Below, in pieces: positions 1-64,000 of a stretch of DNA of 64,000 nucleotides. Source of the DNA: Aestuariivirga sp. GTDB lineage: Bacteria > Pseudomonadota > Alphaproteobacteria > Rhizobiales > Aestuariivirgaceae. Made by a program: the position numbers and the translations under genes. How positions within the stretch are numbered: the stretch's first letter is position 1; the number at the start of each line of letters is the position of its first letter. Location: the NCBI RefSeq assembly GCF_044238155.1, contig NZ_JBIIDX010000001.1:3810-67809 (forward strand), given 5' to 3'. The notes beneath the pieces were generated by a model that saw only the letters and a list, made by a program, of their open reading frames with translations, had not been told where the DNA came from and did not search any database.

Positions 1-222
1 GCCGGCGCGGCTGGCCAGGCTGGGCTCGCGAGGCTTGCGGGGCGCACGCGGCTGGGCGGTGCGCTGCGGCTGAGCCCGTCCCGAAAGATTGAGGCGGTGA
101 ACCTTGCCGATTACCGCATTGCGGGTCACGCCGGCACCGAGCCGCCCAGCGATCTGGCTAGCGCTCAGCCCTTCGGTCCAGAGTTTTTTCAGAAGCTCCA
201 CCCGTTCGTCTGTCCAGGACAA
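1..222 (-). CDS. gcrA: cell-cycle regulator GcrA, N-terminal part (3' end runs off the window)
   Basis: Own translation of the minus strand from TTG at 222-220 gives (M)SWTDERVELLKKLWTEGLSASQIAGRLGAGVTRNAVIGKVHRLNLSGR..., the typical GcrA N-terminal domain. It is absent from the ORF track because no stop lies inside the window. Confidence 0.85.
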   Translation of the reverse strand, partial: MSWTDERVELLKKLWTEGLSASQIAGRLGAGVTRNAVIGKVHRLNLSGRAQPQRTAQPRAPRKPREPSLASRAG

Positions 223-261
223 TTTGCCCCTCCAAGATTGCGTTCCGGCCCTTCGGCAACG

Positions 262-526
262 GAATCGATCACGTATTGCCGGGCGGTGCCCGCACCGGCG
301 CTTTGAAACACCAAACTGACTGTTGGACGCTACATCTCGTAGCCTGTCGCGGGCGACCCTACAATACGCAGTGACTCGCCTGCAACCTTCCCTGGCCAGA
401 ATCGCGATTGTTTTCCCCAGTTTCCGGTTCTGGCCGTTGGTTAACCAATCCTTATCAGCGACCTGAATCCCCGGTCCATGCGCTGTTTTGACTCAGTGTG
501 GACAAGCGTGAATCAATCCGTGAATC
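262..526. promoter_or_regulatory. gcrA/argD divergent intergenic region with a cluster of 7 GANTC (CcrM-type) sites and one CtrA-like box
   Basis: GANTC at 262-266, 373-377, 399-403, 465-469, 490-494, 510-514 and 522-526. TTAACCAATCCTTAT at 441-455 matches TTAA-N7-TTAA with one mismatch. Confidence 0.4.
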
Positions 527-641
527 ATCGTGTTGCAGCCCGCGATTGACCCTGTGCGGGCGTGGTTTTATAAAGTGCAGGCTTCGGGGCGCCCTCCACT
601 TCTGGCGGGCGCCCTTTGATTTCGACAGACAGGGTTCTGCC

Positions 642-1826
642 ATGATCTCTCCCGTGCTCCCCACTTACGCCAGGGCCAAAGTCGCATTCGAGCGTGGCGA
701 GGGTGTGCGTGTCTTCACACCGGATGGCGACAGCTATCTGGATTTTGGTGCGGGCGTTGCCGTGACCAGCTGTGGCCATTCCCATCCGCATCTGGTGCAA
801 GCCCTCACCGAACAGGCGCAGAAGATCTGGCACACATCAAATCTCTACCAGATGCCGGGCCAGGAAAAACTGGCGCAGCGGCTGATTGAGCACAGCTTCG
901 CCGATACGGTGTTCTTCACCAATTCCGGCGCTGAGGCCCTGGAATGCTCCATCAAGATGGCCCGCAAATACCAGTCTGCTGTCGGGCATCCCGAGAAATA
1001 TCGCCTGGTCACCTTCGAAGGCGCATTCCACGGGCGCACGCTGGCCACCATCGCGGCAGGTGGCCAGGCAAAATACCTCGAAGGTTTCGGCCCAAAGGTC
1101 GATGGCTTCGACCAGGTGCCGTTCGGTGATCATGAAGCGCTGAAGGCGGCGATCGGGCCAGCCACGGCGGGCATCCTGATCGAGCCGGTGCAGGGTGAGG
1201 GCGGCATCCGCCCGGTGCCGCCGCAATGCCTGCGCGGCCTGCGCGAACTGTGCGATGCCAACGGGCTGCTGCTCATCTATGACGAGGTGCAGTGTGGCAT
1301 CGGCCGAACCGGCAAGCTCTTCGCCTATGAGTGGTCGGGCGCCGCACCCGACATCATGGCAGTGGCCAAGGGCATCGGCGGTGGCTTTCCCATGGGGGCG
1401 TGCCTCGCCACCGAAAAGGCGGCCCAAGGCATGACCGCGGGAACGCATGGCTCGACCTTCGGCGGCAATCCGCTTGCCACGGCGGTGGGCAATGCTGTGC
1501 TTGACGTGATCCTGGCGCCGGGTTTCCTCGAGGCCGTTCAGCAGCGCGCGCTGACGCTCAAGCAGAAGCTTGCCTCGCTCAAGGACAGGCACCCGGCGGT
1601 CATCGAAGAGGTGCGCGGCCAGGGCCTGATGGTGGGCATCAAGTGCCGGCTGCCCAACACGGCGCTGCAGCAGGCGGCGCTTGACCAGCATCTCCTGGTG
1701 ATCGGCGCGGGCGACAATGTGGTGCGGCTCCTGCCGCCGCTGATCGTCACCGACGCAGACGTCGCCGAGGCCGTCGACAAGCTCGATCGCGCCTGCCTGG
1801 TGCTTGAAGCCAAGCCCGCCGCCTGA
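642..1826 (+). CDS. argD: acetylornithine/succinyldiaminopimelate aminotransferase (class III PLP)
   Basis: ORF 498..1826. I prefer the internal ATG at 642 ([21 protein letters not shown]...). Class III aminotransferase motifs are present ([25 protein letters not shown]). It lies directly upstream of argF. Confidence 0.9.
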
Positions 1827-1836
1827 GGAGTCCAGC

Positions 1837-2766
1837 ATGGCCAGCGTGAAGCACTTTCTCGACATTTCCGATTTTGATGCGGCAACCCTCGAGTCGATCC
1901 TGTTGGCGGCGCGCAGCATGAAGGATCGTCGCAAGGGCCAGCCCAGAGGCCTGCGTGAGGCCGGAGAGCCACTCAAGGGGCGCGTACTGGCGCTGATCTT
2001 CGAGCGGCCCTCGACCCGCACGCGTGTGTCCTTCGAAGTCGCCATGCGTCAGCTCGGCGGCGAAACGCTGGTGCTGACCGCCAATGACATGCAGCTCGGT
2101 CGCGGCGAAACCATCGCCGATACGGCGCGCGTGCTGTCGCGCTATGTGGATGCCATCATGATCCGCGCATCGCGCCACTCCCACCTCACCGAGCTTGCGC
2201 AAGCAGCCAGTGTGCCGGTGATCAACGGCCTTACGGATCTCACCCATCCCTGCCAGGTGATGGCCGACGTCATGACGCTCGAGGAACATGCCGGGCCGCT
2301 GAAGAACCTGACGGTGAGCTGGGTGGGCGATGGAAACAATGTTGCAACCTCATGGATTCACGCGGTGGGCCAGCTGGGCGGCCGGCTGCGCATCGGCGCG
2401 CCCGCGCCGCTGGCCCCGCCCGCCGCGGTGATGGACTGGGCAAGAAAGCGTGGCGCAGACGTGAGCCTCATGACCTCGCCTCAGGAGGCGGTGCGCGATG
2501 CCGATTGCATCATCACCGATGCCTGGGTGTCGATGCATGACACCGACGCCGCGAACCGGCACAATCTGCTGAAGCCGTATCAGGTGAACCGGCAGCTGAT
2601 GGAGCATGCCAGGCCAAATGCGAGGTTCATGCACTGCCTGCCCGCCCATCGCGGCGAGGAAGTGACAGACGAGGTGATGGACGGCCCGGCATCGCTGGTC
2701 TTCGACGAGGCGGAGAACCGCCTGCACATACAGAAGAGCATTCTGCTTCATTGTCTGGGCTCGTGA
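1837..2766 (+). CDS. argF: ornithine carbamoyltransferase
   Basis: ORF 1804..2766 with a preferred ATG at 1837 ([13 protein letters not shown]). Hallmark motifs are [17 protein letters not shown] and [10 protein letters not shown]. Confidence 0.9.
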
Positions 2767-3716
2767 TGGCCACTGCAGAAGGCCAGCCCGGCGAAGATCT
2801 CGTCCTGCCTTTCGAGGTGAAGCCGCTGGGCGTGCGGGGCCGGCTGGTGCGGCTTGGCGCTGCCGTTGACGACATCGTGCACCGCCATGCCTATCCGCCG
2901 CCGGTCTCGGCGCTGCTCGCCGAGGCGGTGGCACTCGCTGCGATGCTTGGCGCCATGCTGAAGTTCGATGGCAAGTTCATTCTCCAGACCAAGACCGATG
3001 GCCCGGTTGACATGATCGTTGCCGATTACGTGGCGCCGGGTCGGGTGCGCGGCTATGCCCGGTTTGATGCTGCCCGTGTCGCAGCACTCGAGACGGCCAG
3101 CCAGCAAGCGCTGCTCGGCAATGGCTATCTGGCGATGACGGTTGATCAGGGTCCAGACATGGAGCGCTACCAGGGCATCGTGCCGTTGCAGGCCAGCGAC
3201 CTGACTGCCGCTGCGCATGAGTATTTCGAAAAGTCCGAACAGATTCCCACCAGCATCCGCCTTGCTGCGGGACCGCTCGTGCAGCGTGGCGGGCGTGGCG
3301 AGGCCTGGCGGGCCGGGGCGATCATGGTGCAGCACCTGCCGCGCGAAGGCGGGTCGAGCCCGCTTCCCAGCCATTCCGGTGATGGTCCGGAGGGCAGGGA
3401 GGAGGTGCCGCGCGAGCATGACGACTGGGTGAAGGCTCGCCTGCTGCTTGAAACGGTCGAGGCCCATGAGCTGCTTGACCCGCAACTGACGGCCGAGAGG
3501 CTTCTCTACCGCTTGTTCCACGAGGATGGCGTCACTGCTTATCCGGTTGTTCCGCTGGCTCGGTACTGCAGTTGCTCGGAAGAATCTATCAAGTTGATGT
3601 TAAAGCGTTTTCCTGAAGCTGACCGGGCTGACATGGTCGACAACGGAGAGATTGGGGTTACCTGCGAATTCTGTTCGACCGTGTACCGACTGACGCCCGA
3701 GGACGTTAACCGTTGA
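2766..3716 (+). CDS. hslO: redox-regulated chaperone Hsp33
   Basis: ORF 2751..3716. The ATG at 2766 overlaps the argF stop (TGATG). A C-terminal zinc centre is present (CSCS...CEFC). An upstream TTG at 2751 is also possible. Confidence 0.85.
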   Translation: MATAEGQPGEDLVLPFEVKPLGVRGRLVRLGAAVDDIVHRHAYPPPVSALLAEAVALAAMLGAMLKFDGKFILQTKTDGPVDMIVADYVAPGRVRGYARFDAARVAALETASQQALLGNGYLAMTVDQGPDMERYQGIVPLQASDLTAAAHEYFEKSEQIPTSIRLAAGPLVQRGGRGEAWRAGAIMVQHLPREGGSSPLPSHSGDGPEGREEVPREHDDWVKARLLLETVEAHELLDPQLTAERLLYRLFHEDGVTAYPVVPLARYCSCSEESIKLMLKRFPEADRADMVDNGEIGVTCEFCSTVYRLTPEDVNR

Positions 3717-3985
3717 GGCGTCCGGGCAGTGCGGATGTCGTATTTATGTGCGAATCTGTCCAAATCGTTAGTGGCATTCACCACCCTCGTGTGCGACTGT
3801 CGTTGACGGATCACCATCCCCGTGACAGCCTCACGGACAATACGGTCGAGCAGCCCTCGACGGAAAAGAAAAAAGAGCGGATGCGGCGAAAAAGCTCCGG
3901 ACGGCGGGCCCAGAGGCCCCTCCCATCCTGGCGTCCTTCGTGGTGTTCCGACGGAATTTGAACGGTCAGTGAAGGAGACAGACGT

Positions 3986-5581
3986 ATGACCGAATTTGAA
4001 ATGAAGATGAACGCAGCGCAGAAGGCTGTCGGCCTCGGCAAACTTTCCCGCCGTGACTTCATCCAGTTCGCAATGGCTTCCGGCATGACGCTGGCGGCAG
4101 CGAGCACCCTGTTTGCCAGCGCTGCCCGCGCCCAGCCCAAGGCGGGCGGCGTGTTCAAGGCAGCGGTCGGCCATGGCCAGACGACGGACTCGCTTGATCC
4201 GGCAACCTGGTCCAACGGATTCACCTTCGCCTGGGGCAAGTCGGTCATGGGCGCGCCACTGGTGCAGATCAACCAGAAGAACGAAGTCGTGCCGCATGTG
4301 GCCGAGAGCTTCGAGCCTGCGGATGGCGCCACCAAGTGGATCGTCAAGCTGCGCAAGGGTATCACCTTCCACAATGGCAAGGCGCTGACCGCTGATGACG
4401 TGGTCGCCACCATCAACTATCACATCGGCCCTGACTCCAAGTCGCCGGCCAAGGGCGTTCTGTCGAACGTGACGGCTGTCAAGGCCGATGGCCCAGACAC
4501 CGTGATCTTCGAGCTCAACGGCGGCAATGCCGACTTCCCCTATCTGCTGTCGGACTACCATCTGTCGATGTATCCCTCCGAGGGCGGCAAGATCCAGTGG
4601 GAGAAGGGCATCGGCGCCGGCCCCTATGTGCTCAAGTCGCTCGAGCCGGGCGTCAGGCTCGTTGCCGAGCGCAACCCGAACTACTTCGGAACCACCTGGT
4701 TCGATGGCATCGAGGTTCTCTCGATCATCGACGTTGCCGCGCGCACCAACGCCTATCTCTCGGGCGAGGTGCACTTCATCGACCGCGCCGACCTCAAGAC
4801 AATCGACATGCTGAAGAGCGCGCCGGACACCGAACTCTACAACGTGTCCGGTTTCGCGCATTACACCGCGCCGATCCATTGCGATGCTGCGCCCTTCGAC
4901 AAGGTCGAGGTGCGTCAGGCGCTGAAGTGGGCGATCAACCGCCAGGATCTCGTTGACAAGATCGTGTTTGGCTACGGTTCCCCGGGCAACGACAATCCGC
5001 TGTCACCAGCCCTGAAATATGCGATCCAGCCCGAGCCGGTCTACAGCTATGATCCGGAGAAGGCCAAGTCGCTGCTCAAGAAGGCCGGCATGGAAAACCT
5101 GAAGGTCGATCTCTCGGCCTCTGACGCCGCCTTCCCCGGCGGTGTTGACGCTGCCCTGCTGATGGCGGATCACGCCCGGGCCGCCGGCATCGAGATCAAT
5201 GTCGTGCGTGAGCCCAATGACAGCTATTGGGACAATGTCTGGCTCAAGAAGCCCTGGTCGCTGTGCTACTGGGGCGGCCGTCCGACGGCAGATGCCTTCC
5301 TGTCGATCTCGCTGGCGGCCGACGCCGCCTGGAACGACACGCGCTGGAAGAACCCGCGCTTCAACGAGCTGCTGGTGGCGGCCCGTGCGGAGACGGATGA
5401 GGCCAAGCGTCAGGCGATGTATGCTGAGTGCCAGCAGCTCGTACATGACGACGGCGGTCAGGTCGTGCTGATGTTCAACAACTATGTGGGTGCGCTGTCG
5501 ACCAAGATCGGCCACGACGCCTTCAATTCGGACTTCGACCACGACGGTGGTTTCATGTACGAGCGCTGGTGGATGGCATAA
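3986..5581 (+). CDS. ABC transporter substrate-binding protein, family 5 (Dpp/Opp-like), Tat-type signal
   Basis: 531 aa. AAGGAG lies upstream of the ATG. Twin-arginine leader SRRDFIQFAMASGMTLAAA. Paralogous to the next gene. Confidence 0.85.
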   Translation: MTEFEMKMNAAQKAVGLGKLSRRDFIQFAMASGMTLAAASTLFASAARAQPKAGGVFKAAVGHGQTTDSLDPATWSNGFTFAWGKSVMGAPLVQINQKNEVVPHVAESFEPADGATKWIVKLRKGITFHNGKALTADDVVATINYHIGPDSKSPAKGVLSNVTAVKADGPDTVIFELNGGNADFPYLLSDYHLSMYPSEGGKIQWEKGIGAGPYVLKSLEPGVRLVAERNPNYFGTTWFDGIEVLSIIDVAARTNAYLSGEVHFIDRADLKTIDMLKSAPDTELYNVSGFAHYTAPIHCDAAPFDKVEVRQALKWAINRQDLVDKIVFGYGSPGNDNPLSPALKYAIQPEPVYSYDPEKAKSLLKKAGMENLKVDLSASDAAFPGGVDAALLMADHARAAGIEINVVREPNDSYWDNVWLKKPWSLCYWGGRPTADAFLSISLAADAAWNDTRWKNPRFNELLVAARAETDEAKRQAMYAECQQLVHDDGGQVVLMFNNYVGALSTKIGHDAFNSDFDHDGGFMYERWWMA

Positions 5582-5614
5582 CGACGCCAATCCATTAGGA
5601 AATTTTGTGACAGG

Positions 5615-5648
5615 GGGCTCCGTCAAGCATTGACGGAGCCCTTTTCTC
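5615..5648 (+). terminator. rho-independent terminator/attenuator after the first binding-protein gene
   Basis: Perfect 11-bp stem, gggctccgtca (5615-5625) with tgacggagccc (5631-5641). The loop is 5 nt and is followed by ttttctc. Confidence 0.6.
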
Positions 5649-5793
5649 GTGTGAACCTTGGCGCGGATGGTCAAAACGTCTGCCATCGCCACGAGTTTAT
5701 TTCGAGGGTGGACCAGAGCAGACGACGGCGGGTTCAACCGCTCCAGCCACGGGATGAAAACTGCCGGCCCAGCCGGCATCAGGGAGAGAACCA

Positions 5794-7401
5794 ATGAATG
5801 ACACGCAGGAAAAGCTGACAGCCGCATTGCGCGACGCAGTGCGCGGCCGCATCACCCGCCGCGAGTTCACCCAGCTGGCTCTGGCCTCTGGCGTGAGCCT
5901 CGCCGCCGCCAACAGCATGTTCACCAAGGCCCATGCCGACGAGCCCAAGAAGGGCGGCACGCTGAAGATCGGCGTTGGCCATGGCGCCACGACCGACTCC
6001 ATGGATCCGGGCACCTACCCGGACCAGTTCACCGGCACTGCGCTGTGGGGCACGCTGTCCAACAGCCTGACCGAGATCGACGCAGACGGCAACGTCGTCG
6101 GTGACGTGGCCGAGAGCTTCGAGGCCTCCGACGGCGCCAAGAAGTGGGTGTTCAAGCTGCGCAAGGGCGTGACCTTCCACGATGGCCGCACGGTGACCGC
6201 TGATGACGTGGTGGCCTCCCTCCAGCATCACCGCGGCGAGGATTCGAAGTCGGCTGCCAAGTCGCTTCTGAAGGAAATCGTCACGCTGAAGGCCGATGGT
6301 GCCGATACGGTGGTCTTCGAGTTGTCTGGCGGCAATGCCGACTTCCCCTACACGGTGTCCGACTATCACATGCCTATCATGCCCAAGAAGGATGATGGTT
6401 CAGTGGACTGGGAGTCCGGCAATCGCACCGGCGCCTACAAGCTCGAGAAGTTCGAGCCGGGCGTGAAGGCGAGCTTCACCAAGAACGAGAATTACTACAA
6501 GCCCGGCAAGGGCTGGTTCGACGCGGTCGAGTTCTATTCGATCAAGGACGTGGCGGCGCGTACCAATGCGCTGCTCTCGGGCGAGGTCCACTACATGGAC
6601 CGTTGCGACCTCAAGACCCTCGACATGCTGAAGTCGAATGCGGACATCACCGTCCAGGAGATCACGGGCTACGGCCACTACATCTACGTCATGAACGTGA
6701 CCCAGAAGCCCTTCGACGATGTCAACGTCCGGCTCGCCATCAAGTACTCGATCAACCGTGATGATGTGCTCGAGAAGGTGTTCCTCGGCCATGGCACGGT
6801 GGGCAACGACAATCCGATCGCGCCGACGGTGAAGTTTGCCGTCGATCCGCAGCCGCGCCACAGCTACAACCCGGACAAGGCCAAGGAGCACCTGAAAAAG
6901 GCTGGCCTCGACAGCCTGAAGTTCGATCTCTCGGTAGCTGATGCCGCCTTCTCGGGAGCGGTCGATTCCGCACTTCTCTGGAAGGAGCACGCCAAGGCCT
7001 GCAACATCGACATCAACGTGATCCGCGAGCCGGATGATGGCTACTGGGACAATGTCTGGCTGAAGAAGCCCTTCGTCGCCTCCTACTGGAGCGGCCGCCC
7101 GACCGTGGACTGGATGATGACCACGGCCTACGCGGCTGACGCCGCGTGGAACGACACGTTCTGGAAAAATCCTCGTTTCAACGAGCTTCTCGTGGCCGCG
7201 CGCTCCGAGACGGATGAGGCCAAGCGTGCCGCCATGTATGCCGAGATGCAGCAGATCCTGCATGATGACGGCGGCCTGGTGAACATCCTGTTCAACTCCT
7301 ATGTCGAGGCCCATGCCAAGAATCTGGGCCACAACAAGGTCGCGGCCAACTGGCAGCTCGATGGCATGCGCATTGCCGAGCGCTGGTGGTTCACCTCGTG
7401 A
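5794..7401 (+). CDS. ABC transporter substrate-binding protein, family 5, second paralog, Tat-type signal
   Basis: 535 aa with leader TRREFTQLALASGVSLAAA. Collinear similarity to 3986..5581 along the whole length. Confidence 0.85.
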   Translation: MNDTQEKLTAALRDAVRGRITRREFTQLALASGVSLAAANSMFTKAHADEPKKGGTLKIGVGHGATTDSMDPGTYPDQFTGTALWGTLSNSLTEIDADGNVVGDVAESFEASDGAKKWVFKLRKGVTFHDGRTVTADDVVASLQHHRGEDSKSAAKSLLKEIVTLKADGADTVVFELSGGNADFPYTVSDYHMPIMPKKDDGSVDWESGNRTGAYKLEKFEPGVKASFTKNENYYKPGKGWFDAVEFYSIKDVAARTNALLSGEVHYMDRCDLKTLDMLKSNADITVQEITGYGHYIYVMNVTQKPFDDVNVRLAIKYSINRDDVLEKVFLGHGTVGNDNPIAPTVKFAVDPQPRHSYNPDKAKEHLKKAGLDSLKFDLSVADAAFSGAVDSALLWKEHAKACNIDINVIREPDDGYWDNVWLKKPFVASYWSGRPTVDWMMTTAYAADAAWNDTFWKNPRFNELLVAARSETDEAKRAAMYAEMQQILHDDGGLVNILFNSYVEAHAKNLGHNKVAANWQLDGMRIAERWWFTS

Positions 7402-7421
7402 TCTGACCCGGCACGAAACCG

Positions 7422-7470
7422 CGCCGGGGGCTCTTGTGGCGCGTCAGCGCACCGGCCCCCGGCGTTTTCC
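7422..7470 (+). terminator. GC-rich hairpin plus T-run after the second binding-protein gene
   Basis: cgccggggg (7422-7430) pairs with cccccggcg (7456-7464) and is followed by ttttcc. The 25-nt interior has a further gcgc/gcgc pairing. Confidence 0.45.
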
Positions 7471-7538
7471 TGTAGAAACACGCTGTGGTTTGCCGCCAGG
7501 GACGCGGCAGGCCCGCAAAGAGGCCAACGGGGGGACGC

Positions 7539-8510
7539 ATGCATCCGGTTCTGAGAACCGTCCTGCAGCGCTTGGGGCTGGGGTTGCTGACACTGTTTGC
7601 GGTGTCGGTGGTGATTTTTGCGTCCCTTGAAATGCTTCCCGGCGGCTTTGCCGAGGCGATCCTGGGCCAGGGCGCCACGCCCGAGACGGTTGCCGCCTTC
7701 AACCGTGAGATCGGCCTCGACCGGCCGGCCACCGTGCGTTACGTCGAATGGATCGGAAACATCTTCCGCGGTGATTTCGGCTATTCCTATGCAGGCCTTG
7801 GCGGCTCAATCAAGCGCAGCGTCACCGACCTGATCGCACCAAGGCTCTACAACACCTTTTTCCTCGCCATCATGACGGCGGTCGTCGCCGTGCCGCTGTC
7901 GCTCGTTCTCGGGGTTCTCGCGGCGCTCTACCGCAACAGCTGGTATGACCGGATCGTGAATTCCGTAACGCTCACCACCATCGCCACGCCGGAATTCTTC
8001 ATTGCCTATCTCCTGATGTTCTTCTTCGCCATCAAGAACAAGTGGTTCTATTCGCTCTCCACCGTCTCCGACACCACGGAGTTCGCCGAGCATCTGTTTC
8101 GCGCCGCGCTGCCGGCAGTGACGCTCACCCTTGTCATCGTGGCCCACATGATGCGCATGACCAGGGCCGCGCTCATCAACCTGCTGGCCAGCCCCTACAT
8201 GGAAATGGCGCAGCTGAAGGGCGTGCCGCGCCGCGAGGCGATCGTCAGGCATGCCCTGCCCAACGCCTGGGCGCCAATCGCCACGGTCATCGCTTTCAAT
8301 CTTGCTTATCTGGTGGTGGGTGTGGTCGTGGTCGAGGTCGTCTTCGTCTATCCCGGCATCGGGCAGCTGATGGTCGATTCTGTATCCAGCCGCGACATGC
8401 CGGTGGTGCAGGCCTGTGCGCTGATCTTCGCGGCCACCTATATCCTGCTGAACCTCACCGCTGACATTATCTCGATCATCACCAATCCCCGGCTGCTGCA
8501 CCCGAAATGA
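7539..8510 (+). CDS. ABC transporter permease (DppB/OppB-like)
   Basis: ORF 7485..8510 with a preferred ATG at 7539 (MHPVLRTVLQRLGLGLLTLF). Multi-pass hydrophobic protein located between the binding proteins and the second permease. Confidence 0.85.
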   Translation: MHPVLRTVLQRLGLGLLTLFAVSVVIFASLEMLPGGFAEAILGQGATPETVAAFNREIGLDRPATVRYVEWIGNIFRGDFGYSYAGLGGSIKRSVTDLIAPRLYNTFFLAIMTAVVAVPLSLVLGVLAALYRNSWYDRIVNSVTLTTIATPEFFIAYLLMFFFAIKNKWFYSLSTVSDTTEFAEHLFRAALPAVTLTLVIVAHMMRMTRAALINLLASPYMEMAQLKGVPRREAIVRHALPNAWAPIATVIAFNLAYLVVGVVVVEVVFVYPGIGQLMVDSVSSRDMPVVQACALIFAATYILLNLTADIISIITNPRLLHPK

Positions 8511-9409
8511 CCACGAAAGCCCCAGAACTGCGACAGGTGCGAGCCAGGCGAAGCCTCTGGGAGGATGGACGGCGCACGCTGGCCTCTGCGCCCTTCAGCG
8601 CCTGGTTCGGCATGATCGTCATCCTGATCTACGTGATCGCTGCTGTCTTCGCGCCGTGGATTGCGCCCTATGGCGAGGCGGAAATCGTCGGCAAGGCCTA
8701 TCAACCGGCGGGCGGCGAGTTCTGGCTTGGCACCGACCAGATCGGACGTGACCTGTTTTCCCGCCTGATCTATGGCGCACGCAACACCATCGGCATCGCC
8801 TTCCTCACCACACTCCTGTCTTTCGTGATCGGCGGAACACTGGGCGTGCTCACCGCCCTGAAGCGCGGCTGGCTCGACCAGTCGATATCGCGGGTCGTCG
8901 ATGCCTTCCTGGCCATTCCGGTGCTCATCTTTGCGCTGATGCTGCTGGCCGTCTTCGGAAAGAGCATCCTCAACCTGATCCTCATTCTTGCGTTGCTCGA
9001 CTCGACCCGCGTGTTCCGCCTGGCACGCGCCACCGCGCTCGATGTCGTGGTGATGGATTATGTCGAGGCGGCGAAGCTGCGCGGCGAGCGCATGGGCTGG
9101 ATCATCTTCAGGGAGGTGCTCCCCAACATCCTGCCGCCGATGATCACCGAATTCGGCCTGCGCTTCTGCTTCGTGTTCCTTACCATTTCGGCACTGTCGT
9201 TTCTGGGCGTTGGCATTCAGCCACCCACTGCCGACTGGGGTTCCATGGTGGCCGAGAGCAAGACCCTCATCACCTTTCCGGTGCGCAGCTTTCCGTGGAT
9301 TCCGGCTCCCTTCTATCCGGCCATTGCGATCGCGCTCCTGACGGTCGCCATCAATTTCGTGGTGGACTGGTTCCTCCACAAGACCAGCGGGTTGCGCGAT
9401 GAAGCCTGA
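8507..9409 (+). CDS. ABC transporter permease (DppC/OppC-like)
   Basis: 300 aa. ATGA overlap with the upstream permease. Typical membrane profile. Confidence 0.85.
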   Translation: MTTKAPELRQVRARRSLWEDGRRTLASAPFSAWFGMIVILIYVIAAVFAPWIAPYGEAEIVGKAYQPAGGEFWLGTDQIGRDLFSRLIYGARNTIGIAFLTTLLSFVIGGTLGVLTALKRGWLDQSISRVVDAFLAIPVLIFALMLLAVFGKSILNLILILALLDSTRVFRLARATALDVVVMDYVEAAKLRGERMGWIIFREVLPNILPPMITEFGLRFCFVFLTISALSFLGVGIQPPTADWGSMVAESKTLITFPVRSFPWIPAPFYPAIAIALLTVAINFVVDWFLHKTSGLRDEA

Positions 9410-11039
9410 CAAGCAGCGCGTCAAGGGTGAGACCCTTCTCGAAATCCGCGGCCTCAGGATCGAGGGCAATTCGGATGGGGTGTGGCATCCCATCGTCAGG
9501 GGTGTCGATCTCACGCTGAGGCGTGGCGAGGTTCTGGGGCTGATCGGCGAGTCGGGTGCCGGCAAGTCGACGATCGGACTAGCCGCGATGGGCTTTGCGA
9601 GGCCCGGCTGCCGCATCACGGACGGCAGTATCCTTTTCGACGGCATCGACCTGCGGGCAGCGGGCGAGGAAGACAAGCGCCTCCTGTGGGGCTCGCGCAT
9701 CGCCTATGTGGCCCAGAGTGCCGCTGCGGCCTTCAACCCCGCCCATAAGCTCATCGACCAGACGGTGGAAACCACCGTGCGCCGTGGGGTCATGAGCCGC
9801 GACAAGGCGGTGGCCGATGCCGTGGACCTCTATCGACGCCTGCAACTGCCCGACCCGGCGCACATCGGAGATCGCTACCCGCATCAGGTATCGGGCGGCC
9901 AGCTGCAACGCGCCATGACGGCCATGGCCATGTCCTGTCGGCCTGACCTGATCATCTTCGATGAACCGACCACCGCACTCGACGTGACCACCCAGGTCGA
10001 GGTGCTGGCGGCCATGCGCAACATCGTCGAGCAGTTCCACACGGCAGCCATTTACATCACCCATGATCTTGCCGTTGTCGCACAGATGGCCGACCGCATC
10101 ATGGTGCTGCGCCAGGGCCGCGAGGTCGAAGAGGCCCCAACCCGGGTGATGCTGAAGGAACCGAAGGACGACTATACCAAGACGCTGTGGGCGGTGCGGA
10201 AGCTCGCCAAGCCGGAGCAGGTGAGCGACGACATCGTGCTGAGCGTGCGCAACGTCGATGCCAGCTATTCGGGTGTCGTCAAGGTTCTGGACAATGTCAC
10301 CGTTGGTCTGCCGCGTGGCCGCACCGTGGCGGTGGTGGGCGAGTCAGGCTCCGGCAAGTCGACACTGGCGCGCGTCATCACCGGGCTGCTGCCACCGTCA
10401 AAAGGCGACATCCTGTTCAACGGAAAGCGGTTGTCGCGGGCGCTGAAGGACCGCGACAAGGATACGCTGCGCCGAATCCAGATGATCTACCAGTCGGCAG
10501 ATACCTCGCTCAATCCGCGCCAGACGATCCGCGACATCATTGGCCGGCCGCTGCAGTTCTATCATGGTGTGGAGGGCGCGGCGCGCGACCGGCGTGTCGC
10601 GGAGCTGCTCGACGGCATCGAAATGAACGAGAGCTATATCGACCGCCTGCCAACCGAGCTTTCGGGCGGCCAGAAGCAGCGCATCTCGATTGCACGCGCA
10701 CTCGCCGCGGAACCTGACATCATCATCTGCGACGAGGTCACCTCGGCGCTCGATCAGATCGTGCAGGAGGAAATCCTCAAGCTGCTGATGAAGCTCCAGA
10801 AGGACACCAACGTCTCCTACCTGTTCATCACCCATGACATCGCAACCGTAAGGGCGATCTCGGACGAGGTCGTGGTCATGAACCAGGGCAAGGTGGTGCA
10901 GCAGGGGCCGAAGAGCCGGGTGCTGAACCCGCCGCATCCGGCCTATACCGAACTTCTGCTGTCCTCCGTGCCGCAGATGGACCCCGACTGGCTCACCAAC
11001 CTGCTGGCCCAGCGCGCCGCGGCAAAGGCCAGGACCTGA
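9399..11039 (+). CDS. fused double ATP-binding protein of the ABC importer (DppD/DppF-like)
   Basis: 546 aa. Two Walker A sites ([18 protein letters not shown]) and two signature motifs ([16 protein letters not shown]). Confidence 0.9.
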
Positions 11040-11044
11040 GGAGC

Positions 11045-12415
11045 TTGTCCCCCGTGGCTTCATCTTCCCACGCCCAGTCCGTGGCCGGCGGCACCCGTTT
11101 CCTCGAGGCCGGGTCAGGCGAGGTCATTCTGTTCATTCATGGCAGCGCAGAGACGGCTGAGGTCTGGCTGCCGCAGCTTGCAGCTTTCGCGGCCAGCCAT
11201 CGGCCGCTCGCGCCGGATGTGACGGCGGCCGATGCCGTGGCCCAGCTGCGGCGCCTGCTCGATGATCTGGCGCTTGCCTCGGTCAATGTCGTGGCGCAGG
11301 GCGATGGTGGCGCGATCGCCCTCGCCCTTGCCGCTGCCCATCCGCAGCGGGTGCGGCGCCTCGTAACCATTGGTTTCGAGCCTGGGGCCGCAGTTGCGCC
11401 CCGCCTTCTGTGTCCGGTGCTGTTCATGCCCGCCGCTGATGATGAAAGGTCGGTGACCGCGGCCCTGTCTGCCGTTCTGTCGGAACGGCTCAGCCGTTTC
11501 GACAACCGCGAACTGCGCACGGCCTTTGGCAGCTTCATGACGGGCGTGACGATCGTCACCACGGCGGGCGTTGATGGCCAGCCTCGCGGCTTCACGGCCA
11601 ACAGCTTCACTTCCGTCTCGCTCGAGCCGCCACTGCTGCTGATCTGCATCGGCAAGGCCGCGGCCAGCGTGGATGTGTTCTCGCGGGCGGAGGGCTTTGC
11701 CGTCAACATTCTTTCGGAGGCCCAGAAGGACACATCCGTGCTGTTCGCCTCCAAGCGGCCGGACAAGTTCGAGGCGGCGAACTGGCGGCCTGGGCCCTTT
11801 GGCAATCCGCTGATCGAAGGCTCCGCCGCCTGGTTCGATTGCGCGCGCTATCAGGTGATCGACGCCGGCGACCACATCATCCTGATGGGCCATGTCCAGG
11901 CCTTCTCCTATTCGGATGCCAATCCGCTGGGCTATGCGCGCGGGCATTACATCACGCTGGGTCTCGAGCAGGCGGCGGTGAACGCCGCGTCCTCTGCCAG
12001 CCGCACCGTGGTGGGCGCCATTCTCGAGAGTGACAACCGGTTGATCCTGCTGCCGGACCCGGCCCGCCCCGATGGCCTGGTGCTGCCAGAGGTTGGCCGA
12101 AGCGGTGCCCATGGCAGCGCGTCGCAGCTGCATGATCTGCTGACGCGCGAGGGCATGGATGCAACGCTGGGCTTTCTCTTCGCGGTGTTCGAAAACCCCG
12201 AAAGCCGCGAACAGTGCATCTATTACCGGGGCGAGGCGTTGCTGCATGCCCGCGGCCGCACTGTGCTGGCCGATTTCGAGGACATCCCCTGGGACAGGCT
12301 CCCGGACGAGGCAACACGATCGATGCTCCGCCGCTATGCCGCCGAACGCAAGATCGGCCGATTCAAGATCTATTCCGGCGACCACCGCCAGGGCCTGGTG
12401 AAAGCCGTCGATTGA
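11045..12415 (+). CDS. three-part fusion: short alpha/beta-hydrolase-like N-terminus, flavin reductase-like domain, and a Nudix-fold-like C-terminus without a clear Nudix box
   Basis: 456 aa from TTG at 11045, 6 nt after the ABC ATPase stop. The central segment LRTAFGSFMTGVTIVTT...GFTANSFTSVSLEPPLLLICI is typical of flavin reductases. The N-terminus reads ILFIHGSAE...VVAQGDGGA. The end-domain assignments are tentative. Confidence 0.55.
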   Translation: MSPVASSSHAQSVAGGTRFLEAGSGEVILFIHGSAETAEVWLPQLAAFAASHRPLAPDVTAADAVAQLRRLLDDLALASVNVVAQGDGGAIALALAAAHPQRVRRLVTIGFEPGAAVAPRLLCPVLFMPAADDERSVTAALSAVLSERLSRFDNRELRTAFGSFMTGVTIVTTAGVDGQPRGFTANSFTSVSLEPPLLLICIGKAAASVDVFSRAEGFAVNILSEAQKDTSVLFASKRPDKFEAANWRPGPFGNPLIEGSAAWFDCARYQVIDAGDHIILMGHVQAFSYSDANPLGYARGHYITLGLEQAAVNAASSASRTVVGAILESDNRLILLPDPARPDGLVLPEVGRSGAHGSASQLHDLLTREGMDATLGFLFAVFENPESREQCIYYRGEALLHARGRTVLADFEDIPWDRLPDEATRSMLRRYAAERKIGRFKIYSGDHRQGLVKAVD

Positions 12416-12494
12416 CGGGAAATCGAGACCGGGCTTTGATGCATCCGTTCATGTGCCTGGCATCTGTCGAGGCAGAACACAACGGGGGACGCAC

Positions 12495-13952
12495 ATGTAT
12501 CTCGGACTGGATTTCGGAACCTCATCCGTCAAGGGCGTGCTGATCGACGCCAGCCAGAAAATCCTGGCCAGCGCCAGCGCGCCGCTGAAGGTATCGCGGC
12601 CGCATCCCGGCTGGTCGGAGCAGAACCCGGAAGACTGGTGGAAGGCCTGCAATGCTGTGGTCAAAACCCTGCGCAAGCTGAAGCCAAAGGCGGTGGCCGC
12701 CGTCGAAGGCATCGGGCTTTCTGGCCAGCAGCATGGCGCGACACTCCTTGACAAGGATGGCAAGGTGCTGCGCCCCTGCATCCTGTGGAACGACGCGCGC
12801 TCGTTCCGTGAATGCGACGACATCATGAACCGCGAGCCGCAGGCCGTGCCGCTCGCCGGCAACATTCCGCTCGCCGGTTACACCGCGCCCAAGCTCGTGT
12901 GGGTGAAGAAGCACGAGCCCAAGACCTTCGCCAGGGTCGCCAAGGTGCTGCTGCCCAAAGACTACATCCGCTTTCGCATGACCGGCGACTATGCATCCGA
13001 CATGTCGGACTCGTCCGGTACCTTCTGGCTCGACATCGCCCGCAGGCAATGGTCCAAGCTGCTGCTCGACGCCTCCGATATGTCGGTCGACCAGATGCCG
13101 AAGCTTTACGAAGGCTCCGACGCCACCGGCCGCCTCACCGCGCAGGTGGCCAAGGCCTGGGGCATGCCGAAACGGCCCGTGGTGGCGGGCGGTGGTGGCG
13201 ACAATGCCTCTGCTGCCTGCGGCATCGGCGCGGTCACCGACAATGCGGCGCTCGTCTCGATCGGCACCTCGGGCGTGATGTTCGTGTCGAACGACAAGTT
13301 CCGCCCCAATGCCGGCCGCATGGTGCATGCCTTCTGCCACGCCGTGCCCGGAACCTGGCACCAGATGGGCGTCATCCTCTCGGCGGCGGCAAGCCTCGAA
13401 TGGCTGGCCGGCATTCTCGGCGCACCCGCGCCCAAGCTCACCGCAGCGCTCGGCAAGAACCTGACCGGCCCGTCGCCCGCACTGTTCCTACCCTATCTCT
13501 CGGGTGAGCGCACGCCGGTGGGCGATGCGCAGGTGAGGGGCCTCATCATGGGGCTGGGTCACGAGAGCGATCACAAGACGCTCACCCACGCCGCGCTCGA
13601 TGCCGTGGCTTTCGCTTTCCGCGACTCGCTCGAGGCGCTGAAAGATGCCGGAACCGAGGTGAAGCGTGTGACGGCGGTGGGCGGCGGCTCCAAGTCAGAG
13701 CTCTGGCTGAAGATCATCGCCACGGTGCTGGGCGTGCCGGTGGACCTGCCGGCGGCGGGCGATGTGGGCGGCGCCTTCGGCGCGGCGCGGCTTGGCCTCA
13801 TCGCTGCCACGGGGGCGGATTTCCGCAAGGTGCTGACCGCGCCCAAAACCGCGCGCACCATCAGGCCGGAAGCCCGGGCCCGCGAGGCCTATGAGGAACA
13901 CTACCGGCGCTATACGAAAATCTATCCCGCCATCAAGGAGATCTACCGCTGA
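12495..13952 (+). CDS. xylB: xylulokinase
   Basis: ORF 12453..13952 with a preferred ATG at 12495 ([16 protein letters not shown]). FGGY kinase family. The stop overlaps the xylA start. Confidence 0.85.
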
Positions 13953-15265
13953 TGCCGCAATTCTATTCGCGCCGCGAGCCCGTCAGATACGAAGGCCCCA
14001 ACAGCGCCAGCGATCTGGCCTTCCGCTGGTACAACCCCGATCAGATCGTTCTCGGCAAGCCGATGCGCGAGCAGCTGCGCTTTGCGGTGGCCTACTGGCA
14101 CACGCTGTGCTGGCCGGGCACCGATCCGTTCGGCGGCGATACCTTCCAGCGCCAGTGGCACCACATGGCCGATGGCATGGCCGCCGCCCGCATGAAGGCG
14201 GATCTGATGTTCGAGACGCTCGATCTGCTCGGCGTCGATTTCTTCTGTTTCCACGATCTCGACATCGCGCCCGAAGGCAACTCACTCAAGGAGTTCAACG
14301 CCAATGTGAGTGAGATCGCGCGCATCTTCGAGAAGAAGATGGCGGCCGGCAACAAGAAGCTGCTGTGGGGCACCGCCAACATGTTCTCCAACCGCCGCTT
14401 CATGGCGGGGGCCGCCACCAACCCTGACCCGGATGTGTTTGCCTATTGCGCCGCACAGGTGAAGCACTGCATGGACGTGACCAAGGACCTGGGTGGTGCG
14501 AACTATGTGATGTGGGGCGGCCGCGAAGGCTATGAGACGCTGCTCAACACCAACATCGGGCATGAGCTGGAGCAGGCCAAGCGCTTCCTGTCGCTGGTGG
14601 TGGAGTACAAGCACAAGATCGGCTTCAAGGGCCCGATCCTGATCGAACCCAAGCCGCAGGAGCCCACCAAGCACCAGTATGACTATGACGTCGCCACCGT
14701 CTATGCGACCATCTCGTCTCTGGGCCTGCAGAAGGATGTGAAGGTCAACATCGAGCAGAACCACGCCATTCTGGCAGGGCACAGTTTCGAGCATGAAATC
14801 GCGCTGGCTGCGGCGCTGGGAATTTTCGGTGGCATCGACATCAATCGCGGCGATTATCAGTCCGGCTGGGACACTGACCAGTTTGCCATGAATGTGCCAG
14901 AAATGACGCTCGCCTTCCTCGAAATCCTGAAAGCCGGTGGCTTCACCACCGGCGGCCTCAACTTCGATGCCAAGATCAGGCGCCAGTCGATCGACCCGGA
15001 CGATATTCTCCACGCCCATGTGGGCTCCATGGATGCCTGCGCCCGGGCCCTTCTGGCGGCTGCGAAGATCATCGAGGACGGCAAGCTGGCGGCGATCGTG
15101 GCGGAGCGCTACGGCAAGTGGAATGAGCCCGCGAACCGCGCCATGCTGGAGGGCAAGGAGACGCTCGACCAGATTGCCGCACGCGTTCACGCCAAGGGCC
15201 TTGAGCCTCAGCCGCGCTCTGGCCATCAGGAGCGCATCGAAGGCCTGGTCAACACCTATCTCTGA
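13952..15265 (+). CDS. xylA: xylose isomerase
   Basis: 437 aa. Hallmark segments WGGREGY and [18 protein letters not shown]. Confidence 0.92.
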
Positions 15266-15291
15266 TCAACAGAACAACGGGAGCATAAGTC

Positions 15292-16350
15292 ATGCCAAGA
15301 AACATCAAGGGGCCGGCGATATTCCTGGCGCAATTCGCGGGCGACAAGGCGCCGTTCAATTCCTGGACGGCGATCACCAAGTGGGCCGCATCGCTGGGCT
15401 ACAAGGGCGTTCAGATCCCAAGTTGGGACGGACGCCTGTTCGATCTCAAGAAGGCAGCATCCTCGAAGGCCTACTGTGATGAGGTCAAGGGCATCGCCAA
15501 GGCCAACGGCGTCGAGATCACGGAACTCTCGACCCATCTGCAGGGTCAGCTGGTGGCCGTGCACCCTGCCTATGACGAGGCCTTTGATGCCTTTGCCCCG
15601 GCGGAGTTCCACGGGAAGCCGAAGGAGCGCCAGAAGTGGGCGGTGCAGCAGGTGAAATACGCCGCCAAGGCGTCGCGCAACCTGGGGCTCGACGCGCATG
15701 TGTCGTTCCCCGGCGCGCTGTGCTGGCCGTTCCTCTATGGCTGGCCGCCGCGCCCGCCGGGTCTCATCGAGGAAGGTTTCGACGAGCTGGCGCGGCGCTG
15801 GAAGCCGTTGCTCGATGTGTTCGATGAAAACGGCGTGGATTGCGGCTTCGAGCTGCACCCCGGCGAGGATGTGATGGACGGCGCCACCTTTGAGATGTTC
15901 CTCGAACGGCTCGACAACCATCCGCGCTGCATGATCAACTACGATCCATCACATTTCGTGCTGCAGCAGCTCGATTATCTCGATTTCATCGACATCTATC
16001 ACGAGCGCATCTGCGCCTTCCACGTCAAGGACGCCGAGTTCAACCCTACCGGCAAGCAGGGTGTCTATTCCGGCTTCCAGCCCTGGCTCAAGCGGGCGGG
16101 GCGCTTCCGCTCGCTGGGCGACGGTCAGGTGGATTTCGGCGCGGTCTTCTCCAAGCTCGCAGGCTACAATTACGACAGCTGGGCGGTGCTGGAATGGGAG
16201 TGCTGCATCAAGGACTCGGTGCAGGGTGCCATTGAGGGCGCGCCCTTCATCGAAAGCCACATCATCAAGACCACCGAAAAGAGCTTCGATGATTTCGTTG
16301 CCGGATCCGCCGACAAGGCGAAGATCCGCCGCATCCTCGGCATCAAGTAA
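15292..16350 (+). CDS. sugar phosphate isomerase/epimerase (xylose-isomerase-like TIM barrel)
   Basis: 352 aa with general family resemblance. It is adjacent to a Gfo/Idh/MocA gene, a common pairing. Confidence 0.65.
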   Translation: MPRNIKGPAIFLAQFAGDKAPFNSWTAITKWAASLGYKGVQIPSWDGRLFDLKKAASSKAYCDEVKGIAKANGVEITELSTHLQGQLVAVHPAYDEAFDAFAPAEFHGKPKERQKWAVQQVKYAAKASRNLGLDAHVSFPGALCWPFLYGWPPRPPGLIEEGFDELARRWKPLLDVFDENGVDCGFELHPGEDVMDGATFEMFLERLDNHPRCMINYDPSHFVLQQLDYLDFIDIYHERICAFHVKDAEFNPTGKQGVYSGFQPWLKRAGRFRSLGDGQVDFGAVFSKLAGYNYDSWAVLEWECCIKDSVQGAIEGAPFIESHIIKTTEKSFDDFVAGSADKAKIRRILGIK

Positions 16351-16371
16351 AAGCTCCAGGAGACAAGGCAC

Positions 16372-17541
16372 ATGGTTTCAGGACGGAGCGATGCGAACAC
16401 GGGCCGCGTCAGGCTCGGCATGGTGGGCGGCGGGCAGGGGGCCTTCATCGGCGCCGTGCACCGCCTGGCGGCGCGAATGGACGACCAGTATGAGCTGGTG
16501 GCCGGTGCGCTTTCGGCGGACGCGGCAAGGGCCCGGGCGTCCGGCGCCGAGCTTGGGTTTGCGCCAGACCGCGTCTACACGGATTTCCGCGACATGGCCC
16601 GTGTCGAAGCCAAGCGCGCCGATGGCATCGAGGCGGTGTCGATCGTGACACCCAATTACATGCATGTGCCGGCTGCCATGGCCTTCATCGAGGCCGGCAT
16701 CCATGTGATCTGCGACAAGCCGCTGGCCCTGAACCTGAAGGAGGCGAAGGCGCTGGAGAAGCTTTTGGCCAAACGCAAGGATGTGATCTTCGCACTCACT
16801 CACAATTATTCCGGCTATCCGATGATCCGTCAGGCCAAGGCGATGATTGCCGCTGGAGAGCTTGGCGAGATCCGCGTGCTGCAAGGCGAGTATCCGCAGG
16901 ACTGGCTCACCACCGCGCTGGAAAAGACCGGCCAGAAACAAGCCGCCTGGCGCACCGACCCGAAGCGCTCGGGCGCTGGCGGCTGCGTGGGCGACATCGG
17001 CACTCACACCTACCAGCTGCTGTGCAATGTCTCGGGCCTGACCTGTGACGAGCTGTCAGCTGATCTCACCAGCTTCGTGAAGGGCCGCGTCCTCGATGAC
17101 AATGCGCATGTGATGCTGCGCTTCAAGGGTGGCGCCAAGGGCATGATCTGGGCCAGCCAGGTGGCGCCGGGCAATGAGAACGGCCTCAAGATCCGTATCT
17201 ACGGCACCAAGGGCGGGCTGGAATGGAAGCAGGAAGACCCGAATTACCTCTGGTTCACGCCCTTCGGCGAGCCGAAGCGGCTGATCACCCGCGGCGGGGC
17301 CGGTTCCAATGCCGCGGCGGGCCGCATGACGCGGGTGCCGCCGGGCCACCCTGAGGGCTATCTGGAAGGCTTCGCCAACATCTATTCCGAGGTGGCGCGC
17401 GCCATCAAGGCGAAGCGTGCAGGCAGGAAGCCAGACAAGGATGTGACCTTCCCGGGCATCGCGGATGGTGTTGCCGGCATGGCCTTCATCGAGGCCTGTG
17501 TGACGTCGTCGGAGAAGAATGGCAGGTGGACGCGGGTGTAG
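16372..17541 (+). CDS. Gfo/Idh/MocA family oxidoreductase
   Basis: 389 aa with an N-terminal Rossmann segment (RLGMVGGGQGAFIGAVH) and typical family length. Confidence 0.8.
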   Translation: MVSGRSDANTGRVRLGMVGGGQGAFIGAVHRLAARMDDQYELVAGALSADAARARASGAELGFAPDRVYTDFRDMARVEAKRADGIEAVSIVTPNYMHVPAAMAFIEAGIHVICDKPLALNLKEAKALEKLLAKRKDVIFALTHNYSGYPMIRQAKAMIAAGELGEIRVLQGEYPQDWLTTALEKTGQKQAAWRTDPKRSGAGGCVGDIGTHTYQLLCNVSGLTCDELSADLTSFVKGRVLDDNAHVMLRFKGGAKGMIWASQVAPGNENGLKIRIYGTKGGLEWKQEDPNYLWFTPFGEPKRLITRGGAGSNAAAGRMTRVPPGHPEGYLEGFANIYSEVARAIKAKRAGRKPDKDVTFPGIADGVAGMAFIEACVTSSEKNGRWTRV

Positions 17542-17616
17542 AGTGCATAGGGCCGTTCCGGGGCCTGATCGCCCCGGAGCCGGTCCGGGCGCCTCTTTCG
17601 TTATCCGCGGCGCAGC

Positions 17617-18882
17617 TTACTCTCTCTCCGGGCTCATGATCTTCTTGCGCAGGCGGCGCACGGCATACCAGACCACGATCACCACCACCGGAATGCTCAG
17701 CAGGCTGATGGCTTTTGTGTCCGTCCGCAGATGTTCGCCCAGCCCATCGATGAGCTTGTCGATGATGCCGATCAGATAATAGCTGATCGCCACGACCGAG
17801 AGACTTTCGACAGTCTCCTGCAGCCGGAGCTGCTGCCGGCCGCGCATTTCCATCGATTTCAAGACCTGCTGATTCTGCGCCTCGAGCGCAATGTCGACGC
17901 GCGTGCGCAGCAGGTTCGAGGCCCGCTCGCTGCGCTCGGCCAGGCTCCTGATGCGGTCGGCGGCAGCCTGGCAGGTGGCCATCGCAGGTGAAAACCGGCG
18001 GTCGAGGAACACCCCGATGCGCTGGAAGCTCTCGAGCTTTTCCTCGCCCAGCTCGGCAATGCGCTTGTCAACCAGTGCGGCGTAGGCGCGCGCGGCAGCA
18101 AAGCGGTAGCTGGTGCGACTCGAGATTTCCTCCACATCGCGGGCAATCCGGCTCAACTCGGCAAGCAGTTCGGCATCCTCGTGGCTCTCGCGCGAGGACA
18201 GCATGTCGGCCGTGACCTTGGAGACGGACCGTTCCAGTCCGGCCAGCTCGCCCATGACCGTGCGCGCCAGCGGCAGCGCCAGCAGCGCCATCATGCGATA
18301 GGTTTCGATCTCGTGGATGCGGCGGATGACCCGGCCCAGACGCATCGGCGAGAGGCCGTGGTCCTGGACCAGCATGCGGGTATAGCCATCCGGCCCGATG
18401 CGGAAATCCGTCCATACCGTGGCAAGGCCCGAACTCACGCGCGAACCGGCGATATCCTCATGGCCGAAGAGCGCCACGAGGTTTGCCATGCTGGGCTTGG
18501 GCTCATCCTTGGCCATGACCCGCGTATGGATGCCAACAAGCCTTGCACCGGGAAGCCCATCGACCCAGCCTACGGGCAGAAGCGACAGTGCCTCGCCACG
18601 TTCGATGGCCCCCTCCGCCACAACGCTAACGCGATAGAATTCGCCATGCCGCTCGTATTTGATCTGGCCGCCGGCAATGTCGGCGCTGTGGTGCGCAGCG
18701 CCCTCGGCCGGCGGCTTGACGCCCAGGGCGTCACACAGCAGGCGGACCTGGGCCAGGGGGTCTGCGTCGCCATCCTTCAGGGTGAACGCCAGGTGGGTAA
18801 TGCGGGCAGGGGCTGTCAGCGGCAGGCCCGGCCGGCCGTGCAACTCGTCATTGAGGAGATTGCGGAGTTCGTGATCGTGCAT
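17617..18882 (-). CDS. DUF3422-type membrane-anchored protein
   Basis: 421 aa. The N-terminus HELRNLLNDELHGRP and the C-terminal hydrophobic anchor resemble DUF3422 proteins. This is a recollection and is unverified. Confidence 0.55.
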   Translation of the reverse strand: MHDHELRNLLNDELHGRPGLPLTAPARITHLAFTLKDGDADPLAQVRLLCDALGVKPPAEGAAHHSADIAGGQIKYERHGEFYRVSVVAEGAIERGEALSLLPVGWVDGLPGARLVGIHTRVMAKDEPKPSMANLVALFGHEDIAGSRVSSGLATVWTDFRIGPDGYTRMLVQDHGLSPMRLGRVIRRIHEIETYRMMALLALPLARTVMGELAGLERSVSKVTADMLSSRESHEDAELLAELSRIARDVEEISSRTSYRFAAARAYAALVDKRIAELGEEKLESFQRIGVFLDRRFSPAMATCQAAADRIRSLAERSERASNLLRTRVDIALEAQNQQVLKSMEMRGRQQLRLQETVESLSVVAISYYLIGIIDKLIDGLGEHLRTDTKAISLLSIPVVVIVVWYAVRRLRKKIMSPERE

Positions 18883-19023
18883 GGTGTCGCCTTCGGAATA
18901 CAGTCGTGAGCCATATCACCGGGGTCGAGCAATTGCCATGTGCCACTTTTCGGCCTCCCGGCCATTCAGTATGGTGCTGCGCAGACGGCGGGAGGCAATC
19001 GGCGCGTGACAGCTTTGACCGAC

Positions 19024-19710
19024 ATGGGCGCAGGCCGGCCTGCGCTGCGCAAGGCCGAGCCCGGGGTGCGCCGCCATCAGCTTATCGAGGCCACCATCGC
19101 GGTGTTGGCCCGCAGGGGTTATGCCGCCCTGACCGTGGCTGATGTGGCCAGGCAGGCCGGCCTCTCCTCGGGCATCGTCATCTTTCATTTCAGCAGCAAG
19201 GACAGGCTGCTGGCCGAGGTCCTGGCGGCGCTTGCCGCCGACTATCGCCGTCATTGGCAGGACGCTGTGCAGCGTGCCGGCATCGCCCCGGCCGATCGCC
19301 TGAAGGCGCTGCTGCTTGCTGATTTCGACATGGACGTTTTTACCCCGGACCGGCTGGCTGCCTGGATCGCCTTTTGGGGCGAGGCCCAGGGCAGGCCCGT
19401 CTATGACCAGATCTGCTCCAGCCACGACGGGGAGCGCCGCGCCAGCCTGGAGGCTCTGTGCGGCGCACTGTGCGAAGAGGGGGGCTACGGCCATGCCCCC
19501 CGCCTCGTCATGCGCGGACTGGATTCGATGAGTGATGGCTTGTGGCTGGCGCTGGCAGCACATGCCTCCGGCCATCGCGCCCGGCTCAGTGCTGCGGATG
19601 CCCAAAAAACCATCATGTCGGCGCTTGCTGCGTTTTTCCCCAGACACTTCGAGCCACCGGGCCAAGCCCCGGCGGCCCCCCCCTTCCGCCCTGTCGCGAA
19701 ACCACTATAA
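19024..19710 (+). CDS. TetR family transcriptional regulator
   Basis: ORF 18940..19710 (GTG start). I prefer the ATG at 19024. HTH segment TVADVARQAGLSSGIVIFHFSSKDRLL. Confidence 0.75.
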   Translation: MGAGRPALRKAEPGVRRHQLIEATIAVLARRGYAALTVADVARQAGLSSGIVIFHFSSKDRLLAEVLAALAADYRRHWQDAVQRAGIAPADRLKALLLADFDMDVFTPDRLAAWIAFWGEAQGRPVYDQICSSHDGERRASLEALCGALCEEGGYGHAPRLVMRGLDSMSDGLWLALAAHASGHRARLSAADAQKTIMSALAAFFPRHFEPPGQAPAAPPFRPVAKPL

Positions 19711-19755
19711 GAGCGGCAGTTCGGTTATCGCCACCTCGTTCCGGAGACCTCATCC

Positions 19756-20769
19756 ATGACCAAGATCCGTGTTGCAATCAATGGCTTCGGCCGCATCGGC
19801 CGCAACATCGTCCGCGCCATCTATGAATCGGGCCGCAAGGACATCGACATTGTGGCCGTCAATGATCTGGGCCCGGTCGAAACCAACGCCCATCTGCTGC
19901 AGTTCGACTCGGTGCATGGCCGTTTTCCGCGCGAAGTGTCTGTCAAGGGTGACTCGATCTCGATCGGCAGCGACCAGTTCAAGGTCACCGCCATCAAGGA
20001 TCCCGCCCAGTTGCCGTGGAAGGACCTGGGCGTCGACATCGCCATGGAATGCACCGGCATCTTCACCGCGCGCGACAAGGCGGCAGCCCATCTCACCGCG
20101 GGGGCAAAGCGCGTGATCGTCTCTGCGCCCTCCGATGGCGCCGATTTCACCGTCGTCTACGGCGTCAATCATGACAAGCTCTCGAAGGATCACATGGTGA
20201 TCTCCAACGCCTCCTGCACCACCAACTGCCTTGCGCCCGTGGCAAAGGTGCTGAATGACACGATCGGCATCGAGAAGGGCATGATGACGACGATCCATTC
20301 CTATACCAACGATCAGCCCTCGCTCGACCAGATGCACAAGGATCTCTACCGGGCGCGCGCCGCGGCGCTCTCGATGATCCCCACCTCGACGGGTGCGGCG
20401 AAGGCCGTTGGCCTTGTCCTGCCGGAACTCAAGGGCAGGCTGGATGGCTATGCCATGCGGGTTCCCACACCCAACGTGTCGGTCGTCGACCTCAAGTTCA
20501 TCGCCAAGCGCAAGACCACGAAGGAAGAGGTGAACGAGGCGATCATCAAGGCGGCCAATGGGCCTCTCAAGGGCATTCTTGGCGTGACGGCGAAGCCAAA
20601 CGTGTCGATCGACTTCAATCACGATCCGCATTCCTCGGTCTTCCATCTCGACCAGACCAAGGTGATGGACGACAGTTTCGTGCAGATTCTCAGCTGGTAT
20701 GACAATGAGTGGGGCTTCTCGAACCGCATGAGCGACACCGCCGTGCATTTCGGCAAGCTGATCGGCTGA
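19756..20769 (+). CDS. gap: glyceraldehyde-3-phosphate dehydrogenase
   Basis: 337 aa. INGFGRIGR and the active-site segment [12 protein letters not shown]. Confidence 0.93.
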
Positions 20770-20775
20770 GCAGGC

Positions 20776-21444
20776 GTGTCGCGCCCGCTTTTGATTGCAC
20801 CCTCGATTCTGGCCGCCGATTTCGCGCGGCTGGGCGAGGAGGTGCGCGCCATCGACGCGGCGGGTGCGGACTGGATCCACATCGACGTGATGGACGGGCA
20901 CTTCGTGCCCAACATCTCCTTCGGCCTGCCGGTGATCGACTCGATCCGCCAGGCGACGAAGAAAACCTTCGACGTACATCTGATGATCGCGCCGGCAGAC
21001 CGCTATCTCGAGGCCTTTGCGCGCGCAGGCGCGGACGTGCTGACCGTGCACGCCGAGGCGGGCATGCATCTTGACCGCTCGCTGCAGGCAATCCGTGCGA
21101 TGGGCAAGAAGGCCGGTGTGGCGCTCAACCCGGCAACACCGGTTTCTGTGCTGCAGCATGTGCTCGACCGGCTCGACCTGATCCTTGTCATGACGGTGAA
21201 TCCGGGCTTTGGAGGCCAGGCCTTCATTCCGGCGATGCTGGAAAAGATCGCCGAAGTGCGGGACATGGTTCGTGGACGGAACATCGACATCGAGGTGGAT
21301 GGCGGCATAACGGCTGCCAATGCGGCAGATGTGGCGCGGGCCGGCGCCAATGTCCTTGTGGCGGGCTCGGCAGTGTTCCGGGCGCCGGATTATGCCGCGG
21401 AAATCCGCGCCATCCGCACGGCGGCGTCAAGCCTCGCCATCTGA
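20776..21444 (+). CDS. rpe: ribulose-phosphate 3-epimerase
   Basis: 222 aa from GTG. Motifs [12 protein letters not shown] and VNPGFGGQ. Confidence 0.9.
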
Positions 21445-21468
21445 CGCCGGGTTGTTGATCTTCCCGCT

Positions 21469-22017
21469 TCAGGGGCGCTTCTCGACCCACTCGATGAAGG
21501 CCTCGAGCCATTTCGCCACATAGCGCCACGTCTCCTCATCGGTGAGCGTTCCATCGGCGTTGAATTTCACTTCATTGTTGGTGATGAACACCTCCGGCCG
21601 CGGCATAACGATTGCCTGCAGCGCCTGCAGGTTCTGGCGGAGGTGATACTGGGCGCGCGCTGTTCCTGCGACCTGTCCGCCGCCTGCGCCCACCACTCCC
21701 ACCCGCTTCCAGCGGAACGGCGAGCCGCCGCGTGACAGCCAGTCATTGGCGTTCTTGAGAACGCCCGGCATCGAGAAGTTATACTCCGGGCAGGCAAAGA
21801 TGATGCCGTCAGCTGAGCGTATTCTTGCATCGAGGGCGGCGACCGCGGCGGGCTTTCCGGTGGCGGCTTCGTCATCCTCGTCGAACAGCGGGATGCCATG
21901 CAGGCTTGCCACCTCCATCTGCACATGAGCAGGCGCCATGTCGCGGATGGAGCGCAGGAGGCCCGTGTTGGTGGACGCCTTGCGGAGTGACCCGCTGATG
22001 CCGAGAAGCCTGGTCAT
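21469..22017 (-). CDS. NADPH-dependent FMN reductase family protein
   Basis: ORF 21469..22149 with a preferred ATG at 22017 (MTRLLGISGSLRKASTNTG). ATGA overlap with the photolyase stop. Confidence 0.75.
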   Translation of the reverse strand: MTRLLGISGSLRKASTNTGLLRSIRDMAPAHVQMEVASLHGIPLFDEDDEAATGKPAAVAALDARIRSADGIIFACPEYNFSMPGVLKNANDWLSRGGSPFRWKRVGVVGAGGGQVAGTARAQYHLRQNLQALQAIVMPRPEVFITNNEVKFNADGTLTDEETWRYVAKWLEAFIEWVEKRP

Positions 22018-23441
22018 GCTGCACCTTTCAGCTGCTGGAACGCCGCGAGCGCGGCATCGCGGGCCTTGCCGTGGTCTACCATCGGATGCGGATAGTTGCG
22101 TCCCGGCGCGACGCCAGCCTCTGCCAGAACGAGTTGCGGCGCCTCCCACGGGCGATGGATGAATTCATTGGGCAGGCGGGCCAGTTCCGGCACCCATTTG
22201 CGCACATAGCTGCCGTCGGGGTCGAACTTCTCGCCCTGAAGTACTGGGTTGAAGATGCGGAAATAGGGCGCGGCATCGGCTCCACATCCGGCCACCCACT
22301 GCCAGCTGGCGGAGTTGCTGCCGATGTCGGCATCGACCAGCGTGTCCCAGAACCAGCGTTCGCCTGCCTGCCACGGAATGAGCAGGTCCTTGATGAGGAA
22401 GGAGGCTGCGATCATGCGCACCCGGTTGTGCATGATGCCGGTGGCCCATAATTCGCGCATGCCGGCATCGACGATCGGGTAACCTGTCTGCCCGCGCTGC
22501 CAGGTTCTGAGGGCCGCCTCGTCACTGCGCCAGGGGAAGCCGTTGAACTCTGGCCGGAAGGGTTCGACAGGCAACTGCGGCCAGTGGTGCAGCAGATGAT
22601 AGGAGAACTCGCGCCACAGTACTTCCTTGAGGAATTTCTCGGCCGGTTTGTCGAGTTTGCCGGAGGCCGCAAGCTGCGCCCGCCGCACCGCGTGCCAGCA
22701 CTGGGCAGGGCTGATCTCGCCGAAATGCAGATGCGGCGAGAGTCCGGAGGTCACTTCGCGGTCTGGCCGGTCGCGCGCCTCGGCGTAATCGGCAAGCCCG
22801 CTGCGGATGAACCGCTTGAGGCGTGCTGCCGCGCCTGCCTCACCCGGCGTCCAGACCGCAGCAAAGCCGCTGGCCCAGTCGGGGCGGGATGGATAAAGCT
22901 CCCAGTCTTCCAGACGGTCGGTCTTGATGTTGCCCGTCCAGGCGGTGAGACGTGGGGCAGGCTTCAACGGCTTCGGCTCGCCCGTGGCAAAGCAGGCCTT
23001 GGAGAACGGGGTGTAGACGCGATAGGGCTCGCCGGATCCGTTGCGGATCGACTCCGGCTCATGCAGCAGGAAGCCGCCATAGCGGTGGCAGGCCGCACCT
23101 GCGGCCTCGGCGGCTGCCTTCACGCGGCGCTCCAGCGGACCCGCCCACGGCGCATAATCGCGCGTGAAATGGACCGACGACGCGCCGGTCTCGGCCAGCA
23201 CCTCGGCGATCACCTTGTCAGCCGGGCCACGCCGCAGCACCAGCGGCACCTCGGCGGCCAGGCGCATCAGGCTGTGATGCAGCCACCAGCGCGATGCGCC
23301 TCCAGCCTGCCAGTCCCCGGGCGTCGTGTCATCCAGCACATAGAGCAGCACCACGGGCCCCGCCGCTGCGGCAGCGGTGAGCGCGGCGTTGTCGGTGAGG
23401 CGCAGGTCCTGGCGCAGCCAGCAAAGGGCGGGTGAAGTCAT
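22014..23441 (-). CDS. phrB: deoxyribodipyrimidine photolyase
   Basis: ORF 22014..23462 with a preferred ATG at 23441 (MTSPALCWLRQDLRLTDN). C-terminal FAD-binding segment DADIGSNSASWQWVAGCGADAAPYFRIFNP. Confidence 0.9.
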   Translation of the reverse strand: MTSPALCWLRQDLRLTDNAALTAAAAAGPVVLLYVLDDTTPGDWQAGGASRWWLHHSLMRLAAEVPLVLRRGPADKVIAEVLAETGASSVHFTRDYAPWAGPLERRVKAAAEAAGAACHRYGGFLLHEPESIRNGSGEPYRVYTPFSKACFATGEPKPLKPAPRLTAWTGNIKTDRLEDWELYPSRPDWASGFAAVWTPGEAGAAARLKRFIRSGLADYAEARDRPDREVTSGLSPHLHFGEISPAQCWHAVRRAQLAASGKLDKPAEKFLKEVLWREFSYHLLHHWPQLPVEPFRPEFNGFPWRSDEAALRTWQRGQTGYPIVDAGMRELWATGIMHNRVRMIAASFLIKDLLIPWQAGERWFWDTLVDADIGSNSASWQWVAGCGADAAPYFRIFNPVLQGEKFDPDGSYVRKWVPELARLPNEFIHRPWEAPQLVLAEAGVAPGRNYPHPMVDHGKARDAALAAFQQLKGAA

Positions 23442-23493
23442 GTGCTGGTTACGTGCGGGCAAGGTGGCGGATCAATTCCTGATCCGGCCCGGC

Positions 23494-24000
23494 TCAACTG
23501 CCTGATCCAGCCTGACGCACCCGCTTGCGCCACTCCCACGGCATCTCGAAGCTGCCGGCCCAGATGCCGCGGCGGTTTGTCTTTGCCTCTGCCTCTGCTC
23601 CCGCATAGGCCAGGCTGTAGCGCCGGTAGGCAACGGCCCAGCCCTGGCTGACCATCCAGCGGTTGATGTCTTCGGCGCCCTTGAAGCAAACGGCCAGAAG
23701 GCGGCCATAGCGGTCGCGCCCGTCGCTGCGGCAAAGGATCGGGGCGGTGCCAATGTGCCCGGCCAGCGCAAACGCAGACTGCCTGCCACAGGCCCAGATG
23801 CCCCCGCCAAGCATGCAGCGCTGCTGGCTCTCGATCGCGTCTATGCCGGTCAGGCGGATGCGTTGCCCGTGGATCTCGATGGTATCGCCGTCCATCACGC
23901 TGGCACGGCCCGTGATGTGTCCGGTCTCGGCGGCGGCGCTGCCCGCCGGCACCGCCATCACCAGCATCAGGGCCGGAAACATCCATCGGAGCAGGGGCAT
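23494..24000 (-). CDS. secreted thermonuclease (staphylococcal nuclease-like)
   Basis: ORF 23494..24033 with a preferred ATG at 24000, which gives the signal peptide MPLLRWMFPALMLVMAVPAGSAAA. SNase-like segments DGDTIEI...IRLTGIDAIE...RYGRLLA. Confidence 0.75.
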   Translation of the reverse strand: MPLLRWMFPALMLVMAVPAGSAAAETGHITGRASVMDGDTIEIHGQRIRLTGIDAIESQQRCMLGGGIWACGRQSAFALAGHIGTAPILCRSDGRDRYGRLLAVCFKGAEDINRWMVSQGWAVAYRRYSLAYAGAEAEAKTNRRGIWAGSFEMPWEWRKRVRQAGSGS

Positions 24001-24140
24001 GGCCGGTCGTCCCGTTTGTCGTGTCACGATCAACGGTCCGGTCTTGCCCGCGGCCCGTTAACAGGGCGTTAACGGCTCGTGCCAGCAGGAGACGCAGCTT
24101 GACTTGCACCGGAGCGCGGCCCTATATGCGCGCCAACTCC

Positions 24141-24217
24141 GGCGGGGTAGCTCAGTTGGTTAGAGCACGGGAATCATAATCCTGGGGTCGGGGGTTCAAC
24201 TCCCTCCCCCGCTACCA
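24141..24217 (+). tRNA. tRNA with CAU anticodon (elongator tRNA-Met type; tRNA-Ile2/lysidine not excluded)
   Basis: GGCGGGGTAGCTCAGTTGGTTAGAGCACGGGAATCATAATCCTGGGGTCGGGGGTTCAACTCCCTCCCCCGCTACCA. The cloverleaf folds by hand. The anticodon stem is CGGGA/UCCUG with loop AUCAUAA, and CCA is encoded. Confidence 0.9.
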
Positions 24218-24815
24218 CCTCAAGTAATCAGTCTCTTCGTTGCCGGCCCGGGTTCCTGACCCGCGTGCCGACGTGGCCGTGCCACTTGCCGGAGCCGTCA
24301 GTTTGACTGAGGGTATGCGTCTGTGAGGCTGGGAAATTTTTCCAAGCTCACGGCGAGCGACCAGATCCTGATGTCCTGGCCGATGGTGACGTTGGGCGGA
24401 GTGGGGCGCGCCCAATTGATTTTGCCCGTCGTCTCATTCGAGGCGGCCACATCCTTGAGCTGGGCGCAGTTGATCTCATTATCGGAACAGACAGCTGTTC
24501 CTTAGACGAGGCGCTCCGACTGCAGTTGCCTTATCGTCCGTGCGCCGGAAATTGGAAAGACCGCGTTGTGTCTGAGAGCGGAGACGATGTCGATGCGATG
24601 AGCCCTGATGGACCAGGGGTTTCTTTGGCCTGCCCTGGCCATGTCTCGACCAGTCAATGGTCTCGATGTTCAATCATTGATGGAATAATGACATCGTCTT
24701 GCCGTTTCAGCTGCCAGTCTGGCGGATGTTGGAAGAACTTTAGGCTGATACGCTCTGGTTTCCACATACGTCCCGGTACAAGACTGATCTCGGGACCGCT
24801 AATGTGTTGTAACGA

Positions 24816-24968
24816 TCAGTCGATTCCCGTAACAGTTCCCAAGTCAAATACAGGAGAGCCTAAGATGAACAGTGAATTGCCGTTTGGACCGCCGCCACCA
24901 CCATCAGGTTTACCTTCAATACTCTGAGCTAAATACTCAGGTTGCATCTCTGCAGCTGATCGCTCCAT
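24816..24968 (-). CDS. candidate 50-aa small ORF immediately downstream of the ATP-grasp-like gene
   Basis: Own translation: MERSAAEMQPEYLAQSIEGKPDGGGGGPNGNSLFILGSPVFDLGTVTGID. The ATG lies 6 nt after the upstream TGA. No Shine-Dalgarno is visible. At under 60 aa it is not in the track. Confidence 0.2.
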   Translation of the reverse strand: MERSAAEMQPEYLAQSIEGKPDGGGGGPNGNSLFILGSPVFDLGTVTGID

Positions 24969-24974
24969 GAATCA

Positions 24975-25940
24975 TCAGACGCGTGGAGCGATCATGCTGC
25001 CCGGTTCGGTGCTCCGGCAATAGTCGATGAAGGTGTCACTGGGAATATCGACCAAACCGCGAGTTCCGGTGTCTATCTTGAACAAGGCTGCGGCCAGGCG
25101 TTCGCGCGCCATGGTCTGGCTCTCTCGGCGCAGCAGATGCGGATCGGGTTTTAGATCGTGAACATAGGGGTTGGTGTTTATTTCAAACATCACTGGCTTG
25201 TGGCCGGATCTTGAAAAATCGGCCCTTCCAAATTCGATTTCCGCAATCTTGAAGGTCTCTGCGACAAAGTCTGCGTGCCAGTTTTCACGGACCGCCACGT
25301 TTTCGAGTTCCACAATGCCAGGCGTCAGCTGCTCCCAGCGGCCCCATTTGACCAGCCAGTTGTCATCCACGGCAATGTGATCAAGCATCACCTCCTCCGC
25401 CACCGCAAAGGCGCCCCACTTGAACCAGCGCCCTTCGATCTGATCCGTTGGACAGCACTCGACGGCGAGCATGCCGGTTGCCGAATGACCTGCCTGCCTG
25501 AACGTCTCGATTGCCGTGTCGAGCGCCGCCTGATCCGGAATGAGCTCCGGATACATTGCATGGCCGCTCTCGAAACGCAGGAACACCGGGAAGCGATCGG
25601 GGCGGGGCCGGTCATCGCAGCGATAGACAGAGAACGGATTGAGGCCACGCAGGGCCAGTTCGCGCAACAGTTCATAGCGCAGCTTCACGCGCGCGGGGTT
25701 ATTGAGCGTCCTCATGCCGGTTCCGGCGATTGCGCGTTGCAGCGATCCCGCAATGCGCAGCTCGAACGCAGACAGCCGCTCAAGGTCGCAGAATACATAG
25801 GTGGCCTCAGGAAGCCGGGTCTGCCGCAGCACGGCCTCGTAACTCTCTACCCTGATCTCCGGCAGGCTCGCGCCAAATCCCGGCCCGGTAAAGCTGCCGA
25901 GCGGTTTCATGCAAGCTGCAGTCGTGAGAAAGACGATCAT
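24975..25940 (-). CDS. ATP-grasp-like protein, function unknown
   Basis: 321 aa. The C-terminal FEINTNP fits the ATP-grasp E-x-N Mg-binding motif. NNPARVKLRYELLRELALRGLNPFSVY followed by PVFLRFESGH fits the central-domain layout. Confidence 0.5.
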   Translation of the reverse strand: MIVFLTTAACMKPLGSFTGPGFGASLPEIRVESYEAVLRQTRLPEATYVFCDLERLSAFELRIAGSLQRAIAGTGMRTLNNPARVKLRYELLRELALRGLNPFSVYRCDDRPRPDRFPVFLRFESGHAMYPELIPDQAALDTAIETFRQAGHSATGMLAVECCPTDQIEGRWFKWGAFAVAEEVMLDHIAVDDNWLVKWGRWEQLTPGIVELENVAVRENWHADFVAETFKIAEIEFGRADFSRSGHKPVMFEINTNPYVHDLKPDPHLLRRESQTMARERLAAALFKIDTGTRGLVDIPSDTFIDYCRSTEPGSMIAPRV

Positions 25941-26033
25941 GAAGGAAAAAGGCCCTCAGAAATTCTGATACGGCAACAATCAGACTTGTTCTATGATGCA
26001 GCCAAATAGGCAAGTAAAGCGAGAAACCGCGGT

Positions 26034-26762
26034 ATGATTTTCTATCGAATTCACGACAGGTGCGTGAAAGTCAGGCCGGGTGCTACGGCACGCGACTGGA
26101 TGGATTCAACCAACCAGTCATTTGCCTATCGCTGCCTGCCTCTGCTTATTGCCAATGCATGCGGCTGGGAGTTGCTGCTGCCCTGCGACGTGGAGGCCGA
26201 ATGGAACGGCGGCCCTGCGCTGTCCGACATCACGGTGACTGTGAACAACGATGATTTTGGCAATGGTCGCATGGCCTCGTCGCATTTCGGCCATGGCATC
26301 CTCACATTCAATACGGGTTTCGTCATTCGCACGGATGTGGGGGTAGCAACCCTCGTGCGTGGAGCGCCCAACCTGCCGAAGGCAGGCATTGCCCCACTCG
26401 AAGGCATCGTCGAAACCGATTGGCTGAATTTCAGCTTCACAATGAACTGGATTTTCACCGCGCCCGGGAAAGTCAGCTTTCGCGCTGGAGAGCCTTTCTG
26501 CTTTCTGATGCCTGTCAGCATCGCTGCGGTGGAAGCAGTTGAACCACAGATACGACCGATCGACGAGGCGCCGGAGATTGCGGCGGGGTACCGCGAATGG
26601 GCAGAGCTGCGCAACGACTTCAACAAGCGTCTGGCCGCCAATGATCCGGATGCTGTGAAGAACCGCTGGCAGAAGTGGTATACGCGGGGAGTGCAGCCAA
26701 ATGGTGAGGCAGCACCCACCAGGCATCGAAGCAAACTCAACGTCCGGCCCCCTCGGGTCTAA
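26034..26762 (+). CDS. conserved hypothetical protein (possibly DUF6065-type)
   Basis: 242 aa. The segment FAYRCLPLLIANACGWELL resembles what I recall of DUF6065 proteins (unverified). It is transcribed divergently from the ATP-grasp-like gene. Confidence 0.5.
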   Translation: MIFYRIHDRCVKVRPGATARDWMDSTNQSFAYRCLPLLIANACGWELLLPCDVEAEWNGGPALSDITVTVNNDDFGNGRMASSHFGHGILTFNTGFVIRTDVGVATLVRGAPNLPKAGIAPLEGIVETDWLNFSFTMNWIFTAPGKVSFRAGEPFCFLMPVSIAAVEAVEPQIRPIDEAPEIAAGYREWAELRNDFNKRLAANDPDAVKNRWQKWYTRGVQPNGEAAPTRHRSKLNVRPPRV

Positions 26763-26999
26763 AGGCGCGCGGGCGTCGGCTAAATCAATCTGTGAAGGAA
26801 ATGGCAATTTGCCCGGGCGATTGATAGCAATGGATCCACGACAGCGGTCGTGCGTTTCACGCCCGCTTCATCCTCTGTGCGCACTTTCTGACTGCGGCAT
26901 GTTTCTCGACATGGGATCAAGTGCTATGAATCCGGGCGCATGAACACCCAAACCCGAGCGCCCAGCGCGGACCGATCATAATTGTATGAGCTCCGAGCC

Positions 27000-27776
27000 A
27001 TGAGACACATCAGTTTTTGTCAGACCTGCCGGAACAGGCTCTGGCAGCTAGAGCAAACACTCAGTGTCAATATCGACGCTCTGGGTGATGATTGTGAGCT
27101 TGTCCTGGTGGATTATGGTTCAACCGATGGGCTGGCGGGCTGGATCTGGAAGAATTTTGCCAAATTCATTGCAAACGGCCAGATGCTGTTTTTCGAGGTT
27201 GCCGGCGATGTTGGGTGGAGCGCACCACGGGCCAAGAATCTTGCCCATCGTCTCAGCCGCGGCGACTACGTCTTCAATTTGGATGCAGACAATTTCGTCA
27301 CGCAAGCGGACATTCAGTCCATAGGCGAGGCGCGTCGCCTGCAGCAGGCGGCTCATCAGTGGACCGGTAGCTGGAAAGATGGCTCCTACGGCCGGATTGG
27401 CATGCCTCGTGATCTCTTCTTTCGGCTCGGTGGATATGACGAGACCATGCTGCCAATGGGGGCTCAGGACATGGATATCCTCAAGCGTGTTGTCGCGCTG
27501 GGTCAAGACTTACGGAGGCTGCCCACCCCAGGCCGCAATGCCTTGCTGAACTCGTTCATGGACAAGGTTGCAAATGTCTTCGCAGCAACGGAGGATGAGG
27601 CCACAGCCGAAGAGAGGTGGAACACCATGGAGACGATCAACCAGCATCTCTCGGAAATGCGCATGTTCATCGAGGGACCCTGCCGCCGCGGCGGATATCA
27701 GACCTTCAAGGGGCGGCTCAATGGCGCAGACGTCATCATTGATGGCTTGAACGGGCGTCATCACATCCGGGCGTAA
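27000..27776 (+). CDS. GT-A fold, glycosyltransferase family 2-like protein
   Basis: ORF 26982..27776 (TTG start). I prefer the ATG at 27000. Motifs ELVLVDYGSTDGL and a DxD-type NLDADNF. Confidence 0.55.
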   Translation: MRHISFCQTCRNRLWQLEQTLSVNIDALGDDCELVLVDYGSTDGLAGWIWKNFAKFIANGQMLFFEVAGDVGWSAPRAKNLAHRLSRGDYVFNLDADNFVTQADIQSIGEARRLQQAAHQWTGSWKDGSYGRIGMPRDLFFRLGGYDETMLPMGAQDMDILKRVVALGQDLRRLPTPGRNALLNSFMDKVANVFAATEDEATAEERWNTMETINQHLSEMRMFIEGPCRRGGYQTFKGRLNGADVIIDGLNGRHHIRA

Positions 27777-27992
27777 GTCCTGAGGCAGCACTGCCTGGCC
27801 TGTGGTCAGGGGCTTTCACAAGGTCATTGCGTTCAGTCCTCCACCCGTCCGGACACGAGCTGCGTCTTGCCGTGTGCTTGAACGTCCGGCACTGACAAGC
27901 TAGATCAAAACATTACAGGAAGAACTTCAGGCCAGCACTTTCCGCATCCGAGTGATCCCGAAGACGGTTCTAGTGCTTACCGACAATGGAGC

Positions 27993-28871
27993 GTGATAGT
28001 GGACACTCAAGTTATTCAGTGGAACGAGCCAAACCGGGCCAATACGCCGCCTTTGCACATCGCATCACGCGGCGATCGTTATTCCACCGTGACGGGCGTG
28101 TGGTGGCTTGACGAGTTTCGTTTCGTTGCCAACCATCGCAGCGGTCTCAGGCTGGCGCTCTTCGACATGCGGGAGGGGCTTGCGCCCGTCACCACCGTTG
28201 CGGTTCCTCATCTATCGGATGACGTTGCTGCCAGGCCACTTGGTGGTGACAGCTGGGAGCTTGCCGTATCTGGTTGCTGGGATGCGTCACATTCGGTCTA
28301 TCGCCTCGACTGCGAGGGCGGATCGAGGTTTTCATTGATTGCCAGTCATCCTGCGCCAAACCGGAGCTTTTGTCATGGCGTCGCCTATGATCAAACCGGT
28401 CGCCTCTGCCTTACCTACCATACCGGTGAAGATCCGCGCATTCTGATCGGCGACCAGCTGACCAGGCTTCCGCCGCCGTGGGGCGCCAGAGATATCTGCC
28501 ACGATCAGGACCAGGACAAATACCATGCCGTCGCCGTGTCCAACAATCCGCAGCGGACTGCCTACCAGAGTACCAGCATGTCTGTCTGGTCGCTCCTGCC
28601 TTCCTCGGGAACCTGGGATCAGACCCTGAACATTGACAATGTCCATTCCGATGCCTGCCAGATGTTCAGGGGACGACTTTGGGTCCCTGACCAGGCTGGT
28701 GACAGGGTCCTTGGACTAGACCTGTCGCAAGACAAGCCGCCAATCGTCATTCAGGGAGACTGCCTCGATTTTCCGCATGGCCTGTCAATCTCCCGGCGCG
28801 GAATGCTGGCCGTCACGAGCTATGGCAGCAGTTCCATCGTCTTGCTCGATGTGAGTTCTGCATCGAACTGA
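27993..28871 (+). CDS. hypothetical protein, beta-rich (possibly propeller-like)
   Basis: 292 aa from GTG. No motif could be assigned. The repetitive beta-strand-like composition and an FPHGLSIS segment are reminiscent of SGL/NHL-type propellers. Confidence 0.4.
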   Translation: MIVDTQVIQWNEPNRANTPPLHIASRGDRYSTVTGVWWLDEFRFVANHRSGLRLALFDMREGLAPVTTVAVPHLSDDVAARPLGGDSWELAVSGCWDASHSVYRLDCEGGSRFSLIASHPAPNRSFCHGVAYDQTGRLCLTYHTGEDPRILIGDQLTRLPPPWGARDICHDQDQDKYHAVAVSNNPQRTAYQSTSMSVWSLLPSSGTWDQTLNIDNVHSDACQMFRGRLWVPDQAGDRVLGLDLSQDKPPIVIQGDCLDFPHGLSISRRGMLAVTSYGSSSIVLLDVSSASN

Positions 28872-29158
28872 GCGTCAGCATTGCGGGCGAGCTTCCGTAA
28901 GGCCTGTGCATCAAAGGCTGCAGATGGCGCCCATTCCGGGTTTTCTGTTGCAGACTGTCGCCTGATGAAACCAATTATTGTCCCTCTAGCTTGCATGAAG
29001 GCGCCAAGCATGGGGTCGGGTAAGGACGGGCGTATGTCAGCCTCAACTTATCTTGCCTTACGTTGAACTGCCAATTGACAAGCAAGCCGAATTGGAGCGG
29101 ATGTGACTGACCGGGCGCGTGAAGGCTTCCGGAGCAGATCAGATGGAGGCAAGTCAGC

Positions 29159-29608
29159 ATGTTTGACAGGCGCAATATGGTTCTCGGCCTGGTGACGGGC
29201 ATGGCGGGTGTCGCGGCAGCAGTTGGTCCGGCGCTGCCGGCGGAGGCTGTTGTTGACGACGATGGGCAGGCGATCCTTGATGCCTGGATCGACGCCCTGT
29301 TCACCGGCGAGGTCGAGCGGGTGGCGCCTCTGCTGGCGCCGGAGCTGCAGGTGCTGCGTGGCGATGGCAAGAGCCATGACAAGGCGTCCTATCTTGCGGC
29401 CCTGCCCAAGTACAAGTCACGGCCGCAGACCAGCGACCTGAAGGCAACGAGCGAGGTGAACAGCCTTGTGATCAGCTACACAATCTCATCCGACCAGACG
29501 ATCGAGGGCCAACCCGTTGCAGCCGTGGCGCCGCGCCTGACGGTGTTCCGTCGCAAGGGCAGTCAGTGGCTGGTGGTCGCGCACTCCAACTTTGCCAAGG
29601 TCGGCTGA
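29159..29608 (+). CDS. exported NTF2-like (DUF4440/SnoaL-like) protein
   Basis: 149 aa. The signal MFDRRNMVLGLVTGMAGVAAAVGPALPAEA has a twin arginine. The body is NTF2-like and ends in WLVVAHSNFA. Confidence 0.55.
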   Translation: MFDRRNMVLGLVTGMAGVAAAVGPALPAEAVVDDDGQAILDAWIDALFTGEVERVAPLLAPELQVLRGDGKSHDKASYLAALPKYKSRPQTSDLKATSEVNSLVISYTISSDQTIEGQPVAAVAPRLTVFRRKGSQWLVVAHSNFAKVG

Positions 29609-29729
29609 CGGAAGCGGCGCGAGGGCGCAAGCAAACTGCGGGACAGGTAGGGAGGGCGGGCTGCCGCCCATCAGGCGGCAGCAACACCTTCAATGCCATC
29701 GCGCGATGTACGGCAGCAGCTCGACGCCG

Positions 29730-31523
29730 TCAGCCAAACTTCTTCTCACCCTTCACCCAGGTCTCGCTCACCTTGATGGCGGCAATCTTGTCAGGCGAAA
29801 CAGTGAAGGGGTTGTCCTCCAGGATCGTCATGTCGGCTTCCTTGCCGGCTTCAAGCGAGCCAACGCGGTCAGCCATGCCGATCTGCCGGGCAGCGTCGAT
29901 GGTGATGGCCTCGAGCGCGCGCTGCACACTCACGGCCTGGTCGGGGCCGATCACCGTGTTGTCGAATTCGCAGCGCCGCGTCACGGCCGTGCCGACGAGC
30001 CGGAGCGGGCCGATCGGCGAGCAGGGCGAATCGGTGTGCAGGGTGAAGCGGATGTCCTCCTTCACGCAGGCACCGGCGGGGTCCATGAAGGCGGCACGCT
30101 CGGGCCCGAACAGCAGGTCGCGATAGGCCGAGCCGTAGAGGCCCACGTGGTTCATGAGAAAGCTTGGTTCCACATTGAGGCTCTTCATGCGCTTGATCTG
30201 GTCTGGCCGCGCCATGGTCGCGTGTTCGATGCGGTTGATGCCAAACTCCAGTGATGTTCCATAAGCTGCCTCGATCGCGTCGAGCGAGATGTCGATGGTG
30301 CGGTCACCATTGCAGTGGATGAGCACCGGCATGCCGGCTGCCTTCACGGTTGCCACCATCGCGGTCAGGTCGCTGGTCGAGAAGTTTGGCGTGCCGGCAT
30401 CAGAGCTTCCGAGATAGGGCTGCGTCTGGGCGCCGGTGCGGGTCTGGTTCGAGCCATCGCCGACGATCTTGACGCCATAGAGCGTGAACAGCGAGTCCGG
30501 CAATTGCGCAGCCCGCGGGCCCAGCCCCAGCGATTTGTAGGCGTCAAAGCCCTTCATGTCCTCGTACATCAGGCTCGCACTGGTGCGCACTGGCGCGTGC
30601 AGCGACAGCTTGGTGAAGGACTCGATCCATTCCGAGCGCAGCGTGCCTGGCTCGTGCACCAGTGTGTTTCCGGCAGCGGCGACCGATTGGAGATAGGTGT
30701 TGACTGCCTTGTAGGCCAGCTGCGGCGTGATCTTCGGAAGACCAGGTGTCACCACCTTCAGCATGGCGCTTTCTTCATAGACGAGGCCGTTCAGCCGGCC
30801 ATTCGCATCGCGGCCGAAATGCCCGCCGCCGGGAAGCGTGCCGATGTCCTCGGCGACGTTGGCCATCTTCAGGGCAAGGCTGTTGACGCAGGCATCATGG
30901 CCGTTGGTGTACCACACGAACAGCGGATGCGTTGTTGTGATGCTGTCAAGTTCATCGCGTGACAGGTCTCCGCCCTGCAGGAGATTGTCGAAGTTGGAAA
31001 CCAGAATCCACTGGCCTGCCGGCGTGCGTGCGGCGAGCTGGCGGAGGAAATCCGTGAGCAGGGCGCGGGTCCGGTATTTCTCGTAACCCACGTCGATCAG
31101 GAGTTCGAAGAAGAGTGATGCAAAAATGGTGTGGTGGTGCGGATCGATGAGGCCGGGCAGCATTGTGCGCCCAGCAAGATCGACGATCGTTGTATTGATG
31201 GAGGCGAGCGCCATCACATCTGCCTCGGCTCCGAGCCTGACGATCTTGCCACCGCTCACCGCCAATGCTTCGGCTGCTGGCTGTCCAACGACAGGCAGAA
31301 TGGTTCCGCCCTTGAAGATGGTATCTGCTGCGTTGGATGACGTGCTGTCGGCAAGGGCGGGGCGGGCAGTCAACACAGGCAGGCTGCTGCCGATCATTGC
31401 TGCTGCCGACAGCGCCAGGAACCCGCGCCGCGTCTGAGCGAATTGCCCTATCCCGGCAAGACCTTCGGGTTGTTCATAGAGGGATGGATGAGACAAGAGC
31501 GGGTTGACGCAGGCGAGGCACAT
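29730..31523 (-). CDS. exported metal-dependent amidohydrolase (amidohydrolase 3-like)
   Basis: 597 aa. Tat motif TRRGFLALSAAA. PGLIDPHHH metal-binding motif. Confidence 0.8.
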   Translation of the reverse strand: MCLACVNPLLSHPSLYEQPEGLAGIGQFAQTRRGFLALSAAAMIGSSLPVLTARPALADSTSSNAADTIFKGGTILPVVGQPAAEALAVSGGKIVRLGAEADVMALASINTTIVDLAGRTMLPGLIDPHHHTIFASLFFELLIDVGYEKYRTRALLTDFLRQLAARTPAGQWILVSNFDNLLQGGDLSRDELDSITTTHPLFVWYTNGHDACVNSLALKMANVAEDIGTLPGGGHFGRDANGRLNGLVYEESAMLKVVTPGLPKITPQLAYKAVNTYLQSVAAAGNTLVHEPGTLRSEWIESFTKLSLHAPVRTSASLMYEDMKGFDAYKSLGLGPRAAQLPDSLFTLYGVKIVGDGSNQTRTGAQTQPYLGSSDAGTPNFSTSDLTAMVATVKAAGMPVLIHCNGDRTIDISLDAIEAAYGTSLEFGINRIEHATMARPDQIKRMKSLNVEPSFLMNHVGLYGSAYRDLLFGPERAAFMDPAGACVKEDIRFTLHTDSPCSPIGPLRLVGTAVTRRCEFDNTVIGPDQAVSVQRALEAITIDAARQIGMADRVGSLEAGKEADMTILEDNPFTVSPDKIAAIKVSETWVKGEKKFG

Positions 31524-31644
31524 GGCTGTAAGCTCCTTGGTGAGGGATATCCACCCGTTCAGGCACCCGCCCTCTGCCTGGCGCCGGGGTGGATGAGGAA
31601 GGCCAGGCGCAGGGCTGGCCTTCGGGTTCCGCGTTCAGGGTGTC

Positions 31645-31905
31645 TCAATTGGCCGAGATGGTGTGGACCGAGAAATCCTGGTTGAGCCGGATGTCATAGA
31701 TCTTGCCGTCGGCACACTTGGCATCGTCCATCTCGTAAAGCCCGCTGCCTTCGCTTTCCACCTCGGCCGCCGTTGCCGAACAGCCCCAGGCCTTGAGCGT
31801 GGCCTCGATCTTTGCCATCTCTTCAGCAGAGGGTGCCGGACCGGCGCTGGCCAAGGCACTGGTCAGGACGAGCAGCGTGGTGGCCATCAGGGATGTTTTA
31901 AGCAT
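31645..31905 (-). CDS. small secreted PepSY-like protein
   Basis: ORF 31645..32001 with a preferred ATG at 31905, which gives the signal peptide MLKTSLMATTLLVLTSALASA. The rest is of PepSY-like size and pattern. Confidence 0.45.
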   Translation of the reverse strand: MLKTSLMATTLLVLTSALASAGPAPSAEEMAKIEATLKAWGCSATAAEVESEGSGLYEMDDAKCADGKIYDIRLNQDFSVHTISAN

Positions 31906-32128
31906 GATCAATTCCTTTGTATTTGACCCGGGTGTTTCTAGAACCGCCGCATCGCCAAGGCAACCCCTGGATGGGTCGAGCGTCAAACAATAAGCCATCA
32001 AGGCCGGTTGCTGATCCGAGCACTCATCCCTTTGCCTGCCGGGTGATTCTTGAACTTCGGATCAGTTTGCGCTTATGGGTGTTGCCGGTGATGACCTGCG
32101 CCTTGCACCGGGAAGGAAACGACCTGCC

Positions 32129-34570
32129 ATGACTCTCCCCGCCCACGCCCAGATCATTGTCATCGGCGGTGGCATCATCGGGTGCTCGACGGCCTATCAT
32201 CTGGCGCGGGATCACAAGGCCGATGTGCTGCTGCTCGAACAGGGCCAGCTCACCTCGGGGTCCACCTGGCACGCAGCCGGGCTGGTGGGCCAGCTGCGTG
32301 CCTCTGCATCGATCACCCGCGTGCTCAAGTATTCCGTCGAGCTCTACAAGGGGCTTGCCGCCGAAACCGGGCTCGAGACCGGCTGGAAGATGACAGGCTG
32401 CCTCAGGCTGGCCACCAACCAGGACCGCTGGATCGAATACCGCCGCCTTGCCACCACCGCCAAGAGCTTTGGCATGGAGATGCATCTCGTCTCGCCCGAT
32501 GAGGTCAGGCGCATGTGGCCCCTGATGGATGTGTCAGATCTCGTCGGTGCCAGCTGGCTTCCGACTGATGGTCAGGCCAGTCCGTCTGACATTACCCAGT
32601 CGCTCGCCAGGGGTGCCCGCATGCATGGTGCGCGCATCATGGAGAATGTGCGCGTCACCGGACTGCGCATGGCCGGCAACCGCATCACCCATGTCGAAAC
32701 GGATCAGGGCGTGATCGCCTGTGAAAAAGTGGTCAACTGCGCGGGTCAGTGGGCAAGGCAGGTGGGCACGCTGGCCGGCATCAACGTGCCGCTGCAGCCG
32801 GTGAAGCACCAGTACATCATCACTGAACGCATCGAGGGTCTGGCCTCCGATGCGCCAACCCTGCGCGACCCGGACCGGCGCACCTACTTCAAGGAGGAAG
32901 TGGGCGGCCTTGTCATGGGCGGCTATGAGCCCAATCCACAGCCGTGGACCACGGGAGACGTGCCTGCCGACTGGCAGTTCCGTTTGTTCGACGATGATTA
33001 TGATCATTTCGAGCAGCACATGGAGCAGGCCATCGCGCGCGTTCCCGCCCTCGCCCATGTGGGCGTCAAACGCATGATCAACGGGCCGGAGAGCTTCACG
33101 CCCGATGGCAATTTCATTCTCGGCCCGGCGCCCGAATGCGCCAACATGTTCGTGGGTGCGGGTTTCAATGCCTTTGGTATCGCCTCAGGCGGCGGCGCGG
33201 GGTGGGTTCTGGCGCAATGGGTGGTGTCCGGCGAGGCGCCGCTCGATCTCTGGGCCGTCGACATCCGGCGTTTCTCGGGTCTGCACCGTGACCGTGACTG
33301 GGTGATGGCGCGCACCCTCGAGGCCTATGGCAAGCATTACACCATCGGCTTCCCGCATGAAGAGTATGAGAGCGGAAGGCCGCGCATCGTTTCGCCCCTC
33401 TATGACCGGCTCAAGGCGCAGGGCGCGGTTTTCGGCTCCAAGCTTGGCTGGGAGCGGCCAAACTGGTTCGCGCCTGCCGGAGTGGAACCACGCGATATCT
33501 ATTCCATGGGCCGGCAGAACTGGTTCGCCCATGTTGGCGCCGAGCACGCCCTGGTCCGCAGTGCCGTCGCTGTCTTCGACCAGTCGAGTTTTGCCAAGTA
33601 CGAGCTCTCCGGTCCCGGTGCGCTGGCGGCGCTTGAGTGGATCTGTGCAGGCAGCGTCAGCAAGCCGGCAGGACGGCTCACCTATACCCAGCTTCTCAAC
33701 AGTCGTGGTGGCATCGAGGCTGACCTGACGGTTGCGAGGCTGAGGGATGATCTGTTCTACATCGTGACGGGAACCGGCTTTCGCAGCCATGACCTGGCGT
33801 GGATCCGCGACCACCTTCCCGATCAAGGGTCCGTCTCCCTGGTGGACGTGACCGAGCAATGGGGAACGCTTTCGCTGATGGGACCGAAGGCGCGTGCCGT
33901 GCTTGAGGCGGTGACGCGCGATGATGTGTCGACTGCCGCTTTCCCCTTCGGTCATGTGCGCGAGATCGAGGTGGCTGGCGTCAGGCTCCGTGCGCTGCGC
34001 ATCACCTATGTGGGCGAGCTTGGCTGGGAATTGCACATACCGCTGCCTGAAACCGGGCGCGTCTATGATGCGCTGATGACGGCGGGGGCCGCCCACGGCA
34101 TCAGGCCGGTTGGCTATCGCGCGCTCGAATCGCTGCGCCTCGAAAAGGGCTATCGCGCCTGGTCCTCGGACATTACGCCCAATGACACGCCGGTTGAGGC
34201 AGGCCTTGGCTGGGCAGTGAAGATGCGGGCCAACACGCCGTTTCTGGGCCGCTCGGCGCTTGAGGCGGCCAGCGCAAGGCCGCTTGCCAAACGTCTTGCG
34301 GGATTCCTGATTGCCGATCCCGCTGCGGTGCTGGTCGGTCGTGAGACGATCCTGCGCGACGGCGAGCCGGTGGGCTATCTTACGTCGGGTGGCTATGGCT
34401 ACACGCTGCAGCGCGGCATCGGCTATGGCTATGTGCGGCATGCGGCAGGTGTGAGCGATGAATTCCTCCTGTCCGGGCACTATGAACTGGTTGTTGCCAA
34501 TGAGCGGTTCCCGGCGGAGATCGGCCTCAAAGCCTTCTACGATCCCGGCAATGAACGCGTGAAAGCCTGA
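32129..34570 (+). CDS. FAD-dependent oxidoreductase with a GcvT-like C-terminal domain (dimethylglycine/sarcosine dehydrogenase family)
   Basis: ORF 32075..34570 with a preferred ATG at 32129 (MTLPAHAQIIVIGGGIIGCSTAYHLA). About 810 aa with a DAO plus aminomethyltransferase-fold architecture. Confidence 0.85.
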   Translation: MTLPAHAQIIVIGGGIIGCSTAYHLARDHKADVLLLEQGQLTSGSTWHAAGLVGQLRASASITRVLKYSVELYKGLAAETGLETGWKMTGCLRLATNQDRWIEYRRLATTAKSFGMEMHLVSPDEVRRMWPLMDVSDLVGASWLPTDGQASPSDITQSLARGARMHGARIMENVRVTGLRMAGNRITHVETDQGVIACEKVVNCAGQWARQVGTLAGINVPLQPVKHQYIITERIEGLASDAPTLRDPDRRTYFKEEVGGLVMGGYEPNPQPWTTGDVPADWQFRLFDDDYDHFEQHMEQAIARVPALAHVGVKRMINGPESFTPDGNFILGPAPECANMFVGAGFNAFGIASGGGAGWVLAQWVVSGEAPLDLWAVDIRRFSGLHRDRDWVMARTLEAYGKHYTIGFPHEEYESGRPRIVSPLYDRLKAQGAVFGSKLGWERPNWFAPAGVEPRDIYSMGRQNWFAHVGAEHALVRSAVAVFDQSSFAKYELSGPGALAALEWICAGSVSKPAGRLTYTQLLNSRGGIEADLTVARLRDDLFYIVTGTGFRSHDLAWIRDHLPDQGSVSLVDVTEQWGTLSLMGPKARAVLEAVTRDDVSTAAFPFGHVREIEVAGVRLRALRITYVGELGWELHIPLPETGRVYDALMTAGAAHGIRPVGYRALESLRLEKGYRAWSSDITPNDTPVEAGLGWAVKMRANTPFLGRSALEAASARPLAKRLAGFLIADPAAVLVGRETILRDGEPVGYLTSGGYGYTLQRGIGYGYVRHAAGVSDEFLLSGHYELVVANERFPAEIGLKAFYDPGNERVKA

Positions 34571-34582
34571 CCACCAGGTCAT

Positions 34583-35596
34583 TCATCGTGACATCACCTG
34601 CCGCACATGCCGGACGGCAGTGTCAAGATCGTCATGGGCAGCGCCCGGCCGGCCTCGCGCGGCGCCAGCACCAAACCAGCCGACACGTCCGTCAGCGACG
34701 AGGCGTTCAATCAGTGACCGGCGGTCTGCGGCGGTCTCGATCATGCCGGTCTCGAACAGCCAGCGCACAGGCGTCAGGCCTGTCCGCCGTTCCAACACGG
34801 CCTTGCGGTAGAGCCAGTTGCCCAGCCGCAGCTCGACGCCGCGACGCTGAGGCAGCGGATAGACCGAGACCCGCGGTGAAGCCTGCAGCGCATCGGCCAG
34901 CATGGATATCGAATCACTGGTCACCACGATTTCGGAGGCAGCGGACAGGGCCGCCCGGTAGTGGTTGTCGGGCTGCCCGAAGACGGTGAGCCGGTTGGGC
35001 GGCGTGATGGCCTGCCGCAGCATGGCGATTGCCACCTCGGGCGTGCGCGGGCTGGTGTGCACATCGAGCAGGCGGCCCTTGGCACTGGCATGCGCGAGGG
35101 CCTCGCGTGCAAGGTCCTGGGCCACCTGGCCGTCGAGCTGGTCGGGAAAGGCGGGTCCGCCCACCAGCAGAACCACCGGGCCGGTGCCTTCGTCGTTCGC
35201 CCGGGCTGGCGGCCGCGCAGCCAGCGGCATCTGCAGCTCAACCACATTGGCGGCTGCTGGCAGGCGATACTGCGCGGTGGTCAGCACCGCATCGAAGTGT
35301 TGGCTGGCGGCGGCCGGACGTCCGAGGCAGATGATTCGTGTATGGCCGCCAGACTTTTTCTTGATGTCGCGGGCGATCACGCTGGTCATGGCTTCCGCGC
35401 ACAGCACAAGATCGGGCCAGGGCGCCGCCGGCGGCTTGTCGACGCGCTGGCTGGCAAACAGTGGATGCGATGGTCCGCGAAAACGCAGCGTCTTGATTTC
35501 ATGCGGCCAGCCGAGTGCCTGGGCCAGCGCCAGCATTTGGTCAAGGTCGCCCTTGCGCCCGCCGGAGAGAAGCCAGACAATCGGCTCATCCGCCAT
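34583..35596 (-). CDS. ELM1 / DUF1022 family protein, copy 1
   Basis: ORF 34583..35725 with a preferred ATG at 35596 (MADEPIVWLLSGGRKGDLDQMLALAQALGWPHEIKTL...PWPDLVLC...RIICLG). 11-nt overlap with the upstream GT4 gene. Confidence 0.7.
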   Translation of the reverse strand: MADEPIVWLLSGGRKGDLDQMLALAQALGWPHEIKTLRFRGPSHPLFASQRVDKPPAAPWPDLVLCAEAMTSVIARDIKKKSGGHTRIICLGRPAAASQHFDAVLTTAQYRLPAAANVVELQMPLAARPPARANDEGTGPVVLLVGGPAFPDQLDGQVAQDLAREALAHASAKGRLLDVHTSPRTPEVAIAMLRQAITPPNRLTVFGQPDNHYRAALSAASEIVVTSDSISMLADALQASPRVSVYPLPQRRGVELRLGNWLYRKAVLERRTGLTPVRWLFETGMIETAADRRSLIERLVADGRVGWFGAGAARGRPGAAHDDLDTAVRHVRQVMSR

Positions 35597-36767
35597 GGGC
35601 CGTACTCTTCGCCTCGTGCAGCACGCGCTCGTAACTGGCCAGCAGGCCGGACAATATGGAATCCCAGCTATAGTCGAGCGCGCGCTGCCGGGCCGCCTTG
35701 CCCATACGCTGGCGCAGGCCGGCATCGCTCACCAGTGCGGCAAGTGCTGCAGCGAGGCCCGCCTCGTCGCCTGCGCTGACCAGCCGGCCGGTGGCTCCCT
35801 CCTGCACTAGTGAATTGCTGCCGCTCGACAGGGCGTTGACGGCAGGAAGCCCGCTGGCCATCGCCTCGAGGGTTACGTTGCCGAACGTTTCGCTCTCGCT
35901 TGGAAAGAAGAAGATGTCGGAAGAGGCATAGGCCGTTGCCAGCTCCTCGCCATGCAGAAAGCCTGCAAACACGCCGTTCATGAGGCCTTCCTTCATGCTG
36001 ACCAGTTCCGGCCCGTCGCCGATCACCAGTGGCCGTACCGCGCGCCCCTCTGCCGTGAGCCGGTTCATCACCCGCATGAACACGGCGGTATTCTTCTCCT
36101 TCACCAGCCGTCCGGCATAGGAGATCACCACCTCGCCATCGGCCATGCCAAGCCTCCGCCGCCAGTCCATGCTGCGCCTGTCCGGTGCGAACAGGCTGCT
36201 GTCGACGCCGCGCGCCCAGATCTCCACCGCCTGCGACTGGCCGTCGCGGCGGATGATCTCGGCCATCGATTCGGAGGGTGGATAGACGCGGCGTACCCGA
36301 TTGTAGAAATGGCGCAGGTAGCGCCGGCCCAATGGCTCGAGAAAGCCGAGGCCGTAGAAGCGGAGGTAGGTGTCATAGCGGGTGTGATAGGAGGCAACCA
36401 CGGGCACCCCCCAGCGCTCTGCGAGCTTCAGTGCCTGATAGCCCAGTATGTCCGGCACCGCGATGTGAAACAGTGTTGGCCGGAACGCCGCGAGCCGCTG
36501 CCTTGCGGTCTCGGGCAGTCCCCGTGCGATGCGGTATTCGGGGCGGCCCGGAATGGCGAAGGATGGCACCGGCACGAGCTCTCCGGCCGAGGCGAAGGCA
36601 GGGCTTTCTGCCACTGGCGCAAACACCAGAACCGGCACGCCGCGGCTTTCCAGAAATGCCACGAGACGGTTCAGCGTCAGTGCCACGCCGTCCTTGATGT
36701 AGTTGTAGTTGCCGGTGAACAGGGCCACCCGCAGCTCAGGGCCGGGCTGGCCTGTGCCGTCTGCCAC
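35586..36767 (-). CDS. glycosyltransferase family 4 (GT-B, retaining type)
   Basis: 393 aa. N-terminal FTGNYNYIKDGVA motif and a C-terminal E-x7-E-like region (FFFPSESETFGNVTLEAMASGLP). Confidence 0.85.
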   Translation of the reverse strand: MADGTGQPGPELRVALFTGNYNYIKDGVALTLNRLVAFLESRGVPVLVFAPVAESPAFASAGELVPVPSFAIPGRPEYRIARGLPETARQRLAAFRPTLFHIAVPDILGYQALKLAERWGVPVVASYHTRYDTYLRFYGLGFLEPLGRRYLRHFYNRVRRVYPPSESMAEIIRRDGQSQAVEIWARGVDSSLFAPDRRSMDWRRRLGMADGEVVISYAGRLVKEKNTAVFMRVMNRLTAEGRAVRPLVIGDGPELVSMKEGLMNGVFAGFLHGEELATAYASSDIFFFPSESETFGNVTLEAMASGLPAVNALSSGSNSLVQEGATGRLVSAGDEAGLAAALAALVSDAGLRQRMGKAARQRALDYSWDSILSGLLASYERVLHEAKSTAHGG

Positions 36768-36775
36768 GATGGGGC

Positions 36776-37702
36776 TCAGGCCGCGGCCTTCAGCGGCGCC
36801 AGCGGAGGCACGCTCTTCATGACGTCATAGGAATCATGCCGGATGAAGTTGTTGCTCATCGCCTCCTTGATCTGGGCGTCGGTCACCAGGCCCTTCTCAT
36901 AAGCCTCCTTCAGAAGGCCGAAGAAGAATGCCTCCTGATTGCGGTCGGGGTGGCGGGCATAGCGGCCGAGCAAGGCGTGATCGCCAAACAGCTTGCGCCG
37001 CATGCGCATGATCCAGCCGATAACGGGCACGAATTCGGTGGGCGTATAGTCAACCTTGAGGCCGGTCTTCCATGGCTGCGTGCGGCGCCTGGTGTTGTGG
37101 ATCATCTTGGTCGCCGGGGTGAGCTTGTCGAAGTCGTTCCACTCGTCCTCGAAGGTGCCAATGCTGTTGCGGTCCTCCATCAGCAGCGAGATCCAGTTGT
37201 GATAGTCGCGCTTGCCCTCGAACAGTTCGTTGAAGCTCTTTTCCACGTCCCAGTGCTTCAGCCGGGCGCAATCGAGCAGCATGACGCTCGAGGCGAAGGC
37301 GCCGTTCTTGAACTTCGAGCCGCGGCACATGATGGCCTTGCCCTTCATGTCGCGGCTGAGCAGCTCCCATACATCCTGAACCGCGAAGACATCCGGATCC
37401 ACCACCAGGGCGCGGCCCTGATAGCCCATCAGCTGCGGCGGCAGGAAGCGGGTCAGTGTGAAGGACTGCAGGTCATTCTCGTGCCAGACGCGCTTCACGC
37501 CATGGCGCATGTAGGTCTGCCCCTCGCGCTTGGCGAAGAAGGGGTAGTCTTCCTGCTGCATGACGGTGACGTCGAACTGGTCGGCATGCGCCGAATTGCG
37601 CTTCATCGAATAGGCCGAGACGATGGCGCCGATCGACTGCTTGTTGTTGGTCTGGATGAAGATATGGGGCCGAGTGGCGCCCGCATGTCCGGTCGCAGCC
37701 AT
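36776..37702 (-). CDS. GT8-like GT-A nucleotide-sugar transferase, copy 1
   Basis: 308 aa. TRFLPPQL...ALVVDPDVF (DxD-like)...SSVMLLD follows the order of GT8 motifs. It is a paralog of 52364..53278. Confidence 0.5.
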   Translation of the reverse strand: MAATGHAGATRPHIFIQTNNKQSIGAIVSAYSMKRNSAHADQFDVTVMQQEDYPFFAKREGQTYMRHGVKRVWHENDLQSFTLTRFLPPQLMGYQGRALVVDPDVFAVQDVWELLSRDMKGKAIMCRGSKFKNGAFASSVMLLDCARLKHWDVEKSFNELFEGKRDYHNWISLLMEDRNSIGTFEDEWNDFDKLTPATKMIHNTRRRTQPWKTGLKVDYTPTEFVPVIGWIMRMRRKLFGDHALLGRYARHPDRNQEAFFFGLLKEAYEKGLVTDAQIKEAMSNNFIRHDSYDVMKSVPPLAPLKAAA

Positions 37703-37807
37703 GACAGATCTCCGAAACTATTGCTTACTCGACGCCCGTGTATCATGTACTGACCGGCGGTTCAAACGCTGCCATCGGGCGGCTATCGGTCACAAGGGCA
37801 CAAGCTT

Positions 37808-38914
37808 TTGCAATCAAACGGGAATCCCGGTCAACAGGTGAGCCCGCCACGGGTCTGGGTGGTGCAGAGCCCGCATTCCGGCGACAACACCCAGCTCCGG
37901 GCCCTGGCAGCGGGCCTCGGCTGGCCCTCCGAGGTCAAGCAGCTCGTCTACCGCAATTGGGAACCGCTGGCCCGGCTGCTGAGCCTTGCCAGTCTCGCTG
38001 GCGTCGACCGTGCCCGTTCGAGCCCGTTGGCCCCGCCCTGGCCCGATCTGATCATCTGCTCCGGCCGCGCCGCCGAGGCGGTGGCCTTCTGGATCCGCAG
38101 GCAGAAGCCCTCTTGCCGCATTGTCTTCCTCGGAACTCCCTGGGCCGCCCATCGTCACTTCGACCTGATCATCACCACGCCGCAGTACCGGCTGCCGCAG
38201 GCCCGGAACATTCTGCACAATCTCTTGCCGCTGCATGATGCAACGCCAAACCTGCTGGCAGATGCGGCGGCGCGCTGGCAAGGGCGGCTGGCGCATCTGC
38301 CACTGCCGCTCACGGCTGTTCTGGTCGGTGGGCGCAGCGGCCCCTATCTGATGACGCCGGAGGCAGCCGCCCGGCTCGGGCGTGCCGCAAGCGACATCGC
38401 TGCAGCCGAGGGTGGCGCTCTCCTTGTCACCACCAGCGCCCGCACCAGCGAGGCGGCGGCAGCCGCACTCTTGGCGGCGATCGGGGTGCCCTGCCACCTG
38501 CACCGCTGGACCAAGGCGGCGGACGAAAACCCGTTTCATGCCTTCCTGGGGCTTGCCAGCCGCATCATCGTTACGGCCGATTCAGTATCGATGATGGCCG
38601 AGGCCGTCAGCACCGGGAAGCCGGTGCTGCTGTTTGACATTGAACATGGGCGTTATGCCATGCGCGCCGAAGATAGCGCCCCGCAGCCCGCGCCAATTGG
38701 CTGGCGTGGCCGCAGCCTTGATACCACGCTGTTCCGGCTGCTCATCAACCATGCGCCGGCGCGTTTCTCGCGCGACCTGCGCATCGTGCACCGGCAGCTG
38801 GTGGCCGCCGGCCATGCCCAGTGGATTGGCGCGCCGCAGCAGGCCCCGGTGCCCCCGCCCGGCGATGAGCTGGCCCGCGCGGTGGCTCGCATCCGCAGCC
38901 TTTTTGGCCTATGA
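37808..38914 (+). CDS. ELM1 / DUF1022 family protein, copy 2
   Basis: 368 aa from TTG at 37808 (GTG at 37838 is also possible). VWVVQSPHSGDNTQLRALAAGLGWPSEVKQL...PWPDLIICSG...RIVFLG aligns with copies 1 and 3. Confidence 0.7.
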   Translation: MQSNGNPGQQVSPPRVWVVQSPHSGDNTQLRALAAGLGWPSEVKQLVYRNWEPLARLLSLASLAGVDRARSSPLAPPWPDLIICSGRAAEAVAFWIRRQKPSCRIVFLGTPWAAHRHFDLIITTPQYRLPQARNILHNLLPLHDATPNLLADAAARWQGRLAHLPLPLTAVLVGGRSGPYLMTPEAAARLGRAASDIAAAEGGALLVTTSARTSEAAAAALLAAIGVPCHLHRWTKAADENPFHAFLGLASRIIVTADSVSMMAEAVSTGKPVLLFDIEHGRYAMRAEDSAPQPAPIGWRGRSLDTTLFRLLINHAPARFSRDLRIVHRQLVAAGHAQWIGAPQQAPVPPPGDELARAVARIRSLFGL

Positions 38915-38929
38915 GGCGCCATCCAGCCG

Positions 38930-40312
38930 TTGCCCGGGAATGCTGACCTGATGCCTGCCCATAGCCACAAGAGCCTTGCCGACCGGTGGGTCAGCCTCAG
39001 GGGGGCGGCCTGGAAGGCGCTGCTGCGCCAGGCAGAGGCCTTGGCCTATCTGGTCGCGGGCCTGCCGGTGGCGCTCAGGCACGCGTTCGCGCCACGGCCC
39101 ACGGCTGATCTTCCGTCTGCTGACTATCTTCACCGCTACTATGCCTGGAATTACTGGCGGTTGCCGTGGGGACCGGTCAAGGCCGTGCTGGCAGCGCTCG
39201 TCTGGCCGCTGGCGCTGGTCGTCACGCTGTGGCTGTTTACCAGGCGCAATGGCGCGGCGATTGCCGCACGCACTGGCATCGGCGTTCCAGCCCAGCTGCT
39301 GGGTCAGGTGGCGATGGCGCTGCGCTTCGGCATTGCGCCCTTCTGGTATTACATGTTCGAGCTCTATCTGCCCGAGCGCAGGCAGCGGGCCGGGCTTTAC
39401 CTCACCGCTCACGAGACGATTGGCCCGGCTTACGGGGCGCTGCAGCCGCCCCCGGGGGCCGATCACCTGGATGACAAGATCTGGTTTGCCGAACACTGCC
39501 ACCGGCAGGGCGTGCGGGCGGTGCCTGTGCTGATGCATTTCAGCCGTGGGCTGCCGCAGCAGCTTGCCGGCGGTGTTGATGAGCTGCCGCCCAGCGACCT
39601 GTTCGTGAAGCCGCGCTCAGGTTCCGGCGGCCACCGCATGGAACGCTGGGACTGCATCGGTGACGGGCGCTACCGCAACGCCCATGGCGAGGTACTCGAC
39701 CGTGCGGCCTTGATGGATAAGCTCAAGCTCCAGTCACTCAAGGATGACTTTCTGGTGCAGCCGCGGCTGGCCAACGATCCCGTGCTTGATGACATCGCCA
39801 ATGGCGCGCTGGCCACCGTGCGCCTGCTTACGTGCCGCAACGAGCAGGGCCAGCCGGAGGCCGTCAAGGCCGCCTTCCGCATGGCGATCGGCAATCAGGT
39901 GGTCGACAATTTCCACCAGGGCGGGCTGGCCACTGCGGTGGATCTTGGCACCGGCCAGATCGGCATCGCTTCCGATCTCGGCATCAGTCCAGGCGTTGGC
40001 TGGCGTGACACCCACCCGGTCAGCGGTGCGCGGTTTGCGGGCCGCACGCTGCCGCACTGGCGGCAAGTGGTGGCGCTGGGCATCCGGGCGCATCAGGCCT
40101 TCCCTGATCGCGTGGTCGTGGGCTGGGATATTGCCATGCTCGCCGACGGCGCAATGGTCATCGAAGGCAACGGCAGGCCCGACCTCGACATCCACCAGCG
40201 CGCTGAGCAAGGGCCTGCCGGTGAAAGCCGGATTGCGGACCTGTTGCGCTTCAATGTGGCAGGGGTGGGGCGCGGTTCCCATACTGAATGTCCGACTACA
40301 GCAATGCGTTGA
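38930..40312 (+). CDS. sugar-transfer-associated ATP-grasp family ligase with an N-terminal membrane segment
   Basis: 460 aa. Hydrophobic segments VKAVLAALVWPLALVVTLWLF and LLGQVAMALRFGIAPFWYYMF. ATP-grasp body LFVKPRSGSGG...FLVQPRL...NFHQGGLA...GWDIAMLADGAMVIEGN. Confidence 0.7.
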   Translation: MPGNADLMPAHSHKSLADRWVSLRGAAWKALLRQAEALAYLVAGLPVALRHAFAPRPTADLPSADYLHRYYAWNYWRLPWGPVKAVLAALVWPLALVVTLWLFTRRNGAAIAARTGIGVPAQLLGQVAMALRFGIAPFWYYMFELYLPERRQRAGLYLTAHETIGPAYGALQPPPGADHLDDKIWFAEHCHRQGVRAVPVLMHFSRGLPQQLAGGVDELPPSDLFVKPRSGSGGHRMERWDCIGDGRYRNAHGEVLDRAALMDKLKLQSLKDDFLVQPRLANDPVLDDIANGALATVRLLTCRNEQGQPEAVKAAFRMAIGNQVVDNFHQGGLATAVDLGTGQIGIASDLGISPGVGWRDTHPVSGARFAGRTLPHWRQVVALGIRAHQAFPDRVVVGWDIAMLADGAMVIEGNGRPDLDIHQRAEQGPAGESRIADLLRFNVAGVGRGSHTECPTTAMR

Positions 40313-40372
40313 AGCTGACGGCCCGATTTGCTATTGCCCACCGGCACGTAACTCAGAGTAGCAATCCGCAAT

Positions 40373-41284
40373 ATGCAGCTCCCCAACATTTATGACCTCC
40401 GCACCGGTGTGCGCCGTCTCATTTCTGCCAGTTCCGCAGTGCTTCCCCGCGAGACTGGCATCCGGGCGGAGCGGTGGTTTCGCGGTTATGAGGATTCCAA
40501 GAAACTCGCTAGTGCCGATGGAGTTGTTGTGTCGTTTGGCAAGAGCGGACGGACTTGGCTGAGGGTTTTGATCTGGCGTTACTTCGCGAAACGCAATGGT
40601 TACGCAGGCGAAGGCATCAGCGAGTTTGATGAGTTCCGCCACCGTAACCCCAGTGTACCTGTCCTGTTTTTTACGCATGATAACTATCTCAAGGACTATG
40701 CCGGACATGACCACAAGTCCCGGCTCTACGGGAAGGCCCCGGTTGTCCTGCTCGTGCGCGACCCGCGAGATACCGCGGTGTCACAATATTTCCAGTGGAA
40801 GCATCGCATCGCGCCGCGCAAGAAAGTGATCAACAATTATCCCCTCAATGATGACGGGCTTTACAGTTTTGTGTCTGGTGATCAATCCGGCATTCCCAAG
40901 ATTATCGATTTTATGAACGCCTGGGCGAAGGAGATTGGCGACATGCCGCACCTTCTCGTTGTTAAGTACGAGGATTTGCGGGCAGATACCCAGGGTGAAC
41001 TGCGCCGGGTACTGGAGTTTTTCGGCCAGCATCCAACCAGCGAGGAACTGAAAGACGCTGTCACCTTTGCATCGGTTGATAACATGCGCCGGATGGAGCT
41101 CGAAAACGCCCGAAATGCTAGCGCCCATCGCAGCCTCAGGCCCGCCGACGCGAACGATCCCTCCAGTTTCAAGGTCCGCCGCGCCAAGGTCGGCGGGTGG
41201 CGTGACTATGTGAGTGCGGATGAGGCAGCAACTCTTGATGCCATGGTCAGAGGACGGCTCTCGGCAGTATTCGGTTATCAGTGA
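40373..41284 (+). CDS. PAPS-dependent sulfotransferase domain protein
   Basis: 303 aa. 5'-PSB-like FGKSGRTWL and 3'-PB-like LVRDPRDTAVSQY. It is the first gene of the lower-GC block. Confidence 0.7.
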   Translation: MQLPNIYDLRTGVRRLISASSAVLPRETGIRAERWFRGYEDSKKLASADGVVVSFGKSGRTWLRVLIWRYFAKRNGYAGEGISEFDEFRHRNPSVPVLFFTHDNYLKDYAGHDHKSRLYGKAPVVLLVRDPRDTAVSQYFQWKHRIAPRKKVINNYPLNDDGLYSFVSGDQSGIPKIIDFMNAWAKEIGDMPHLLVVKYEDLRADTQGELRRVLEFFGQHPTSEELKDAVTFASVDNMRRMELENARNASAHRSLRPADANDPSSFKVRRAKVGGWRDYVSADEAATLDAMVRGRLSAVFGYQ

Positions 41285-41329
41285 GTTTCTTTTGGCTTCA
41301 AAAAGCTTGGTATTGCTTTCCTCACCTAC

Positions 41330-42385
41330 CTAACGCTTGGCTATCTTGTCCCAGCCAACTGGTGTGTTTGCGGCTGTTGCACAGGTCATGACTGATCCGA
41401 TCACCTCGTCAATGTGCTTCGGCGCCAGTCCATAACCAGGACGCACGCTCCGTACCGCGGATCTTGTTACGGTTTCGCCGGCTTTCATATCTTTCACGAA
41501 ATACAGGGAGCGGCGGAACATGACATTGCCGACCTCGCTCGATTTCCGCCCATAGTCAATTTGGCCTAAAGCATTCCAGGCAGTGCGCGAACCCCTGCAG
41601 AGTTGCGCGAATTCCGCCGGTTCCAGTGAAAAGCTGTCATCTGGGCCTCCACCAGTTCGATCCAGCGTCATGTGCTTCTCGATTATGGTGGCGCCCAGCG
41701 CCACACTGGCTATGGCTGTCGTATTGTCGATCGTATGATCGGAAAGTCCGATCGGCACGCCAAAACGCCTTGCCATGTCGGGAATGGTGGCAAGATTATA
41801 GTCCTCTGGCGGTGCCGGATAGCCTGAAACGCAGTGCAGCAGGGCCAGTTCTTCACACCCGCCTTCCCGCGCCGCAGCCACGGCTTCTTTGATCTCTTCG
41901 AGATCAGCCATTCCAGTTGAGATAATCATCGGCTTGCGTTTCGAGGCGACATAGCGGATGAGGTCAAGGTCGACCGCCTCGAACGACGCAATCTTATAAG
42001 CAGGTGCGCGAAGCTCTTCCAAGAAGTCTACCGCCGTATGGTCAAACGGCGTGGAGAACAACGTAATGCCGCGTTTTCTCGCATGTGCGAATAGTGCCTC
42101 GTGCCATTCCCAGGGCGTATGGGCCCACTCATAGAGCTCGTAGAGTGTGCGCCCCGCCCATAGGCCATCCTGGATCTGGAAATCCGGTAGGTTGGAACGC
42201 AGGGTTATCGTATCGGGCCGGTAGGTTTGGATCTTCACAGCATCGGCCCCGGCCGCCTGGGCGGCGTCGATAATACTGAGGGCTGCTTCGAGGCGTCCGT
42301 TGTGATTGGCGGAGAGTTCGCTGATCACATAAGGAGGGGCCTCGGCCGAGATCTCTCTTCCGTTGATGATGATTTTTGGTGTCAT
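41330..42385 (-). CDS. pseI: pseudaminic acid synthase (NeuB family)
   Basis: 351 aa. PYVISELSANHNGRLEAALSIIDAAQAAGADAVKIQTY and a C-terminal SAF/antifreeze-like domain. Confidence 0.85.
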   Translation of the reverse strand: MTPKIIINGREISAEAPPYVISELSANHNGRLEAALSIIDAAQAAGADAVKIQTYRPDTITLRSNLPDFQIQDGLWAGRTLYELYEWAHTPWEWHEALFAHARKRGITLFSTPFDHTAVDFLEELRAPAYKIASFEAVDLDLIRYVASKRKPMIISTGMADLEEIKEAVAAAREGGCEELALLHCVSGYPAPPEDYNLATIPDMARRFGVPIGLSDHTIDNTTAIASVALGATIIEKHMTLDRTGGGPDDSFSLEPAEFAQLCRGSRTAWNALGQIDYGRKSSEVGNVMFRRSLYFVKDMKAGETVTRSAVRSVRPGYGLAPKHIDEVIGSVMTCATAANTPVGWDKIAKR

Positions 42386-42452
42386 GTCGTTCTGGGTCTC
42401 GCAACCGCGTTTAAGGTGATGGACTTGAGCAATGGACTGGACAGCAACGGTT

Positions 42453-43094
42453 TCATTTCAATTTCTTGAGGCGGATTTCGTAGACGTGCCCGTGCAAGTG
42501 GAAGAACGCGGGATAGCGCTCTGGGTCGCAAACGCGTAGTATGTCGAACTGTTCGGCAATCGATTTGCCCGGATCGATCTCGCTGTCTGCAGGTATGCGC
42601 CTTCGGTAATAACTTGCTGTGACCTCAGGTTGCGGCACTGGAATTCTTCCCTGCCGAATCATGCCTATCACCTCATCCATCAACTTCAGTTCGTTGGCGA
42701 AGAGAGCGGCGTTGATCTCTTCGTGGAGTGCATGTGGGGCTACCTCGAAAGTTCTCTTTGACCAAACATCACCACTGTCGACTTTCTCTGCCGCGTCGAT
42801 TGCGGAAACGGTCAGGGTGTGAGCGCCTTCGATGATAGCCCAGACGTGTGGGCTCCACCCTCGGCCTCTCGGCAGGTCACTTGCGTGCAGGACGATGACA
42901 TGCCCGTAGAGGGCCCTCCGTTCGGCCGGGATTATCTCGGAGCAGGAAATGAGGAACAGCACATCGCCACCGCCAAGCTTCTCCACCTCATGCAGTAGGG
43001 TTGTTTCATCGCCGGGTGTCTGCTGGTCACGCCAGGTCTCGAGCCAGGGAATGACCGGGTGATGGCGGCTCGAACAGAGAAGGTCGATCTTCAT
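42453..43094 (-). CDS. formyltransferase-domain protein occupying the slot where the acetyltransferase PseH would be expected
   Basis: 213 aa. IVLHASDLPRGRGWSP corresponds to the N-x-H-x-SLLPxxRG formyltransferase motif, but the Asn position is Val. VDSGDVW corresponds to the catalytic Asp region. Confidence 0.65.
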   Translation of the reverse strand: MKIDLLCSSRHHPVIPWLETWRDQQTPGDETTLLHEVEKLGGGDVLFLISCSEIIPAERRALYGHVIVLHASDLPRGRGWSPHVWAIIEGAHTLTVSAIDAAEKVDSGDVWSKRTFEVAPHALHEEINAALFANELKLMDEVIGMIRQGRIPVPQPEVTASYYRRRIPADSEIDPGKSIAEQFDILRVCDPERYPAFFHLHGHVYEIRLKKLK

Positions 43095-44188
43095 GGTGCC
43101 GTTCCAGCGTTCATGACTGCGACAACGCGCTCCGTTCCGCCACCGTCGCAGATCCTAGCCGAGTGCGCAGAAAGCGCGGCAAGGCAGTCGGGTAACATGG
43201 CCTGTTCCAGTACTCGACGTAGGCGGTGGGGAAAATCATCGGCCAGCAAGGAACCAGGGTATAGGGCGGCGCCCGCGGCGATCATGTTGCGGGCAATACC
43301 CGCCTGGTTGGCGGCAGTTTCCGTGATGATGGTGGGCAGTCCAAGGCAACAGCGCTCCCAGGTTGTCGTACCGGCAGCCCCAATCGCTAGGTCCGCCTCA
43401 GCCATGAGGCTAGGCATGTCATTGACATTGACGGCGACCTCGGCCGACCATGGCAGTTCGGCCGCCAGCTTCCTGACGCGGGGGAGGGCAGGTGAATTAT
43501 TTCCCATGATGATGATCAGGCTAGCGTCCGGCGGCAAGTTTGCGGTTTTCATGGCTAGCAGTATGCGCGAGGTGGCATCGGCAACGTCAACCCCCCCCAT
43601 GGAAATGAGCAGGCGCCGGGGTTTCCGCTCCCCACGGCCTGCAAGAGACGCCTCGCGCAGAGCCGCAAAACCCGGCCTCAACAGCGCATAGTGCGGACCG
43701 ACAATCCGCCGGGCCGTGGAGGGAAGCAGAGGGTCGTAATCGGACGCTCTCCGGCCCAGATTTTGGTCCAGCAGCAAGTCAGCAAGATGCGGCCTGTCGG
43801 CAAGATCGTCAATCACCAGCAGTTTCGTACCTCTGGGGCGGGCTACATCTTCCCAGCGCTCATCGAAGGCATAATGGTCCAATACTAGCCAATCTGGTGG
43901 CTCGGCCGAGAGTGCAGCGCGGGTGCTCGCAGAATCCCTCTGCCAGTTCTCTCCTGCCCAGGCGGCATGGGCAGGCGGTGCTTCAGGTGTGGGTCCCTGA
44001 GGTGCCGGCAGGAGGGTTACTGAAAAGCCTTTCGATCTGATGTGCGCTGCCAGGTTGCCAGGAAGTTCGCGCGTGATGAAATGGCAAATTGTACCCGCTT
44101 TGCGCAGTGCGCTTGCAAGCGTCAGGCACCGCATGACGTGCCCTGTGCCCATCTCGATTGAGGCATCCACACGAAAAGCTACTCGCAT
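43091..44188 (-). CDS. pseG: UDP-2,4-diacetamido-2,4,6-trideoxy-beta-L-altropyranose hydrolase
   Basis: ORF 43091..44266 with a preferred ATG at 44188 (MRVAFRVDASIEMGTGHVMRCLTLASALRKAG), the typical PseG N-terminus. ATGA overlap with the downstream gene. Confidence 0.8.
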   Translation of the reverse strand: MRVAFRVDASIEMGTGHVMRCLTLASALRKAGTICHFITRELPGNLAAHIRSKGFSVTLLPAPQGPTPEAPPAHAAWAGENWQRDSASTRAALSAEPPDWLVLDHYAFDERWEDVARPRGTKLLVIDDLADRPHLADLLLDQNLGRRASDYDPLLPSTARRIVGPHYALLRPGFAALREASLAGRGERKPRRLLISMGGVDVADATSRILLAMKTANLPPDASLIIIMGNNSPALPRVRKLAAELPWSAEVAVNVNDMPSLMAEADLAIGAAGTTTWERCCLGLPTIITETAANQAGIARNMIAAGAALYPGSLLADDFPHRLRRVLEQAMLPDCLAALSAHSARICDGGGTERVVAVMNAGTAP

Positions 44189-44190
44189 GG

Positions 44191-46230
44191 CTAGTTGATC
44201 CGCTTGAAACCGGCGTGGCACACTGGCCCTTTGAGAAGCGATGTTACGTCGAGCCCGTCTTCGCACTTGGCAATGAGGGCAAACACCTTGTCAATCGCCT
44301 CCGCATATCGCTCAATCACCTCGGGGGTATGTGCAAGACAGGCATAGGTGCCGGTTGCGGCCAGGAAGCCAAGGGCCAGCATTTCTTGAGTGATAAGAGT
44401 CTTGTACGCCAGCGCATTCGCGCCGGGAAAGCTGAAAGTGGCGAGGGCGGGAAGGCCACTGTGATCAATGGCGAGCTTGTGACGGTCTGCGACCTGCTGC
44501 CAACACCCACGGATGGTTCGGCCAATTTCCGTGATGCGCTCCCACGAACGCTCGCGCGCCATGACGTCAAGCGTCTTGAGAGCTGCGGCGGGCCCGATGC
44601 GTTCAGTCCAGAAGGTCGAGGAGATGAAGGTAGTCTGTGCGGCCTCCATGACTTCGCGGCGACCGACCACGGCATTTATGGCATAGCCATTGCCGAGTGT
44701 CTTGCCAAACACAACTATGTCAGGCTCGATGCCATATTTCAGATACAGTCCACCAAATGTCTCACGAAAACCTGAGGTACATTCATCGAAGATCAGCACG
44801 ACGCCATGGCGCGTTGCCAGTTCGCGTACCTTCTGCAGAAAGTTAGCGTGAGGTTCGGCATTGCGCACGACTTCCATCTTGATCACGCCGATACCACCGC
44901 CGGACAGAAGGCCTTCCAGCGCAGCAATATCGTTGTAGTTGAAGGGGTGTACCACGCCGCGAAGCGCCTTGGGTACGCCTGCTGGGTTCAGTCCGGGCAG
45001 CAGGTGTCCTGCGAGGCTGTCGTCGCTGCCGAGATTGGCCGATAGGTACCAGTCATGCCAACCGTGGTAACCACACACCGCCACGCCATCCCGGCCCGAG
45101 GCAGCACGCGCAATGCGTATCGCAACGGCATTTGCCTCACCGCCAGAACGGGTAAACCTCACCATCCCCGCGAAGGGCGCGATCTCGATCAATCTTTCGG
45201 CAAGCCATACTTCCTCTGGACAATTGAGGGTCGTCATGTTGCCGCTGTCGATCACCGAGTGCACTGCGGCATCAACCTCCGGATGCCCGTAACCCAGTGT
45301 GTTGGTGCCAATCCCCATCAGGCTCATGTCGATGAGAGCATGTCCGTCCATGTCCCAGACGGTACATCCCTTGGCGCGGCTGAAATAGGCAGGCCATTGT
45401 TCTGGCGCGAACATTTCTGCTCTCTTGGACAGCAACATGCTTCCACCAGGAATAATCTGTTTGGCTCGTTTCCATAACTTTTGCCCGCTGCCCATGCTGG
45501 CTCCCTCATTACGGGAAATGCCCCGATTCAACAGAAACTCCTCAGGCTTGGCCTGCCAAGCGAAAAGAGCTTGCTGCCAGGTGAAATCGTCACGTCCGCC
45601 AAGGTTGCAGACAAGAGCGTCCACAGCATTCAGATCGGCTGCCTCATCCACAGTCCAACGAATATAGGATAGATCTTCCAGATTGCTTAGGCAGGCGCGG
45701 CGGAACGATCCCCTGCGGAGATAGGGCGTGACGTGCTCTCGATCAAAAGCGGAAGAGGCCTCGTTTGCTGCGCGCATCAGTGCGGCAGCCGTGAATACCT
45801 CAATATCCAATCCGTCAGGATAGCTCGCGGGATCGATGTTGCTGGCATAATCAACGTCTTCTTGTTGACGCAGCGCGATCACCGCATCGATCAGTGCTGG
45901 ATCAGTCAGTGGGCAATCCGCTGTGATCCGCACTACAAAGTCGGCTGCGTGGGAAGCGGCAGCGCGTGCGAAACGATCCAGTACGTCTCGCTCACTTCCG
46001 CGCACGACAGCAATCTTGCGTGCTGCCAAATGTGCAGCTAGCACGTCGTCCGATGGCTGGTCGGTGGTAGCGACGACCACCTTGTCCAGCATTCGCGCCC
46101 GCAGTGTCCGGTTGATTACCCAGTCGATGACTGGTCTTCCTGCGAGAAGCCGCATTACTTTTCCTGGAAGACGGCTGGATCCCATGCGGGCTTGGATGAT
46201 GGCGATAGTAGTCATGACTTTGGCCAGCAT
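44191..46230 (-). CDS. fusion of an SpsF/COG1861-type cytidylyltransferase with a class III (GSA-aminomutase-like) aminotransferase
   Basis: 679 aa. N-terminus IAIIQARMGSSRLPGKVM. The C-terminal half has GYGHPEV...RFTRSGGEANAVAIRIAR...and the PLP-lysine region VVFGKTLGNG. Confidence 0.75.
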   Translation of the reverse strand: MLAKVMTTIAIIQARMGSSRLPGKVMRLLAGRPVIDWVINRTLRARMLDKVVVATTDQPSDDVLAAHLAARKIAVVRGSERDVLDRFARAAASHAADFVVRITADCPLTDPALIDAVIALRQQEDVDYASNIDPASYPDGLDIEVFTAAALMRAANEASSAFDREHVTPYLRRGSFRRACLSNLEDLSYIRWTVDEAADLNAVDALVCNLGGRDDFTWQQALFAWQAKPEEFLLNRGISRNEGASMGSGQKLWKRAKQIIPGGSMLLSKRAEMFAPEQWPAYFSRAKGCTVWDMDGHALIDMSLMGIGTNTLGYGHPEVDAAVHSVIDSGNMTTLNCPEEVWLAERLIEIAPFAGMVRFTRSGGEANAVAIRIARAASGRDGVAVCGYHGWHDWYLSANLGSDDSLAGHLLPGLNPAGVPKALRGVVHPFNYNDIAALEGLLSGGGIGVIKMEVVRNAEPHANFLQKVRELATRHGVVLIFDECTSGFRETFGGLYLKYGIEPDIVVFGKTLGNGYAINAVVGRREVMEAAQTTFISSTFWTERIGPAAALKTLDVMARERSWERITEIGRTIRGCWQQVADRHKLAIDHSGLPALATFSFPGANALAYKTLITQEMLALGFLAATGTYACLAHTPEVIERYAEAIDKVFALIAKCEDGLDVTSLLKGPVCHAGFKRIN

Positions 46231-47039
46231 CTCGGGTCAAGAAGTCGCGTATCGGTCGTGGTGAGATGATTTGGCAGTGGCGGAAGTTTAGGGACATCTA
46301 GAATTTCGGCAAGCTGCACGGCGTTATCGACACCAATCACAACCCGCTCGACAGGTCGGGCCATCGCGAGCGCGAGTGCGGCTTGCGCGAGTGTTGTCTC
46401 CTGAGCAGCCACCCAAGCACGCCAGTCAGACAGTAGGCCACCCCAGCGGCTGGCCCACCGCGGTGTTTCGTTAAGTGTGAGTAATCCCTGCAGATATACC
46501 GAGCGTGCATGCACCCGCACGCCGTCGGAGGCCAGTTGGAGAAGCATGTCATTCCAGCGGGCGTCGAGCGCGGAGAGTGGTATCTGCACAATGTCTGGCG
46601 TCATGCGCCCCAACAGCGCCCGGAGCTCATCCGGTTCATAAACCGAAAAACCGATAGCCCGCGTGAGACCATTCCCTTTGATGCTGGCCAGCGCTGAGGC
46701 AAGACGAGGTTCTTCATGAATTTGTGCCGGAGCATGGAGGAGGATTGCCTCAAAACATTCGATGCCAAGGCGCGCAGCGCTCGCATTTATGCGACATGAC
46801 AGTTCCTCAATGTGTTCAAGTCTTCCGACTTTGCCCACCACGTTGAAACCTGAAATGCCAACCTGTCCCAACACGGACTCAGCAGAGCCATAGGCCTCCG
46901 CGGTATCAATCGTATTGATACTTGCGGCTCTGGCTAGCGACAATATACGCGCAACTTCCGAACGGGGCACTTGGCCGGAGCCAGCAACTCCATAATCCAT
47001 GCCGAACTGCACCGTGCCTAAGGCCAGTCGCTCAGTCAT
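46212..47039 (-). CDS. aldo/keto reductase
   Basis: ORF 46212..47141 with a preferred ATG at 47039 (MTERLALGTVQFGMDYG...INTIDTAEAYGSAESVLG). It overlaps both neighbouring genes. Confidence 0.75.
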   Translation of the reverse strand: MTERLALGTVQFGMDYGVAGSGQVPRSEVARILSLARAASINTIDTAEAYGSAESVLGQVGISGFNVVGKVGRLEHIEELSCRINASAARLGIECFEAILLHAPAQIHEEPRLASALASIKGNGLTRAIGFSVYEPDELRALLGRMTPDIVQIPLSALDARWNDMLLQLASDGVRVHARSVYLQGLLTLNETPRWASRWGGLLSDWRAWVAAQETTLAQAALALAMARPVERVVIGVDNAVQLAEILDVPKLPPLPNHLTTTDTRLLDPRCWPKS

Positions 47040-47673
47040 GACCCGACAGCTTGCGCAAAAGGGATACAGACACCCACTCGTGGGCGTCATCGGTCGGCTT
47101 GTCCGACAAATGATGATAGACTTCATGCGATAGGCAAACATAGCTGGGATGCCAGTCGAACAGTCGACGATAGTCCATTTTGAACGACCAAAGGCCTTCC
47201 TTGTGGTGGTAGGGCCTGGTCACTGGACTGATTGAGAAAAAATCGTGGATCACCAGCCAGCCCGGAGTAGCTAAGACGCGGTCAGCTTCTGCGGCGATAC
47301 GGAACAGATCGTCTCGGTCGCACAGGTAGAGACAGAAACCAAATATGACCACATCAAATTCACCAGCTGCAAACGGGAGGGCGTCGGCTGTGCCCACTTG
47401 GGCATCGACCCCCAACTTCCGTGCATGTGATACTGCGGCAACAGACGGATCAATGCCGCTCACCTTTGCAGTACTAGCAGCAGCGATTGCAGCGCTGCGT
47501 TGTCCGGCGCCGCACCCAACCTCCAGGACTCGCCTAATCTCCGAGATGGTTGAAATATGGCGCAGAGTGGCCACGATGCGATCGTCATCTGAAACACCTC
47601 GCGAAACAGCTGCGCTGTTTCGAAGAAACCACGCATCGCCTTCGCCACGAAGAAAAGCGTCTCGCTGGCGCAT
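47032..47673 (-). CDS. class I SAM-dependent methyltransferase, resembling pseudaminic-acid-biosynthesis-associated methylases
   Basis: 213 aa. SAM motif VLEVGCGAGQRS. The N-terminus FLRGEGDAWFLRN is typical of the Pse-associated methylase family as I recall it. Confidence 0.7.
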   Translation of the reverse strand: MRQRDAFLRGEGDAWFLRNSAAVSRGVSDDDRIVATLRHISTISEIRRVLEVGCGAGQRSAAIAAASTAKVSGIDPSVAAVSHARKLGVDAQVGTADALPFAAGEFDVVIFGFCLYLCDRDDLFRIAAEADRVLATPGWLVIHDFFSISPVTRPYHHKEGLWSFKMDYRRLFDWHPSYVCLSHEVYHHLSDKPTDDAHEWVSVSLLRKLSGHD

Positions 47674-47676
47674 GTG

Positions 47677-48819
47677 TCAGCCTGTCTCGCGGGCCAGAAC
47701 GGCAAGCACTCGTTCCCGCTGGTTTTCGGTGAGTGTAGCAAATATCGGAAGGCTTATAGCGCGACCATAGTAGCTCTCAGCAGATTGGAAGTTATCCGAA
47801 TTAAATCCCATGCGCTGATACCATGGGTGCCGATAGACGGGTATGTAGTGGAGATTGACCCCAATACCATGTTTGCGCAGTCCCTGAAAAATCGTGCGGT
47901 GTTGATCAGGATCAACCTGGATCACATAAAGATGCCAACTTGACAGAGTGTCTGGATGCTGATGCGGTCGTATAACATTCAGATCGACCAGCGCTGCATC
48001 ATAGGCTGCCGCATGGGCGCGGCGCGCTGATAGATAATGATCGAGCTGCATCATCTGGCTGGTGCCTAATGCAGCAGCAATGTCGGTAAGCCTATAATTC
48101 CATCCCAATTCAATTTGTTCATAATACCAAGAGCCATCATAGCGTGACATTTTATCGCGATCGCGGGTAATGCCATGACTCCTCAACATGCGCATGCGCT
48201 CGGCGAGAGCAGCATCTTGGGTGGTCGCAATTCCTCCTTCGCCTGTGGTTACGATCTTTACAGGATGAAAGCTGAATATGCAGATATCTGACCATCTGCA
48301 GTCGCCAACCGGTTTGCCGTGATAGCTGGCGCCAATCGCATGACTGGCATCCTCTATCACGCAAATTCCATATTTCTTCGCCAAGACACCGATGCGACTC
48401 ATTTCACAAGATTGGCCGGCGAAATGAACTGGAACGATGATTTTTGGCAGCCGGCCTTCACGTGCAGCCACCAAAAGTTTTTCCTCTAGGGCATCAGGAC
48501 TCATGCAGTAGGTTAATGGGTCAATGTCGACGAAATCGACTGATGCGCCACAATAAACCGCACAATTGGCAGAGGCAACAAAAGTGATAGGCGAAGTCCA
48601 TAGCTGATCGCCCGGGCCAAGCCCCAGTGCAAGGCACGCGATGTGCAGTGCCGAAGTTGCCGAATTCACAGCGATGGCATGGGCAGCCCCAACCCGGTCC
48701 GCAACAGCCTGCTCGAATGCTGGCACCGCAGGTCCCTGGGTGAGGAAGTCCGAACGCAAGACCTTGACCACCGCATCGATGTCCGCTTCTGTGATAGTTT
48801 GGCGTCCATAGGGAATCAT
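47677..48819 (-). CDS. pseC: UDP-4-amino-4,6-dideoxy-N-acetyl-beta-L-altrosamine transaminase
   Basis: 380 aa. MIPYGRQTITEADIDAVVKVLRSDFLTQGP, a DegT/DnrJ/EryC1 family member. Confidence 0.85.
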   Translation of the reverse strand: MIPYGRQTITEADIDAVVKVLRSDFLTQGPAVPAFEQAVADRVGAAHAIAVNSATSALHIACLALGLGPGDQLWTSPITFVASANCAVYCGASVDFVDIDPLTYCMSPDALEEKLLVAAREGRLPKIIVPVHFAGQSCEMSRIGVLAKKYGICVIEDASHAIGASYHGKPVGDCRWSDICIFSFHPVKIVTTGEGGIATTQDAALAERMRMLRSHGITRDRDKMSRYDGSWYYEQIELGWNYRLTDIAAALGTSQMMQLDHYLSARRAHAAAYDAALVDLNVIRPHQHPDTLSSWHLYVIQVDPDQHRTIFQGLRKHGIGVNLHYIPVYRHPWYQRMGFNSDNFQSAESYYGRAISLPIFATLTENQRERVLAVLARETG

Positions 48820-49817
48820 TATATGGCCCCGATTTTGGACCGGTTCTGATCAATCCACCTCGCAAGAGAGTCCGGGGTCATCCAGTCCGGGTTGCCATCA
48901 CTCGTGTAGCTGAAAGCCTCAGCAACTGCCTTTCCATTCTTGATCCGCTTGCTGTCTGCAGACCAATTATTGATTGCTGGCAATACTTTATAATAGGAAT
49001 CATATTCATATGTATGTGACGCGTCTTCGGCTCCGATCATCTGCTCGTGAAGCTTCTCTCCTGGGCGAATTCCCACGATCTCGTGCTTGGCATCGGGTGC
49101 TATGACCCGCGCGATGTCTGTTACTTTCATTGATGGTATCTTCTTCACATAGACTTCGCCGCCAACCATGTCTTCGAAAGCGTGCCAGACAAGCTCAACG
49201 CCTTGTTCGAGGCTGATCATGAAACGGGTCATGCGTGGGTCTGTAATGGGAAGTATACCCTTGTCTCTGACTGACATAAAGAAAGGAATGACCGAGCCGC
49301 GCGAGCCCATCACATTACCGTATCGGACGACGCTGAACCGGGTCTTGTGCTCGCCAGAATAGGAGTTACCAGCTACAAACAGCTTGTCGGAAGCCAGCTT
49401 GGATGCGCCGTAAAGATTGATCGGTGCAGAAGCCTTGTCGGTTGACAAGGCTACCACCGCCCTCACTCCTTTGTCGATTGCAGCGTCAATCACATTCATG
49501 GCGCCAGTTACATTGGTCTTGATGCACTCAAACGGATTATACTCAGCTGTTGGCACGATCTTGGTAGCGGCAGCATGAACCACATAGTCCACTCCATCGA
49601 AGGCGCGATAAAGCCGTTCACGATCCCGAACATCACCAATGAAGAAGCGCACTCTTGGATCCGAGCCATATGTTTTGGCCATTTCCCACTGCTTCATTTC
49701 ATCTCTCGAAAAGACAATGATCTTTTTGGGATTGAAACGCATCAGGGTCATCGGCAAGAAAGCATTGCCGAAAGAGCCTGTACCGCCGGTTATCAATATG
49801 ATGGAGTTGGATAGCAT
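48819..49817 (-). CDS. pseB: UDP-N-acetylglucosamine 4,6-dehydratase (inverting)
   Basis: 332 aa. ILITGGTGSFGNAF...FSRDEMKQ...GDVRD. Its size and motifs match PseB/FlaA1. Confidence 0.9.
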   Translation of the reverse strand: MLSNSIILITGGTGSFGNAFLPMTLMRFNPKKIIVFSRDEMKQWEMAKTYGSDPRVRFFIGDVRDRERLYRAFDGVDYVVHAAATKIVPTAEYNPFECIKTNVTGAMNVIDAAIDKGVRAVVALSTDKASAPINLYGASKLASDKLFVAGNSYSGEHKTRFSVVRYGNVMGSRGSVIPFFMSVRDKGILPITDPRMTRFMISLEQGVELVWHAFEDMVGGEVYVKKIPSMKVTDIARVIAPDAKHEIVGIRPGEKLHEQMIGAEDASHTYEYDSYYKVLPAINNWSADSKRIKNGKAVAEAFSYTSDGNPDWMTPDSLARWIDQNRSKIGAI

Positions 49818-50083
49818 AGGTCCACTCTTGTATGTTTTCCAGTTGCTCCGGCAATCCGAAGCACGTGCCAGTACCAGCGGTAGCGGCAGAAGACCAAAAC
49901 GCGATACCCCTATAGTTCCTTACCGCTGGAGGCAAGCCATAGAACCAGCCTAGTCCTCAGCCTGGTTGATACGAAGAGTGTAAAAATATGAATAATCTCA
50001 CATTATCAACATCTTAAGAGCACTTCACCACCAAAGTCCAAAGTGGGGCTCGTGCAAATGGCACCAGACGCACCATTTCTCGG

Positions 50084-50818
50084 TCAATTCCCATCTCGTC
50101 GGTTTTTGCAATAAATCAGCAGGTGAGGCGTAGTCTTGCTCTTGGCAAGAAAAGGAAAGAGCAAATATAATTTGGACAGTAGATTTGCGATGGTTCTGTG
50201 CCGTTTTTCCGACGCCCTGCCGTATTCCCGTATTTCAACTTCCACAAAACTGTCTGAAGCGATCTTCTCTATAGCGCCAAAATAATCCCTTGCTCTTGGC
50301 CCCACATTTACAAGAAGAGATCCTCCGCGGTTTGTAGCATGAACGCACTTTTCATAGGCAATCACCGCATTTCCTTCATCAAATCGAGTGTTTATCCCGA
50401 TTGTCTCAAGACAGACCACAAAGTCGCCTTTTATGTCTGGTGGAATGTCTTCGATCTTGCAGACGATGCCTCTTCCCCCAGTCGTGGCTTGGCCCGTCTC
50501 AATCCGTTCTTCATCAGCATCAAGGCCAAAATAGTTCTCTGTCTTGAACATCGGCTTGTTTTTCATGTAACCACAAGCAATATCCAGCCCAGATTTGAAT
50601 CCCTGTGATTCCCTCATCAATTCTTCGACCCACATCCAAAGAAGCTGTTTGCTTGCTCGCCTGCTTTGTCTCATCATGATGCTATCAAAGGCAAAAGCCC
50701 GCCCTCTATTGGAATCAAAAAATTCATGGTTACGAATAGGATGATTACCGGGCTCATAATCTGTGGTCAACAGCAGCACGAAGGTATAGCGATGCGGAAC
50801 AGCATAAAGGTCTTGCAA
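50084..50818 (-). CDS. probable class I SAM methyltransferase-like protein
   Basis: 244 aa from TTG at 50818 (an internal ATG at MMRQSRR is possible). LDIACGY and GLDADEE resemble motifs I and post-I. It is the lowest-GC gene in the window. Confidence 0.45.
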   Translation of the reverse strand: MQDLYAVPHRYTFVLLLTTDYEPGNHPIRNHEFFDSNRGRAFAFDSIMMRQSRRASKQLLWMWVEELMRESQGFKSGLDIACGYMKNKPMFKTENYFGLDADEERIETGQATTGGRGIVCKIEDIPPDIKGDFVVCLETIGINTRFDEGNAVIAYEKCVHATNRGGSLLVNVGPRARDYFGAIEKIASDSFVEVEIREYGRASEKRHRTIANLLSKLYLLFPFLAKSKTTPHLLIYCKNRRDGN

Positions 50819-50972
50819 ATGTTGAATTGAGGCAGATCAAGGGTTGCTAGAAAAATGTTGAACCGCCCTCATGCGTAAGATACAGAGCGACTCGAGGTTG
50901 CGCGGTAGCTCTCGTCAGTTTGTCCAATCGTAGTCAAGGCTGAGCAAGCCCGACAGCTCATGAGGTGCTGAA

Positions 50973-52328
50973 TTGGCGCGCATTTACATCAACATAGAAA
51001 TACAGAAGCGTGAGTTCGACGGAAGATTTTTGCTGGCCCTGATAGCAGCAGAACGTGGACATACCGTGCTGTTGGGTAACTTGAAGCCATTACTCCGCAA
51101 AGGTCTTCTGGCTCCCGGCATAATACTTGATAAGAGCCTGACCCCGCGGCCGGAAAAGCTTCTCATGATGAAGAATTCAAAAGAGCGCGGTTTTCTCGTA
51201 ACGAGTATTGACGAGGAAAGCGGTATTCTGCAGGGCGATTATTCGGCTTTTGCCAAAAAGCGCTACTCGGAGGAGTCCTTGCGGCTTGCGGATGCCGTAT
51301 TCTTCTGGGGACCCCATGACTTCGGTCACATGAACGAAGCCTTTCCAGCATTCCGTGACCGCTTTCATGTCACTGGCAATCCAAGAGTTGACATTTGGCG
51401 CTCTGAACTCACCCAATATTTTAGCAAGGCGAATCCCAATCCCCGGCCCTATGTGTTGCTGCCGTCTAACTTCAGCAGCATTTTCAGCCGCGATGATCTT
51501 GCAGTATCAATCAAGCGGCTCTGCCGAATGGGTTACATTGAGGAAAATGCGGTAGGGGATGCTTGGGAGGCGCGCACCTACCGCTACTGGCAGGAGGGCG
51601 TTGAGCTTGGTTGGGAGTTCATAACCGCGTTCAGACGTCTGGCTCGTCAATTTCCTGCGCTGGACTTCATCGTACGTCCTCATCCGACGGAATCTCCCGA
51701 TCTATGGAGGCAGCTTCTGCGCCCGCGGGAAAATCTCTCTATAAAGTCGGAGGGAAGCATTTCGCCGTGGATCCGACATGCGCGCGTTGTTGTAAATCAC
51801 GGATGTACAAGTGCTCTGGAAACCGCTCTTTCCGGTGTACCTCTGGTCAGTTACGAGCCTGCTATCAACCATAATTCTGATCTAGTTTTCCCGAAGAGAC
51901 TGGGGCTTTGTGCGCGCACCTACGATGAGCTTGAAACAGCCGTCAGTGAAGTCGTTTGTTCGAAACACAGGAATACAACGTCGTCTGACCTGGCTGTATT
52001 GAGTACAAGGCTGGCTGCGATCACGGGAAGGTTTGCGGCTGAGAGAATTGTAGATATCTGGGATGCGCTCGACAATCCGTTGCTCCGGAAAGGCGATCTT
52101 TGGTCTGATGAGCCAGGGTCGCGTCTTAGGGTAATGCCCTACCGTGTCGATGCTTACAAACTCTTGTCGATGGCTGGCTTCGGTCCCCAGAACTGGACTT
52201 CCTGGAAGTTCCCGCCATTTGATCAACGTGAAGTGCTTGAAGCAAAGTCCCTATTTGTCCAGACGCTTCGGCGTTTCGAAAAAGTGCCTGTCAGCCTGCT
52301 TGGGCCGCGTATAATCAGGGTCGGATGA
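50973..52328 (+). CDS. 'surface carbohydrate biosynthesis protein'-type protein (uncharacterised; possible GT-B-like transferase)
   Basis: 451 aa. The N-terminus IYINIEIQKREFDGRFLLALIAAERGHTVLLG matches my recollection of that family. The function is not established. Confidence 0.5.
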   Translation: MARIYINIEIQKREFDGRFLLALIAAERGHTVLLGNLKPLLRKGLLAPGIILDKSLTPRPEKLLMMKNSKERGFLVTSIDEESGILQGDYSAFAKKRYSEESLRLADAVFFWGPHDFGHMNEAFPAFRDRFHVTGNPRVDIWRSELTQYFSKANPNPRPYVLLPSNFSSIFSRDDLAVSIKRLCRMGYIEENAVGDAWEARTYRYWQEGVELGWEFITAFRRLARQFPALDFIVRPHPTESPDLWRQLLRPRENLSIKSEGSISPWIRHARVVVNHGCTSALETALSGVPLVSYEPAINHNSDLVFPKRLGLCARTYDELETAVSEVVCSKHRNTTSSDLAVLSTRLAAITGRFAAERIVDIWDALDNPLLRKGDLWSDEPGSRLRVMPYRVDAYKLLSMAGFGPQNWTSWKFPPFDQREVLEAKSLFVQTLRRFEKVPVSLLGPRIIRVG

Positions 52329-52363
52329 CGTCTTGTGTCTTGAGTTGGTTAAGTGAATTGCTG

Positions 52364-53278
52364 TTACACTGCAAAAAGTGGCTGTTCGTCCAGGGTTGGT
52401 GTCCGAAGCATCAAATCCAATGCATCGTGTCGAACATGGTTGAGTTTCATTTCGTGCCGGATCAAGCCATCGGTTACGATGCCCTTATCGTAACACTCTC
52501 GCAGCAATCCGAAGAATAGTCGCTCTTGTTTAGGGTCAGGATGCGGTTTGTAGCTTCCCATCAAACCGTATTCGCCGAAAAATTTACGACGCAGGCGATG
52601 ATAAACATTCTTGGGTGTAAATGCGCCCTTGGTTTCGGGTGGTCGGAAGTCTACCGGCAGTCCTGACTTCCACGGCTGGGTCAGGCGCTTGGTGTTGTGA
52701 AGCATTCGTGTTTGCTGGGAAAGCTGATCAAAGTCGTTCCAGACCGTTTCGAGCAGCCCAATCGTCTCTTGTGGCTCGAGTTGCAGCGTGATCCACTTCA
52801 TATAGTCGCGTCGAAATTCAAACATTTCCTCGAAATTTGTACGCACATTCCAGTGTGCAAGCTTGGTGTTATCGAGCAGCATAACGCTTGATGCCCAGAC
52901 ATCCTGTTTGCTGCCGGCACGGTGGCGTGCCATGATTGCAACTCCCCTCATGTCACGCGCTATGAGTTCGTTGACGTCGGAAATACAGAAGACATCTGGG
53001 TCAACGACAAGTGAGCGTCCCTGATAATTCATGAGCTCAGGTGGCGCGAAGCGCAGCACAGTAAAGGACTGAAGGTCTTCATTCAGCCACTCTCGCTTTA
53101 GCCCGTCGCGCAGATAAGCTTGGCCTTCGCGGTTCTTCATCCAGGCATAGTTGGTGGTCTCGATCAGGCGTACGTCAAAAGCAGACGGATCAGCAGAAAA
53201 TCTTTCAAATGAGTATTTTGAGACGAGCGCGCCGATGCTTTGCTTCTCATTGGTGTGAATGAAGATGGTGGGCTTCAT
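52364..53278 (-). CDS. GT8-like GT-A nucleotide-sugar transferase, copy 2
   Basis: 304 aa. It aligns along its full length with 36776..37702 (for example KQSIGALVS, REGQAYLR, DLQSFT, YQGRSLVVDPDVF, SSVMLLD). Confidence 0.5.
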   Translation of the reverse strand: MKPTIFIHTNEKQSIGALVSKYSFERFSADPSAFDVRLIETTNYAWMKNREGQAYLRDGLKREWLNEDLQSFTVLRFAPPELMNYQGRSLVVDPDVFCISDVNELIARDMRGVAIMARHRAGSKQDVWASSVMLLDNTKLAHWNVRTNFEEMFEFRRDYMKWITLQLEPQETIGLLETVWNDFDQLSQQTRMLHNTKRLTQPWKSGLPVDFRPPETKGAFTPKNVYHRLRRKFFGEYGLMGSYKPHPDPKQERLFFGLLRECYDKGIVTDGLIRHEMKLNHVRHDALDLMLRTPTLDEQPLFAV

Positions 53279-53352
53279 GGCGTTAATCCTTCCAAATGTC
53301 TTGCGGATGACGTCCAGAGGTCATACACTTCGCGATAGCAAAACTTATCCAG

Positions 53353-54360
53353 TTACTCAACCTTTCCCAGAACAAGCTGACGGAGTCGTTCTGCAACGCG
53401 AGCGGTATCGTCCGGCAACGGTTCTGCTGGACGGGAGAACACCTTCCCGAGAACTGCTGCGTGCCCGCTTTCGTAAAGCGGCACGATTGCCCTTCTGAGG
53501 TCACGTGCGCGGAACGCCACAGCCAGCCTGTCCCACCAGCCGGTCAAACCAGTGCGAATGGATGGTTCCGCTATCATCATTGGTTTTCCGAGTCTTGCCA
53601 CCTCAATGATCATTGAGAGGCTGTCTGCCGTCACAACGAAGTTGTCTCCATGGGCGAGAAGGCCGAGATAGGGGTTTTCGATGTCAGGTGTTCCCCAGCG
53701 GAAGAGCCGATCTTGTGGTCGGAGATGGGCTTCAAGTGCAACTGCCACCTTGTTTGGCGTACGGCGCGAAGCCGACACGTAAATGCTGCCGCTAGACGCA
53801 AAGCTTTGCTGCATGGTGCCCAGCACGGAAATGGCAAAGTTCGGATCAAGTTTCCGTAACCCCATGTCGCCTCCCAGGAGAAGAACGCTGAGTGGCCGCT
53901 GAAGCACATCGAACTGTGCCGCAAAGGCTGCATGCGCCGCTTCGACCTGACTTGGGTCAATACCGATCAGAGGCATGCGAATTTGCAGTTCGTTGGAATG
54001 CCCCGATGCCCGATAATAGGGCGGCAGAACAATCAGGTCGAAGGCAGATGCCCTTCCCTTGGCTGCATTGAAAAGTGCTACACGTGTGCGACCTCCGGAT
54101 TGCTGTTTGATCCAGAGCGCTACGAGCGAGAGATCACGGCCGATGGTCAGGACCGCGTCTGGCCAAGGCGGACCCAGTGGATCCGAAGCGACGACGTCAA
54201 GGTGACGGATCGTCGGGCGGACACGGGGTTTCAACCCCTGCTGTCCCTTCCGTATGACAATTGTCTTGATCTCATAAGGCAGGCGGGAAGCCTCGGCTGC
54301 GCGCAGGATCTGCGAATTGTCACCGGCCTTTGGCCCGGTCAGAACCCATAGGCTTGGCAG
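53353..54360 (-). CDS. ELM1 / DUF1022 family protein, copy 3 (apparent CTG start)
   Basis: The track gives 53353..54234 (TTG). The in-frame upstream 42 codons encode (L)PSLWVLTGPKAGDNSQILRAAEASRLPYEIKTIVI, homologous to the N-termini of copies 1 and 2. The only in-frame start candidate after the TAA is CTG at 54360, 6 nt after AAGAGGAGG. Confidence 0.55.
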   Translation of the reverse strand: MPSLWVLTGPKAGDNSQILRAAEASRLPYEIKTIVIRKGQQGLKPRVRPTIRHLDVVASDPLGPPWPDAVLTIGRDLSLVALWIKQQSGGRTRVALFNAAKGRASAFDLIVLPPYYRASGHSNELQIRMPLIGIDPSQVEAAHAAFAAQFDVLQRPLSVLLLGGDMGLRKLDPNFAISVLGTMQQSFASSGSIYVSASRRTPNKVAVALEAHLRPQDRLFRWGTPDIENPYLGLLAHGDNFVVTADSLSMIIEVARLGKPMMIAEPSIRTGLTGWWDRLAVAFRARDLRRAIVPLYESGHAAVLGKVFSRPAEPLPDDTARVAERLRQLVLGKVE

Positions 54361-54466
54361 TGTTTACCTCCTCTTGATCCGCTAACTCATTAGAACGGTT
54401 TGAAGTGATTTTCGACAGGAAATCAGAGAATGACGCATCTTGCGGAAGGATCGCTGGAAGCTCGTC

Positions 54467-55138
54467 CTAGAAGTCGTAACCTAGCAGCTGGATTGTCCGG
54501 TCCCAGCGAGCCGCCACCAAGTCTCTGCTTGAGGCCGTATAGTAGCTACGATAGTCTCGTGCTTCGCGATAGTTCCGCTTATCTTCAGGCAAGATGCCAA
54601 GGGCAAGGCCTGTTTGCGCTGCGATTTCGTTGACCGCGCTACTCAGCTCCTCGAAGCGGTATACCTTGTCTACTGCCACCAGCCCGTTCTCGGTGTACAG
54701 GTCCCAATTACTGATGATAGGGTATTCGTGGAGGAAACGGTCAAAATCCCAGTGAGAGGCTCTCTCCTTGCGCCGATAGAAAAACCAGTAACTTACAATG
54801 AAGTCCCAGGGGTTTCGATCGAAAGCATATTTTCGGTATTGCCCGAATGCGTCGGCTGACAGCCAGCGCCTAATCTGGCTGATCGGCATGTGGTCGTAGG
54901 CGAAGCGATGATGAAGCCAATGGTCGCGACCGATCCACTCGCGTGCACGAAACCATTTTGCCGACAATATGTCTGCAGGCCAAAGGCTGTAATAGTTCCT
55001 GCCGGCGACGGCTGGCAAAGAAATCGGCGTCCACGTATCACGAGGGTCCAGGTGTGGAATAATGGCGCGCTCAAGACTGGTAGAAGCAGTCTTTCGCGTC
55101 TTTACCAGGATGAAGCGGCGTGAGTGCGACAGGATCAT
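54467..55138 (-). CDS. sulfotransferase family protein (Sulfotransfer_2-like)
   Basis: 223 aa. N-terminal FILVKTRKTASTSL (5'-PSB-like) and DRNPWDFIVSYW (3'-PB-like). 4-nt overlap with the ABC exporter gene. Confidence 0.6.
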   Translation of the reverse strand: MILSHSRRFILVKTRKTASTSLERAIIPHLDPRDTWTPISLPAVAGRNYYSLWPADILSAKWFRAREWIGRDHWLHHRFAYDHMPISQIRRWLSADAFGQYRKYAFDRNPWDFIVSYWFFYRRKERASHWDFDRFLHEYPIISNWDLYTENGLVAVDKVYRFEELSSAVNEIAAQTGLALGILPEDKRNYREARDYRSYYTASSRDLVAARWDRTIQLLGYDF

Positions 55139-56862
55139 CTGCTGACCTGAAGATGGCTTTCCACACTCAGAACTCTCCCATCGTCGATCTCGTAAAGGCG
55201 ATCAGCGATTGTTGTCCATGCTGGTCGGTGAGTGATCGCCACTATCGTGTATTTTCCACGAAGCAATGCTATGTTATTGACGATTTCTTGTTCTGTGGCT
55301 GGGTCAAGCGCACTGGTCACCTCATCAAGGATCAGGAGTTCAGGTGATCCTACCAGTGCCCGGGCGAGAGATATACGCTGCCGCTGACCACCAGACATCT
55401 TGCCCCCCATCTCACCCACGTCGGTATCCAGCCCCTGCGGAAAATTTCTCACAAAGTCCTCTGCCTTTGCCTGCCGAAGTGCCGACCATACCATGTCATC
55501 GGTGAAGTGTGGATCATCGAACGTGATGTTCTCCCGTACTTTGGCGTGGAGCAAGCTTAGCTCCTGCGGAACATAACCAATTTTTCTGCGCCACTTGTAA
55601 AGATCAATGTCATTGAGCGAGACGCCATCAACAGTGATGCTGCCACGATCAGGTTCGTAGAGGCCGATGAGCAAGTCGATGATGGTTGTTTTTCCCGCAC
55701 CAGATGGCCCTCTCAAAACAGTGATTTGACCCGCGGGGATTTCAAGGTCGATACCACGAATGATCTCGGCCTCAGCATGAGAGAACGACACATTTTCAAA
55801 ACGGCACAGCTTGGTGATGGCTGCATCGAGCCTGCCCGGATTCCTCTCCTGATGTGACAGAGCCAAGGTGGTCAGTTCAGAAATGCGGGTGTAGAAGCGC
55901 TCAAACTTCACGGCTTGCTGTACAGCCTTCTGAACCTTAGAGAACATACTGTTGATCTTGAAGAAGATCACGGTGAAGACCAGTAATTCAGGAAGAGAAA
56001 CCTTCCATGACGTATAAGCAAAGTAAGCCGTGATTGTGATAAGCAACGTCACAACGACGTCATTACCAAGGTTCAAAGCCTGTTTTGACATCTCGACAGT
56101 GATCAGCGCCCGCCGCAGCTTAATGAGCTTCTGGCTAATCGGCCTGAGCATCGGTTCGAAGCGGTGCATTGCCTTCAGAGGTTTCATGTTGGCTATGAGG
56201 TCCACGACGCGGACAGTGAGTGCTCCTGTCATGTTTGCTTCACGGCTACCTGCCGCGCGGCTCAGTTTGACCAACCGGTTCATGGCTGTGGTAATGGCAA
56301 GACCTATCACGATACTGACGAGTGCTAGCTTCCAGCTATACACGAGCGCCACGGCTGCGAGCAGCACCGACTGCAGTCCCGCCGCAATCGCTTGAGCACC
56401 GAACAGATAGGCTTGACTGGCACGTGAGGCGTCATTGGCCACTGCAGCGGCGAAGTTGCCAGCATGCTGGTCAGCATAGAAGCGCCAGCTTGCGCCTATC
56501 GCCGCATTGATTAGTCGGTCCTGGAAGTCCACTGCAAGTTCTGCTGCGACTACAGCTGCATAGGATAGCGCAAGAAACGAGATCAGGGCCTTGAGTATGG
56601 CGGCCGCTGCAATTAGCAAGACGAGAGTCTCGAAACTCGGCGTCATTCCAGACCAAGCGATGATCTCTTGGACAAAGGCGCTCCCCTGAGATGCCTTGCC
56701 GTCCTGGGCATAAAGTGCCGCAGCGGCCGGTAGCAGGGCACCCACCCCGATGGCTTCAACCGCAGCAGCAACGACGAGGCTCAGCAGAACCAGAACGGAA
56801 CGTAGGCGATCACCTTGCAAGAATATCTTAAGGATCATATTCATTTGGAAACTTGCCAGCAA
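55135..56862 (-). CDS. fused ABC exporter (N-terminal transmembrane domain plus C-terminal ATPase, MsbA-like half transporter)
   Basis: 575 aa. Six-helix-like N-terminal half. Walker A GPSGAGKTT, signature MSGGQRQRISLAR, Walker [13 protein letters not shown]. Confidence 0.85.
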   Translation of the reverse strand: MLASFQMNMILKIFLQGDRLRSVLVLLSLVVAAAVEAIGVGALLPAAAALYAQDGKASQGSAFVQEIIAWSGMTPSFETLVLLIAAAAILKALISFLALSYAAVVAAELAVDFQDRLINAAIGASWRFYADQHAGNFAAAVANDASRASQAYLFGAQAIAAGLQSVLLAAVALVYSWKLALVSIVIGLAITTAMNRLVKLSRAAGSREANMTGALTVRVVDLIANMKPLKAMHRFEPMLRPISQKLIKLRRALITVEMSKQALNLGNDVVVTLLITITAYFAYTSWKVSLPELLVFTVIFFKINSMFSKVQKAVQQAVKFERFYTRISELTTLALSHQERNPGRLDAAITKLCRFENVSFSHAEAEIIRGIDLEIPAGQITVLRGPSGAGKTTIIDLLIGLYEPDRGSITVDGVSLNDIDLYKWRRKIGYVPQELSLLHAKVRENITFDDPHFTDDMVWSALRQAKAEDFVRNFPQGLDTDVGEMGGKMSGGQRQRISLARALVGSPELLILDEVTSALDPATEQEIVNNIALLRGKYTIVAITHRPAWTTIADRLYEIDDGRVLSVESHLQVSR

Positions 56863-57040
56863 CTCACTTGGTGCTTTGAAAGATTAAAGGTTCTGCCCTG
56901 TCTCTACAATAACCATGGCCGCGTAATCGCTAGTGTCATGCGGTAGCGGTTATTTGGCGCAAGTGTCAAGAAATCAAGTATCTCGTTGGGTGAGCCCCTC
57001 TCGAAGCCTGAATGTCGGGAACTGCGCCTTGCGTAATGTG

Positions 57041-58129
57041 TCAGCGCCTCCTGAACCGCCATCCCGGCCGCACGCTGTTCACCAGCATCATCTCGGCGAT
57101 GTTGCCGCTGCTCAGCACGCCCACGACCTGGCCATTGCCGTCCACCACCACCTCGGCGTTGGCTCCGCGGCTTCGCATGCTGTTGAAGGCTTCGGCGAGC
57201 GGCTGGGCGAGGAGGAGGGGCTGGGCTGGCCGCATGGCGCTGCTGATTGGCGTGGCCTCACCGTGCTCGCGCAGGGCAAGGATCATCGCATCCCGGTCGA
57301 GCAGTCCCCTGGCGCGGCCATTGGTTCCCAGCACGGGAAACTCCGTCTGCGGCGAAGCCAGAAGGGCGTCAATCGCTGCTGAGAGCGGCTGACTCTCATC
57401 GAGAATGATGGCCGCCGGCTCCATCGCATCGCGCACCGTCAGCTTGGCTGCAAAGCCCGTGAAGGCCGCCGACTGCGCCTCGGCCGCGGCCGCGAAATAG
57501 ATGAACACGCCAATCAGCACCAGGATGGGACTGAAGAACAGCCCCAGCAGCACAAACAGCGCTGCAAAGCCCTGGCCGATTTTTGCGGCGAGAGACGTTG
57601 CCCTCTGTGCCCCGAGCTTCATCGCCAGCAGTGCCCGCAGCACGCGCCCGCCATCCATTGGAAAGGCCGGAATCAGGTTGAATGCCACCAGCGTGACGTT
57701 CACCAGCAGCAACCGCTCGGCAAGGCTCGCCTGCTCCAGGTCAACCGTCAGGACGCCGGACAATGATAGTCCGAAGCCTGCCATCAGCAGCAGCGCGATC
57801 ACCACATTCACCAGCGGGCCGGCAATGGCCACCAGCAGTTCTTGCCCGGGCCTGTCCGGCATGCGCTCCAGGCTTGCAATGCCGCCGATCGGCGTCAGCA
57901 CCACAGTGGGCGTCTTGATGCCGAAGCGCCGCGCCATGGCGATGTGGCCGAACTCATGCAGCGTCACGCACAGGAACACCAGCATGATGAACACCACCGC
58001 GTCGACCGCCGCCGCGGTCCCACCCACCAGGTAGTCCGCAAGGCCAATCCAGGCCAGAAACAGCAGAAAGGTGATGTGCAGGCCGATATCGGTTCCGGCG
58101 ATGCGTCCAATGCGGAGAGACCAACCCAT
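57041..58129 (-). CDS. site-2 (M50) metalloprotease with C-terminal CBS pair
   Basis: 362 aa. HEFGHIAMARRFG (HExxH) and NLIPAFPMDGGRVL. Host-like high GC resumes at this gene. Confidence 0.85.
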   Translation of the reverse strand: MGWSLRIGRIAGTDIGLHITFLLFLAWIGLADYLVGGTAAAVDAVVFIMLVFLCVTLHEFGHIAMARRFGIKTPTVVLTPIGGIASLERMPDRPGQELLVAIAGPLVNVVIALLLMAGFGLSLSGVLTVDLEQASLAERLLLVNVTLVAFNLIPAFPMDGGRVLRALLAMKLGAQRATSLAAKIGQGFAALFVLLGLFFSPILVLIGVFIYFAAAAEAQSAAFTGFAAKLTVRDAMEPAAIILDESQPLSAAIDALLASPQTEFPVLGTNGRARGLLDRDAMILALREHGEATPISSAMRPAQPLLLAQPLAEAFNSMRSRGANAEVVVDGNGQVVGVLSSGNIAEMMLVNSVRPGWRFRRR

Positions 58130-58252
58130 GCGACCATCCTTTCAACATCTCGCGGTGATCTTTAGAACATGTCGCGAGAGGATGGAAACAGACTCATCGG
58201 CCGGCTTTTGAAACTCACGCCTGCCGGGGCATTGCTCCGGCGGCGGATGAAA

Positions 58253-58666
58253 TCACGATGCCTTTCCTTCATCGTCGGGCTGCGTGGCATGGCGCGGCAG
58301 TCCGTCCTCCATGTGCAGCCAGGGCAGCCTGTCCGCCTCATACCAGTGGGCTGATGGCAGGAGTGCATTGGCCTGGTCGAGAATGCCCGCCACCACATAG
58401 ATCGACTGCGGCTCGCCGTCATAGAGAAAGCTCACCGGGCTGCCGCATGTTCCGCAATGCGTACGCCGCGCGCCAGGCGATGAGCGGTAAACCACTGGCG
58501 GCGGCCCGGAAAACGTGACCGCCCGCATATCGAACTTGGCATAGGTCAGCACCGCCGCTCCCGAATGGCGGCGGCACATGCTGCAATGGCAATGGGTCAC
58601 GGCAATTGGCGCCGCCTCGATCTTGAGTCTCACCTCGCCACACAGGCAGTGGCCGGTCATCGGCAT
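58253..58666 (-). CDS. GFA (glutathione-dependent formaldehyde-activating-like) family protein
   Basis: ORF 58253..58828 with a preferred ATG at 58666 (MPMTGHCLCGEVRLKIE...CHCSMCRRHSG). Confidence 0.75.
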   Translation of the reverse strand: MPMTGHCLCGEVRLKIEAAPIAVTHCHCSMCRRHSGAAVLTYAKFDMRAVTFSGPPPVVYRSSPGARRTHCGTCGSPVSFLYDGEPQSIYVVAGILDQANALLPSAHWYEADRLPWLHMEDGLPRHATQPDDEGKAS

Positions 58667-58688
58667 CGAACAACTCCGCTTGCAGCTC

Positions 58689-60131
58689 TCACAGCGCTGG
58701 CCGCTTGCGCTTGTCTGAATACCAGCCGCCGAGCGCCTTCTCATAGGCGAGTGCGGCCTTGAACACGCGCGCGTCGTCAAACGTGCGGCCAACGATCTGA
58801 ATGCCGGTTGGCACCCGCGTCGCGGCATGGCCTGAGGGCACCGAGATCACCGGGCAATTGTGCAGCATGTTGAACTGGTGCGTCATCACCCAGCCATATT
58901 CGGCGTCAACCTTCCTTCCGGCTACGGTGAAGTTCGGGTCGAAGGGGTCGTGGTCGGCGCGCACGCCCGGTGCATTGTTGGTGGGGCAGATGAACACGTC
59001 GTGTGTCTCCAGCACTGGCCCCAGCGTCTGGTACATGCGGTGGGTCTGTTCCCAGGGCTTGTGCACGTCTTCCGCGCCACTGGCAGTCTTGGCGAGCTTG
59101 GCAAACCTGATGGCGTAATCGGTCATCAGGTCGGAATTCTCCTTCAGGTTCCAGATGGTCTGGCGCCCGAAATGCATCAGATTGTACCAATGCAGGCCAT
59201 TCTGCTCCACCGCATCGGTCCAGCCGAGGTCAACCTCCTCCACCCGTGCGCCGAGCGAGCGGAATACCTCGATCGCCGCCACCATGTTGGCGCGCACCTC
59301 ATCCTCGACGGGCACATAGCCGAGGTCCACCGAATAGGCGATCTTCATGCCCTTGATGCTGCCTGCCGTGAGCGGCAGTCTGACCGTCTGGCGCAGTGAA
59401 TCATGATCGAGGGGGTGTGGCCCCGCGGTAACCGCCTGCATCAGCGCCGCATCCGCCACGCTGCGCGTCATCGGTCCGCAGTGGTTGAAGCGGTCGAAAT
59501 TGGCGGGCGGGCCGTCCGGGTTTCGGCCATGCGGCGGCTTGAAGCCCACCACGCCACAGGCCGCGGCCGGAATGCGGATCGAGCCGCCGATGTCGGTGCC
59601 GGTGGCCAGGGGTACCAGGCCCGCGGCAAGCGCTGCACCTGATCCGCCCGAGGAGCCGCCTGGCCCCCAGTCCGTGTTCCACGGGTTGCGCGTCACGCCC
59701 CAGATGCGCGAGGAGGTGACACCCGAGAGGCAGAACTCCGGCGTCGTGGTGCGCGCCAGGATGATGGCGCCTGCCGCCTGCAGGCGCTCGATCATCGGAT
59801 CGGAGTGATCATCCACGCTGTCCTTGAAGATCAGTGAGCCGTGGGTGGTGCGCCTGCCTGCCACGCGCTGGGCGTCTTTCACGGCAAGCGGAATGCCATC
59901 CAGCGCCAGGGTGGAGCCGCCACGTTTCATGTGGCGCGCTTCTGCCTCCCGTGCCTGGTCGAGGGCCTCCTCGAAGTAGCGGTCGGCGAGGCAGTTGATC
60001 GCGGGGTTGACCCGCCCAGCCCGGTCGATCAGCGCCTTCACCATTTCGACGGGTGACAATTTGCGGCGGCGGAACAGCTCCAGGGCTGCCGTGGCGGTCA
60101 GGTAGCAGATCTCTTCATTGCGCATGGACAA
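58689..60131 (-). CDS. amidase (amidase-signature family)
   Basis: 480 aa. GGSSGGSGAALAAG signature and the Ser-cisSer-Lys family layout. Confidence 0.85.
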   Translation of the reverse strand: MSMRNEEICYLTATAALELFRRRKLSPVEMVKALIDRAGRVNPAINCLADRYFEEALDQAREAEARHMKRGGSTLALDGIPLAVKDAQRVAGRRTTHGSLIFKDSVDDHSDPMIERLQAAGAIILARTTTPEFCLSGVTSSRIWGVTRNPWNTDWGPGGSSGGSGAALAAGLVPLATGTDIGGSIRIPAAACGVVGFKPPHGRNPDGPPANFDRFNHCGPMTRSVADAALMQAVTAGPHPLDHDSLRQTVRLPLTAGSIKGMKIAYSVDLGYVPVEDEVRANMVAAIEVFRSLGARVEEVDLGWTDAVEQNGLHWYNLMHFGRQTIWNLKENSDLMTDYAIRFAKLAKTASGAEDVHKPWEQTHRMYQTLGPVLETHDVFICPTNNAPGVRADHDPFDPNFTVAGRKVDAEYGWVMTHQFNMLHNCPVISVPSGHAATRVPTGIQIVGRTFDDARVFKAALAYEKALGGWYSDKRKRPAL

Positions 60132-60183
60132 GCCTCATGGCTAAGCGTTAGGAGAGCGTCAGTAGAACAGGATCAGGGGAGAT

Positions 60184-60933
60184 ATGTCCATGGCTGGCAG
60201 GCTTCAGGGCAAGACGGCGATCGTCACTTCGGCGGGGCAGGGCATTGGCCGGGCTGCCGCCATCTGCATGGCGCGCGAGGGCGCCAGGGTCTGGGCCACC
60301 GACATCAATGCCAATGCACTGGACAGCCTGAGCCGAGAGCAGGCGGGCATCGACGCCTTCACGCTGGATGTTCTCAAACAGGACCAGGTCGATGCTGCTG
60401 CCCAACGCGTCGGCACGCCCGATATCCTGTTCAACTGTTCGGGCTTTGTCCATGCCGGCACCATCATGGAGACCGATGACAAGGCCTGGGACTTCTCCTT
60501 CGACCTGAACGTCAAGGCGCATTTCCGCATGATGAAGGCCTTCATGCCGGGCTGGCTGGCGCGGGGCTCAGGCGTCATCATCAACATGGCCTCCGCCGCT
60601 TCCTCGATCAAGGGTGTGCCCAACCGCTTCGTCTATGGCGCCACCAAGGCTGCCGTCATCGGCATGACCAAGTCGCTCGCCGCGGATTACACCGGCAAGG
60701 GCATCCGGGTGAACGCCATCTGCCCCGGAACGGTGGACAGCCCCTCCCTCATGGAGCGGCTCAAGGCCACGGGTGATTTCGAGGCCGCAAAGTCGGCCTT
60801 TATTGCGCGTCAGCCCATGGGCCGCATGGCCCGCGCCGAGGAAATTGGCATGCTGGTCGTCTATCTGGCCAGCGACGAGGCGGCCTTTGTCACCGGCCAG
60901 ACCTTCGTGATCGACGGCGGCTGGTCGATCTGA
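60184..60933 (+). CDS. SDR family oxidoreductase
   Basis: 249 aa. TSAGQGIGRA cofactor motif and catalytic YGATKAAV (YxxxK). Confidence 0.85.
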   Translation: MSMAGRLQGKTAIVTSAGQGIGRAAAICMAREGARVWATDINANALDSLSREQAGIDAFTLDVLKQDQVDAAAQRVGTPDILFNCSGFVHAGTIMETDDKAWDFSFDLNVKAHFRMMKAFMPGWLARGSGVIINMASAASSIKGVPNRFVYGATKAAVIGMTKSLAADYTGKGIRVNAICPGTVDSPSLMERLKATGDFEAAKSAFIARQPMGRMARAEEIGMLVVYLASDEAAFVTGQTFVIDGGWSI

Positions 60934-61012
60934 CCCCATTGGCAAGCCTGCCTGTCCCGGCATAGGATGACCGGAAACCGCCGGTAAACAGGCGGAGGGG
61001 AGGAGACCGATT

Positions 61013-62110
61013 TTGGCATCTGGCCAGGCCGCCATCGAGGCGAAGGGCGTCAGCAAGCTGTTCCAGGGCGCGGGGCAGGATACTGTCGTGGCGCTGGACG
61101 ATGTCTCTGTTCCCATTCGTGAAAACGAGTTTTTCACGCTGCTGGGTCCCTCCGGCTGCGGCAAGACAACGCTGTTGCGGCTGATCGCGGGGTTCGATTT
61201 TCCCACCAGGGGCGAAATCCTGCTCCATGGCCAGGATATTGCGCCTCTTCCGCCCTACAGGCGCCCGGTCAACACCGTGTTCCAGAGCTATGCGCTGTTC
61301 CCGCACATGACGGTGGCCGAGAATATCTCCTTTGGCCTTGAGATGCTGGGCAAGCCGCGCACCGAGATTGATGCGCGGGTCAGTGCCATGCTGAAACTGG
61401 TGCGCATGGAGGAGCTGCGCAACCGCCGCACCAGCCAGATTTCGGGCGGCCAGCAGCAGCGCGTGGCACTGGCACGCGCGCTGGCGCCGGCGCCCAAGGT
61501 TCTGCTCCTCGATGAGCCGCTCTCGGCTCTCGACTACAAGCTCCGCAAGGACATGCAGATCGAGCTGAAACGCCTTCAGCATGAAACCGGCATCACCTTC
61601 ATTTTCGTCACCCATGACCAGGAGGAAGCCCTCACCATGTCAGACCGCATCGCGGTCATGAACAAGGGGCGCATCCTGCAGGTTGGCACCCCGCGCGACA
61701 TCTATGACAGGCCATCGGAGCGGTTCGTGGCCAATTTCATTGGCGAGACCAATTTCCTCGAGGGCAATGTCGTAAGTGTCAGCGCCCGCGAGGCCGCGAT
61801 ACGGCTGGCGGATGGCGCGGAGATTGTGGCCGGCCTGCCGGATGGCGTTGCGCCCGCTGGCCGGGTGAGTGTCGTCGTCCGGCCGGAGCATGCCCAGCTG
61901 GTCCGGCCCGGCGGCAGGGCCGATCTCACCGGAACCCTTGAAACCGCGGTCTATTTTGGCACTGACACGCATTACCATGTCCGCCTTGTTGGTGGCGCCT
62001 CCTTCATCGTCCGCCGCCAGAATTCCCGCGCCGGGGCTGCCCAGTTCGCCGATGGTGAGGCGGTGGGCATCGTGCTTGAGCCTCATGCCGCGCAAGTGCT
62101 GAGGGATTAG
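61013..62110 (+). CDS. potA: spermidine/putrescine-type ABC transporter ATP-binding protein
   Basis: 365 aa from TTG at 61013, preceded by [34 protein letters not shown], and a C-terminal TOBE-like domain. Confidence 0.8.
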
Positions 62111-62113
62111 GCC

Positions 62114-63037
62114 ATGGCCAGTGCTGCCGAGATCGCCGCAGCCGCCGCCCGCCGCGACATACGCGGGCGCTGGCTTCTGTCGGCGCCGGCCCTGCTGATC
62201 ATCTTCTTTGCCGCCGTCGGGCCGCTGTTCGTCGTCCTGCTCTACTCGTTCATGGTCAAGGGCGACTATGGCGACGTCAAGTATTGGCAGTTCTCGGCTG
62301 AGGGCTGGTTCAACGTGTTCTTCTCGCGTGACATGTTCGACGACACGCTGGGTTTCAACGACGCGCATCTGGCCATTTTCTGGCGTTCGCTGAAGCTGTC
62401 CCTGATCACCACCCTGATCACGCTGTGTCTGGGCTTTCCCACGGCCTATTTCATCGCCACGCGGTCCGAGCGCTCGCGTGATGTTTGGCTGTTCCTCATC
62501 ACCATCCCGTTCTGGACCAATCTGCTGATCCGTACATTCGCGATGCAGGAGGTGATCCGCAACGAAGGCGTCATCAACACAGCGCTGATGTGGGTCGGTG
62601 TGATCTCGCAGCCCATCCAGATGATGTATACCGACATGGGCATCCTGTTCGGCATGGCTTACGTGTATTTTCCGCTGATGGTGCTGCCGCTCTATGCCTC
62701 GATGGAACGGCTGGATTTCAGGCTGGTCGAGGCGGGCTACGATCTTTATGCGACCAGGGCCCGGGTGCTGTGGCGCATCATCATTCCGCTGGTCAAGCCC
62801 GGCATCGTGGCAGGCTCCATCCTCGTGTTCATTCCCTCGCTCGGCGCCTATGTGACGCCACGCGTGCTGGGCGGCGGCAAGAACATGATGCTCGGCAACC
62901 TGATCGAGCTGCAGTTTGGTCAGGGGCGCAACTGGCCGCTCGGCTCGGCGATCTCGATCACGCTGATGGCCATCGTCATGCTGGCGCTGCTCGTCTATGT
63001 GCGCAACGCCTCGAAGTCCGGGGTGCGCCATGGCTAG
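62114..63037 (+). CDS. potB: polyamine-type ABC transporter permease
   Basis: 307 aa membrane protein directly after potA. Confidence 0.75.
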   Translation: MASAAEIAAAAARRDIRGRWLLSAPALLIIFFAAVGPLFVVLLYSFMVKGDYGDVKYWQFSAEGWFNVFFSRDMFDDTLGFNDAHLAIFWRSLKLSLITTLITLCLGFPTAYFIATRSERSRDVWLFLITIPFWTNLLIRTFAMQEVIRNEGVINTALMWVGVISQPIQMMYTDMGILFGMAYVYFPLMVLPLYASMERLDFRLVEAGYDLYATRARVLWRIIIPLVKPGIVAGSILVFIPSLGAYVTPRVLGGGKNMMLGNLIELQFGQGRNWPLGSAISITLMAIVMLALLVYVRNASKSGVRHG

Positions 63038-63830
63038 CAGCTTTGACGTCAGGCGGCAGTCCGGTTTCACGGCGGTGGCGCTGTTCTGTTTCTTCCTGCT
63101 CTACCTGCCGATCGTCACCCTGGTGGTCTTTGCATTCAACGCCGGATCGTCGCTGGCGGTGTGGGAGGGCTTCTCGTTCAAATGGTTTGCCGCGGCCTGG
63201 CACAATTCCGCGGTGCAGGAGGCGGCCCTGCGCTCGCTGATCATCGCGCTTGCCGCGGCAACCATTGCCACTGCCGCCGCCACCATGGCGGCCCTTGCCA
63301 CCACCCGCACCGAACCCTACCGCGGCCTCACCTTCAAATACGCCTTCATCAACCAGCCGCTGATGGTGCCCGAGATCGTCACGGCAGTGGCGCTGCTCAT
63401 CATCTTCTCGCGCATCAAGGTCTGGACGGGCTACTCGGGGCTTGGCTATCTCATCATCGCGCATACCGCCTTCTGCATTCCCTTCGCCTATCTGCCGATC
63501 AGGGCCCGTCTCGAGAACATGGACCTGACGCTGGAGCGTGCCGCGGCCGATCTTTACGCCACGCCGTGGCACACCTTCCGCCGGATCACCCTGCCGCTTC
63601 TGTGGCCGGGCATTCTGGCGGGCTACATGCTGGCCTTCGTGATTTCGCTGGATGATGTGGTGATCACGGAATTCGTCAAGTCAGGCGGGCAGGATACGCT
63701 GCCCACCTACATGCTGGGCCAGCTCCGGCGCATCATCACGCCGGAAATGAACGCCATATCGACAGCATTCCTGGCGATATCGGTGCTGATCGTCACGTTG
63801 TTTTTCTTCATCAGCCGGAAGAAGTCGTGA
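63030..63830 (+). CDS. potC: polyamine-type ABC transporter permease
   Basis: ORF 62997..63830 with a preferred ATG at 63030 (MASSFDVRRQ), overlapping the potB stop by 8 nt. Confidence 0.75.
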   Translation: MASSFDVRRQSGFTAVALFCFFLLYLPIVTLVVFAFNAGSSLAVWEGFSFKWFAAAWHNSAVQEAALRSLIIALAAATIATAAATMAALATTRTEPYRGLTFKYAFINQPLMVPEIVTAVALLIIFSRIKVWTGYSGLGYLIIAHTAFCIPFAYLPIRARLENMDLTLERAAADLYATPWHTFRRITLPLLWPGILAGYMLAFVISLDDVVITEFVKSGGQDTLPTYMLGQLRRIITPEMNAISTAFLAISVLIVTLFFFISRKKS

Positions 63831-63860
63831 TATGAAATCAATGTCAAAAGGGAGACTGCC

Positions 63861-64000
63861 ATGAAACGAACTCTGACTGCCGCCCTGGCGGGGCTTGCGC
63901 TGCTTGCGGGCGCTGCCACAGCCCATGCCGAGGGCGAACTCAACATCTTCAACTGGGGCAACTACACCTCGCCCGAGATGATCAAGAAGTTCGAGGAAAA
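63861..64000 (+). CDS. potD: polyamine-type periplasmic binding protein, N-terminal fragment (runs off the window)
   Basis: Own translation: MKRTLTAALAGLALLAGAATAHAEGELNIFNWGNYTSPEMIKKFEE. This is a signal peptide followed by the typical PotD/PotF start. Confidence 0.7.
   Translation, partial: MKRTLTAALAGLALLAGAATAHAEGELNIFNWGNYTSPEMIKKFEE

What the first reader, a model, noticed from the sequence alone, without database searches (positions are those of the whole stretch)
34583..56862. Candidate undescribed glycan system: a pse pathway with three ELM1/DUF1022 proteins, a GT8-like pair, a sugar-transfer ATP-grasp, two sulfotransferases and one ABC exporter, but no canonical assembly or export genes
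Twenty genes sit in five tightly packed units:
- minus 37702->34583;
- plus 37808->41284;
- minus 50818->41330;
- plus 50973->52328;
- minus 56862->52364.

Many genes have overlapping stop and start codons.

The recognisable parts are a nucleotide-sugar pathway (pseB, pseC, pseG, pseI), one GT4, two sulfotransferases, two methyltransferase-like genes, an amidoligase-type ATP-grasp and one fused ABC exporter.

The likely glycan-building steps fall to families with no characterised bacterial function: three ELM1/DUF1022 proteins, two GT8-like paralogs and a 'surface carbohydrate biosynthesis protein'.

Nothing in the window resembles a polyprenyl-phosphate priming transferase, Wzx, Wzy, Wzz, Wza, KpsM/T/E/D, an O-antigen ligase, flagellin, or a Maf/FlmG-type flagellin glycosyltransferase.

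My inference is that the locus makes a sulfated, possibly aminoacylated glycoconjugate containing a modified pseudaminic acid, by a route different from the known Wzy-, synthase- or KpsMT-dependent schemes. Pse-containing K-antigens are known in Sinorhizobium (rkp-3 region), but those use KpsMT-like export.

An alternative is a glycosylated and sulfated small molecule or lipid exported by the ABC pump.
Basis: partly seen in the sequence, partly recalled or inferred. Interest (0 to 1): 0.85.

Follow-up and report, generated by a model that had tools for sequence, protein, structure and literature searches.

The report
Strain-variable sulfated, pseudaminic-acid glycolipid locus
This is a real 22-kb gene cluster that most likely builds a sulfated sugar chain capped with pseudaminic acid directly on a membrane lipid and flips it outward with its own ABC pump; related clusters sit inside bacterial sphingolipid and Lpt-transport loci, pointing to an undescribed family of complex outer-membrane glycolipids.

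Summary
All 20 genes are present as described, and nearly every family assignment was confirmed, including the GT8-like fold, the GT-B fold of the ELM1 proteins and the second sulfotransferase.

The locus is uncharacterised and lacks polyprenol-type machinery. However, two of the "unknown" families have precedents:
- ELM1 is the GtrOC1 family of Acinetobacter LOS outer-core glycosyltransferases.
- TIGR04396 is related to the Tannerella Pse/Leg transferases.

The missing assembly genes are best explained by direct cytoplasmic assembly on a lipid acceptor. A module-specific MsbA/HepA-like ABC exporter would then flip the product.

The core genes (GT8-like, ELM1, sulfotransferase, ABC) recur across Alpha- and Gammaproteobacteria, Myxococcota, Binatia and Acidobacteriota. 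Outside the window's clade they are often embedded in clusters encoding serine palmitoyltransferase, ceramide synthesis genes and LptF/LptG. Roseomonas megaplasmids and an IncP plasmid carry such clusters. In the window's own clade no Spt gene is linked, so the anchor is unresolved: ceramide, lipid A core or glycerolipid.

The locus has a conserved inner part (34583-40312) and a horizontally exchanged, strain-variable outer cassette (40373-56862). A 99.9%-identical strain carries a different cassette, with the breakpoint at about 57033.

Verdict: new variant of a known kind; interest moderate to high.

The parts
34583..35596 (-). ELM1a: ELM1/GtrOC1-family GT-B glycosyltransferase, part of the conserved inner module
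   Evidence: PF06258 at E 8e-35. The ORF runs to 35725, but the Met at 35596 gives the same 11-nt overlap with GT4 that is seen in L001 and L083.
35586..36767 (-). GT4 retaining glycosyltransferase; candidate lipid-directed or priming glycosyltransferase
   Evidence: Glycos_transf_1 and Glyco_transf_4. The best NCBIfam match is GlcNAc-phosphatidylglycerol synthase at 166 bits, below its cut-off of 480, followed by MshA, BshA and MGlcDAG synthase. Present in 27 of 29 loci of the window's type.
36776..37702 (-). GT8-like GT-A glycosyltransferase a; unusually conserved signature gene of the system
   Evidence: No Pfam hit above threshold. Foldseek matches GlyE, LgtC and glycogenin. The DPD motif is invariant. 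There are 5438 homologues at 57-94% identity across phyla and 1227 clusters at 50% identity.
37703..37807 (.). 105-nt divergent intergenic region between the two conserved operons
   Evidence: Gene coordinates. The same divergent layout is found in L001, L003, L083 and L093.
37808..38914 (+). ELM1b: ELM1/GtrOC1-family GT-B glycosyltransferase
   Evidence: PF06258 at E 2e-57. AlphaFold pLDDT 87, GT-B fold. Foldseek top hits are MGD1, MshA, MurG, GumK and WaaG. It is fused to the ATP-grasp in L001.
38930..40312 (+). Membrane-anchored sugar-transfer-associated ATP-grasp; probably amidates a sugar carboxylate
   Evidence: PF14397 at E 1e-38. One strong TM helix at residues 85-103.
40373..41284 (+). 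Sulfotransfer_1 (PAPS-dependent) sulfotransferase; first gene of the low-GC variable part
   Evidence: PF00685 at 82.9 bits. GC3 is 0.63 against 0.76-0.87 for the inner genes. In most loci of other lineages it lies directly upstream of the GT8-like gene.
41330..42385 (-). PseI, pseudaminic acid synthase
   Evidence: TIGR03586 at 493 bits against a cut-off of 340.
42453..43094 (-). Short formyltransferase-like protein in the position where PseH is expected; N-acyl or formyl transferase candidate
   Evidence: PF00551 at E 8e-10; ArnA/Fmt-like hits lie far below their cut-offs. No GNAT-type PseH is present.
43091..44188 (-). PseG, UDP-sugar hydrolase
   Evidence: TIGR03590 at 299 bits against a cut-off of 153.6.
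44191..46230 (-). Fusion of a CTP_transf_3 cytidylyltransferase (candidate CMP-Pse synthetase) with a class-III aminotransferase
   Evidence: PF02348 plus PF00202. The N-terminal domain matches KdsB-like models at 73 bits and PseF at only 36.6 bits against a cut-off of 205.7. The same fusion occurs in the L094 cassette.
46212..47039 (-). Aldo/keto reductase, a Pse-cassette accessory gene
   Evidence: PF00248; conserved in L094.
47032..47673 (-). SAM-dependent methyltransferase
   Evidence: Methyltransf_25/11; weak match to the Pse-associated methylase TIGR03587.
47677..48819 (-). PseC aminotransferase
   Evidence: TIGR03588 at 543 bits against a cut-off of 423.5.
48819..49817 (-). PseB, inverting UDP-GlcNAc 4,6-dehydratase
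   Evidence: TIGR03589 at 533 bits against a cut-off of 407.75.
50084..50818 (-).
   Evidence: No hit in Pfam or NCBIfam. A 207-aa gene occupies the same position in L094.
50973..52328 (+). TIGR04396 'surface carbohydrate biosynthesis protein'; candidate CMP-Pse (nonulosonic acid) transferase
   Evidence: TIGR04396 at 246.7 bits against a cut-off of 125. The BFO_1060 glycosyltransferase domain scores E 3e-15, below its cut-off. An HP motif lies at residues 237-238. Relatives accompany other NulO pathways in L011, L013, L014, L018, L019 and L083.
52364..53278 (-). GT8-like glycosyltransferase b (outer paralogue)
   Evidence: 53% identical to copy a. It is paired with ELM1c in L007, L010, L011, L047, L083, L090 and L094.
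53353..54360 (-). ELM1c glycosyltransferase, probably starting at CTG
   Evidence: PF06258 at E 2e-42. The conserved N-terminus is in frame upstream of TTG 54234. The Shine-Dalgarno sequence AAGAGGAGG is followed by CTG 54360. Orthologues are 320-342 aa long.
54467..55138 (-). Divergent Sulfotransfer_2-family sulfotransferase
   Evidence: No direct HMM hit. Homologues at E 1e-20 to 1e-30 carry PF03567. It overlaps the ABC gene by 4 nt.
55135..56862 (-). Fused TMD-NBD ABC exporter; proposed flippase for the finished lipid-linked glycan
   Evidence: ABC_membrane plus ABC_tran. HepA family scores 272 and MsbA 228 bits, both below their cut-offs. It scores 349 bits against the exporter of the Spt/Lpt-linked locus L060 but only 174 bits against MsbA structures.

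Best explanation
The locus makes a lipid-anchored surface oligosaccharide, in the manner of an LOS or a glycosphingolipid. It does not make a polymer built on undecaprenyl phosphate.

**Proposed steps**
1. Soluble cytoplasmic glycosyltransferases add sugars one at a time to a membrane lipid acceptor at the inner face of the inner membrane. These are GT4, two GT8-like GT-A enzymes and three ELM1/GtrOC1-type GT-B enzymes.
2. A membrane-anchored ATP-grasp amidates a sugar carboxylate, and two PAPS-dependent sulfotransferases add sulfate.
3. A Pse pathway supplies a modified pseudaminic acid. It comprises PseB, PseC, an acyl/formyl-transferase-like enzyme, PseG, PseI and a KdsB-like cytidylyltransferase domain. 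The TIGR04396 enzyme transfers the Pse as a cap.
4. The dedicated MsbA/HepA-like ABC half-transporter flips the finished glycolipid, and Lpt-type machinery takes it to the outer membrane.

**Architecture.** Genes 34583-40312 form a conserved inner module. Genes 40373-56862 form an exchangeable outer cassette.

**Shown:** gene content, folds, pathway assignments, cassette exchange, and the genomic linkage of the core genes to LptF/G and Spt/ceramide genes in relatives.

**Inferred:** the order of the steps, the donor sugars, the roles of the ATP-grasp and the exporter, and the anchor. For the anchor I rank (phospho)ceramide first, then lipid A core, then a glycerolipid.
For: **Local gene content**
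- All glycosyltransferases are soluble. The only polytopic protein is the ABC exporter, and no polyprenol machinery lies in the 64 kb or to the right of it.
- ELM1 is the GtrOC1 family of LOS outer-core glycosyltransferases, and GT8 enzymes are typical of LOS and LPS core.
- The ELM1 model is GT-B and lies closest to the lipid-directed MGD1 and MurG.
- The nearest characterised relatives of the GT4 glycosylate membrane lipids.
- The ATP-grasp is membrane-anchored and is fused to an ELM1 in L001.

**Co-location across lineages (79 species-representative loci)**
- The GT8-like gene lies with ELM1 in 67, with Sulfotransfer_1 in 49 and with the ABC exporter in 27.
- Among the 50 loci that are not of the window's type, 19 carry LptF/G and 10 carry an Spt gene at 51-56% identity to the reference.
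- Of the 28 such loci with at least 15 kb of sequence, 19 carry an Lpt or sphingolipid marker.
- The linked alpha-oxoamine synthases are genuine serine palmitoyltransferases: PDB 2x8u at E 1e-121 and 6e-131, against about 1e-55 to 1e-66 for KBL.

**Link to the known sphingolipid system**
- Roseomonas mucosa megaplasmids and Diaphorobacter IncP plasmid pDCB2 carry the GT8-like/ELM1 pair inside the gene set of the Caulobacter sphingolipid region. That set includes aasR, acpR, spt, cerR, a kinase, a CDP-alcohol transferase, a phosphoesterase, a HIT protein and LptF2/G2.
- Loci of the window's own type also hold a solitary LptF/G permease inside the module: L029, L031 and L093.

**Exporter and variability**
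- The exporter is module-specific, scoring 349 bits against the L060 exporter and 174 bits against MsbA.
- The outer cassette behaves like a variable surface-glycan locus.
  - Its GC3 is 0.46-0.65, against 0.76-0.87 for the inner genes.
  - L090 is 99.9% identical to the window from 57033 rightwards but carries a different cassette.
  - L083 carries another NulO pathway at the same site.
  - L094 carries the same Pse cassette in a different organism.
Against: - No lipid-anchor genes lie in the window: no spt, acp, cerS, lpx or waaA.
- None of the 29 loci of the window's type has Spt within 10 kb, and only 3 have an LptF/G gene.
- The minimal versions of the module, L086 and L087, have four genes and no exporter.
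- The exporter fails the MsbA, PglK and HepA equivalog cut-offs, so its substrate is not established.
- PseH and PseF equivalogs are missing.
- Linkage in distant lineages is guilt by association, and many of the Lpt-linked gammaproteobacterial loci may be one conserved synteny block rather than independent events.
- There are no experimental data for any member.
Confidence: 0.6

Rival explanations
1. Und-PP-linked oligosaccharide of the Wzk/PglK type. A WecA-like priming enzyme encoded elsewhere starts the glycan on undecaprenyl phosphate. The local glycosyltransferases complete it, and the ABC half-transporter flips it as PglK does (or Helicobacter Wzk, from memory). A WaaL or an oligosaccharyltransferase encoded elsewhere then attaches it to lipid A core or to proteins.
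For: - Priming enzymes such as WecA commonly lie outside glycan loci (general knowledge).
- The exporter matches PglK at 179 bits, comparable with its MsbA match.
- A Wzy_C/WaaL-like gene lies inside the related gammaproteobacterial locus L060, with weaker matches in L037 and L077.
- The Roseomonas locus has an oligosaccharide flippase and a GT39.
Against: - No priming transferase, ligase or oligosaccharyltransferase is present in the window or in any of the 29 loci of the window's type.
- The consistent partners in other lineages are sphingolipid and Lpt genes, not und-P enzymes.
- The extreme conservation of the GT8-like enzyme suggests a conserved, non-glycan acceptor.
Confidence: 0.14
2. 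A secreted, non-lipid product. The enzymes build a sulfated, amidated oligosaccharide or glycoside that the ABC exporter pumps out directly, as NdvA/ChvA does for cyclic glucan or as HepA-type exporters do for envelope polysaccharide.
For: - The best NCBIfam match of the exporter is the HepA family at 272 bits, and the glucan exporters score 170-205 bits.
- No anchor genes are local.
- The four-gene minimal modules L086 and L087 lie among metabolic genes.
Against: - LptF/G permeases, which extract lipids, lie inside the module in L029, L031 and L093 and beside it in many other lineages.
- The ATP-grasp is membrane-anchored.
- The core genes are embedded in ceramide clusters.
- The strain-level cassette swapping is typical of exposed cell-surface structures.
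Confidence: 0.1
3. Protein glycosylation. The Pse pathway and the glycosyltransferases decorate flagellin or another protein in the cytoplasm. The GT8-like enzyme would act on a protein, as its structural neighbours GlyE, glycogenin and UGGT do.
For: - Pse is best known from flagellin glycosylation (general knowledge).
- The top structural matches of the GT8-like model include protein-directed GT8/GT24 enzymes.
- Its high sequence conservation would suit a conserved protein acceptor.
Against: - No flagellin, Maf/FlmG or flagellar genes occur in the window or in any related locus.
- A dedicated ABC exporter and LptF/G linkage make no sense for cytoplasmic protein modification.
- Most related loci have no Pse genes at all.
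Confidence: 0.05
4. The locus makes a capsule-like or K-antigen-like sulfated polysaccharide by a truly new polymerisation and export route, independent of any lipid-A-like or ceramide-like anchor and of the known machineries.
For: - No known polymerase or export set is present.
- Several proteins have no family assignment.
- The locus is uncharacterised.
Against: - There is no candidate polymerase, synthase, outer-membrane channel or co-polymerase.
- The number of glycosyltransferases (six, plus the NulO transferase) fits a defined oligosaccharide.
- The gene families are those of LOS and glycolipid assembly.
- The exporter and the Lpt linkage provide a conventional route.
Confidence: 0.06

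Closest known systems
Acinetobacter baumannii LOS outer-core (OC) loci (Kenyon, Nigro & Hall 2014, PMC4172580)
   Same: - Clusters of soluble glycosyltransferases that extend a lipid-anchored oligosaccharide directly.
- They include PF06258 (Mito_fiss_Elm1) proteins (GtrOC1/14/19/22), GT4 and GT8 enzymes.
- They have no Wzx/Wzy and no priming transferase.
- They combine a conserved portion with variable cassettes exchanged by recombination.
   Different: - OC loci encode no dedicated ABC exporter, sulfotransferases, ATP-grasp or nonulosonic-acid pathway; MsbA and Lpt are encoded elsewhere.
- The anchor there is known to be lipid A-Kdo; here it is unknown.
- The GT8-like family here falls below the Pfam GT8 threshold.
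- GtrOC1 itself has not been characterised biochemically.
Caulobacter crescentus sphingolipid synthesis and transport region CC_1152-CC_1168 (PMC11324152) and the ceramide glycosyltransferases Sgt1/Sgt2 (PMC6445935)
   Same: - A lipid made at the inner membrane is given a head group by cytoplasmic enzymes. It is then proposed to be flipped and carried outward by second copies of LptC/F/G.
- Relatives of the window's GT8-like, ELM1, sulfotransferase and ABC genes sit inside orthologous clusters in Roseomonas, Diaphorobacter and many MAGs.
   Different: - No GT8-like, ELM1 or sulfotransferase gene is described for the Caulobacter region in PMC11324152.
- Its proposed flippase is Wzx-like (CC_1166), not an ABC exporter.
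- Its products are ceramide phosphoglycerates and a disaccharide GSL.
- The window has no spt, acp, cerS or lptF/G genes.
Pseudaminic acid pathway PseB-C-H-G-I-F (Campylobacter/Helicobacter type) and the Tannerella forsythia Pse/Leg-derivative transferases (PMC5420450)
   Same: - PseB, PseC, PseG and PseI are equivalogs.
- The TIGR04396 protein shares the C-terminal region and the HP motif with the BFO_1060/Tanf_01245 family. Deleting members of that family removes the terminal nonulosonic acid.
   Different: - The GNAT PseH is replaced by a short formyltransferase-like protein.
- No PseF equivalog is present. Instead there is a KdsB-like cytidylyltransferase fused to a class-III aminotransferase, plus an AKR and a methyltransferase, which suggests a modified Pse.
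- The acceptor is not a flagellin or an S-layer O-glycan.
Sinorhizobium rkp-3 Pse-containing K-antigen and sulfated rhizobial surface glycans (cited from memory; not tested here)
   Same: An alphaproteobacterial surface glycan that contains Pse-type sugars, and/or PAPS-dependent sulfation of a surface glycoconjugate.
   Different: - Those systems use KpsMT-like or other capsule export, and separate loci.
- None of the signature genes of this module (GT8-like, ELM1, ATPgrasp_ST, this ABC family) is known from them.

Membership tests
Pseudaminic acid biosynthesis pathway | PseB, PseC, PseG and PseI equivalogs | tested here: met
   TIGR03589 scores 532.6 against a cut-off of 407.75, TIGR03588 543.4 against 423.5, TIGR03590 299.4 against 153.55, and TIGR03586 493.1 against 340.25.
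Pseudaminic acid biosynthesis pathway | PseH (GNAT N-acetyltransferase) and PseF (CMP-Pse synthetase) equivalogs | tested here: not met
   No GNAT is present; a formyltransferase-like protein occupies the PseH position. The cytidylyltransferase domain scores 36.6 bits against the PseF cut-off of 205.7 and matches KdsB-like models better. Functional substitution is plausible but is inferred.
ELM1/GtrOC1 (PF06258) glycosyltransferases | Match to PF06258 above the gathering score | tested here: met
   120.8, 192.1 and 142.8 bits against a cut-off of 27.
ELM1/GtrOC1 (PF06258) glycosyltransferases | GT-B two-Rossmann fold able to bind a nucleotide sugar | tested here: met
   The AlphaFold model has pLDDT 87 and pTM 0.85. 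The Foldseek top hits are all GT-B: MGD1, MshA, MurG, GumK, GT9 and WaaG.
ELM1/GtrOC1 (PF06258) glycosyltransferases | Glycosyltransferase activity on a lipid-linked core | not testable with these tools
   The only support is prediction and knock-down phenotypes in A. baumannii.
CAZy/Pfam GT8 | Match to PF01501 above the gathering score | tested here: not met
   14.2 and 14.8 bits against a cut-off of 24.3. The profile-against-PDB search gives GlyE at E 0.34.
CAZy/Pfam GT8 | GT-A fold with a DxD motif, resembling retaining GT8 enzymes | tested here: met
   All Foldseek top hits are GT8/GT24 (E 4e-7 to 1e-3), although TM-scores are only 0.35-0.44 and the model pLDDT is 74. D102-P103-D104 is invariant.
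MsbA lipid A flippase | Equivalog-level similarity to MsbA | tested here: not met
   TIGR02203 scores 228 bits against a cut-off of 602. MsbA structures score 174 bits. The architecture, a fused type-IV exporter half-transporter, is the same.
Wzx/Wzy-, Wzm/Wzt-, synthase- or KpsMT-dependent polysaccharide loci | A priming transferase plus flippase/polymerase, or a type-2 ABC pair, or a synthase, plus an outer-membrane export component | tested here: not met
   None was found by Pfam among the scanned ORFs of the window. No further polytopic proteins lie in the region. None lies to the right of the window.
Bacterial sphingolipid synthesis/transport cluster (Caulobacter CC_1152-1168 type) | spt, acpR, aasR, cerR and cerS, with LptF2/G2, in the locus | tested here: not met
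   These genes are absent from the window and from all 29 loci of its type; a solitary LptF/G occurs in L029, L031 and L093. They are present around the homologous genes in L035, L037, L044, L052, L053, L068, L074, L077, L079, L081, L088 and L089. Whether the source genome has spt elsewhere could not be tested.
Nonulosonic acid transferases of the BFO_1060/Tanf_01245 family | Match to NF046086 above its cut-off, with D/E-D/E-G and HP motifs | tested here: inconclusive
   56 bits against a cut-off of 200. The HP motif is present at residues 237-238, but no exact D/E-D/E-G motif was found. TIGR04396 itself is met at 246.7 bits against 125.
Sulfotransferases (PAPS-dependent) | Match to a sulfotransferase HMM | tested here: met
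   40373-41284 matches PF00685 at 82.9 bits against a cut-off of 22. 54467-55138 qualifies only transitively, through homologues that carry PF03567.

The most novel reading that the evidence does not exclude
The window encodes the head-group machinery of a ceramide-anchored, LPS-like glycolipid: a sulfated glycosphingolipid capped with pseudaminic acid. This would be a bacterial counterpart of sulfatides and gangliosides.

- The highly conserved GT8-like enzyme would put the first sugar on (phospho)ceramide.
- The module-specific ABC exporter would act as a dedicated flippase.
- LptF/G paralogues would carry the lipid to the outer membrane.

The same core module (GT8-like, ELM1, sulfotransferase, ABC) would then mark an unrecognised and widespread class of complex sphingolipids. 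It occurs in Alpha- and Gammaproteobacteria, Myxococcota, Binatia and Acidobacteriota, and is sometimes plasmid-borne.
Probability: 0.3. Interest if true: 0.85.

Novelty: new variant of a known kind. Interest (0 to 1): 0.62.

Why it matters
**A tractable explanation.** If the reading is right, the puzzle of a glycan locus without assembly genes has a simple answer: direct assembly on a lipid.

**A new marker set.** The work also exposes a conserved, unstudied gene set: a GT8-like family with no Pfam model, ELM1/GtrOC1 glycosyltransferases, a sulfotransferase and a dedicated MsbA-like exporter. This set marks complex outer-membrane glycolipids in many uncultured lineages.

**Open questions it makes testable.** Its embedding in serine-palmitoyltransferase/LptF2G2 clusters bears on how bacterial sphingolipids are flipped and exported, and on how large their glycans can be. 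Cultured Roseomonas mucosa, a skin commensal used therapeutically, carries such a cluster.

**Ecological relevance.** Sulfate and a sialic-acid-like cap on such lipids would matter for phage and predator recognition and for host interaction. The strain-level cassette swap shows that the structure is under diversifying selection in freshwater Aestuariivirga populations.

Tried and rejected
**Ideas tested and dropped**
- **The exporter is MsbA itself.** Rejected: it scores 228 bits against a cut-off of 602, and is twice as similar to the exporters of related modules as to MsbA.
- **The LptF/G genes next to the module prove an LPS core function.** Weakened: the same neighbourhoods contain true Spt and the Caulobacter-type sphingolipid gene set, where second Lpt copies are known.
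- **Flagellin glycosylation island.** No flagellar, Maf or flagellin genes occur anywhere.
- **RiPP or peptide product exported by the ABC.** There is no precursor or peptidase domain, and the ATP-grasp is of the sugar-transfer type.
- **Mobile element or IS at the cassette borders.** No significant direct or inverted repeats and no tRNA lie at 41.3 or 57.0 kb. Exchange looks like homologous recombination in the flanks.
- **ELM1c is an N-terminally truncated pseudogene.** Rejected in favour of a CTG start behind a strong Shine-Dalgarno sequence.

**Searches that led nowhere**
- Sequence searches of the ELM1, TIGR04396 and 223-aa proteins against PDB gave nothing useful.
- The Iyer et al. ATP-grasp paper could not be retrieved.
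- Literature searches for DUF1022, for ELM1 with Pse, and for sulfotransferase with Spt and LptG returned nothing.
- I could not determine whether Aestuariivirga genomes carry spt.

Full report
**1. What is in the sequence**

The window is high-GC DNA (about 63%) with a lower-GC stretch at 40-56 kb (49-59%). Six gene junctions overlap and most other gaps are short.

Third-position GC splits the region in two:
- Genes 34583-40312 have GC3 of 0.76-0.87, like the rest of the chromosome.
- Genes 40373-56862 have GC3 of 0.46-0.65.

The remainder of the window encodes ordinary metabolism and transport. Examples are aminotransferase, OTCase, Hsp33, Opp-type ABC importers, GAPDH, photolyase, an amidohydrolase, a DAO/GCV_T dehydrogenase, an M50 peptidase and an amidase. 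No gene resembles a polyprenyl-phosphate glycosyltransferase, Wzx, Wzy, Wzz, Wza, KpsMTED, WaaL, flagellin or Maf. By hydropathy, the ABC exporter is the only polytopic protein in the region and the ATP-grasp has one N-terminal TM helix.

**2. Family assignments**

- PseB, PseC, PseG and PseI pass the NCBIfam equivalog cut-offs.
- Three proteins match PF06258 (ELM1). Also present are a GT4, PF14397 (ATPgrasp_ST), PF00685 (Sulfotransfer_1), a SAM methyltransferase, an aldo/keto reductase, a CTP_transf_3 + Aminotran_3 fusion, a short formyltransferase-like protein and a fused ABC exporter.
- The protein at 50973-52328 passes TIGR04396. It also matches, below cut-off, the BFO_1060 glycosyltransferase domain. 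That family contains the Tannerella forsythia enzymes whose deletion removes the terminal Pse or Leg derivative (PMC5420450).
- The two 'GT8-like' proteins are 53% identical and lack a Pfam assignment. An AlphaFold model (pLDDT 74) matches only GT8/GT24 GT-A enzymes, and a DPD motif is invariant.
- An ELM1 model (pLDDT 87) is a GT-B fold nearest to MGD1, MshA, MurG, GumK and WaaG.
- The 223-aa protein upstream of the ABC gene is a divergent Sulfotransfer_2 member, shown by transitive homology.
- The 244-aa protein at 50084-50818 remains unassigned.
- Canonical PseH and PseF are missing. The formyltransferase-like protein and the KdsB-like cytidylyltransferase domain are the positional candidates.
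- ELM1c most likely starts at CTG 54360, behind an AAGAGGAGG Shine-Dalgarno sequence.

**3. The 'unknown' families have precedents**

NCBI now names PF06258 proteins 'ELM1/GtrOC1 family putative glycosyltransferase'. In Acinetobacter baumannii, GtrOC1, 14, 19 and 22 of the LOS outer-core loci belong to this family. GtrOC1 is shared by all locus groups and is proposed to make the first inner-to-outer core linkage (PMC4172580). Its knock-down clusters with lpt and LOS genes (PMC11975115).

LOS and LPS core are built sugar by sugar on a lipid at the cytoplasmic face and flipped by an MsbA-type exporter. That route needs no priming transferase, Wzx or Wzy.

**4. Comparative genomics**

The GT8-like protein is remarkably conserved:
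- It has 5438 hits, at 69-94% identity in Aestuariivirga and other Hyphomicrobiales.
- It is 57-64% identical in Gammaproteobacteria (Thiogranum, Methylohalobius, Competibacteraceae), Rhodospirillales, Myxococcota, Binatia and Terriglobales.
- It forms 1227 clusters at 50% identity.

I ran tblastn of the window's proteins on 79 species-representative loci. They fall into two layouts.

*The window's type (29 loci):*
- The layout is ELM1-GT4-GT8-like, divergent from ELM1-ATPgrasp(-Sulfotransferase).
- ELM1 is present in 29 of 29 and GT4 in 27 of 29.
- A variable region follows. It may hold the ABC exporter (8 loci), further sulfotransferases, a second GT8-like/ELM1 pair, or a NulO pathway with a TIGR04396 gene (5 loci).
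- Minimal versions have only four genes.

*All other lineages (50 loci):*
- The sulfotransferase lies directly upstream of one to three GT8-like genes.
- One to four ELM1 genes and the ABC exporter accompany them.

**5. Link to Lpt and sphingolipids**

- In the gammaproteobacterial locus L060 the module contains a Wzy_C/WaaL-like gene, LptF, LptG, the ABC exporter and ELM1 genes. LptF/G recur in 19 of the 50 non-window-type loci.
- A tblastn search of plasmids found the GT8-like/ELM1 pair in Roseomonas mucosa and R. gilardii megaplasmids and on the Diaphorobacter IncP plasmid pDCB2.
  - There it sits among fatty acyl-AMP ligase, ACP, a class-I/II aminotransferase and an SDR.
  - It is also flanked by a CDP-alcohol phosphatidyltransferase, cytidylyltransferases, a DAG-kinase-family protein, a metallophosphoesterase, a HIT protein and two LptF/G permeases.
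- This is the gene set of the Caulobacter sphingolipid synthesis-and-transport region CC_1152-CC_1168. There, second copies of LptC/F/G and a flippase are proposed to export phosphosphingolipids (PMC11324152).
- The aminotransferases are genuine serine palmitoyltransferases.
- The same lipid genes flank the module in at least ten MAG loci: L035, L037, L044, L052, L053, L068, L074, L077, L079 and L081.
- The window's exporter is twice as similar to the exporter of these loci (349 bits) as to MsbA structures (174 bits). It therefore belongs to a module-specific family, which here takes the place of the Wzx-like CC_1166.
- In the window's own clade no Spt gene is linked (0 of 29). However, a solitary LptF/G-family permease lies inside the module in L029, L031 and L093.

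**6. Population-level behaviour**

- A metagenomic contig (L091) is 99.975% identical to window 55962-64000.
- Another contig (L090) is 99.9% identical from 57033 rightwards. To the left of the M50 peptidase gene it carries a different ELM1/GT8-like pair, with its GT8-like gene only 72.5% identical to the window's copy.
- The nearest long relative (L083) is syntenic through the flanks and the inner module. It carries another nonulosonic-acid set (NeuB-cupin fusion, GFO/IDH oxidoreductase, HAD hydrolase, TIGR04396) where the window has Pse.
- A more distant organism (L094) has the window's Pse cassette in nearly the same gene order.
- No repeats or mobile-element genes mark the cassette borders.

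The locus is therefore a conserved inner module plus an outer cassette that is exchanged horizontally. This is the pattern expected of an exposed surface structure.

**7. Interpretation**

The best-supported mechanism is direct cytoplasmic assembly of a defined oligosaccharide on a membrane lipid. The glycan would be modified by an amide bond, sulfate and methyl groups and capped with a modified Pse. The dedicated ABC exporter would flip it, and Lpt-type machinery would carry it to the outer membrane (confidence 0.6).

The anchor is unresolved:
- **Ceramide.** The roughly 60% identity of the GT8-like enzyme to copies embedded in Spt clusters argues for the same, conserved acceptor.
- **Lipid A core.** The GtrOC1 precedent supports this.
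- **Glycerolipid.** The GT4 is specific to the window's clade, and its closest characterised relatives are GlcNAc-PG and MGlcDAG synthases.

Rival explanations are an und-PP-linked glycan flipped by a PglK/Wzk-like exporter with priming and ligation genes elsewhere, a secreted non-lipid product, protein glycosylation, and a truly new polysaccharide route. Each fits fewer observations.

**8. Novelty and score**

No paper in the library connects ELM1 or GT8-like genes, or a sulfotransferase, with bacterial sphingolipid or Lpt clusters. The sphingolipid papers I read do not mention them. The mechanism class is known, so I rate the finding as a new variant of a known kind.

The module is a good entry point into complex bacterial glycolipids. 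The strongest reading is a sulfated, Pse-capped glycosphingolipid, to which I give probability 0.3; it would be very interesting if true. Overall interest: 0.62.

Noticed in passing
window 24141-31644: A tRNA-Met gene (24141-24217) is followed by about 7.4 kb that is absent from the syntenic relative L083. The first ~4 kb is lower-GC (57-58%) and the rest is near the chromosomal average. The segment encodes a 321-aa unknown protein, a DUF6065 protein, a GT2 glycosyltransferase, a 292-aa protein with a weak NHL repeat match, a DUF4440 protein, a large amidohydrolase and a 118-aa ORF. It looks like a tRNA-associated insertion, but no integrase or flanking direct repeat was found.
   Followed up: partly
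window 53353-54366: ELM1c has no ATG, GTG or TTG start upstream of its conserved N-terminal motif. A strong Shine-Dalgarno sequence (AAGAGGAGG, 54375-54367) is followed by CTG at 54360. This suggests a rare CTG initiation codon or a recent start-codon mutation.
   Followed up: yes
window ~57033; L090 1-2566: There is a sharp recombination breakpoint between the ABC exporter gene and the M50/CBS peptidase gene. A strain 99.9% identical to the right of this point carries a different ELM1/GT8-like cassette to the left.
   Followed up: yes
L089 (Diaphorobacter sp. JS3051 plasmid pDCB2, NZ_CP065408.1 29478-58323): A conjugative IncP plasmid carries a complete-looking cluster next to a Tn3 transposase. 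The cluster has Spt, ACP, acyl-AMP ligase, SDR, a CDP-alcohol transferase and LptF/G, together with NRPS, P450, GT8-like and ELM1 genes. Sphingolipid-type outer-membrane lipid synthesis and export therefore appears to be plasmid-mobile.
   Followed up: partly
L001 7425-9881: In one Hyphomicrobiales genome the ELM1b and ATPgrasp_ST genes are fused into a single 818-aa protein. This Rosetta-stone fusion suggests that the two enzymes act consecutively on the same substrate.
   Followed up: no
L094 2527-6955: A DDE transposase and phage-type recombination genes (two Sipho_Gp157, one Rad52/DUF968) are inserted between the ATP-grasp and sulfotransferase genes of a related locus that carries the same Pse cassette.
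   Followed up: no
L002 10001-15421; L086 10001-18647: In a Dongiaceae MAG (L002) and another alphaproteobacterial genome (L086), the GT8-like gene lies next to the same set of neighbours: a carnitine O-acyltransferase, a NAD_binding_9 protein, an M19 dipeptidase and GT4 genes. In L002 it has no ELM1, sulfotransferase or exporter nearby, so the GT8-like enzyme may also work outside the full module. A DAO/GCV_T dehydrogenase gene lies next to the module in the window, L002, L029 and L083; the reason is unknown.
   Followed up: no
window 44191-47673; L094 17204-20052: A conserved sub-cassette lies inside the Pse operon. It consists of a KdsB-like cytidylyltransferase fused to a glutamate-1-semialdehyde-aminomutase-like aminotransferase, plus an aldo/keto reductase; the window also has a methyltransferase. 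It may make a modified Pse or a second CMP-activated sugar. Its function is unknown.
   Followed up: partly

Follow-up and report, generated by a model that had tools for sequence, protein, structure and literature searches.

Three ELM1-family proteins and their putative partner enzymes in a candidate glycoconjugate locus of Aestuariivirga

The stretch of DNA analyzed here (the window, 64 kb) encodes three ELM1-family proteins that, by analogy, are most likely sugar-adding enzymes of the KdoT family. We assign a probability of roughly 0.55 to the reading that 34.6–41.3 kb and 52.4–56.9 kb together encode enzymes that build, at the cytoplasmic face, the sugar head group of a lipid-anchored glycoconjugate of the outer membrane. 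This reading draws on direct observations of family membership, two predicted folds (copy 2 of ELM1 and the GT8-like protein at 36776–37702), motif conservation, linkage, and synteny. A polysaccharide or a protein may be the target instead of a lipid; profile and homology searches of the 64-kb window recovered no lpx, waa, kds, lpt, or sphingolipid gene. The two-copy module of the initial annotation holds for both of its ELM1 genes but is incomplete, as one more ELM1 gene and one more GT8-like gene are present at 52.4–54.4 kb. These two genes and the assignment of the ELM1 copies to three clades are new. The features are as follows.

34583..35596, minus strand: ELM1 paralog 1 (clade E1), 337 aa from ATG 35596, S-P-R-T motif, PF06258
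35586..36767, minus strand: GT4 retaining glycosyltransferase, 393 aa, EX7E motif ETFGNVTLE, PF00534, PF13439, and PF13692 above cut-offs
36776..37702, minus strand: GT8-like GT-A protein, 308 aa, motifs DxD (VVDPDVF), SSVMLL, WNDFD, and HNTRRRTQPWK
37703..37807, no strand: divergent intergenic region, 105 bp, strongly conserved in relatives (CTGTATCATGTACT; GGTTCAAACGCCGCC)
37808..38914, plus strand: ELM1 paralog 2 (clade E2), 368 aa, S-A-R-T motif, PF06258 (E 1.6e-56)
38930..40312, plus strand: sugar-transfer-associated ATP-grasp ligase, 460 aa, PF14397 (E 1.4e-38)
40373..41284, plus strand: PAPS-type sulfotransferase, 303 aa, PF00685 (E 3e-23)
41330..52328, no strand: low-GC insertion with pseudaminic-acid (Pse) genes
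52364..53278, minus strand: second GT8-like paralog, 304 aa, 53% identical to 36776–37702, PF01501 sub-threshold (E 0.033)
53353..54360, minus strand: ELM1 paralog 3 (clade E3), ~335 aa, canonical S-R-R-T, PF06258 (E 1.6e-41)
55135..56862, minus strand: fused TMD-NBD ABC exporter, candidate flippase, 575 aa, PF00664 and PF00005

Three ELM1 paralogs and the KdoT precedent

The initial annotation described copies 1 and 2 as paralogs with common motifs and proposed profile assignment, comparison with GT-B enzymes, and gene-neighborhood statistics as checks. All quoted motifs were located: VWLLSGGRKGDLDQ and VWVVQSPHSGDNTQ at the N termini, GWPHEIKTL and GWPSEVKQL, the common PWPDL, and RIICLG and RIVFLG. 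Both copies score well above the PF06258 threshold in a Pfam profile search (for copy 1, E 6e-35 and 121 bits against a cut-off of 27), and their 33% identity over ~356 residues (BLASTP E 1e-36) is far beyond chance. The best start of the ORF at 34583..35725 (minus strand) is ATG 35596, which yields the 337-aa copy 1. The N-terminal motif of copy 3, LWVLTGPKAGDNSQ, lies in frame 5′ of the listed TTG start, and AGGAGG precedes CTG 54360, which is probably the true start. This third gene is located ~15 kb from the first two, in the low-GC island, as is the second GT8-like gene.

The three copies are 28%–34% identical pairwise and fall into three conserved clades. Members of E1 were seen in the Hyphomicrobiales-like subset only, and the 30 members of E3 are spread across phyla. 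Copy 2 has orthologs at 44%–71% identity in MAGs of Spirochaetales and in Alpha- and Gammaproteobacteria and Myxococcota. The separate conservation of the clades implies distinct specificities.

An AF2 model of copy 2 (pLDDT 85) has a two-Rossmann GT-B fold. Its Foldseek neighbors include the GT-B glycosyltransferases MGD1, MurG, MshA, GumK, and GT9 (E 7e-8 to 1e-4). Models were predicted for this protein and for the GT8-like protein at 36776–37702, and for the other paralogs the fold is assigned by alignment. Foldseek TM-scores are modest (0.3–0.48). WaaA (GT30) and KpsS/KpsC are other CMP-Kdo transferases. They carry out the chemistry proposed here, the transfer of a CMP-activated ulosonic acid to a lipid-linked acceptor at the inner membrane. 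They have no detectable sequence relationship to ELM1 and are absent among the structural matches listed for copy 2.

In 2025, KdoT of Acinetobacter baumannii became the first bacterial ELM1-family member shown to transfer Kdo (PMC12856342). KdoT (A1S_2903, GtrOC1) is a CMP-Kdo transferase in vitro and works with the GT4 enzyme GnaT/LpsB, which acts next (PMC10936431; PMC12856342). Within its SRRT motif R180 is important, since R180A and R180Q are impaired and R180K is active (PMC12856342). Homologs already carry the NCBI name "ELM1/GtrOC1 family putative glycosyltransferase." Given this name and the papers of 2024–2025, the earlier view that bacterial homologs bear only a generic label is outdated. 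The inference that ELM1 proteins act on sugars is sound in light of the KdoT precedent, the GT-B fold, and gene linkage, but it is not new.

The likeness of the present copies to KdoT is drawn from Pfam family, fold, and motif rather than from direct sequence alignment: Both belong to PF06258, both have a GT-B fold (here in the copy 2 model), and R180 has a counterpart in the Arg of S-x-R-T. As with GnaT, there is an EX7E GT4 partner, which here adjoins and overlaps copy 1. In contrast to the single KdoT, three divergent paralogs are present, and they are accompanied by the GT8-like family, sulfotransferases, an ATP-grasp ligase, and an ABC exporter, which do not belong to the KdoT system as described. 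The first Arg of SRRT is also missing from copies 1 and 2, which read SPRT and SART, unlike the "invariant" SRRT of the KdoT group.

Across 140 ELM1 sequences from 81 loci, the S, R, and T of S-x-R-T are conserved at 99%, 100%, and 100%, and ~15 further positions at ≥99%. All three copies keep the motif, including the Arg important in KdoT. Such conservation is expected of an active site, and it weighs against the very improbable proposal that ELM1 proteins are noncatalytic scaffolds or adaptors that organize the true glycosyltransferases. That proposal takes its model from Arabidopsis ELM1, the founding family member, which is a mitochondrial outer-membrane adaptor for DRP3A, as cited in PMC10936431. 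It is also consistent with the finding that no catalytic base was identified in KdoT, although purified KdoT alone suffices for Kdo transfer in vitro (PMC12856342). The plant protein belongs to the same Pfam family and gave it its name, whereas nothing in this gene context corresponds to its function as a eukaryotic DRP3A adaptor, a protein for which no enzymatic role is known.

Putative partner enzymes and order of assembly

The EX7E motif of the GT4 protein was read off the translation. Among NCBIfam models, those of lipid glycosyltransferases come closest to the protein (GlcNAc-PG synthase at 166 bits, MGlcDAG synthase), every one under its cut-off. A GT4 gene is directly upstream of clade E1 ELM1 in 16 of 18 cases. 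The 11-nt overlap described earlier, in which the stop end of the GT4 gene lies inside the start of ELM1 copy 1, is present in the sequence and is repeated in one Aestuariivirga relative. From this conserved overlap, translational coupling of the two genes is plausible.

The GT8-like protein at 36776–37702 matches no Pfam or NCBIfam family above threshold in profile searches; its best sub-threshold match is PF01501 (E 0.022, 14.8 bits against 24.3). Each of its 5438 homologs is unnamed or "hypothetical." However, the Foldseek top matches of its AF2 model (pLDDT 73) are GT8 enzymes only (XXYLT1, GlyE, LARGE1, LgtC, and glycogenin), which bears out the earlier GT8-like label despite the lack of a Pfam family. 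Like the CAZy GT8 enzymes LgtC, glycogenin, XXYLT1, and GlyE, the protein has a GT-A fold by best structural match and a DxD motif (an invariant DPD in the family alignment), and its C-terminal H...PWK resembles the H..KPW region. It differs from them in missing the PF01501 threshold, in having only ~9%–16% identity to the structures, and in belonging to its own highly conserved family (53%–94% identical across phyla).

By analogy to KdoT, each ELM1 paralog would be an inverting GT-B glycosyltransferase that uses a CMP-activated acidic sugar as donor, and the invariant Arg of S-x-R-T would hold the donor carboxylate. The GT4 enzyme would add the next sugar after copy 1, as GnaT does after KdoT. 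The two GT8-like proteins, as retaining hexosyltransferases dependent on DxD and metal, would act in alternation with the ELM1 enzymes. Sulfation of the product by PAPS sulfotransferases, possibly amidation by the ATP-grasp ligase, and flipping by the fused ABC exporter would follow. Because the sulfotransferase and ATP-grasp proteins are of cytoplasmic type, decoration should precede export. For this scheme we infer which sugars are donated, in what order the steps occur, their topology, and which lipid (lipid A-core or ceramide) serves as acceptor. The ATP-grasp gene is directly downstream from clade E2 ELM1 in 17 loci, and a hydrophobic N-terminal segment in its translation (AVLAALVWPLALVVTLWLF) may be a membrane anchor.

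Genomic neighborhoods and the possible acceptor

Neighborhood statistics were compiled for 80 loci picked by similarity to copy 2, so that the counts describe clade E2 and not the whole ELM1 family. The result is strongly positive: GT8-like homologs are nearby in 61/80 loci, sulfotransferase homologs within 10 kb in 43, fused ABC exporter homologs in 29, and LptF/G in 24. At least two ELM1 genes are found in 46 loci, and Caulobacter-type sphingolipid/LptFG genes lie within 10 kb in 40. The linkage of copy-2-type ELM1 to GT8-like, sulfotransferase, exporter, and sphingolipid/LptFG genes is new.

A possible, if unlikely, reading of the acceptor is that ELM1 and the GT8-like (and GT4) enzymes attach sugars to ceramide-based lipids whose synthesis is encoded elsewhere in the genome. 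Once sulfated, the product would be an anionic glycosphingolipid, flipped by the ABC exporter and carried outward by an LptF2/G2-type system. LptF2/G2 paralogs are known from sphingolipid-type loci (bioRxiv 10.64898/2026.04.12.717747), and the sphingolipid locus of Caulobacter crescentus is CC_1152–CC_1168 (PMC11324152). Sets of this type comprise Spt, ACP, acyl-AMP ligase, SDR, DAG-kinase-type kinase, Tam41-like protein, CDP-alcohol transferase, phosphoesterase, HIT, and two LptF/G genes. In many genomes ELM1, GT8-like, sulfotransferase, and exporter homologs are found inside equivalent sets; the neighbors include serine palmitoyltransferase, CerR-like SDR, acyl-AMP ligase, DAGK-type kinase, Tam41-like protein, nucleotidyltransferase, and metallophosphoesterase. 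The serine palmitoyltransferase of one locus (L065) matches NF047599 at 626 bits (cut-off 500), with homologs of ≥53% identity in 15 loci. In Roseomonas mucosa p1-AD2, GT8-like, ELM1, and GT4 genes are within a set matching CC_1152–CC_1168, and on the Diaphorobacter IncP plasmid pDCB2, GT8-like and ELM1 genes lie between Spt/ACP/acyl-AMP ligase and a CerR-like SDR. In locus L045 the GT8-like gene abuts a CerS-candidate gene on the same strand, but this 391-aa family has no match in a profile search and is assigned by synteny only. Several observations weigh against the ceramide proposal. The window lacks any ceramide gene, and none of the lipid genes was found within 10 kb of the module in the closest relatives (L001–L010). 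ELM1 is missing from the locus of Caulobacter itself, and clustering of envelope genes is possibly coincidental. The Caulobacter locus also lacks GT8-like and sulfotransferase genes and has a Wzx-like candidate flippase rather than an ABC exporter. The glycosphingolipid of Caulobacter is separately encoded (PMC6445935).

An inner-core LPS unit equivalent to KdoT/GnaT is equally possible, if unlikely. Kdo2-lipid A would receive a further Kdo from copy 1, which the overlapping GT4 would cap. Extension and decoration of the core would fall to copy 2, the GT8-like protein, and the sulfotransferase, and the exporter would be MsbA-like. The action of an ELM1-like and a GT4 enzyme on Kdo2-lipid A has direct biochemical precedent, and the mutant is complemented by a Rickettsia homolog (PMC10936431; PMC12856342). 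The conserved GT4/ELM1 gene pair is consistent with such a unit, as are the LptF/G loci counted above, LpxL-like genes in seven related loci, O-antigen-ligase genes in a two-locus cluster, and the rank of MsbA as second-best model for the exporter. However, no LOS/LPS core gene is near the module, and no waaA, lpxK, kdsA/B, or msbA ortholog was found in the window or beside the module in close relatives. Where LptF/G genes adjoin the cassette, it is often in sphingolipid-type loci, the home of LptF2/G2. The best NCBIfam models for the exporter are HepA-family and, second, MsbA, both under cut-off (228 bits against 602 for MsbA). In one Aestuariivirga relative (L001), the ABC exporter gene is directly 3′ of sulfotransferases.

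The low-GC insertion and the divergent spacer

The low-GC insertion contains the following genes.

41330–42385: PseI
42453–43094: formyltransferase-like
43091–44266: PseG
44191–46230: cytidylyltransferase-aminotransferase fusion
47677–48819: PseC
48819–49817: PseB
50973–52328: TIGR04396 surface-carbohydrate protein

Methyltransferases are also within this insertion. GC content is 0.62–0.69 at the ELM1 module and 0.47–0.58 at 40–57 kb, and a six-gene core is syntenic in relatives, in agreement with the host-GC character first ascribed to the module.

With a complete Pse pathway and a cytidylyltransferase inside the locus, 34.6–57 kb might encode an ABC-transporter-dependent, Pse-containing capsule or O-polysaccharide in which at least one ELM1 protein is a CMP-Pse transferase. 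The KdoT donor is a CMP-ulosonic acid chemically akin to CMP-Pse, and an exporter is present. This proposal is doubtful, however, because the insertion is missing from the otherwise syntenic L001 and the window yielded no Wzm/Wzt, KpsMT, Wzx/Wzy, or polymerase. ELM1/GT8-like pairs, including the island (E3) type, occur in L007, L008, and L015 with no PseI/PseB homolog within 10 kb, so the earlier hint of CMP-Pse as a donor finds no specific support. The TIGR04396 protein of the island is an alternative candidate for Pse handling.

The divergent spacer at 37703..37807 lies between the GT8-like gene and ELM1 copy 2. The N-terminal extension of copy 2 is kept in orthologs (Q2, N6), which supports the TTG 37808 start and with it the 105-bp intergenic distance given in the initial annotation. 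With GTG 37838, the start used by some gene callers (358-aa P0001), the distance does not hold and the gap is 135 bp. The 105-bp spacer has no Rfam match, its predicted RNA fold is not significant (z −0.07), and it does not match the sigma-70 consensus. Its conservation is seen in an alignment of ten orthologous spacers, and it is presumably the site of promoters or operators.

Arrangement of the ELM1 genes

Two genes of the ELM1 family (PF06258) flank a GT4 gene and a gene for a GT8-like protein of 308 residues.

Genes of the divergent ELM1 module (window positions)
34583-35596, minus strand: ELM1 copy 1, start ATG 35596; PF06258, 121 bits
35586-36767, minus strand: GT4 gene; PF00534 and PF13439
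36776-37702, minus strand: 308-aa GT8-like gene; no Pfam or NCBIfam family
37808-38914, plus strand: ELM1 copy 2; PF06258, 192 bits

The feature is real and was correctly described in the initial annotation, as confirmed by family scores, alignment, motifs, overlap, and GC content. Both copies lie far above the gathering threshold of PF06258 (Mito_fiss_Elm1/DUF1022; 27 bits), align with each other at 33% identity across ∼356 residues (E 1e-36), and carry all the motifs quoted for them. The reported 11-nt overlap is present, with the GT4 stop lying 11 nt within the start of copy 1, and the annotation of an Aestuariivirga genome shows a matching overlap. The 105-bp divergent gap before copy 2 holds with a start at TTG 37808, which is backed by an N-terminal extension kept in orthologs; some gene callers use the alternative GTG 37838. 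The module also has the host GC content ascribed to it (0.62-0.69 versus 0.47-0.58 at 40-57 kb).

The divergent spacer itself (37703-37807) is conserved almost as strongly as coding sequence. Orthologous spacers occur in the homologous loci L001-L009, and the kept portions include the blocks CTGTATCATGTACT and GGTTCAAACGCCGCC and a GC hairpin with compensatory-looking changes. With no Rfam match and a fold z-score of -0.07, the spacer was rejected as a riboswitch or leader RNA. Scans for sigma-70 promoters and terminators gave nothing above shuffled sequences and no sigma-70 consensus. The spacer is probably an operator or promoter serving both operons.

A third PF06258 gene, absent from the initial annotation, was listed at 53353-54234 (E 1.6e-41), and its score of 143 bits likewise exceeds the threshold. 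Its N-terminal strand and the motif LWVLTGPKAGDNSQ are encoded in frame ahead of the listed start, behind a stop codon. CTG 54360 is the one plausible start; this rare codon sits six bases past a perfect AGGAGG and two codons past a TAA stop, and with it the gene spans 53353-54360 on the minus strand. Translation of copy 3 probably begins at this CTG, with the AGGAGG as its Shine-Dalgarno sequence. We rejected the possibility that copy 3 is an N-terminally truncated pseudogene, since the N-terminus is in frame behind the probable start. ORF calling limited to ATG, GTG, and TTG shortens the protein by ∼42 residues and loses the first beta-strand and the motif. Directly downstream of copy 3 is a gene (52364-53278, minus strand) for a 304-aa paralog of the 308-aa protein (53% identity), and thus the pairing of ELM1 with this type of protein occurs twice in the window.

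ELM1 proteins and their partner enzymes

Single-sequence and profile searches of the PDB returned no solved structure for the ELM1 or GT8-like families; fold comparison alone was informative. NCBIfam holds no model for either family. The AlphaFold (AF2) model of copy 2 (pLDDT 85, pTM 0.83) adopts a two-Rossmann GT-B fold. At E ≤ 1e-3 the model has 82 matches in the PDB; nearly all of those listed are GT-B glycosyltransferases or UDP-GlcNAc 2-epimerases. Its neighbors include MGD1, MurG, UDP-GlcNAc 2-epimerase, glycogen synthases, MshA, GumK, and a GT9 enzyme (E 7e-8 to 1e-4, TM ∼0.45). The comparison with GT-B enzymes that had been proposed for these proteins therefore came out positive for copy 2, and we infer from the sequence alignment that copies 1 and 3 are GT-B-like.

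An ELM1-like protein of Acinetobacter baumannii was first tied genetically to the third Kdo of the LOS core (PMC10936431). Work with the purified protein, KdoT (also GtrOC1), then identified it as a CMP-Kdo transferase, acting as the CMP-Kdo:Kdo2-lipid A KdoIII transferase; the GT4 enzyme GnaT/LpsB then adds GlcNAcA, and a Rickettsia homolog complements a kdoT mutant (PMC12856342). In the “invariant” SRRT motif of KdoT, the second Arg (R180) contributes to activity, whereas the first (R179) is dispensable (PMC12856342). NCBI names copy-2 homologs “ELM1/GtrOC1 family putative glycosyltransferase.” The central inference of the initial annotation, that ELM1 proteins act on sugars, is sound but is no longer new given KdoT and this name. 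Since bacterial ELM1 proteins are already established as glycosyltransferases, the narrow claim adds little. What is added here is the division into three clades, an unclassified family of GT8-like partners, and linkage across phyla to sulfotransferases, an ABC exporter, and sphingolipid/Lpt loci.

In an alignment of 140 ELM1 sequences, drawn from 81 loci and the window, the motif S-x-R-T is conserved at 99% (S), 100% (R), and 100% (T), with A, R, or P at x. The Arg aligned with KdoT R180 is present in 100% of these sequences. A non-catalytic role for the ELM1 proteins appears very improbable, well below either acceptor considered below. The SRRT form of KdoT is found in the window only in copy 3, whereas copies 1 and 2 have SPRT and SART, respectively. 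The window's ELM1 genes also differ from kdoT in not lying among LPS/LOS core genes. The adjoining GT4 gene that overlaps copy 1 may encode a counterpart of GnaT.

The aligned sequences form three clades at ∼38% identity, with one window copy in each. Clade E2 (copy 2; 91 sequences) is present in all loci, and clade E3 (copy 3; 30 sequences) is found in Alpha-, Gamma-, and Deltaproteobacteria/Myxococcota and in Spirochaetales. Clade E1 (copy 1; 17 sequences) occurs only in a Hyphomicrobiales-like subset, where its gene directly follows a GT4 gene in 16/18 cases. This pattern does not look like recent duplication and is what would be expected for three enzymes of different specificities. If the clades have indeed diverged in function within one genome, the KdoT family is wider than a single LOS step.

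The 308-aa protein has 5438 detectable homologs, all unnamed or “hypothetical.” The top matches of its model (pLDDT 73) are without exception GT8 enzymes, among them XXYLT1, GlyE, LARGE1, LgtC, and glycogenin; the top 46 Foldseek matches are all GT8 (E 6e-7 to 1e-4), with TM-scores of only 0.3-0.48. The best Pfam match of both paralogs is PF01501 (CAZy GT8), at 14.8 bits (E 0.022) and 14.2 bits (E 0.033), below the gathering threshold of 24.3 bits. Across 20 sequences of the family, D102-P-D104 is invariant, as is an H...PWK stretch. The label “GT8-like” is therefore correct at the level of the fold, including the DxD, but does not extend to membership in the Pfam GT8 family.

Both domains of the GT4 protein are above threshold (PF00534 and PF13439, 95 and 93 bits), and its EX7E motif reads ETFGNVTLE in translation. 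Its closest curated models are lipid glycosyltransferases, none of which reaches its cut-off. Downstream of copy 2 are genes for a sugar-transfer-associated ATP-grasp protein with a hydrophobic N-terminal segment and for a PAPS-type sulfotransferase.

Conserved neighborhood and the pseudaminic acid block

The closest relatives of the locus are found in Aestuariivirga and other Hyphomicrobiales. The core recurs on a 4.4-Mb contig of Aestuariivirga, with GT8-like, GT4, and ELM1 genes divergent from ELM1, ATP-grasp, and sulfotransferase genes, followed directly by a second sulfotransferase and an ABC exporter without pseudaminic acid (Pse) genes. Because this core is continuous, the Pse block of the window (41.3-52.3 kb), which contains PseB, PseC, PseG, PseI, and other genes of the low-GC island, is an insertion into a conserved locus. 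A Pse-containing polysaccharide as product would accommodate these genes, but we regard it as unlikely, and as less likely than either acceptor discussed below. A role of copy 3 as a dedicated Pse transferase was likewise downgraded, since the pair of clade-E3 ELM1 and GT8-like genes occurs in relatives that have no PseI or PseB homolog within 10 kb.

A scan of one genome per species gave 80 loci with copy-2-type genes (44-71% identity) from Alpha- and Gammaproteobacteria, Myxococcota, and Spirochaetales MAGs. Opposite-strand “shadow” families produced by ORF clustering in these high-GC loci were removed for the clustering of the remaining neighbors, described below. Within 10 kb of ELM1, a GT8-like gene is found in 61/80 loci (53-92% identity), a sulfotransferase in 43/80, a fused ABC exporter in 29/80, and at least two ELM1 genes in 46/80. 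Among the 49 loci that are 15 kb or longer, only three lack every linked family. The test of gene neighborhoods that had been proposed for ELM1 thus has a positive outcome for clade E2. An identity of 53-92% across phyla is unusually high for a glycosyltransferase. This very conserved family, which lacks a Pfam family and is unnamed or “hypothetical” wherever a source annotation was available, accompanies ELM1 across four phyla, and the pair is in turn accompanied by sulfotransferases and the ABC exporter. The exporter (55135-56862, minus strand, in the window) was considered as MsbA itself; this was rejected both here and in gammaproteobacterial loci (228 bits versus a cut-off of 602).

A candidate head-group assembly line and its acceptor

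The reading we favor, with a probability of roughly 0.55, is that the products of the locus work as an assembly line on the cytoplasmic face and build the head group of a lipid-anchored outer-membrane glycoconjugate. The three ELM1 paralogs would be inverting GT-B transferases of the KdoT family, whose donors are probably CMP-activated acidic sugars bound through the invariant Arg. They would alternate with retaining GT8-like hexosyltransferases and a GT4 enzyme, and the product would be sulfated, possibly amidated, and afterwards flipped by the ABC exporter.

Two acceptors are about equally likely. The LPS inner core, on which KdoT acts, is a tentative candidate, and LPS-type genes are found in some distant loci (LpxL-like genes in seven, an O-antigen-ligase cluster in two). 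No lpx, waa, kds, or lpt genes are present in the 64-kb window. A glycosphingolipid is also possible, if similarly doubtful. Searches of the window by tblastn with representatives found no spt, acp, acyl-ACP synthetase, cerR, cerS, or lptF2/G2, and in the closest relatives no sphingolipid, Lpt, Lpx, or Kdo genes lie within 10 kb of the module, except for an LptF-family gene inside it in two loci (L013 and L014).

More distant loci bear on the second acceptor. LptF/LptG permeases lie near clade-E2 ELM1 in 24/80 loci. Serine palmitoyltransferase was identified in L065 (NF047599, 626 bits; cut-off 500), and homologs with at least 53% identity occur in 15 loci. Further neighbors are SDR, acyl-AMP ligase, DAGK-type lipid kinase, a Tam41-like protein (sub-threshold), an NTP_transf_3 nucleotidyltransferase, and a metallophosphoesterase. 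Half of the genomes sampled place the set among sphingolipid and LptF/G genes, with at least one such marker in 40/80 loci and at least two in 22/80. The neighbor set matches the Caulobacter sphingolipid locus CC_1152-CC_1168 (PMC11324152), which includes LptF2/G2 paralogs implicated in sphingolipid transport (PMC11324152; bioRxiv 10.64898/2026.04.12.717747). The Caulobacter locus has no ELM1 gene, unlike those of Roseomonas mucosa and Diaphorobacter described below. The Caulobacter-type set is present in the homologous loci L065, L058, L034, L082 (R. mucosa), and L083 (Diaphorobacter). A 391-aa family without a Pfam or NCBIfam match (“unk391”; L045 6462-7637 and 20 other loci) is encoded at the ceramide synthase position, beside the nucleotidyltransferase and LptF/G genes, and abuts the GT8-like gene in L045. 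It is probably bCerS.

Roseomonas mucosa is a skin commensal that is used therapeutically. In strain AD2, the 416-kb plasmid p1-AD2 (NZ_CP025188.1, record 56647-75506) has a GT8-like hypothetical gene, ELM1/GtrOC1, and GT4 (RADP37_RS00345-00355) between an SDR and a flippase-like protein, ACP, and Spt; next come a kinase, CDP-alcohol transferase, phosphoesterase, HIT, and two LptF/G genes. An organism used in atopic-dermatitis trials thus carries a complete Caulobacter-type sphingolipid locus. In the IncP plasmid pDCB2 of Diaphorobacter sp. JS3051 (NZ_CP065408.1, record 41360-56959), GT8-like and ELM1 genes lie between acyl-AMP ligase/ACP/Spt and SDR genes. These two annotated, cultured examples confirm the link between ELM1 and sphingolipid genes. 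On the conjugative pDCB2 the sphingolipid-type cluster is cargo beside a Tn3 transposase and encodes an Spt-like aminotransferase, ACP, acyl-AMP ligase, SDR, CDP-alcohol transferase, cytidylyltransferases, an NRPS, a P450, a PPTase, and the GT8-like/ELM1 pair, which suggests that outer-membrane lipid pathways can move on plasmids. Literature searches turned up nothing that ties ELM1 to sphingolipids or to the lipids of Roseomonas, and no work on glycosphingolipids in R. mucosa.

Sphingolipid glycosylation outside Caulobacter and Sphingomonas and flipping at the inner membrane are open questions, and according to the 2026 LptF2/G2 preprint nothing is known of how sphingolipids reach the cell surface (bioRxiv 10.64898/2026.04.12.717747). 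The linked genes are testable candidates for glycosylating and flipping bacterial sphingolipids in cultured organisms such as R. mucosa. More speculatively, ELM1 and the unclassified GT8-like protein, together with GT4, sulfotransferases, and the ABC exporter, might be the missing head-group glycosyltransferases and flippase of widespread, undescribed anionic sulfated bacterial glycosphingolipids. The window locus would then be an elaborated version, Pse-extended in this strain, with ceramide genes elsewhere in the genome.

Several other observations were made in the window. A second low-GC patch (24000-29000, GC 0.56-0.58) lies apart from the main locus.

Genes in the low-GC patch at 24000-29000
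24975-25940: ORF without a family
26034-26762: DUF6065 gene
26982-27776: GT2 gene
27993-28871: ORF without a family

Two ORFs of the island, 54467-55138 and 50084-50818 (both minus strand), have no Pfam or NCBIfam match even at E ≤ 10. The first opens with a KT..TS motif like that of sulfotransferases and is 60% identical to a homolog in L007; by eye, the second resembles a methyltransferase. Within the Pse cluster, a 679-aa fusion (44191-46230, minus strand) joins a CMP-sugar-type cytidylyltransferase (PF02348) to a class-III aminotransferase resembling glutamate-1-semialdehyde aminomutase, and a formyltransferase-like gene (42453-43094) is located where PseH is expected. Together, these two genes hint at a modified pseudaminic acid derivative.

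Follow-up and report, generated by a model that had tools for sequence, protein, structure and literature searches.

The eight-gene operon at 41330-49817, on the minus strand of the window (the whole stretch of DNA analysed, 64 kb within a contig of 70.9 kb), is a probable locus for a decorated pseudaminic-acid (Pse) surface sugar, in which unrelated enzymes would take the place of two standard ones of the pathway. Among the roles we infer, confidence decreases from the formyltransferase-fold protein at the PseH step, via the cytidylyltransferase (CT) domain in place of PseF, to an amination by an aldo/keto reductase (AKR) and an aminotransferase. The arrangement is not unusual, being shared by hundreds of bacterial sequences in public databases and previously listed for Aeromonas: relatives of the formyltransferase-like protein are encoded in 238 stretches of a species-representative genome scan, and the CT-aminotransferase fusion is found in >590 metagenome stretches.

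The order of the genes is pseB, pseC, methyltransferase, AKR, a fusion of CT and class III aminotransferase (CT-AT3), pseG, formyltransferase-like gene and pseI. All eight tightly packed ORFs described in an earlier note were recovered at the coordinates given there, and they are co-directional. Their junctions overlap or abut, with overlaps of 1 nt (pseB/pseC), 8 nt (methyltransferase/AKR), 19 nt (AKR/CT-AT3) and 4 nt (pseG/formyltransferase-like) and gaps of 3 nt (pseC/methyltransferase), 2 nt (CT-AT3/pseG) and 67 nt (formyltransferase-like/pseI). The operon lies within a low-GC3 island at about 40.4-56.9 kb, with a GC3 of 0.52-0.65 versus ~0.8 in the flanking genes. The same island also contains, outside the operon, a candidate nonulosonic-acid (NulO) glycosyltransferase (50973..52328, plus strand; TIGR04396, named 'surface carbohydrate biosynthesis protein', 246.7 bits, cut-off 125) with a BFO_1060-family glycosyltransferase domain, homologues of which are located just 3' of pseI in Bradyrhizobium (L025, L026, L041, L043, L069) and in a Hyphomicrobiaceae MAG (L037).

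Four of the encoded proteins are canonical equivalogs above the curated cut-offs (in brackets), all on the minus strand: the inverting UDP-GlcNAc 4,6-dehydratase PseB (48819..49817; TIGR03589 532.6 bits [407.75]; Polysacc_synt_2 325 bits), the UDP-4-amino-4,6-dideoxy-L-AltNAc transaminase PseC (47677..48819; TIGR03588 543.4 bits [423.5]), the UDP-sugar hydrolase PseG (43091..44188; TIGR03590 299.4 bits [153.55]; 365-aa gene call taken from locus L001) and the pseudaminic acid synthase PseI (41330..42385; TIGR03586 493.1 bits [340.25]). The sugar backbone is therefore Pse-type. These equivalogs are shared with the Campylobacter/Helicobacter CMP-Pse5Ac7Ac pathway (PseB, C, H, G, I, F), as is its logic leading from UDP-GlcNAc via the 4-amino sugar, N-acylation, hydrolysis and PEP condensation to CMP activation, whereas in the window a formyltransferase-fold protein would replace the GNAT PseH, an SpsF-type CT domain would replace the NeuA/KdsB-like PseF, and three enzymes (AKR, class III aminotransferase, methyltransferase) are added.

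The formyltransferase-fold protein (42453..43094, minus strand, 213 aa) is a probable N-acyl, possibly formyl, transferase acting on a 4-amino sugar. Its Formyl_trans_N match (39.3 bits) covers profile positions 72-181 only, and compared with canonical enzymes the N-terminal subdomain lacks ~35-40 residues; the AlphaFold model (pLDDT 93.6) reaches TM-scores of 0.74-0.80 to 1ZGH, ArnA, Fmt and HypX. The family of this protein is large and tightly conserved, and ~2000 database proteins are similar to it. In nearly all of 80 genome loci the gene is located between pseG and pseI, and the dominant operon among them, pseB-pseC-pseF-pseG-FTlike-pseI, has no space for a GNAT and no other acyltransferase. 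Moreover, this slot is occupied in homologous operons either by the formyltransferase-like protein or by a GNAT passing TIGR03585 (129 and 116 bits; cut-off 93.1), which confirms the earlier placement of the gene in the position of pseH. That a formyltransferase can serve this step has a precedent in PseJ (PMC11040635, citing Reimer 2018; PDB 6CI2), and we consider that the window protein probably performs the PseH step.

A comparable replacement is predicted for PseF. The fusion ORF (44191-46230, 679 aa) comprises CTP_transf_3 at residues 9-173 and Aminotran_3 at residues 280-584, and its SpsF-type CT domain (~residues 1-240; 45511..46230, minus strand; CTP_transf_3 112.7 bits), a probable CMP-nonulosonate synthetase, has invariant motifs including ARxGSxRLPxK, TxDCPL and DGLDxE and matches PDB 6OEW ('cytidylyltransferase') at 1.5e-28. 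A TIGR03584-type PseF was found in just one of 90 loci with the AKR and CT-AT3 module, so that CMP activation is likely to be carried out by the CT domain. This type of PseF is also absent from every formyltransferase-type locus with an SpsF-type CT, while one locus (L008) retains a 69-aa pseF remnant. Eight module loci, e.g. in Massilia (L082) and Chlorobium (L084), carry an additional stand-alone SpsF-type CT, and there the fused domain may have a different role. Non-PseF cytidylyltransferases are known from other NulO pathways: a B. subtilis spsF mutant makes and accumulates Leg but does not deploy or display it (PMC7439481), Caulobacter FlmC completes a six-enzyme Pse pathway reconstituted in E. 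coli (PMC7591256), and the same idea was proposed earlier for a Vibrio cluster (PMC7371886). SpsF and FlmC are stand-alone proteins, unlike the fused CT of the window, and FlmC is likened to it by function. Taken together, the domain is likely to replace PseF, and of the four extra tailoring functions suggested earlier three are left, namely reductase, aminotransferase and methylase, which still look like further modification within a conserved module.

The AKR (46212..47039, minus strand; PF00248, Aldo_ket_red, 91 bits) follows the 275-aa gene call of an identical JGI contig, with an ORF start possible as far upstream as 47141, and its catalytic tetrad (D45, Y50, K70, H102) is invariant in nine homologues. 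In almost every one of the 90 loci the AKR gene immediately precedes CT-AT3, and the module of the two is conserved in >590 metagenome stretches. The second half of the fusion is a class III, GSA-aminomutase-like PLP aminotransferase domain (44191..45510, minus strand; Aminotran_3 137.6 bits; PRK06209 251.8 bits, below the cut-off of that model), with an invariant PLP lysine (K510), 56-79% identity across phyla and PDB relatives including GSA aminomutases and sugar C-6' aminotransferases. The gene preceding the AKR encodes a generic class I SAM-dependent methyltransferase (47032..47673, minus strand; Methyltransf_25/11 58 bits); its earlier assignment as a Pse-associated methylase was rejected with 23.5 bits for TIGR03587 versus a cut-off of 112.05. 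Homologues with 46-52% identity occupy the equivalent slot in L087, L104, L105, L114, L123 and L131, and others are found between separate CT and AT3 genes (L163) or after pseI (L030). This slot 5' of the AKR is variable: besides the methyltransferase (seven loci and the window), it holds a non-PseH GNAT in ten loci, a FemAB-family protein in four and a full-length formyltransferase in three, and is empty in 25. Its occupants are amine-modifying enzymes, with the possible exception of the methyltransferase, which could be an O-methyltransferase, and their interchangeability suggests that the sugar receives a third amino group from the module, an argument weakened by the 25 module loci without an extra modifier.

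In the pathway we propose for this Aestuariivirga-like alphaproteobacterium, the formyltransferase-fold protein would N-acylate UDP-4-amino-4,6-dideoxy-L-AltNAc at the amine that becomes N7 of Pse, and the CT domain would activate the nonulosonate with CMP. AKR and class III aminotransferase may act jointly on Pse or CMP-Pse, converting a secondary hydroxyl (C8 or C4) via a ketone to an amine; the resulting triamino NulO would resemble the 8-amino sugar known from Tenacibaculum maritimum, after which the variable-slot enzyme would alter the new amine, here by N-methylation, and the finished CMP-sugar would pass to the neighboring TIGR04396 glycosyltransferase. This amination and modification is a tentative proposal, held at somewhat below even confidence and made by analogy to Shewanella KdnB/KdnA, where an oxidoreductase and a PLP aminotransferase exchange a hydroxyl group of an ulosonic acid for an amine, either ahead of CMP activation or close to it, in the route to 8-amino-8-deoxy-Kdo reported by Gattis et al. 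in 2013. However, the families are unrelated (Fe-alcohol dehydrogenase and DegT-type aminotransferase versus AKR and class III aminotransferase), and the Kdo route begins at a primary alcohol, whereas Pse offers secondary alcohols only. Furthermore, AKRs are usually ketone or aldehyde reductases and not oxidases. The 8-amino-8-deoxy-Kdo sugar itself is cited in PMC4052302.

The latter property of AKRs also fits a reading that we regard as rather unlikely, in which AKR and aminotransferase add no third amine and instead epimerize or deaminate (amine to ketone to alcohol, or oxidation-reduction at C4/C8), or build a non-acetyl N-acyl side chain (hydroxy- or amino-acyl) for N5 or N7. In further variants of this operon (L006, L009, L018, L029 and L040) an SDR takes the place of the aminotransferase beside a CT-AKR fusion, and the Psychrobacter set consists of AKR, GFO/IDH/MocA and SDR, both being typical of oxidation-reduction epimerization; the slot is empty in the 25 loci mentioned, and a Pse with a 5-N-lactyl group occurs in Psychrobacter marincola (PMC7281560). 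On the other hand, the slot fillers (GNAT, formyltransferase, FemAB, methyltransferase) correspond to the needs of a newly made amine, and the fusion to a cytidylyltransferase argues that the nonulosonate itself is the aminotransferase substrate. In addition, A. hydrophila AH-1 (subgroup IA, PMC7874193), which has the AKR and CT/AT3 module, carries a flagellin NulO of 403 Da (PMC4691044) compared to 316 Da calculated for Pse5Ac7Ac, and this odd nominal mass would imply an odd number of nitrogens; the mass was obtained at low resolution and also agrees with other compositions containing three nitrogens, e.g. an N-acetyl-seryl substituent.

Concerning the acyl group installed at the PseH step, formylation with N10-formyl-THF as the donor, and hence a 7-N-formyl sugar, would be the most likely chemistry, at about even confidence, and the Pse5Ac7Fo-type product proposed earlier is not established. 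His70 and Asp106 are conserved in the window protein, and the catalytic His and Asp as well as the SxLPxGRG folate-loop motif are invariant in its family; the position of the catalytic Asn is Val68, and Val, Ile, Cys or Leu replaces this residue in all 93 homologues checked. The hydrolase domain of 10-formyl-THF dehydrogenase (FDH) has Ile at the same aligned position, so that an enzyme without the Asn may still use formyl-THF. PseJ of Anoxybacillus kamchatkensis (Reimer et al. 2018; PDB 6CI2/6CI4/6EDK) is a formyltransferase-fold product of a Pse cluster credited with the Pse5Ac7Fo route, the role predicted here for the window protein; the window family differs from it in lacking the catalytic Asn, and the marginal similarity (E = 5e-3, 19 bits) places PseJ in a separate lineage. 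The Asn replacement and this remote similarity also suit an unlikely alternative, in which the protein transfers another acyl group, uses a thiol or water acceptor like FDH or HypX, or is a non-catalytic partner, so that the product is not 7-N-formylated. Among the closest structures are HypX and the FDH hydrolase domain, in which a thiol or water accepts the formyl group, and a PseH-type GNAT coexists with a distant formyltransferase-like gene in three loci (L104, L105, L114). Against it stand the exact replacement of a certified PseH in otherwise homologous operons, the single acyltransferase of the dominant six-gene operon, the invariant His, Asp and folate-loop motif, and the natural occurrence of 7-N-formyl Pse (PMC11040635, PMC3210612).

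As stated in the earlier note, neither PseH nor a NeuA-type PseF was found in the window: Pfam scans of the called ORFs, other than those in two blocks of obvious genes for peptide ABC transport (3986-11039), yielded no GNAT and no second CTP_transf_3, an absence that is not absolute because Pfam matches nothing in five or six ORFs of the island, and a certified PseF probe matched the fusion N-terminus only, and weakly. The lack of PseF is nominal, given the SpsF-type CT as probable substitute. That a standard GNAT pseH and pseF elsewhere in the genome, beyond the 64 kb visible, make ordinary Pse5Ac7Ac and leave the four non-core genes to accessory tailoring or another pathway is improbable, although Aeromonas and Caulobacter can have their pse genes at more than one locus (PMC7874193, PMC7591256), since across about 170 loci PseF-type and SpsF-type enzymes exclude each other, as do GNAT and formyltransferase-like protein in the PseH slot, arguing for replacement rather than addition, as does the pseF pseudogene remnant in L008.

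The gene set was previously catalogued in subgroup IC of the Aeromonas Group I polar-flagellin glycosylation islands (Forn-Cuni et al. 2021, PMC7874193), e.g. in A. bivalvium CECT 7113 (L045), with matching content and order: pseB, pseC, AKR, CT (named pseF there), class III aminotransferase, pseG, 'glucuronic acid dehydrogenase' and pseI. The product annotated there as a 'dehydrogenase' corresponds to the formyltransferase-like protein and shares 49% identity with that of the window, and some Aeromonas subgroups also have a methyltransferase. In contrast to subgroup IC, CT and aminotransferase are fused in the window, a methyltransferase is located between pseC and AKR, the host is an alphaproteobacterium, and the surroundings are those of a capsule- or LPS-like island, with GT4, ELM1-like genes, sulfotransferases and an ABC exporter, instead of a flagellar locus with maf. 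Overall, it is reasonably likely that the operon makes a CMP-activated, decorated Pse-type nonulosonic acid, which would be destined for a surface polysaccharide.

Eight ORFs, all in minus-strand orientation, fill the stretch from 41330 to 49817, and the ORF listing together with the NCBIfam and Pfam searches bore out the eight-gene pseudaminic acid (Pse) operon proposed in the earlier note. All four core enzymes exceeded the curated equivalog cut-offs of NCBIfam, namely PseB (48819-49817, TIGR03589, 532.6 bits against 407.75), PseC (47677-48819, TIGR03588, 543.4 bits against 423.5), PseG (43091-44188, TIGR03590, 299.4 bits against 153.55) and PseI (41330-42385, TIGR03586, 493.1 bits against 340.25). 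The other four genes were assigned by Pfam as a class I SAM methyltransferase (47032-47673), an aldo/keto reductase (AKR, 46212-47039), a 679-aa fusion (CT-AT3, 44191-46230) of a CTP_transf_3 cytidylyltransferase (residues 9-173) with a class III aminotransferase (residues 280-584), and a 213-aa formyltransferase-like protein (FT-like, 42453-43094) matching only the second half of Formyl_trans_N. Neighboring genes overlap by 1-19 nt or are separated by 2-67 nt, and the gene calls on a JGI metagenome contig carrying the same DNA agree. The window thus shares PseB, PseC, PseG and PseI with the canonical Pse pathway, whereas PseH and a TIGR03584-type PseF were not found in it. As the note had stated for PseH (a TIGR03585-type GNAT), no GNAT domain was detected by Pfam in any scanned ORF, the scan covering the called window ORFs except those in two clusters of obvious peptide ABC-transport genes (3986-11039). 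The methyltransferase should not be labeled a "Pse-associated-type methylase", because it scored 23.5 bits on TIGR03587 (pseudaminic acid biosynthesis-associated methylase) against a cut-off of 112.05, and we regard it as a generic class I SAM methyltransferase.

The lack of PseF turned out to be correct in wording only: a TIGR03584-type enzyme is indeed missing from the scanned ORFs, but the absence is nominal, as the SpsF-type cytidylyltransferase (CT) domain of the fusion is probably its substitute. This domain belongs to CTP_transf_3 (PF02348, 112.7 bits against 22.6), while TIGR03584 did not feature in the 25 top-scoring NCBIfam families listed for the fusion. A certified PseF used as a probe matched only the N-terminus of the fusion (71 aa, 38% identity, E = 5e-7), and stand-alone homologues of the CT domain reached 21-31 bits against the TIGR03584 cut-off of 205.7. 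The nucleotidyltransferase motifs are invariant in 12 fusions from several phyla, with Q13, A14, R15, G17, S18, R20, K24, D105, P107, D139 and D142 among the invariant residues, and besides the fusion no further cytidylyltransferase was found by Pfam in the scanned window ORFs. In the public loci retrieved as homologues (numbered L001, L002 and so on), a PseF-type gene was missing within 20 kb of an SpsF-type CT, and vice versa; among 90 loci carrying the AKR and CT-AT3 module, only one had a PseF-type gene. A rule that the fused CT always replaces PseF needs qualifying, with a stand-alone SpsF-type CT accompanying the module in eight loci, including Massilia and Chlorobium. Published data agree with a CT domain that would replace PseF: a Bacillus subtilis strain mutated in spsF still synthesizes legionaminic acid but cannot place it on the spore (PMC7439481), the Caulobacter cytidylyltransferase FlmC, described as having "no homology to PseF", allows a six-enzyme Pse pathway to be completed in E. 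coli (PMC7591256), and for a Vibrio Pse cluster it was suggested that an SpsF-like fusion of CT and AKR serves in place of NeuA (PMC7371886). In L008, pseC is directly followed by a 69-aa fragment (3238-3444) with 67% identity to PseF, and then come a full-length formyltransferase, AKR and the CT-AT3 fusion; the fragment is apparently what is left of a pseF displaced by the module.

The FT-like gene occupies the position between pseG and pseI, where pseH would be expected, and this observation of the note held in homologous operons, in which the same position carries either an FT-like gene or a certified GNAT PseH. When one genome per species was scanned, 238 stretches with an FT-like relative were identified; 80 loci were kept, and almost all of them have the gene between pseG and pseI. 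The interval from pseC to pseG, where readable, is in most loci taken up by just one gene of some 230 aa, which in L002 is PseF (312 bits on TIGR03584); the dominant operon is therefore pseB-pseC-pseF-pseG-FTlike-pseI, and it lacks a GNAT. In operons retrieved via the fusion protein, the pseG-pseI position can hold a GNAT above the TIGR03585 cut-off (129.2 and 115.7 bits against 93.1), and across the module loci a GNAT was found there in 14-18, an FT-like gene in 14 and both in three. The FT-like protein is likely a stand-in for PseH, the main argument being this positional replacement of a certified enzyme. RkpP of strain NGR234 was dropped as a potential homologue with a known product (Pse5Ac7Ac), tblastn of the FT-like protein against the PLSDB plasmids giving nothing above 35% identity; the PseH of NGR234 is the GNAT Rkp3_013 (PMC7591256). 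Psychrobacter arcticus makes Pse5Ac7Ac and P. marincola Pse5Lac7Ac (PMC7281560), and neither species was represented among the matches to the Psychrobacter FT-like protein, which included P. immobilis, P. glacincola and many Pseudomonas. Separately, in a Rhodocyclaceae MAG (L036, 4914-6664) a DarT (ssDNA ADP-ribosyltransferase) and Macro-domain pair resembling the DarTG toxin-antitoxin pair is inserted between pseC and pseF.

The protein family itself is large, with about 2000 relatives of 212-222 aa annotated as "formyltransferase family protein", "methionyl-tRNA formyltransferase" or, wrongly, "UDP-glucuronic acid dehydrogenase". The window's protein belongs to Formyl_trans_N (PF00551, 39.3 bits against 26.1), and its AlphaFold model (pLDDT 93.6) superposes with TMq values of 0.68-0.80 on 1ZGH, the ArnA transformylase domain, Fmt, HypX, the FDH hydrolase domain and sugar N-formyltransferases, the values for 1ZGH, ArnA, Fmt and WbtJ being 0.74-0.80. 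The motif VxHASxLPxGRGWSP is invariant in an alignment of 24 relatives, as is Asp106. Alignment with ArnA showed that His104 and Asp140 are retained, corresponding to the invariant His70 and Asp106, while the catalytic Asn102 is replaced by Val68; among 93 homologues this position is Val in 85, Ile in five, Cys in two and Leu in one, and never Asn. The Asn-His-Asp triad of sugar N-formyltransferases of the ArnA, WlaRD, VioF and PseJ type is thus incomplete in the FT-like protein, and its sequence match to PseJ, the characterized Pse formyltransferase cited from Reimer 2018 in PMC11040635, is marginal (E = 5e-3). The FDH hydrolase domain aligns with Ile at the Asn position too, and therefore the missing Asn does not exclude the use of formyl-THF. 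Formyl transfer is a candidate activity of the FT-like protein. Two different Asn-less FT-like genes stand in tandem between pseG and pseI in L115 (11679-12822) and L151 (12333-13569), one with the motif NLVVHESxLP and the other 1ZGH-like, with TIIFHMTDLPYGRGGSP in L151 and CVCFHMTDVPYGRGGSP in L115, which suggests sub-functionalization inside the family.

The AKR and CT-AT3 form a conserved module. The fusion is 64-78% identical across its best database matches, including Massilia, Thauera, Polynucleobacter, Xanthomonadaceae and Chlorobium, it occurs in more than 590 metagenome stretches, and the gene immediately upstream is almost always AKR. Both the Asp-Tyr-Lys-His tetrad of AKR and the PLP lysine of the aminotransferase are kept, the PDB relatives of the latter being GSA aminomutases and sugar C-6' aminotransferases. 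Operons with an FT-like gene also exist as variants, with unfused AKR, CT and class III aminotransferase in Aeromonas bivalvium and Motiliproteus, with a CT-AKR fusion plus SDR in Halomonas and others, and with AKR, GFO/IDH/MocA, SDR and a divergent PseF in Psychrobacter. L163 was ruled out as a triple fusion of CT, methyltransferase and aminotransferase, since it contains three separate ORFs.

The position between pseC and AKR is variable: it is empty in 25 loci and otherwise holds a GNAT unlike PseH (10 loci; 31.7 and 41.3 bits, nearest to aminoglycoside/bleomycin N-acetyltransferases), a methyltransferase homologous to that of the window (46-52% identity; seven loci plus the window), a FemAB-family protein (four loci; TIGR04421, 308.9 bits) or a full-length formyltransferase (three loci). 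With the possible exception of the methyltransferase, these slot enzymes are amine-modifying. The simplest reading is that AKR and the aminotransferase would equip the nonulosonate with one more amino group, which the slot enzyme would then decorate. The further tailoring by methylase, reductase and extra aminotransferase suggested in the note is likely, given a conserved module with exchangeable partners. It is in our judgement rather unlikely that two stronger claims hold jointly, namely that the module and its slot partner are the biosynthetic route to triamino nonulosonic acids (8- or 4-amino-deoxy-Pse, N-methylated here) and that the Asn-less FT-like proteins are a new, widespread PseH-replacing class making 7-N-formyl or other 7-N-acyl Pse across Proteobacteria. 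Precedents for an added amino group are the 8-amino-Kdo of Shewanella, to which KdnB/KdnA provide the route, and the pentadeoxynonulopyranosonic acid of Tenacibaculum maritimum, an 8-amino structure. Both 8-amino-Kdo and the latter sugar, under Flexibacter (Tenacibaculum) maritimus, are listed in PMC4052302. The AKR, CT and class III aminotransferase set is not described in the paper on the O-antigen cluster of T. maritimum. The aciA-D and elaA-C genes of Acinetobacter baumannii, which we had presumed to be homologues of the module, were dropped. The K73 paper offers no support for them, AciB and AciE being SDRs there.

The operon layout is common rather than exceptional. Forn-Cuni et al. classified the polar-flagellin glycosylation islands of Aeromonas, and their Group I (96 strains) contains pseB, pseC, an "alpha/keto reductase", pseF, a class III aminotransferase, pseG and pseI, with nothing (IA), PseH (IB) or a "glucuronic acid dehydrogenase" (IC) between the last two (PMC7874193). 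A. bivalvium CECT 7113, a member of subgroup IC (PMC7874193), is our locus L045, where the "glucuronic acid dehydrogenase" is the FT-like protein, and the window gene set is therefore already catalogued. Synteny with L045 follows the order pseB, pseC, AKR, CT, class III aminotransferase, pseG, FT-like, pseI, whereas in the window CT and the aminotransferase are fused and the methyltransferase is added. Group I also has a polar flagellar setting with maf, in contrast to the polysaccharide neighbors of the window, among whose scanned ORFs no flagellin, maf or other flagellar gene was found. The window is a further instance of a catalogued Pse operon family and adds no new principle; it is characterized by the fusion of CT with AT3, by a methyltransferase as the occupant of the variable slot and by a polysaccharide rather than flagellar context. 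A related gene set, with PseG, a GSA-aminomutase-like gene, a cytidylyltransferase and an aryl-alcohol dehydrogenase-like oxidoreductase, is present in the O-antigen cluster of Legionella pneumophila Sg6/Sg12 (PMC3694923). In A. hydrophila AH-1, which belongs to subgroup IA (PMC7874193), the single Pse-like sugar on the flagellin has a mass of 403 Da (PMC4691044), 87 Da above the calculated residue mass of Pse5Ac7Ac (316 Da). Since this nominal mass is odd, we infer an odd number of nitrogens; it is compatible with a third amine, e.g., C16H25N3O9, and just as well with other compositions that have three nitrogens.

The operon is part of an island at about 40.4-56.9 kb (40373-56862) whose low GC3 (0.52-0.65 compared with about 0.8 in the genes on either side) points to horizontal acquisition. 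GC3 is also lowered (0.65-0.70) at 24000-29000, where a DUF6065 gene, a GT2-like gene and unassigned ORFs are located. The GAPDH encoded in the window shares at least 90% identity with one from Aestuariivirga sp. (order Hyphomicrobiales). The island also holds a sulfotransferase, an ATP-grasp protein, a TIGR04396/BFO_1060-type glycosyltransferase, a fused ABC exporter and ELM1-like genes, with a third copy of the latter and a GT4 gene just upstream. The ELM1-like (PF06258) genes are located at 34583-35725 (minus strand), 37808-38914 (plus) and 53353-54234 (minus), the first two being 33% identical. Two of the three are adjoined by genes for paralogous proteins of 308 aa (36776-37702, minus) and 304 aa (52364-53278, minus), which are 53% identical to each other and gave no Pfam or NCBIfam match; together this looks like a duplicated two-gene cassette in a polysaccharide island. 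The glycosyltransferase (50973-52328, plus; TIGR04396 "surface carbohydrate biosynthesis protein", 246.7 bits; BFO_1060-family domain) is a candidate nonulosonic acid transferase, and homologues with 27-28% identity were observed directly downstream of pseI in five Bradyrhizobium loci (L025, L026, L041, L043, L069) and a Hyphomicrobiaceae MAG (L037). The operon is flanked by a Sulfotransfer_1 gene (40373-41284, plus), a second ORF (54467-55138, minus) with the sulfotransferase-like N-terminal motif KTRKTASTS and no Pfam match, and a "sugar-transfer associated" ATP-grasp gene (38930-40312, plus), and the island polysaccharide may be sulfated and amino-acylated.

Pseudaminic acid sugars coat flagella, capsules and O-antigens and shape immune recognition, phage susceptibility and motility. 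The interest of this operon lies in the enzymology of the Asn-less FT-like family and the AKR/aminotransferase module, three of its eight enzymes belonging to very large families (FT-like with about 2000 proteins, CT-AT3 with more than 590 metagenome stretches, and the AKR partner). Once worked out, the reactions of these enzymes would correct widespread mis-annotations, the homologues being systematically labeled "UDP-glucuronic acid dehydrogenase" or "methionyl-tRNA formyltransferase" (FT-like) and "glutamate-1-semialdehyde 2,1-aminomutase" (CT-AT3). They would also account for puzzling glycan masses, among them that of the 403-Da sugar on AH-1 flagellin, and would let nonulosonic acid structures be predicted from genomes.
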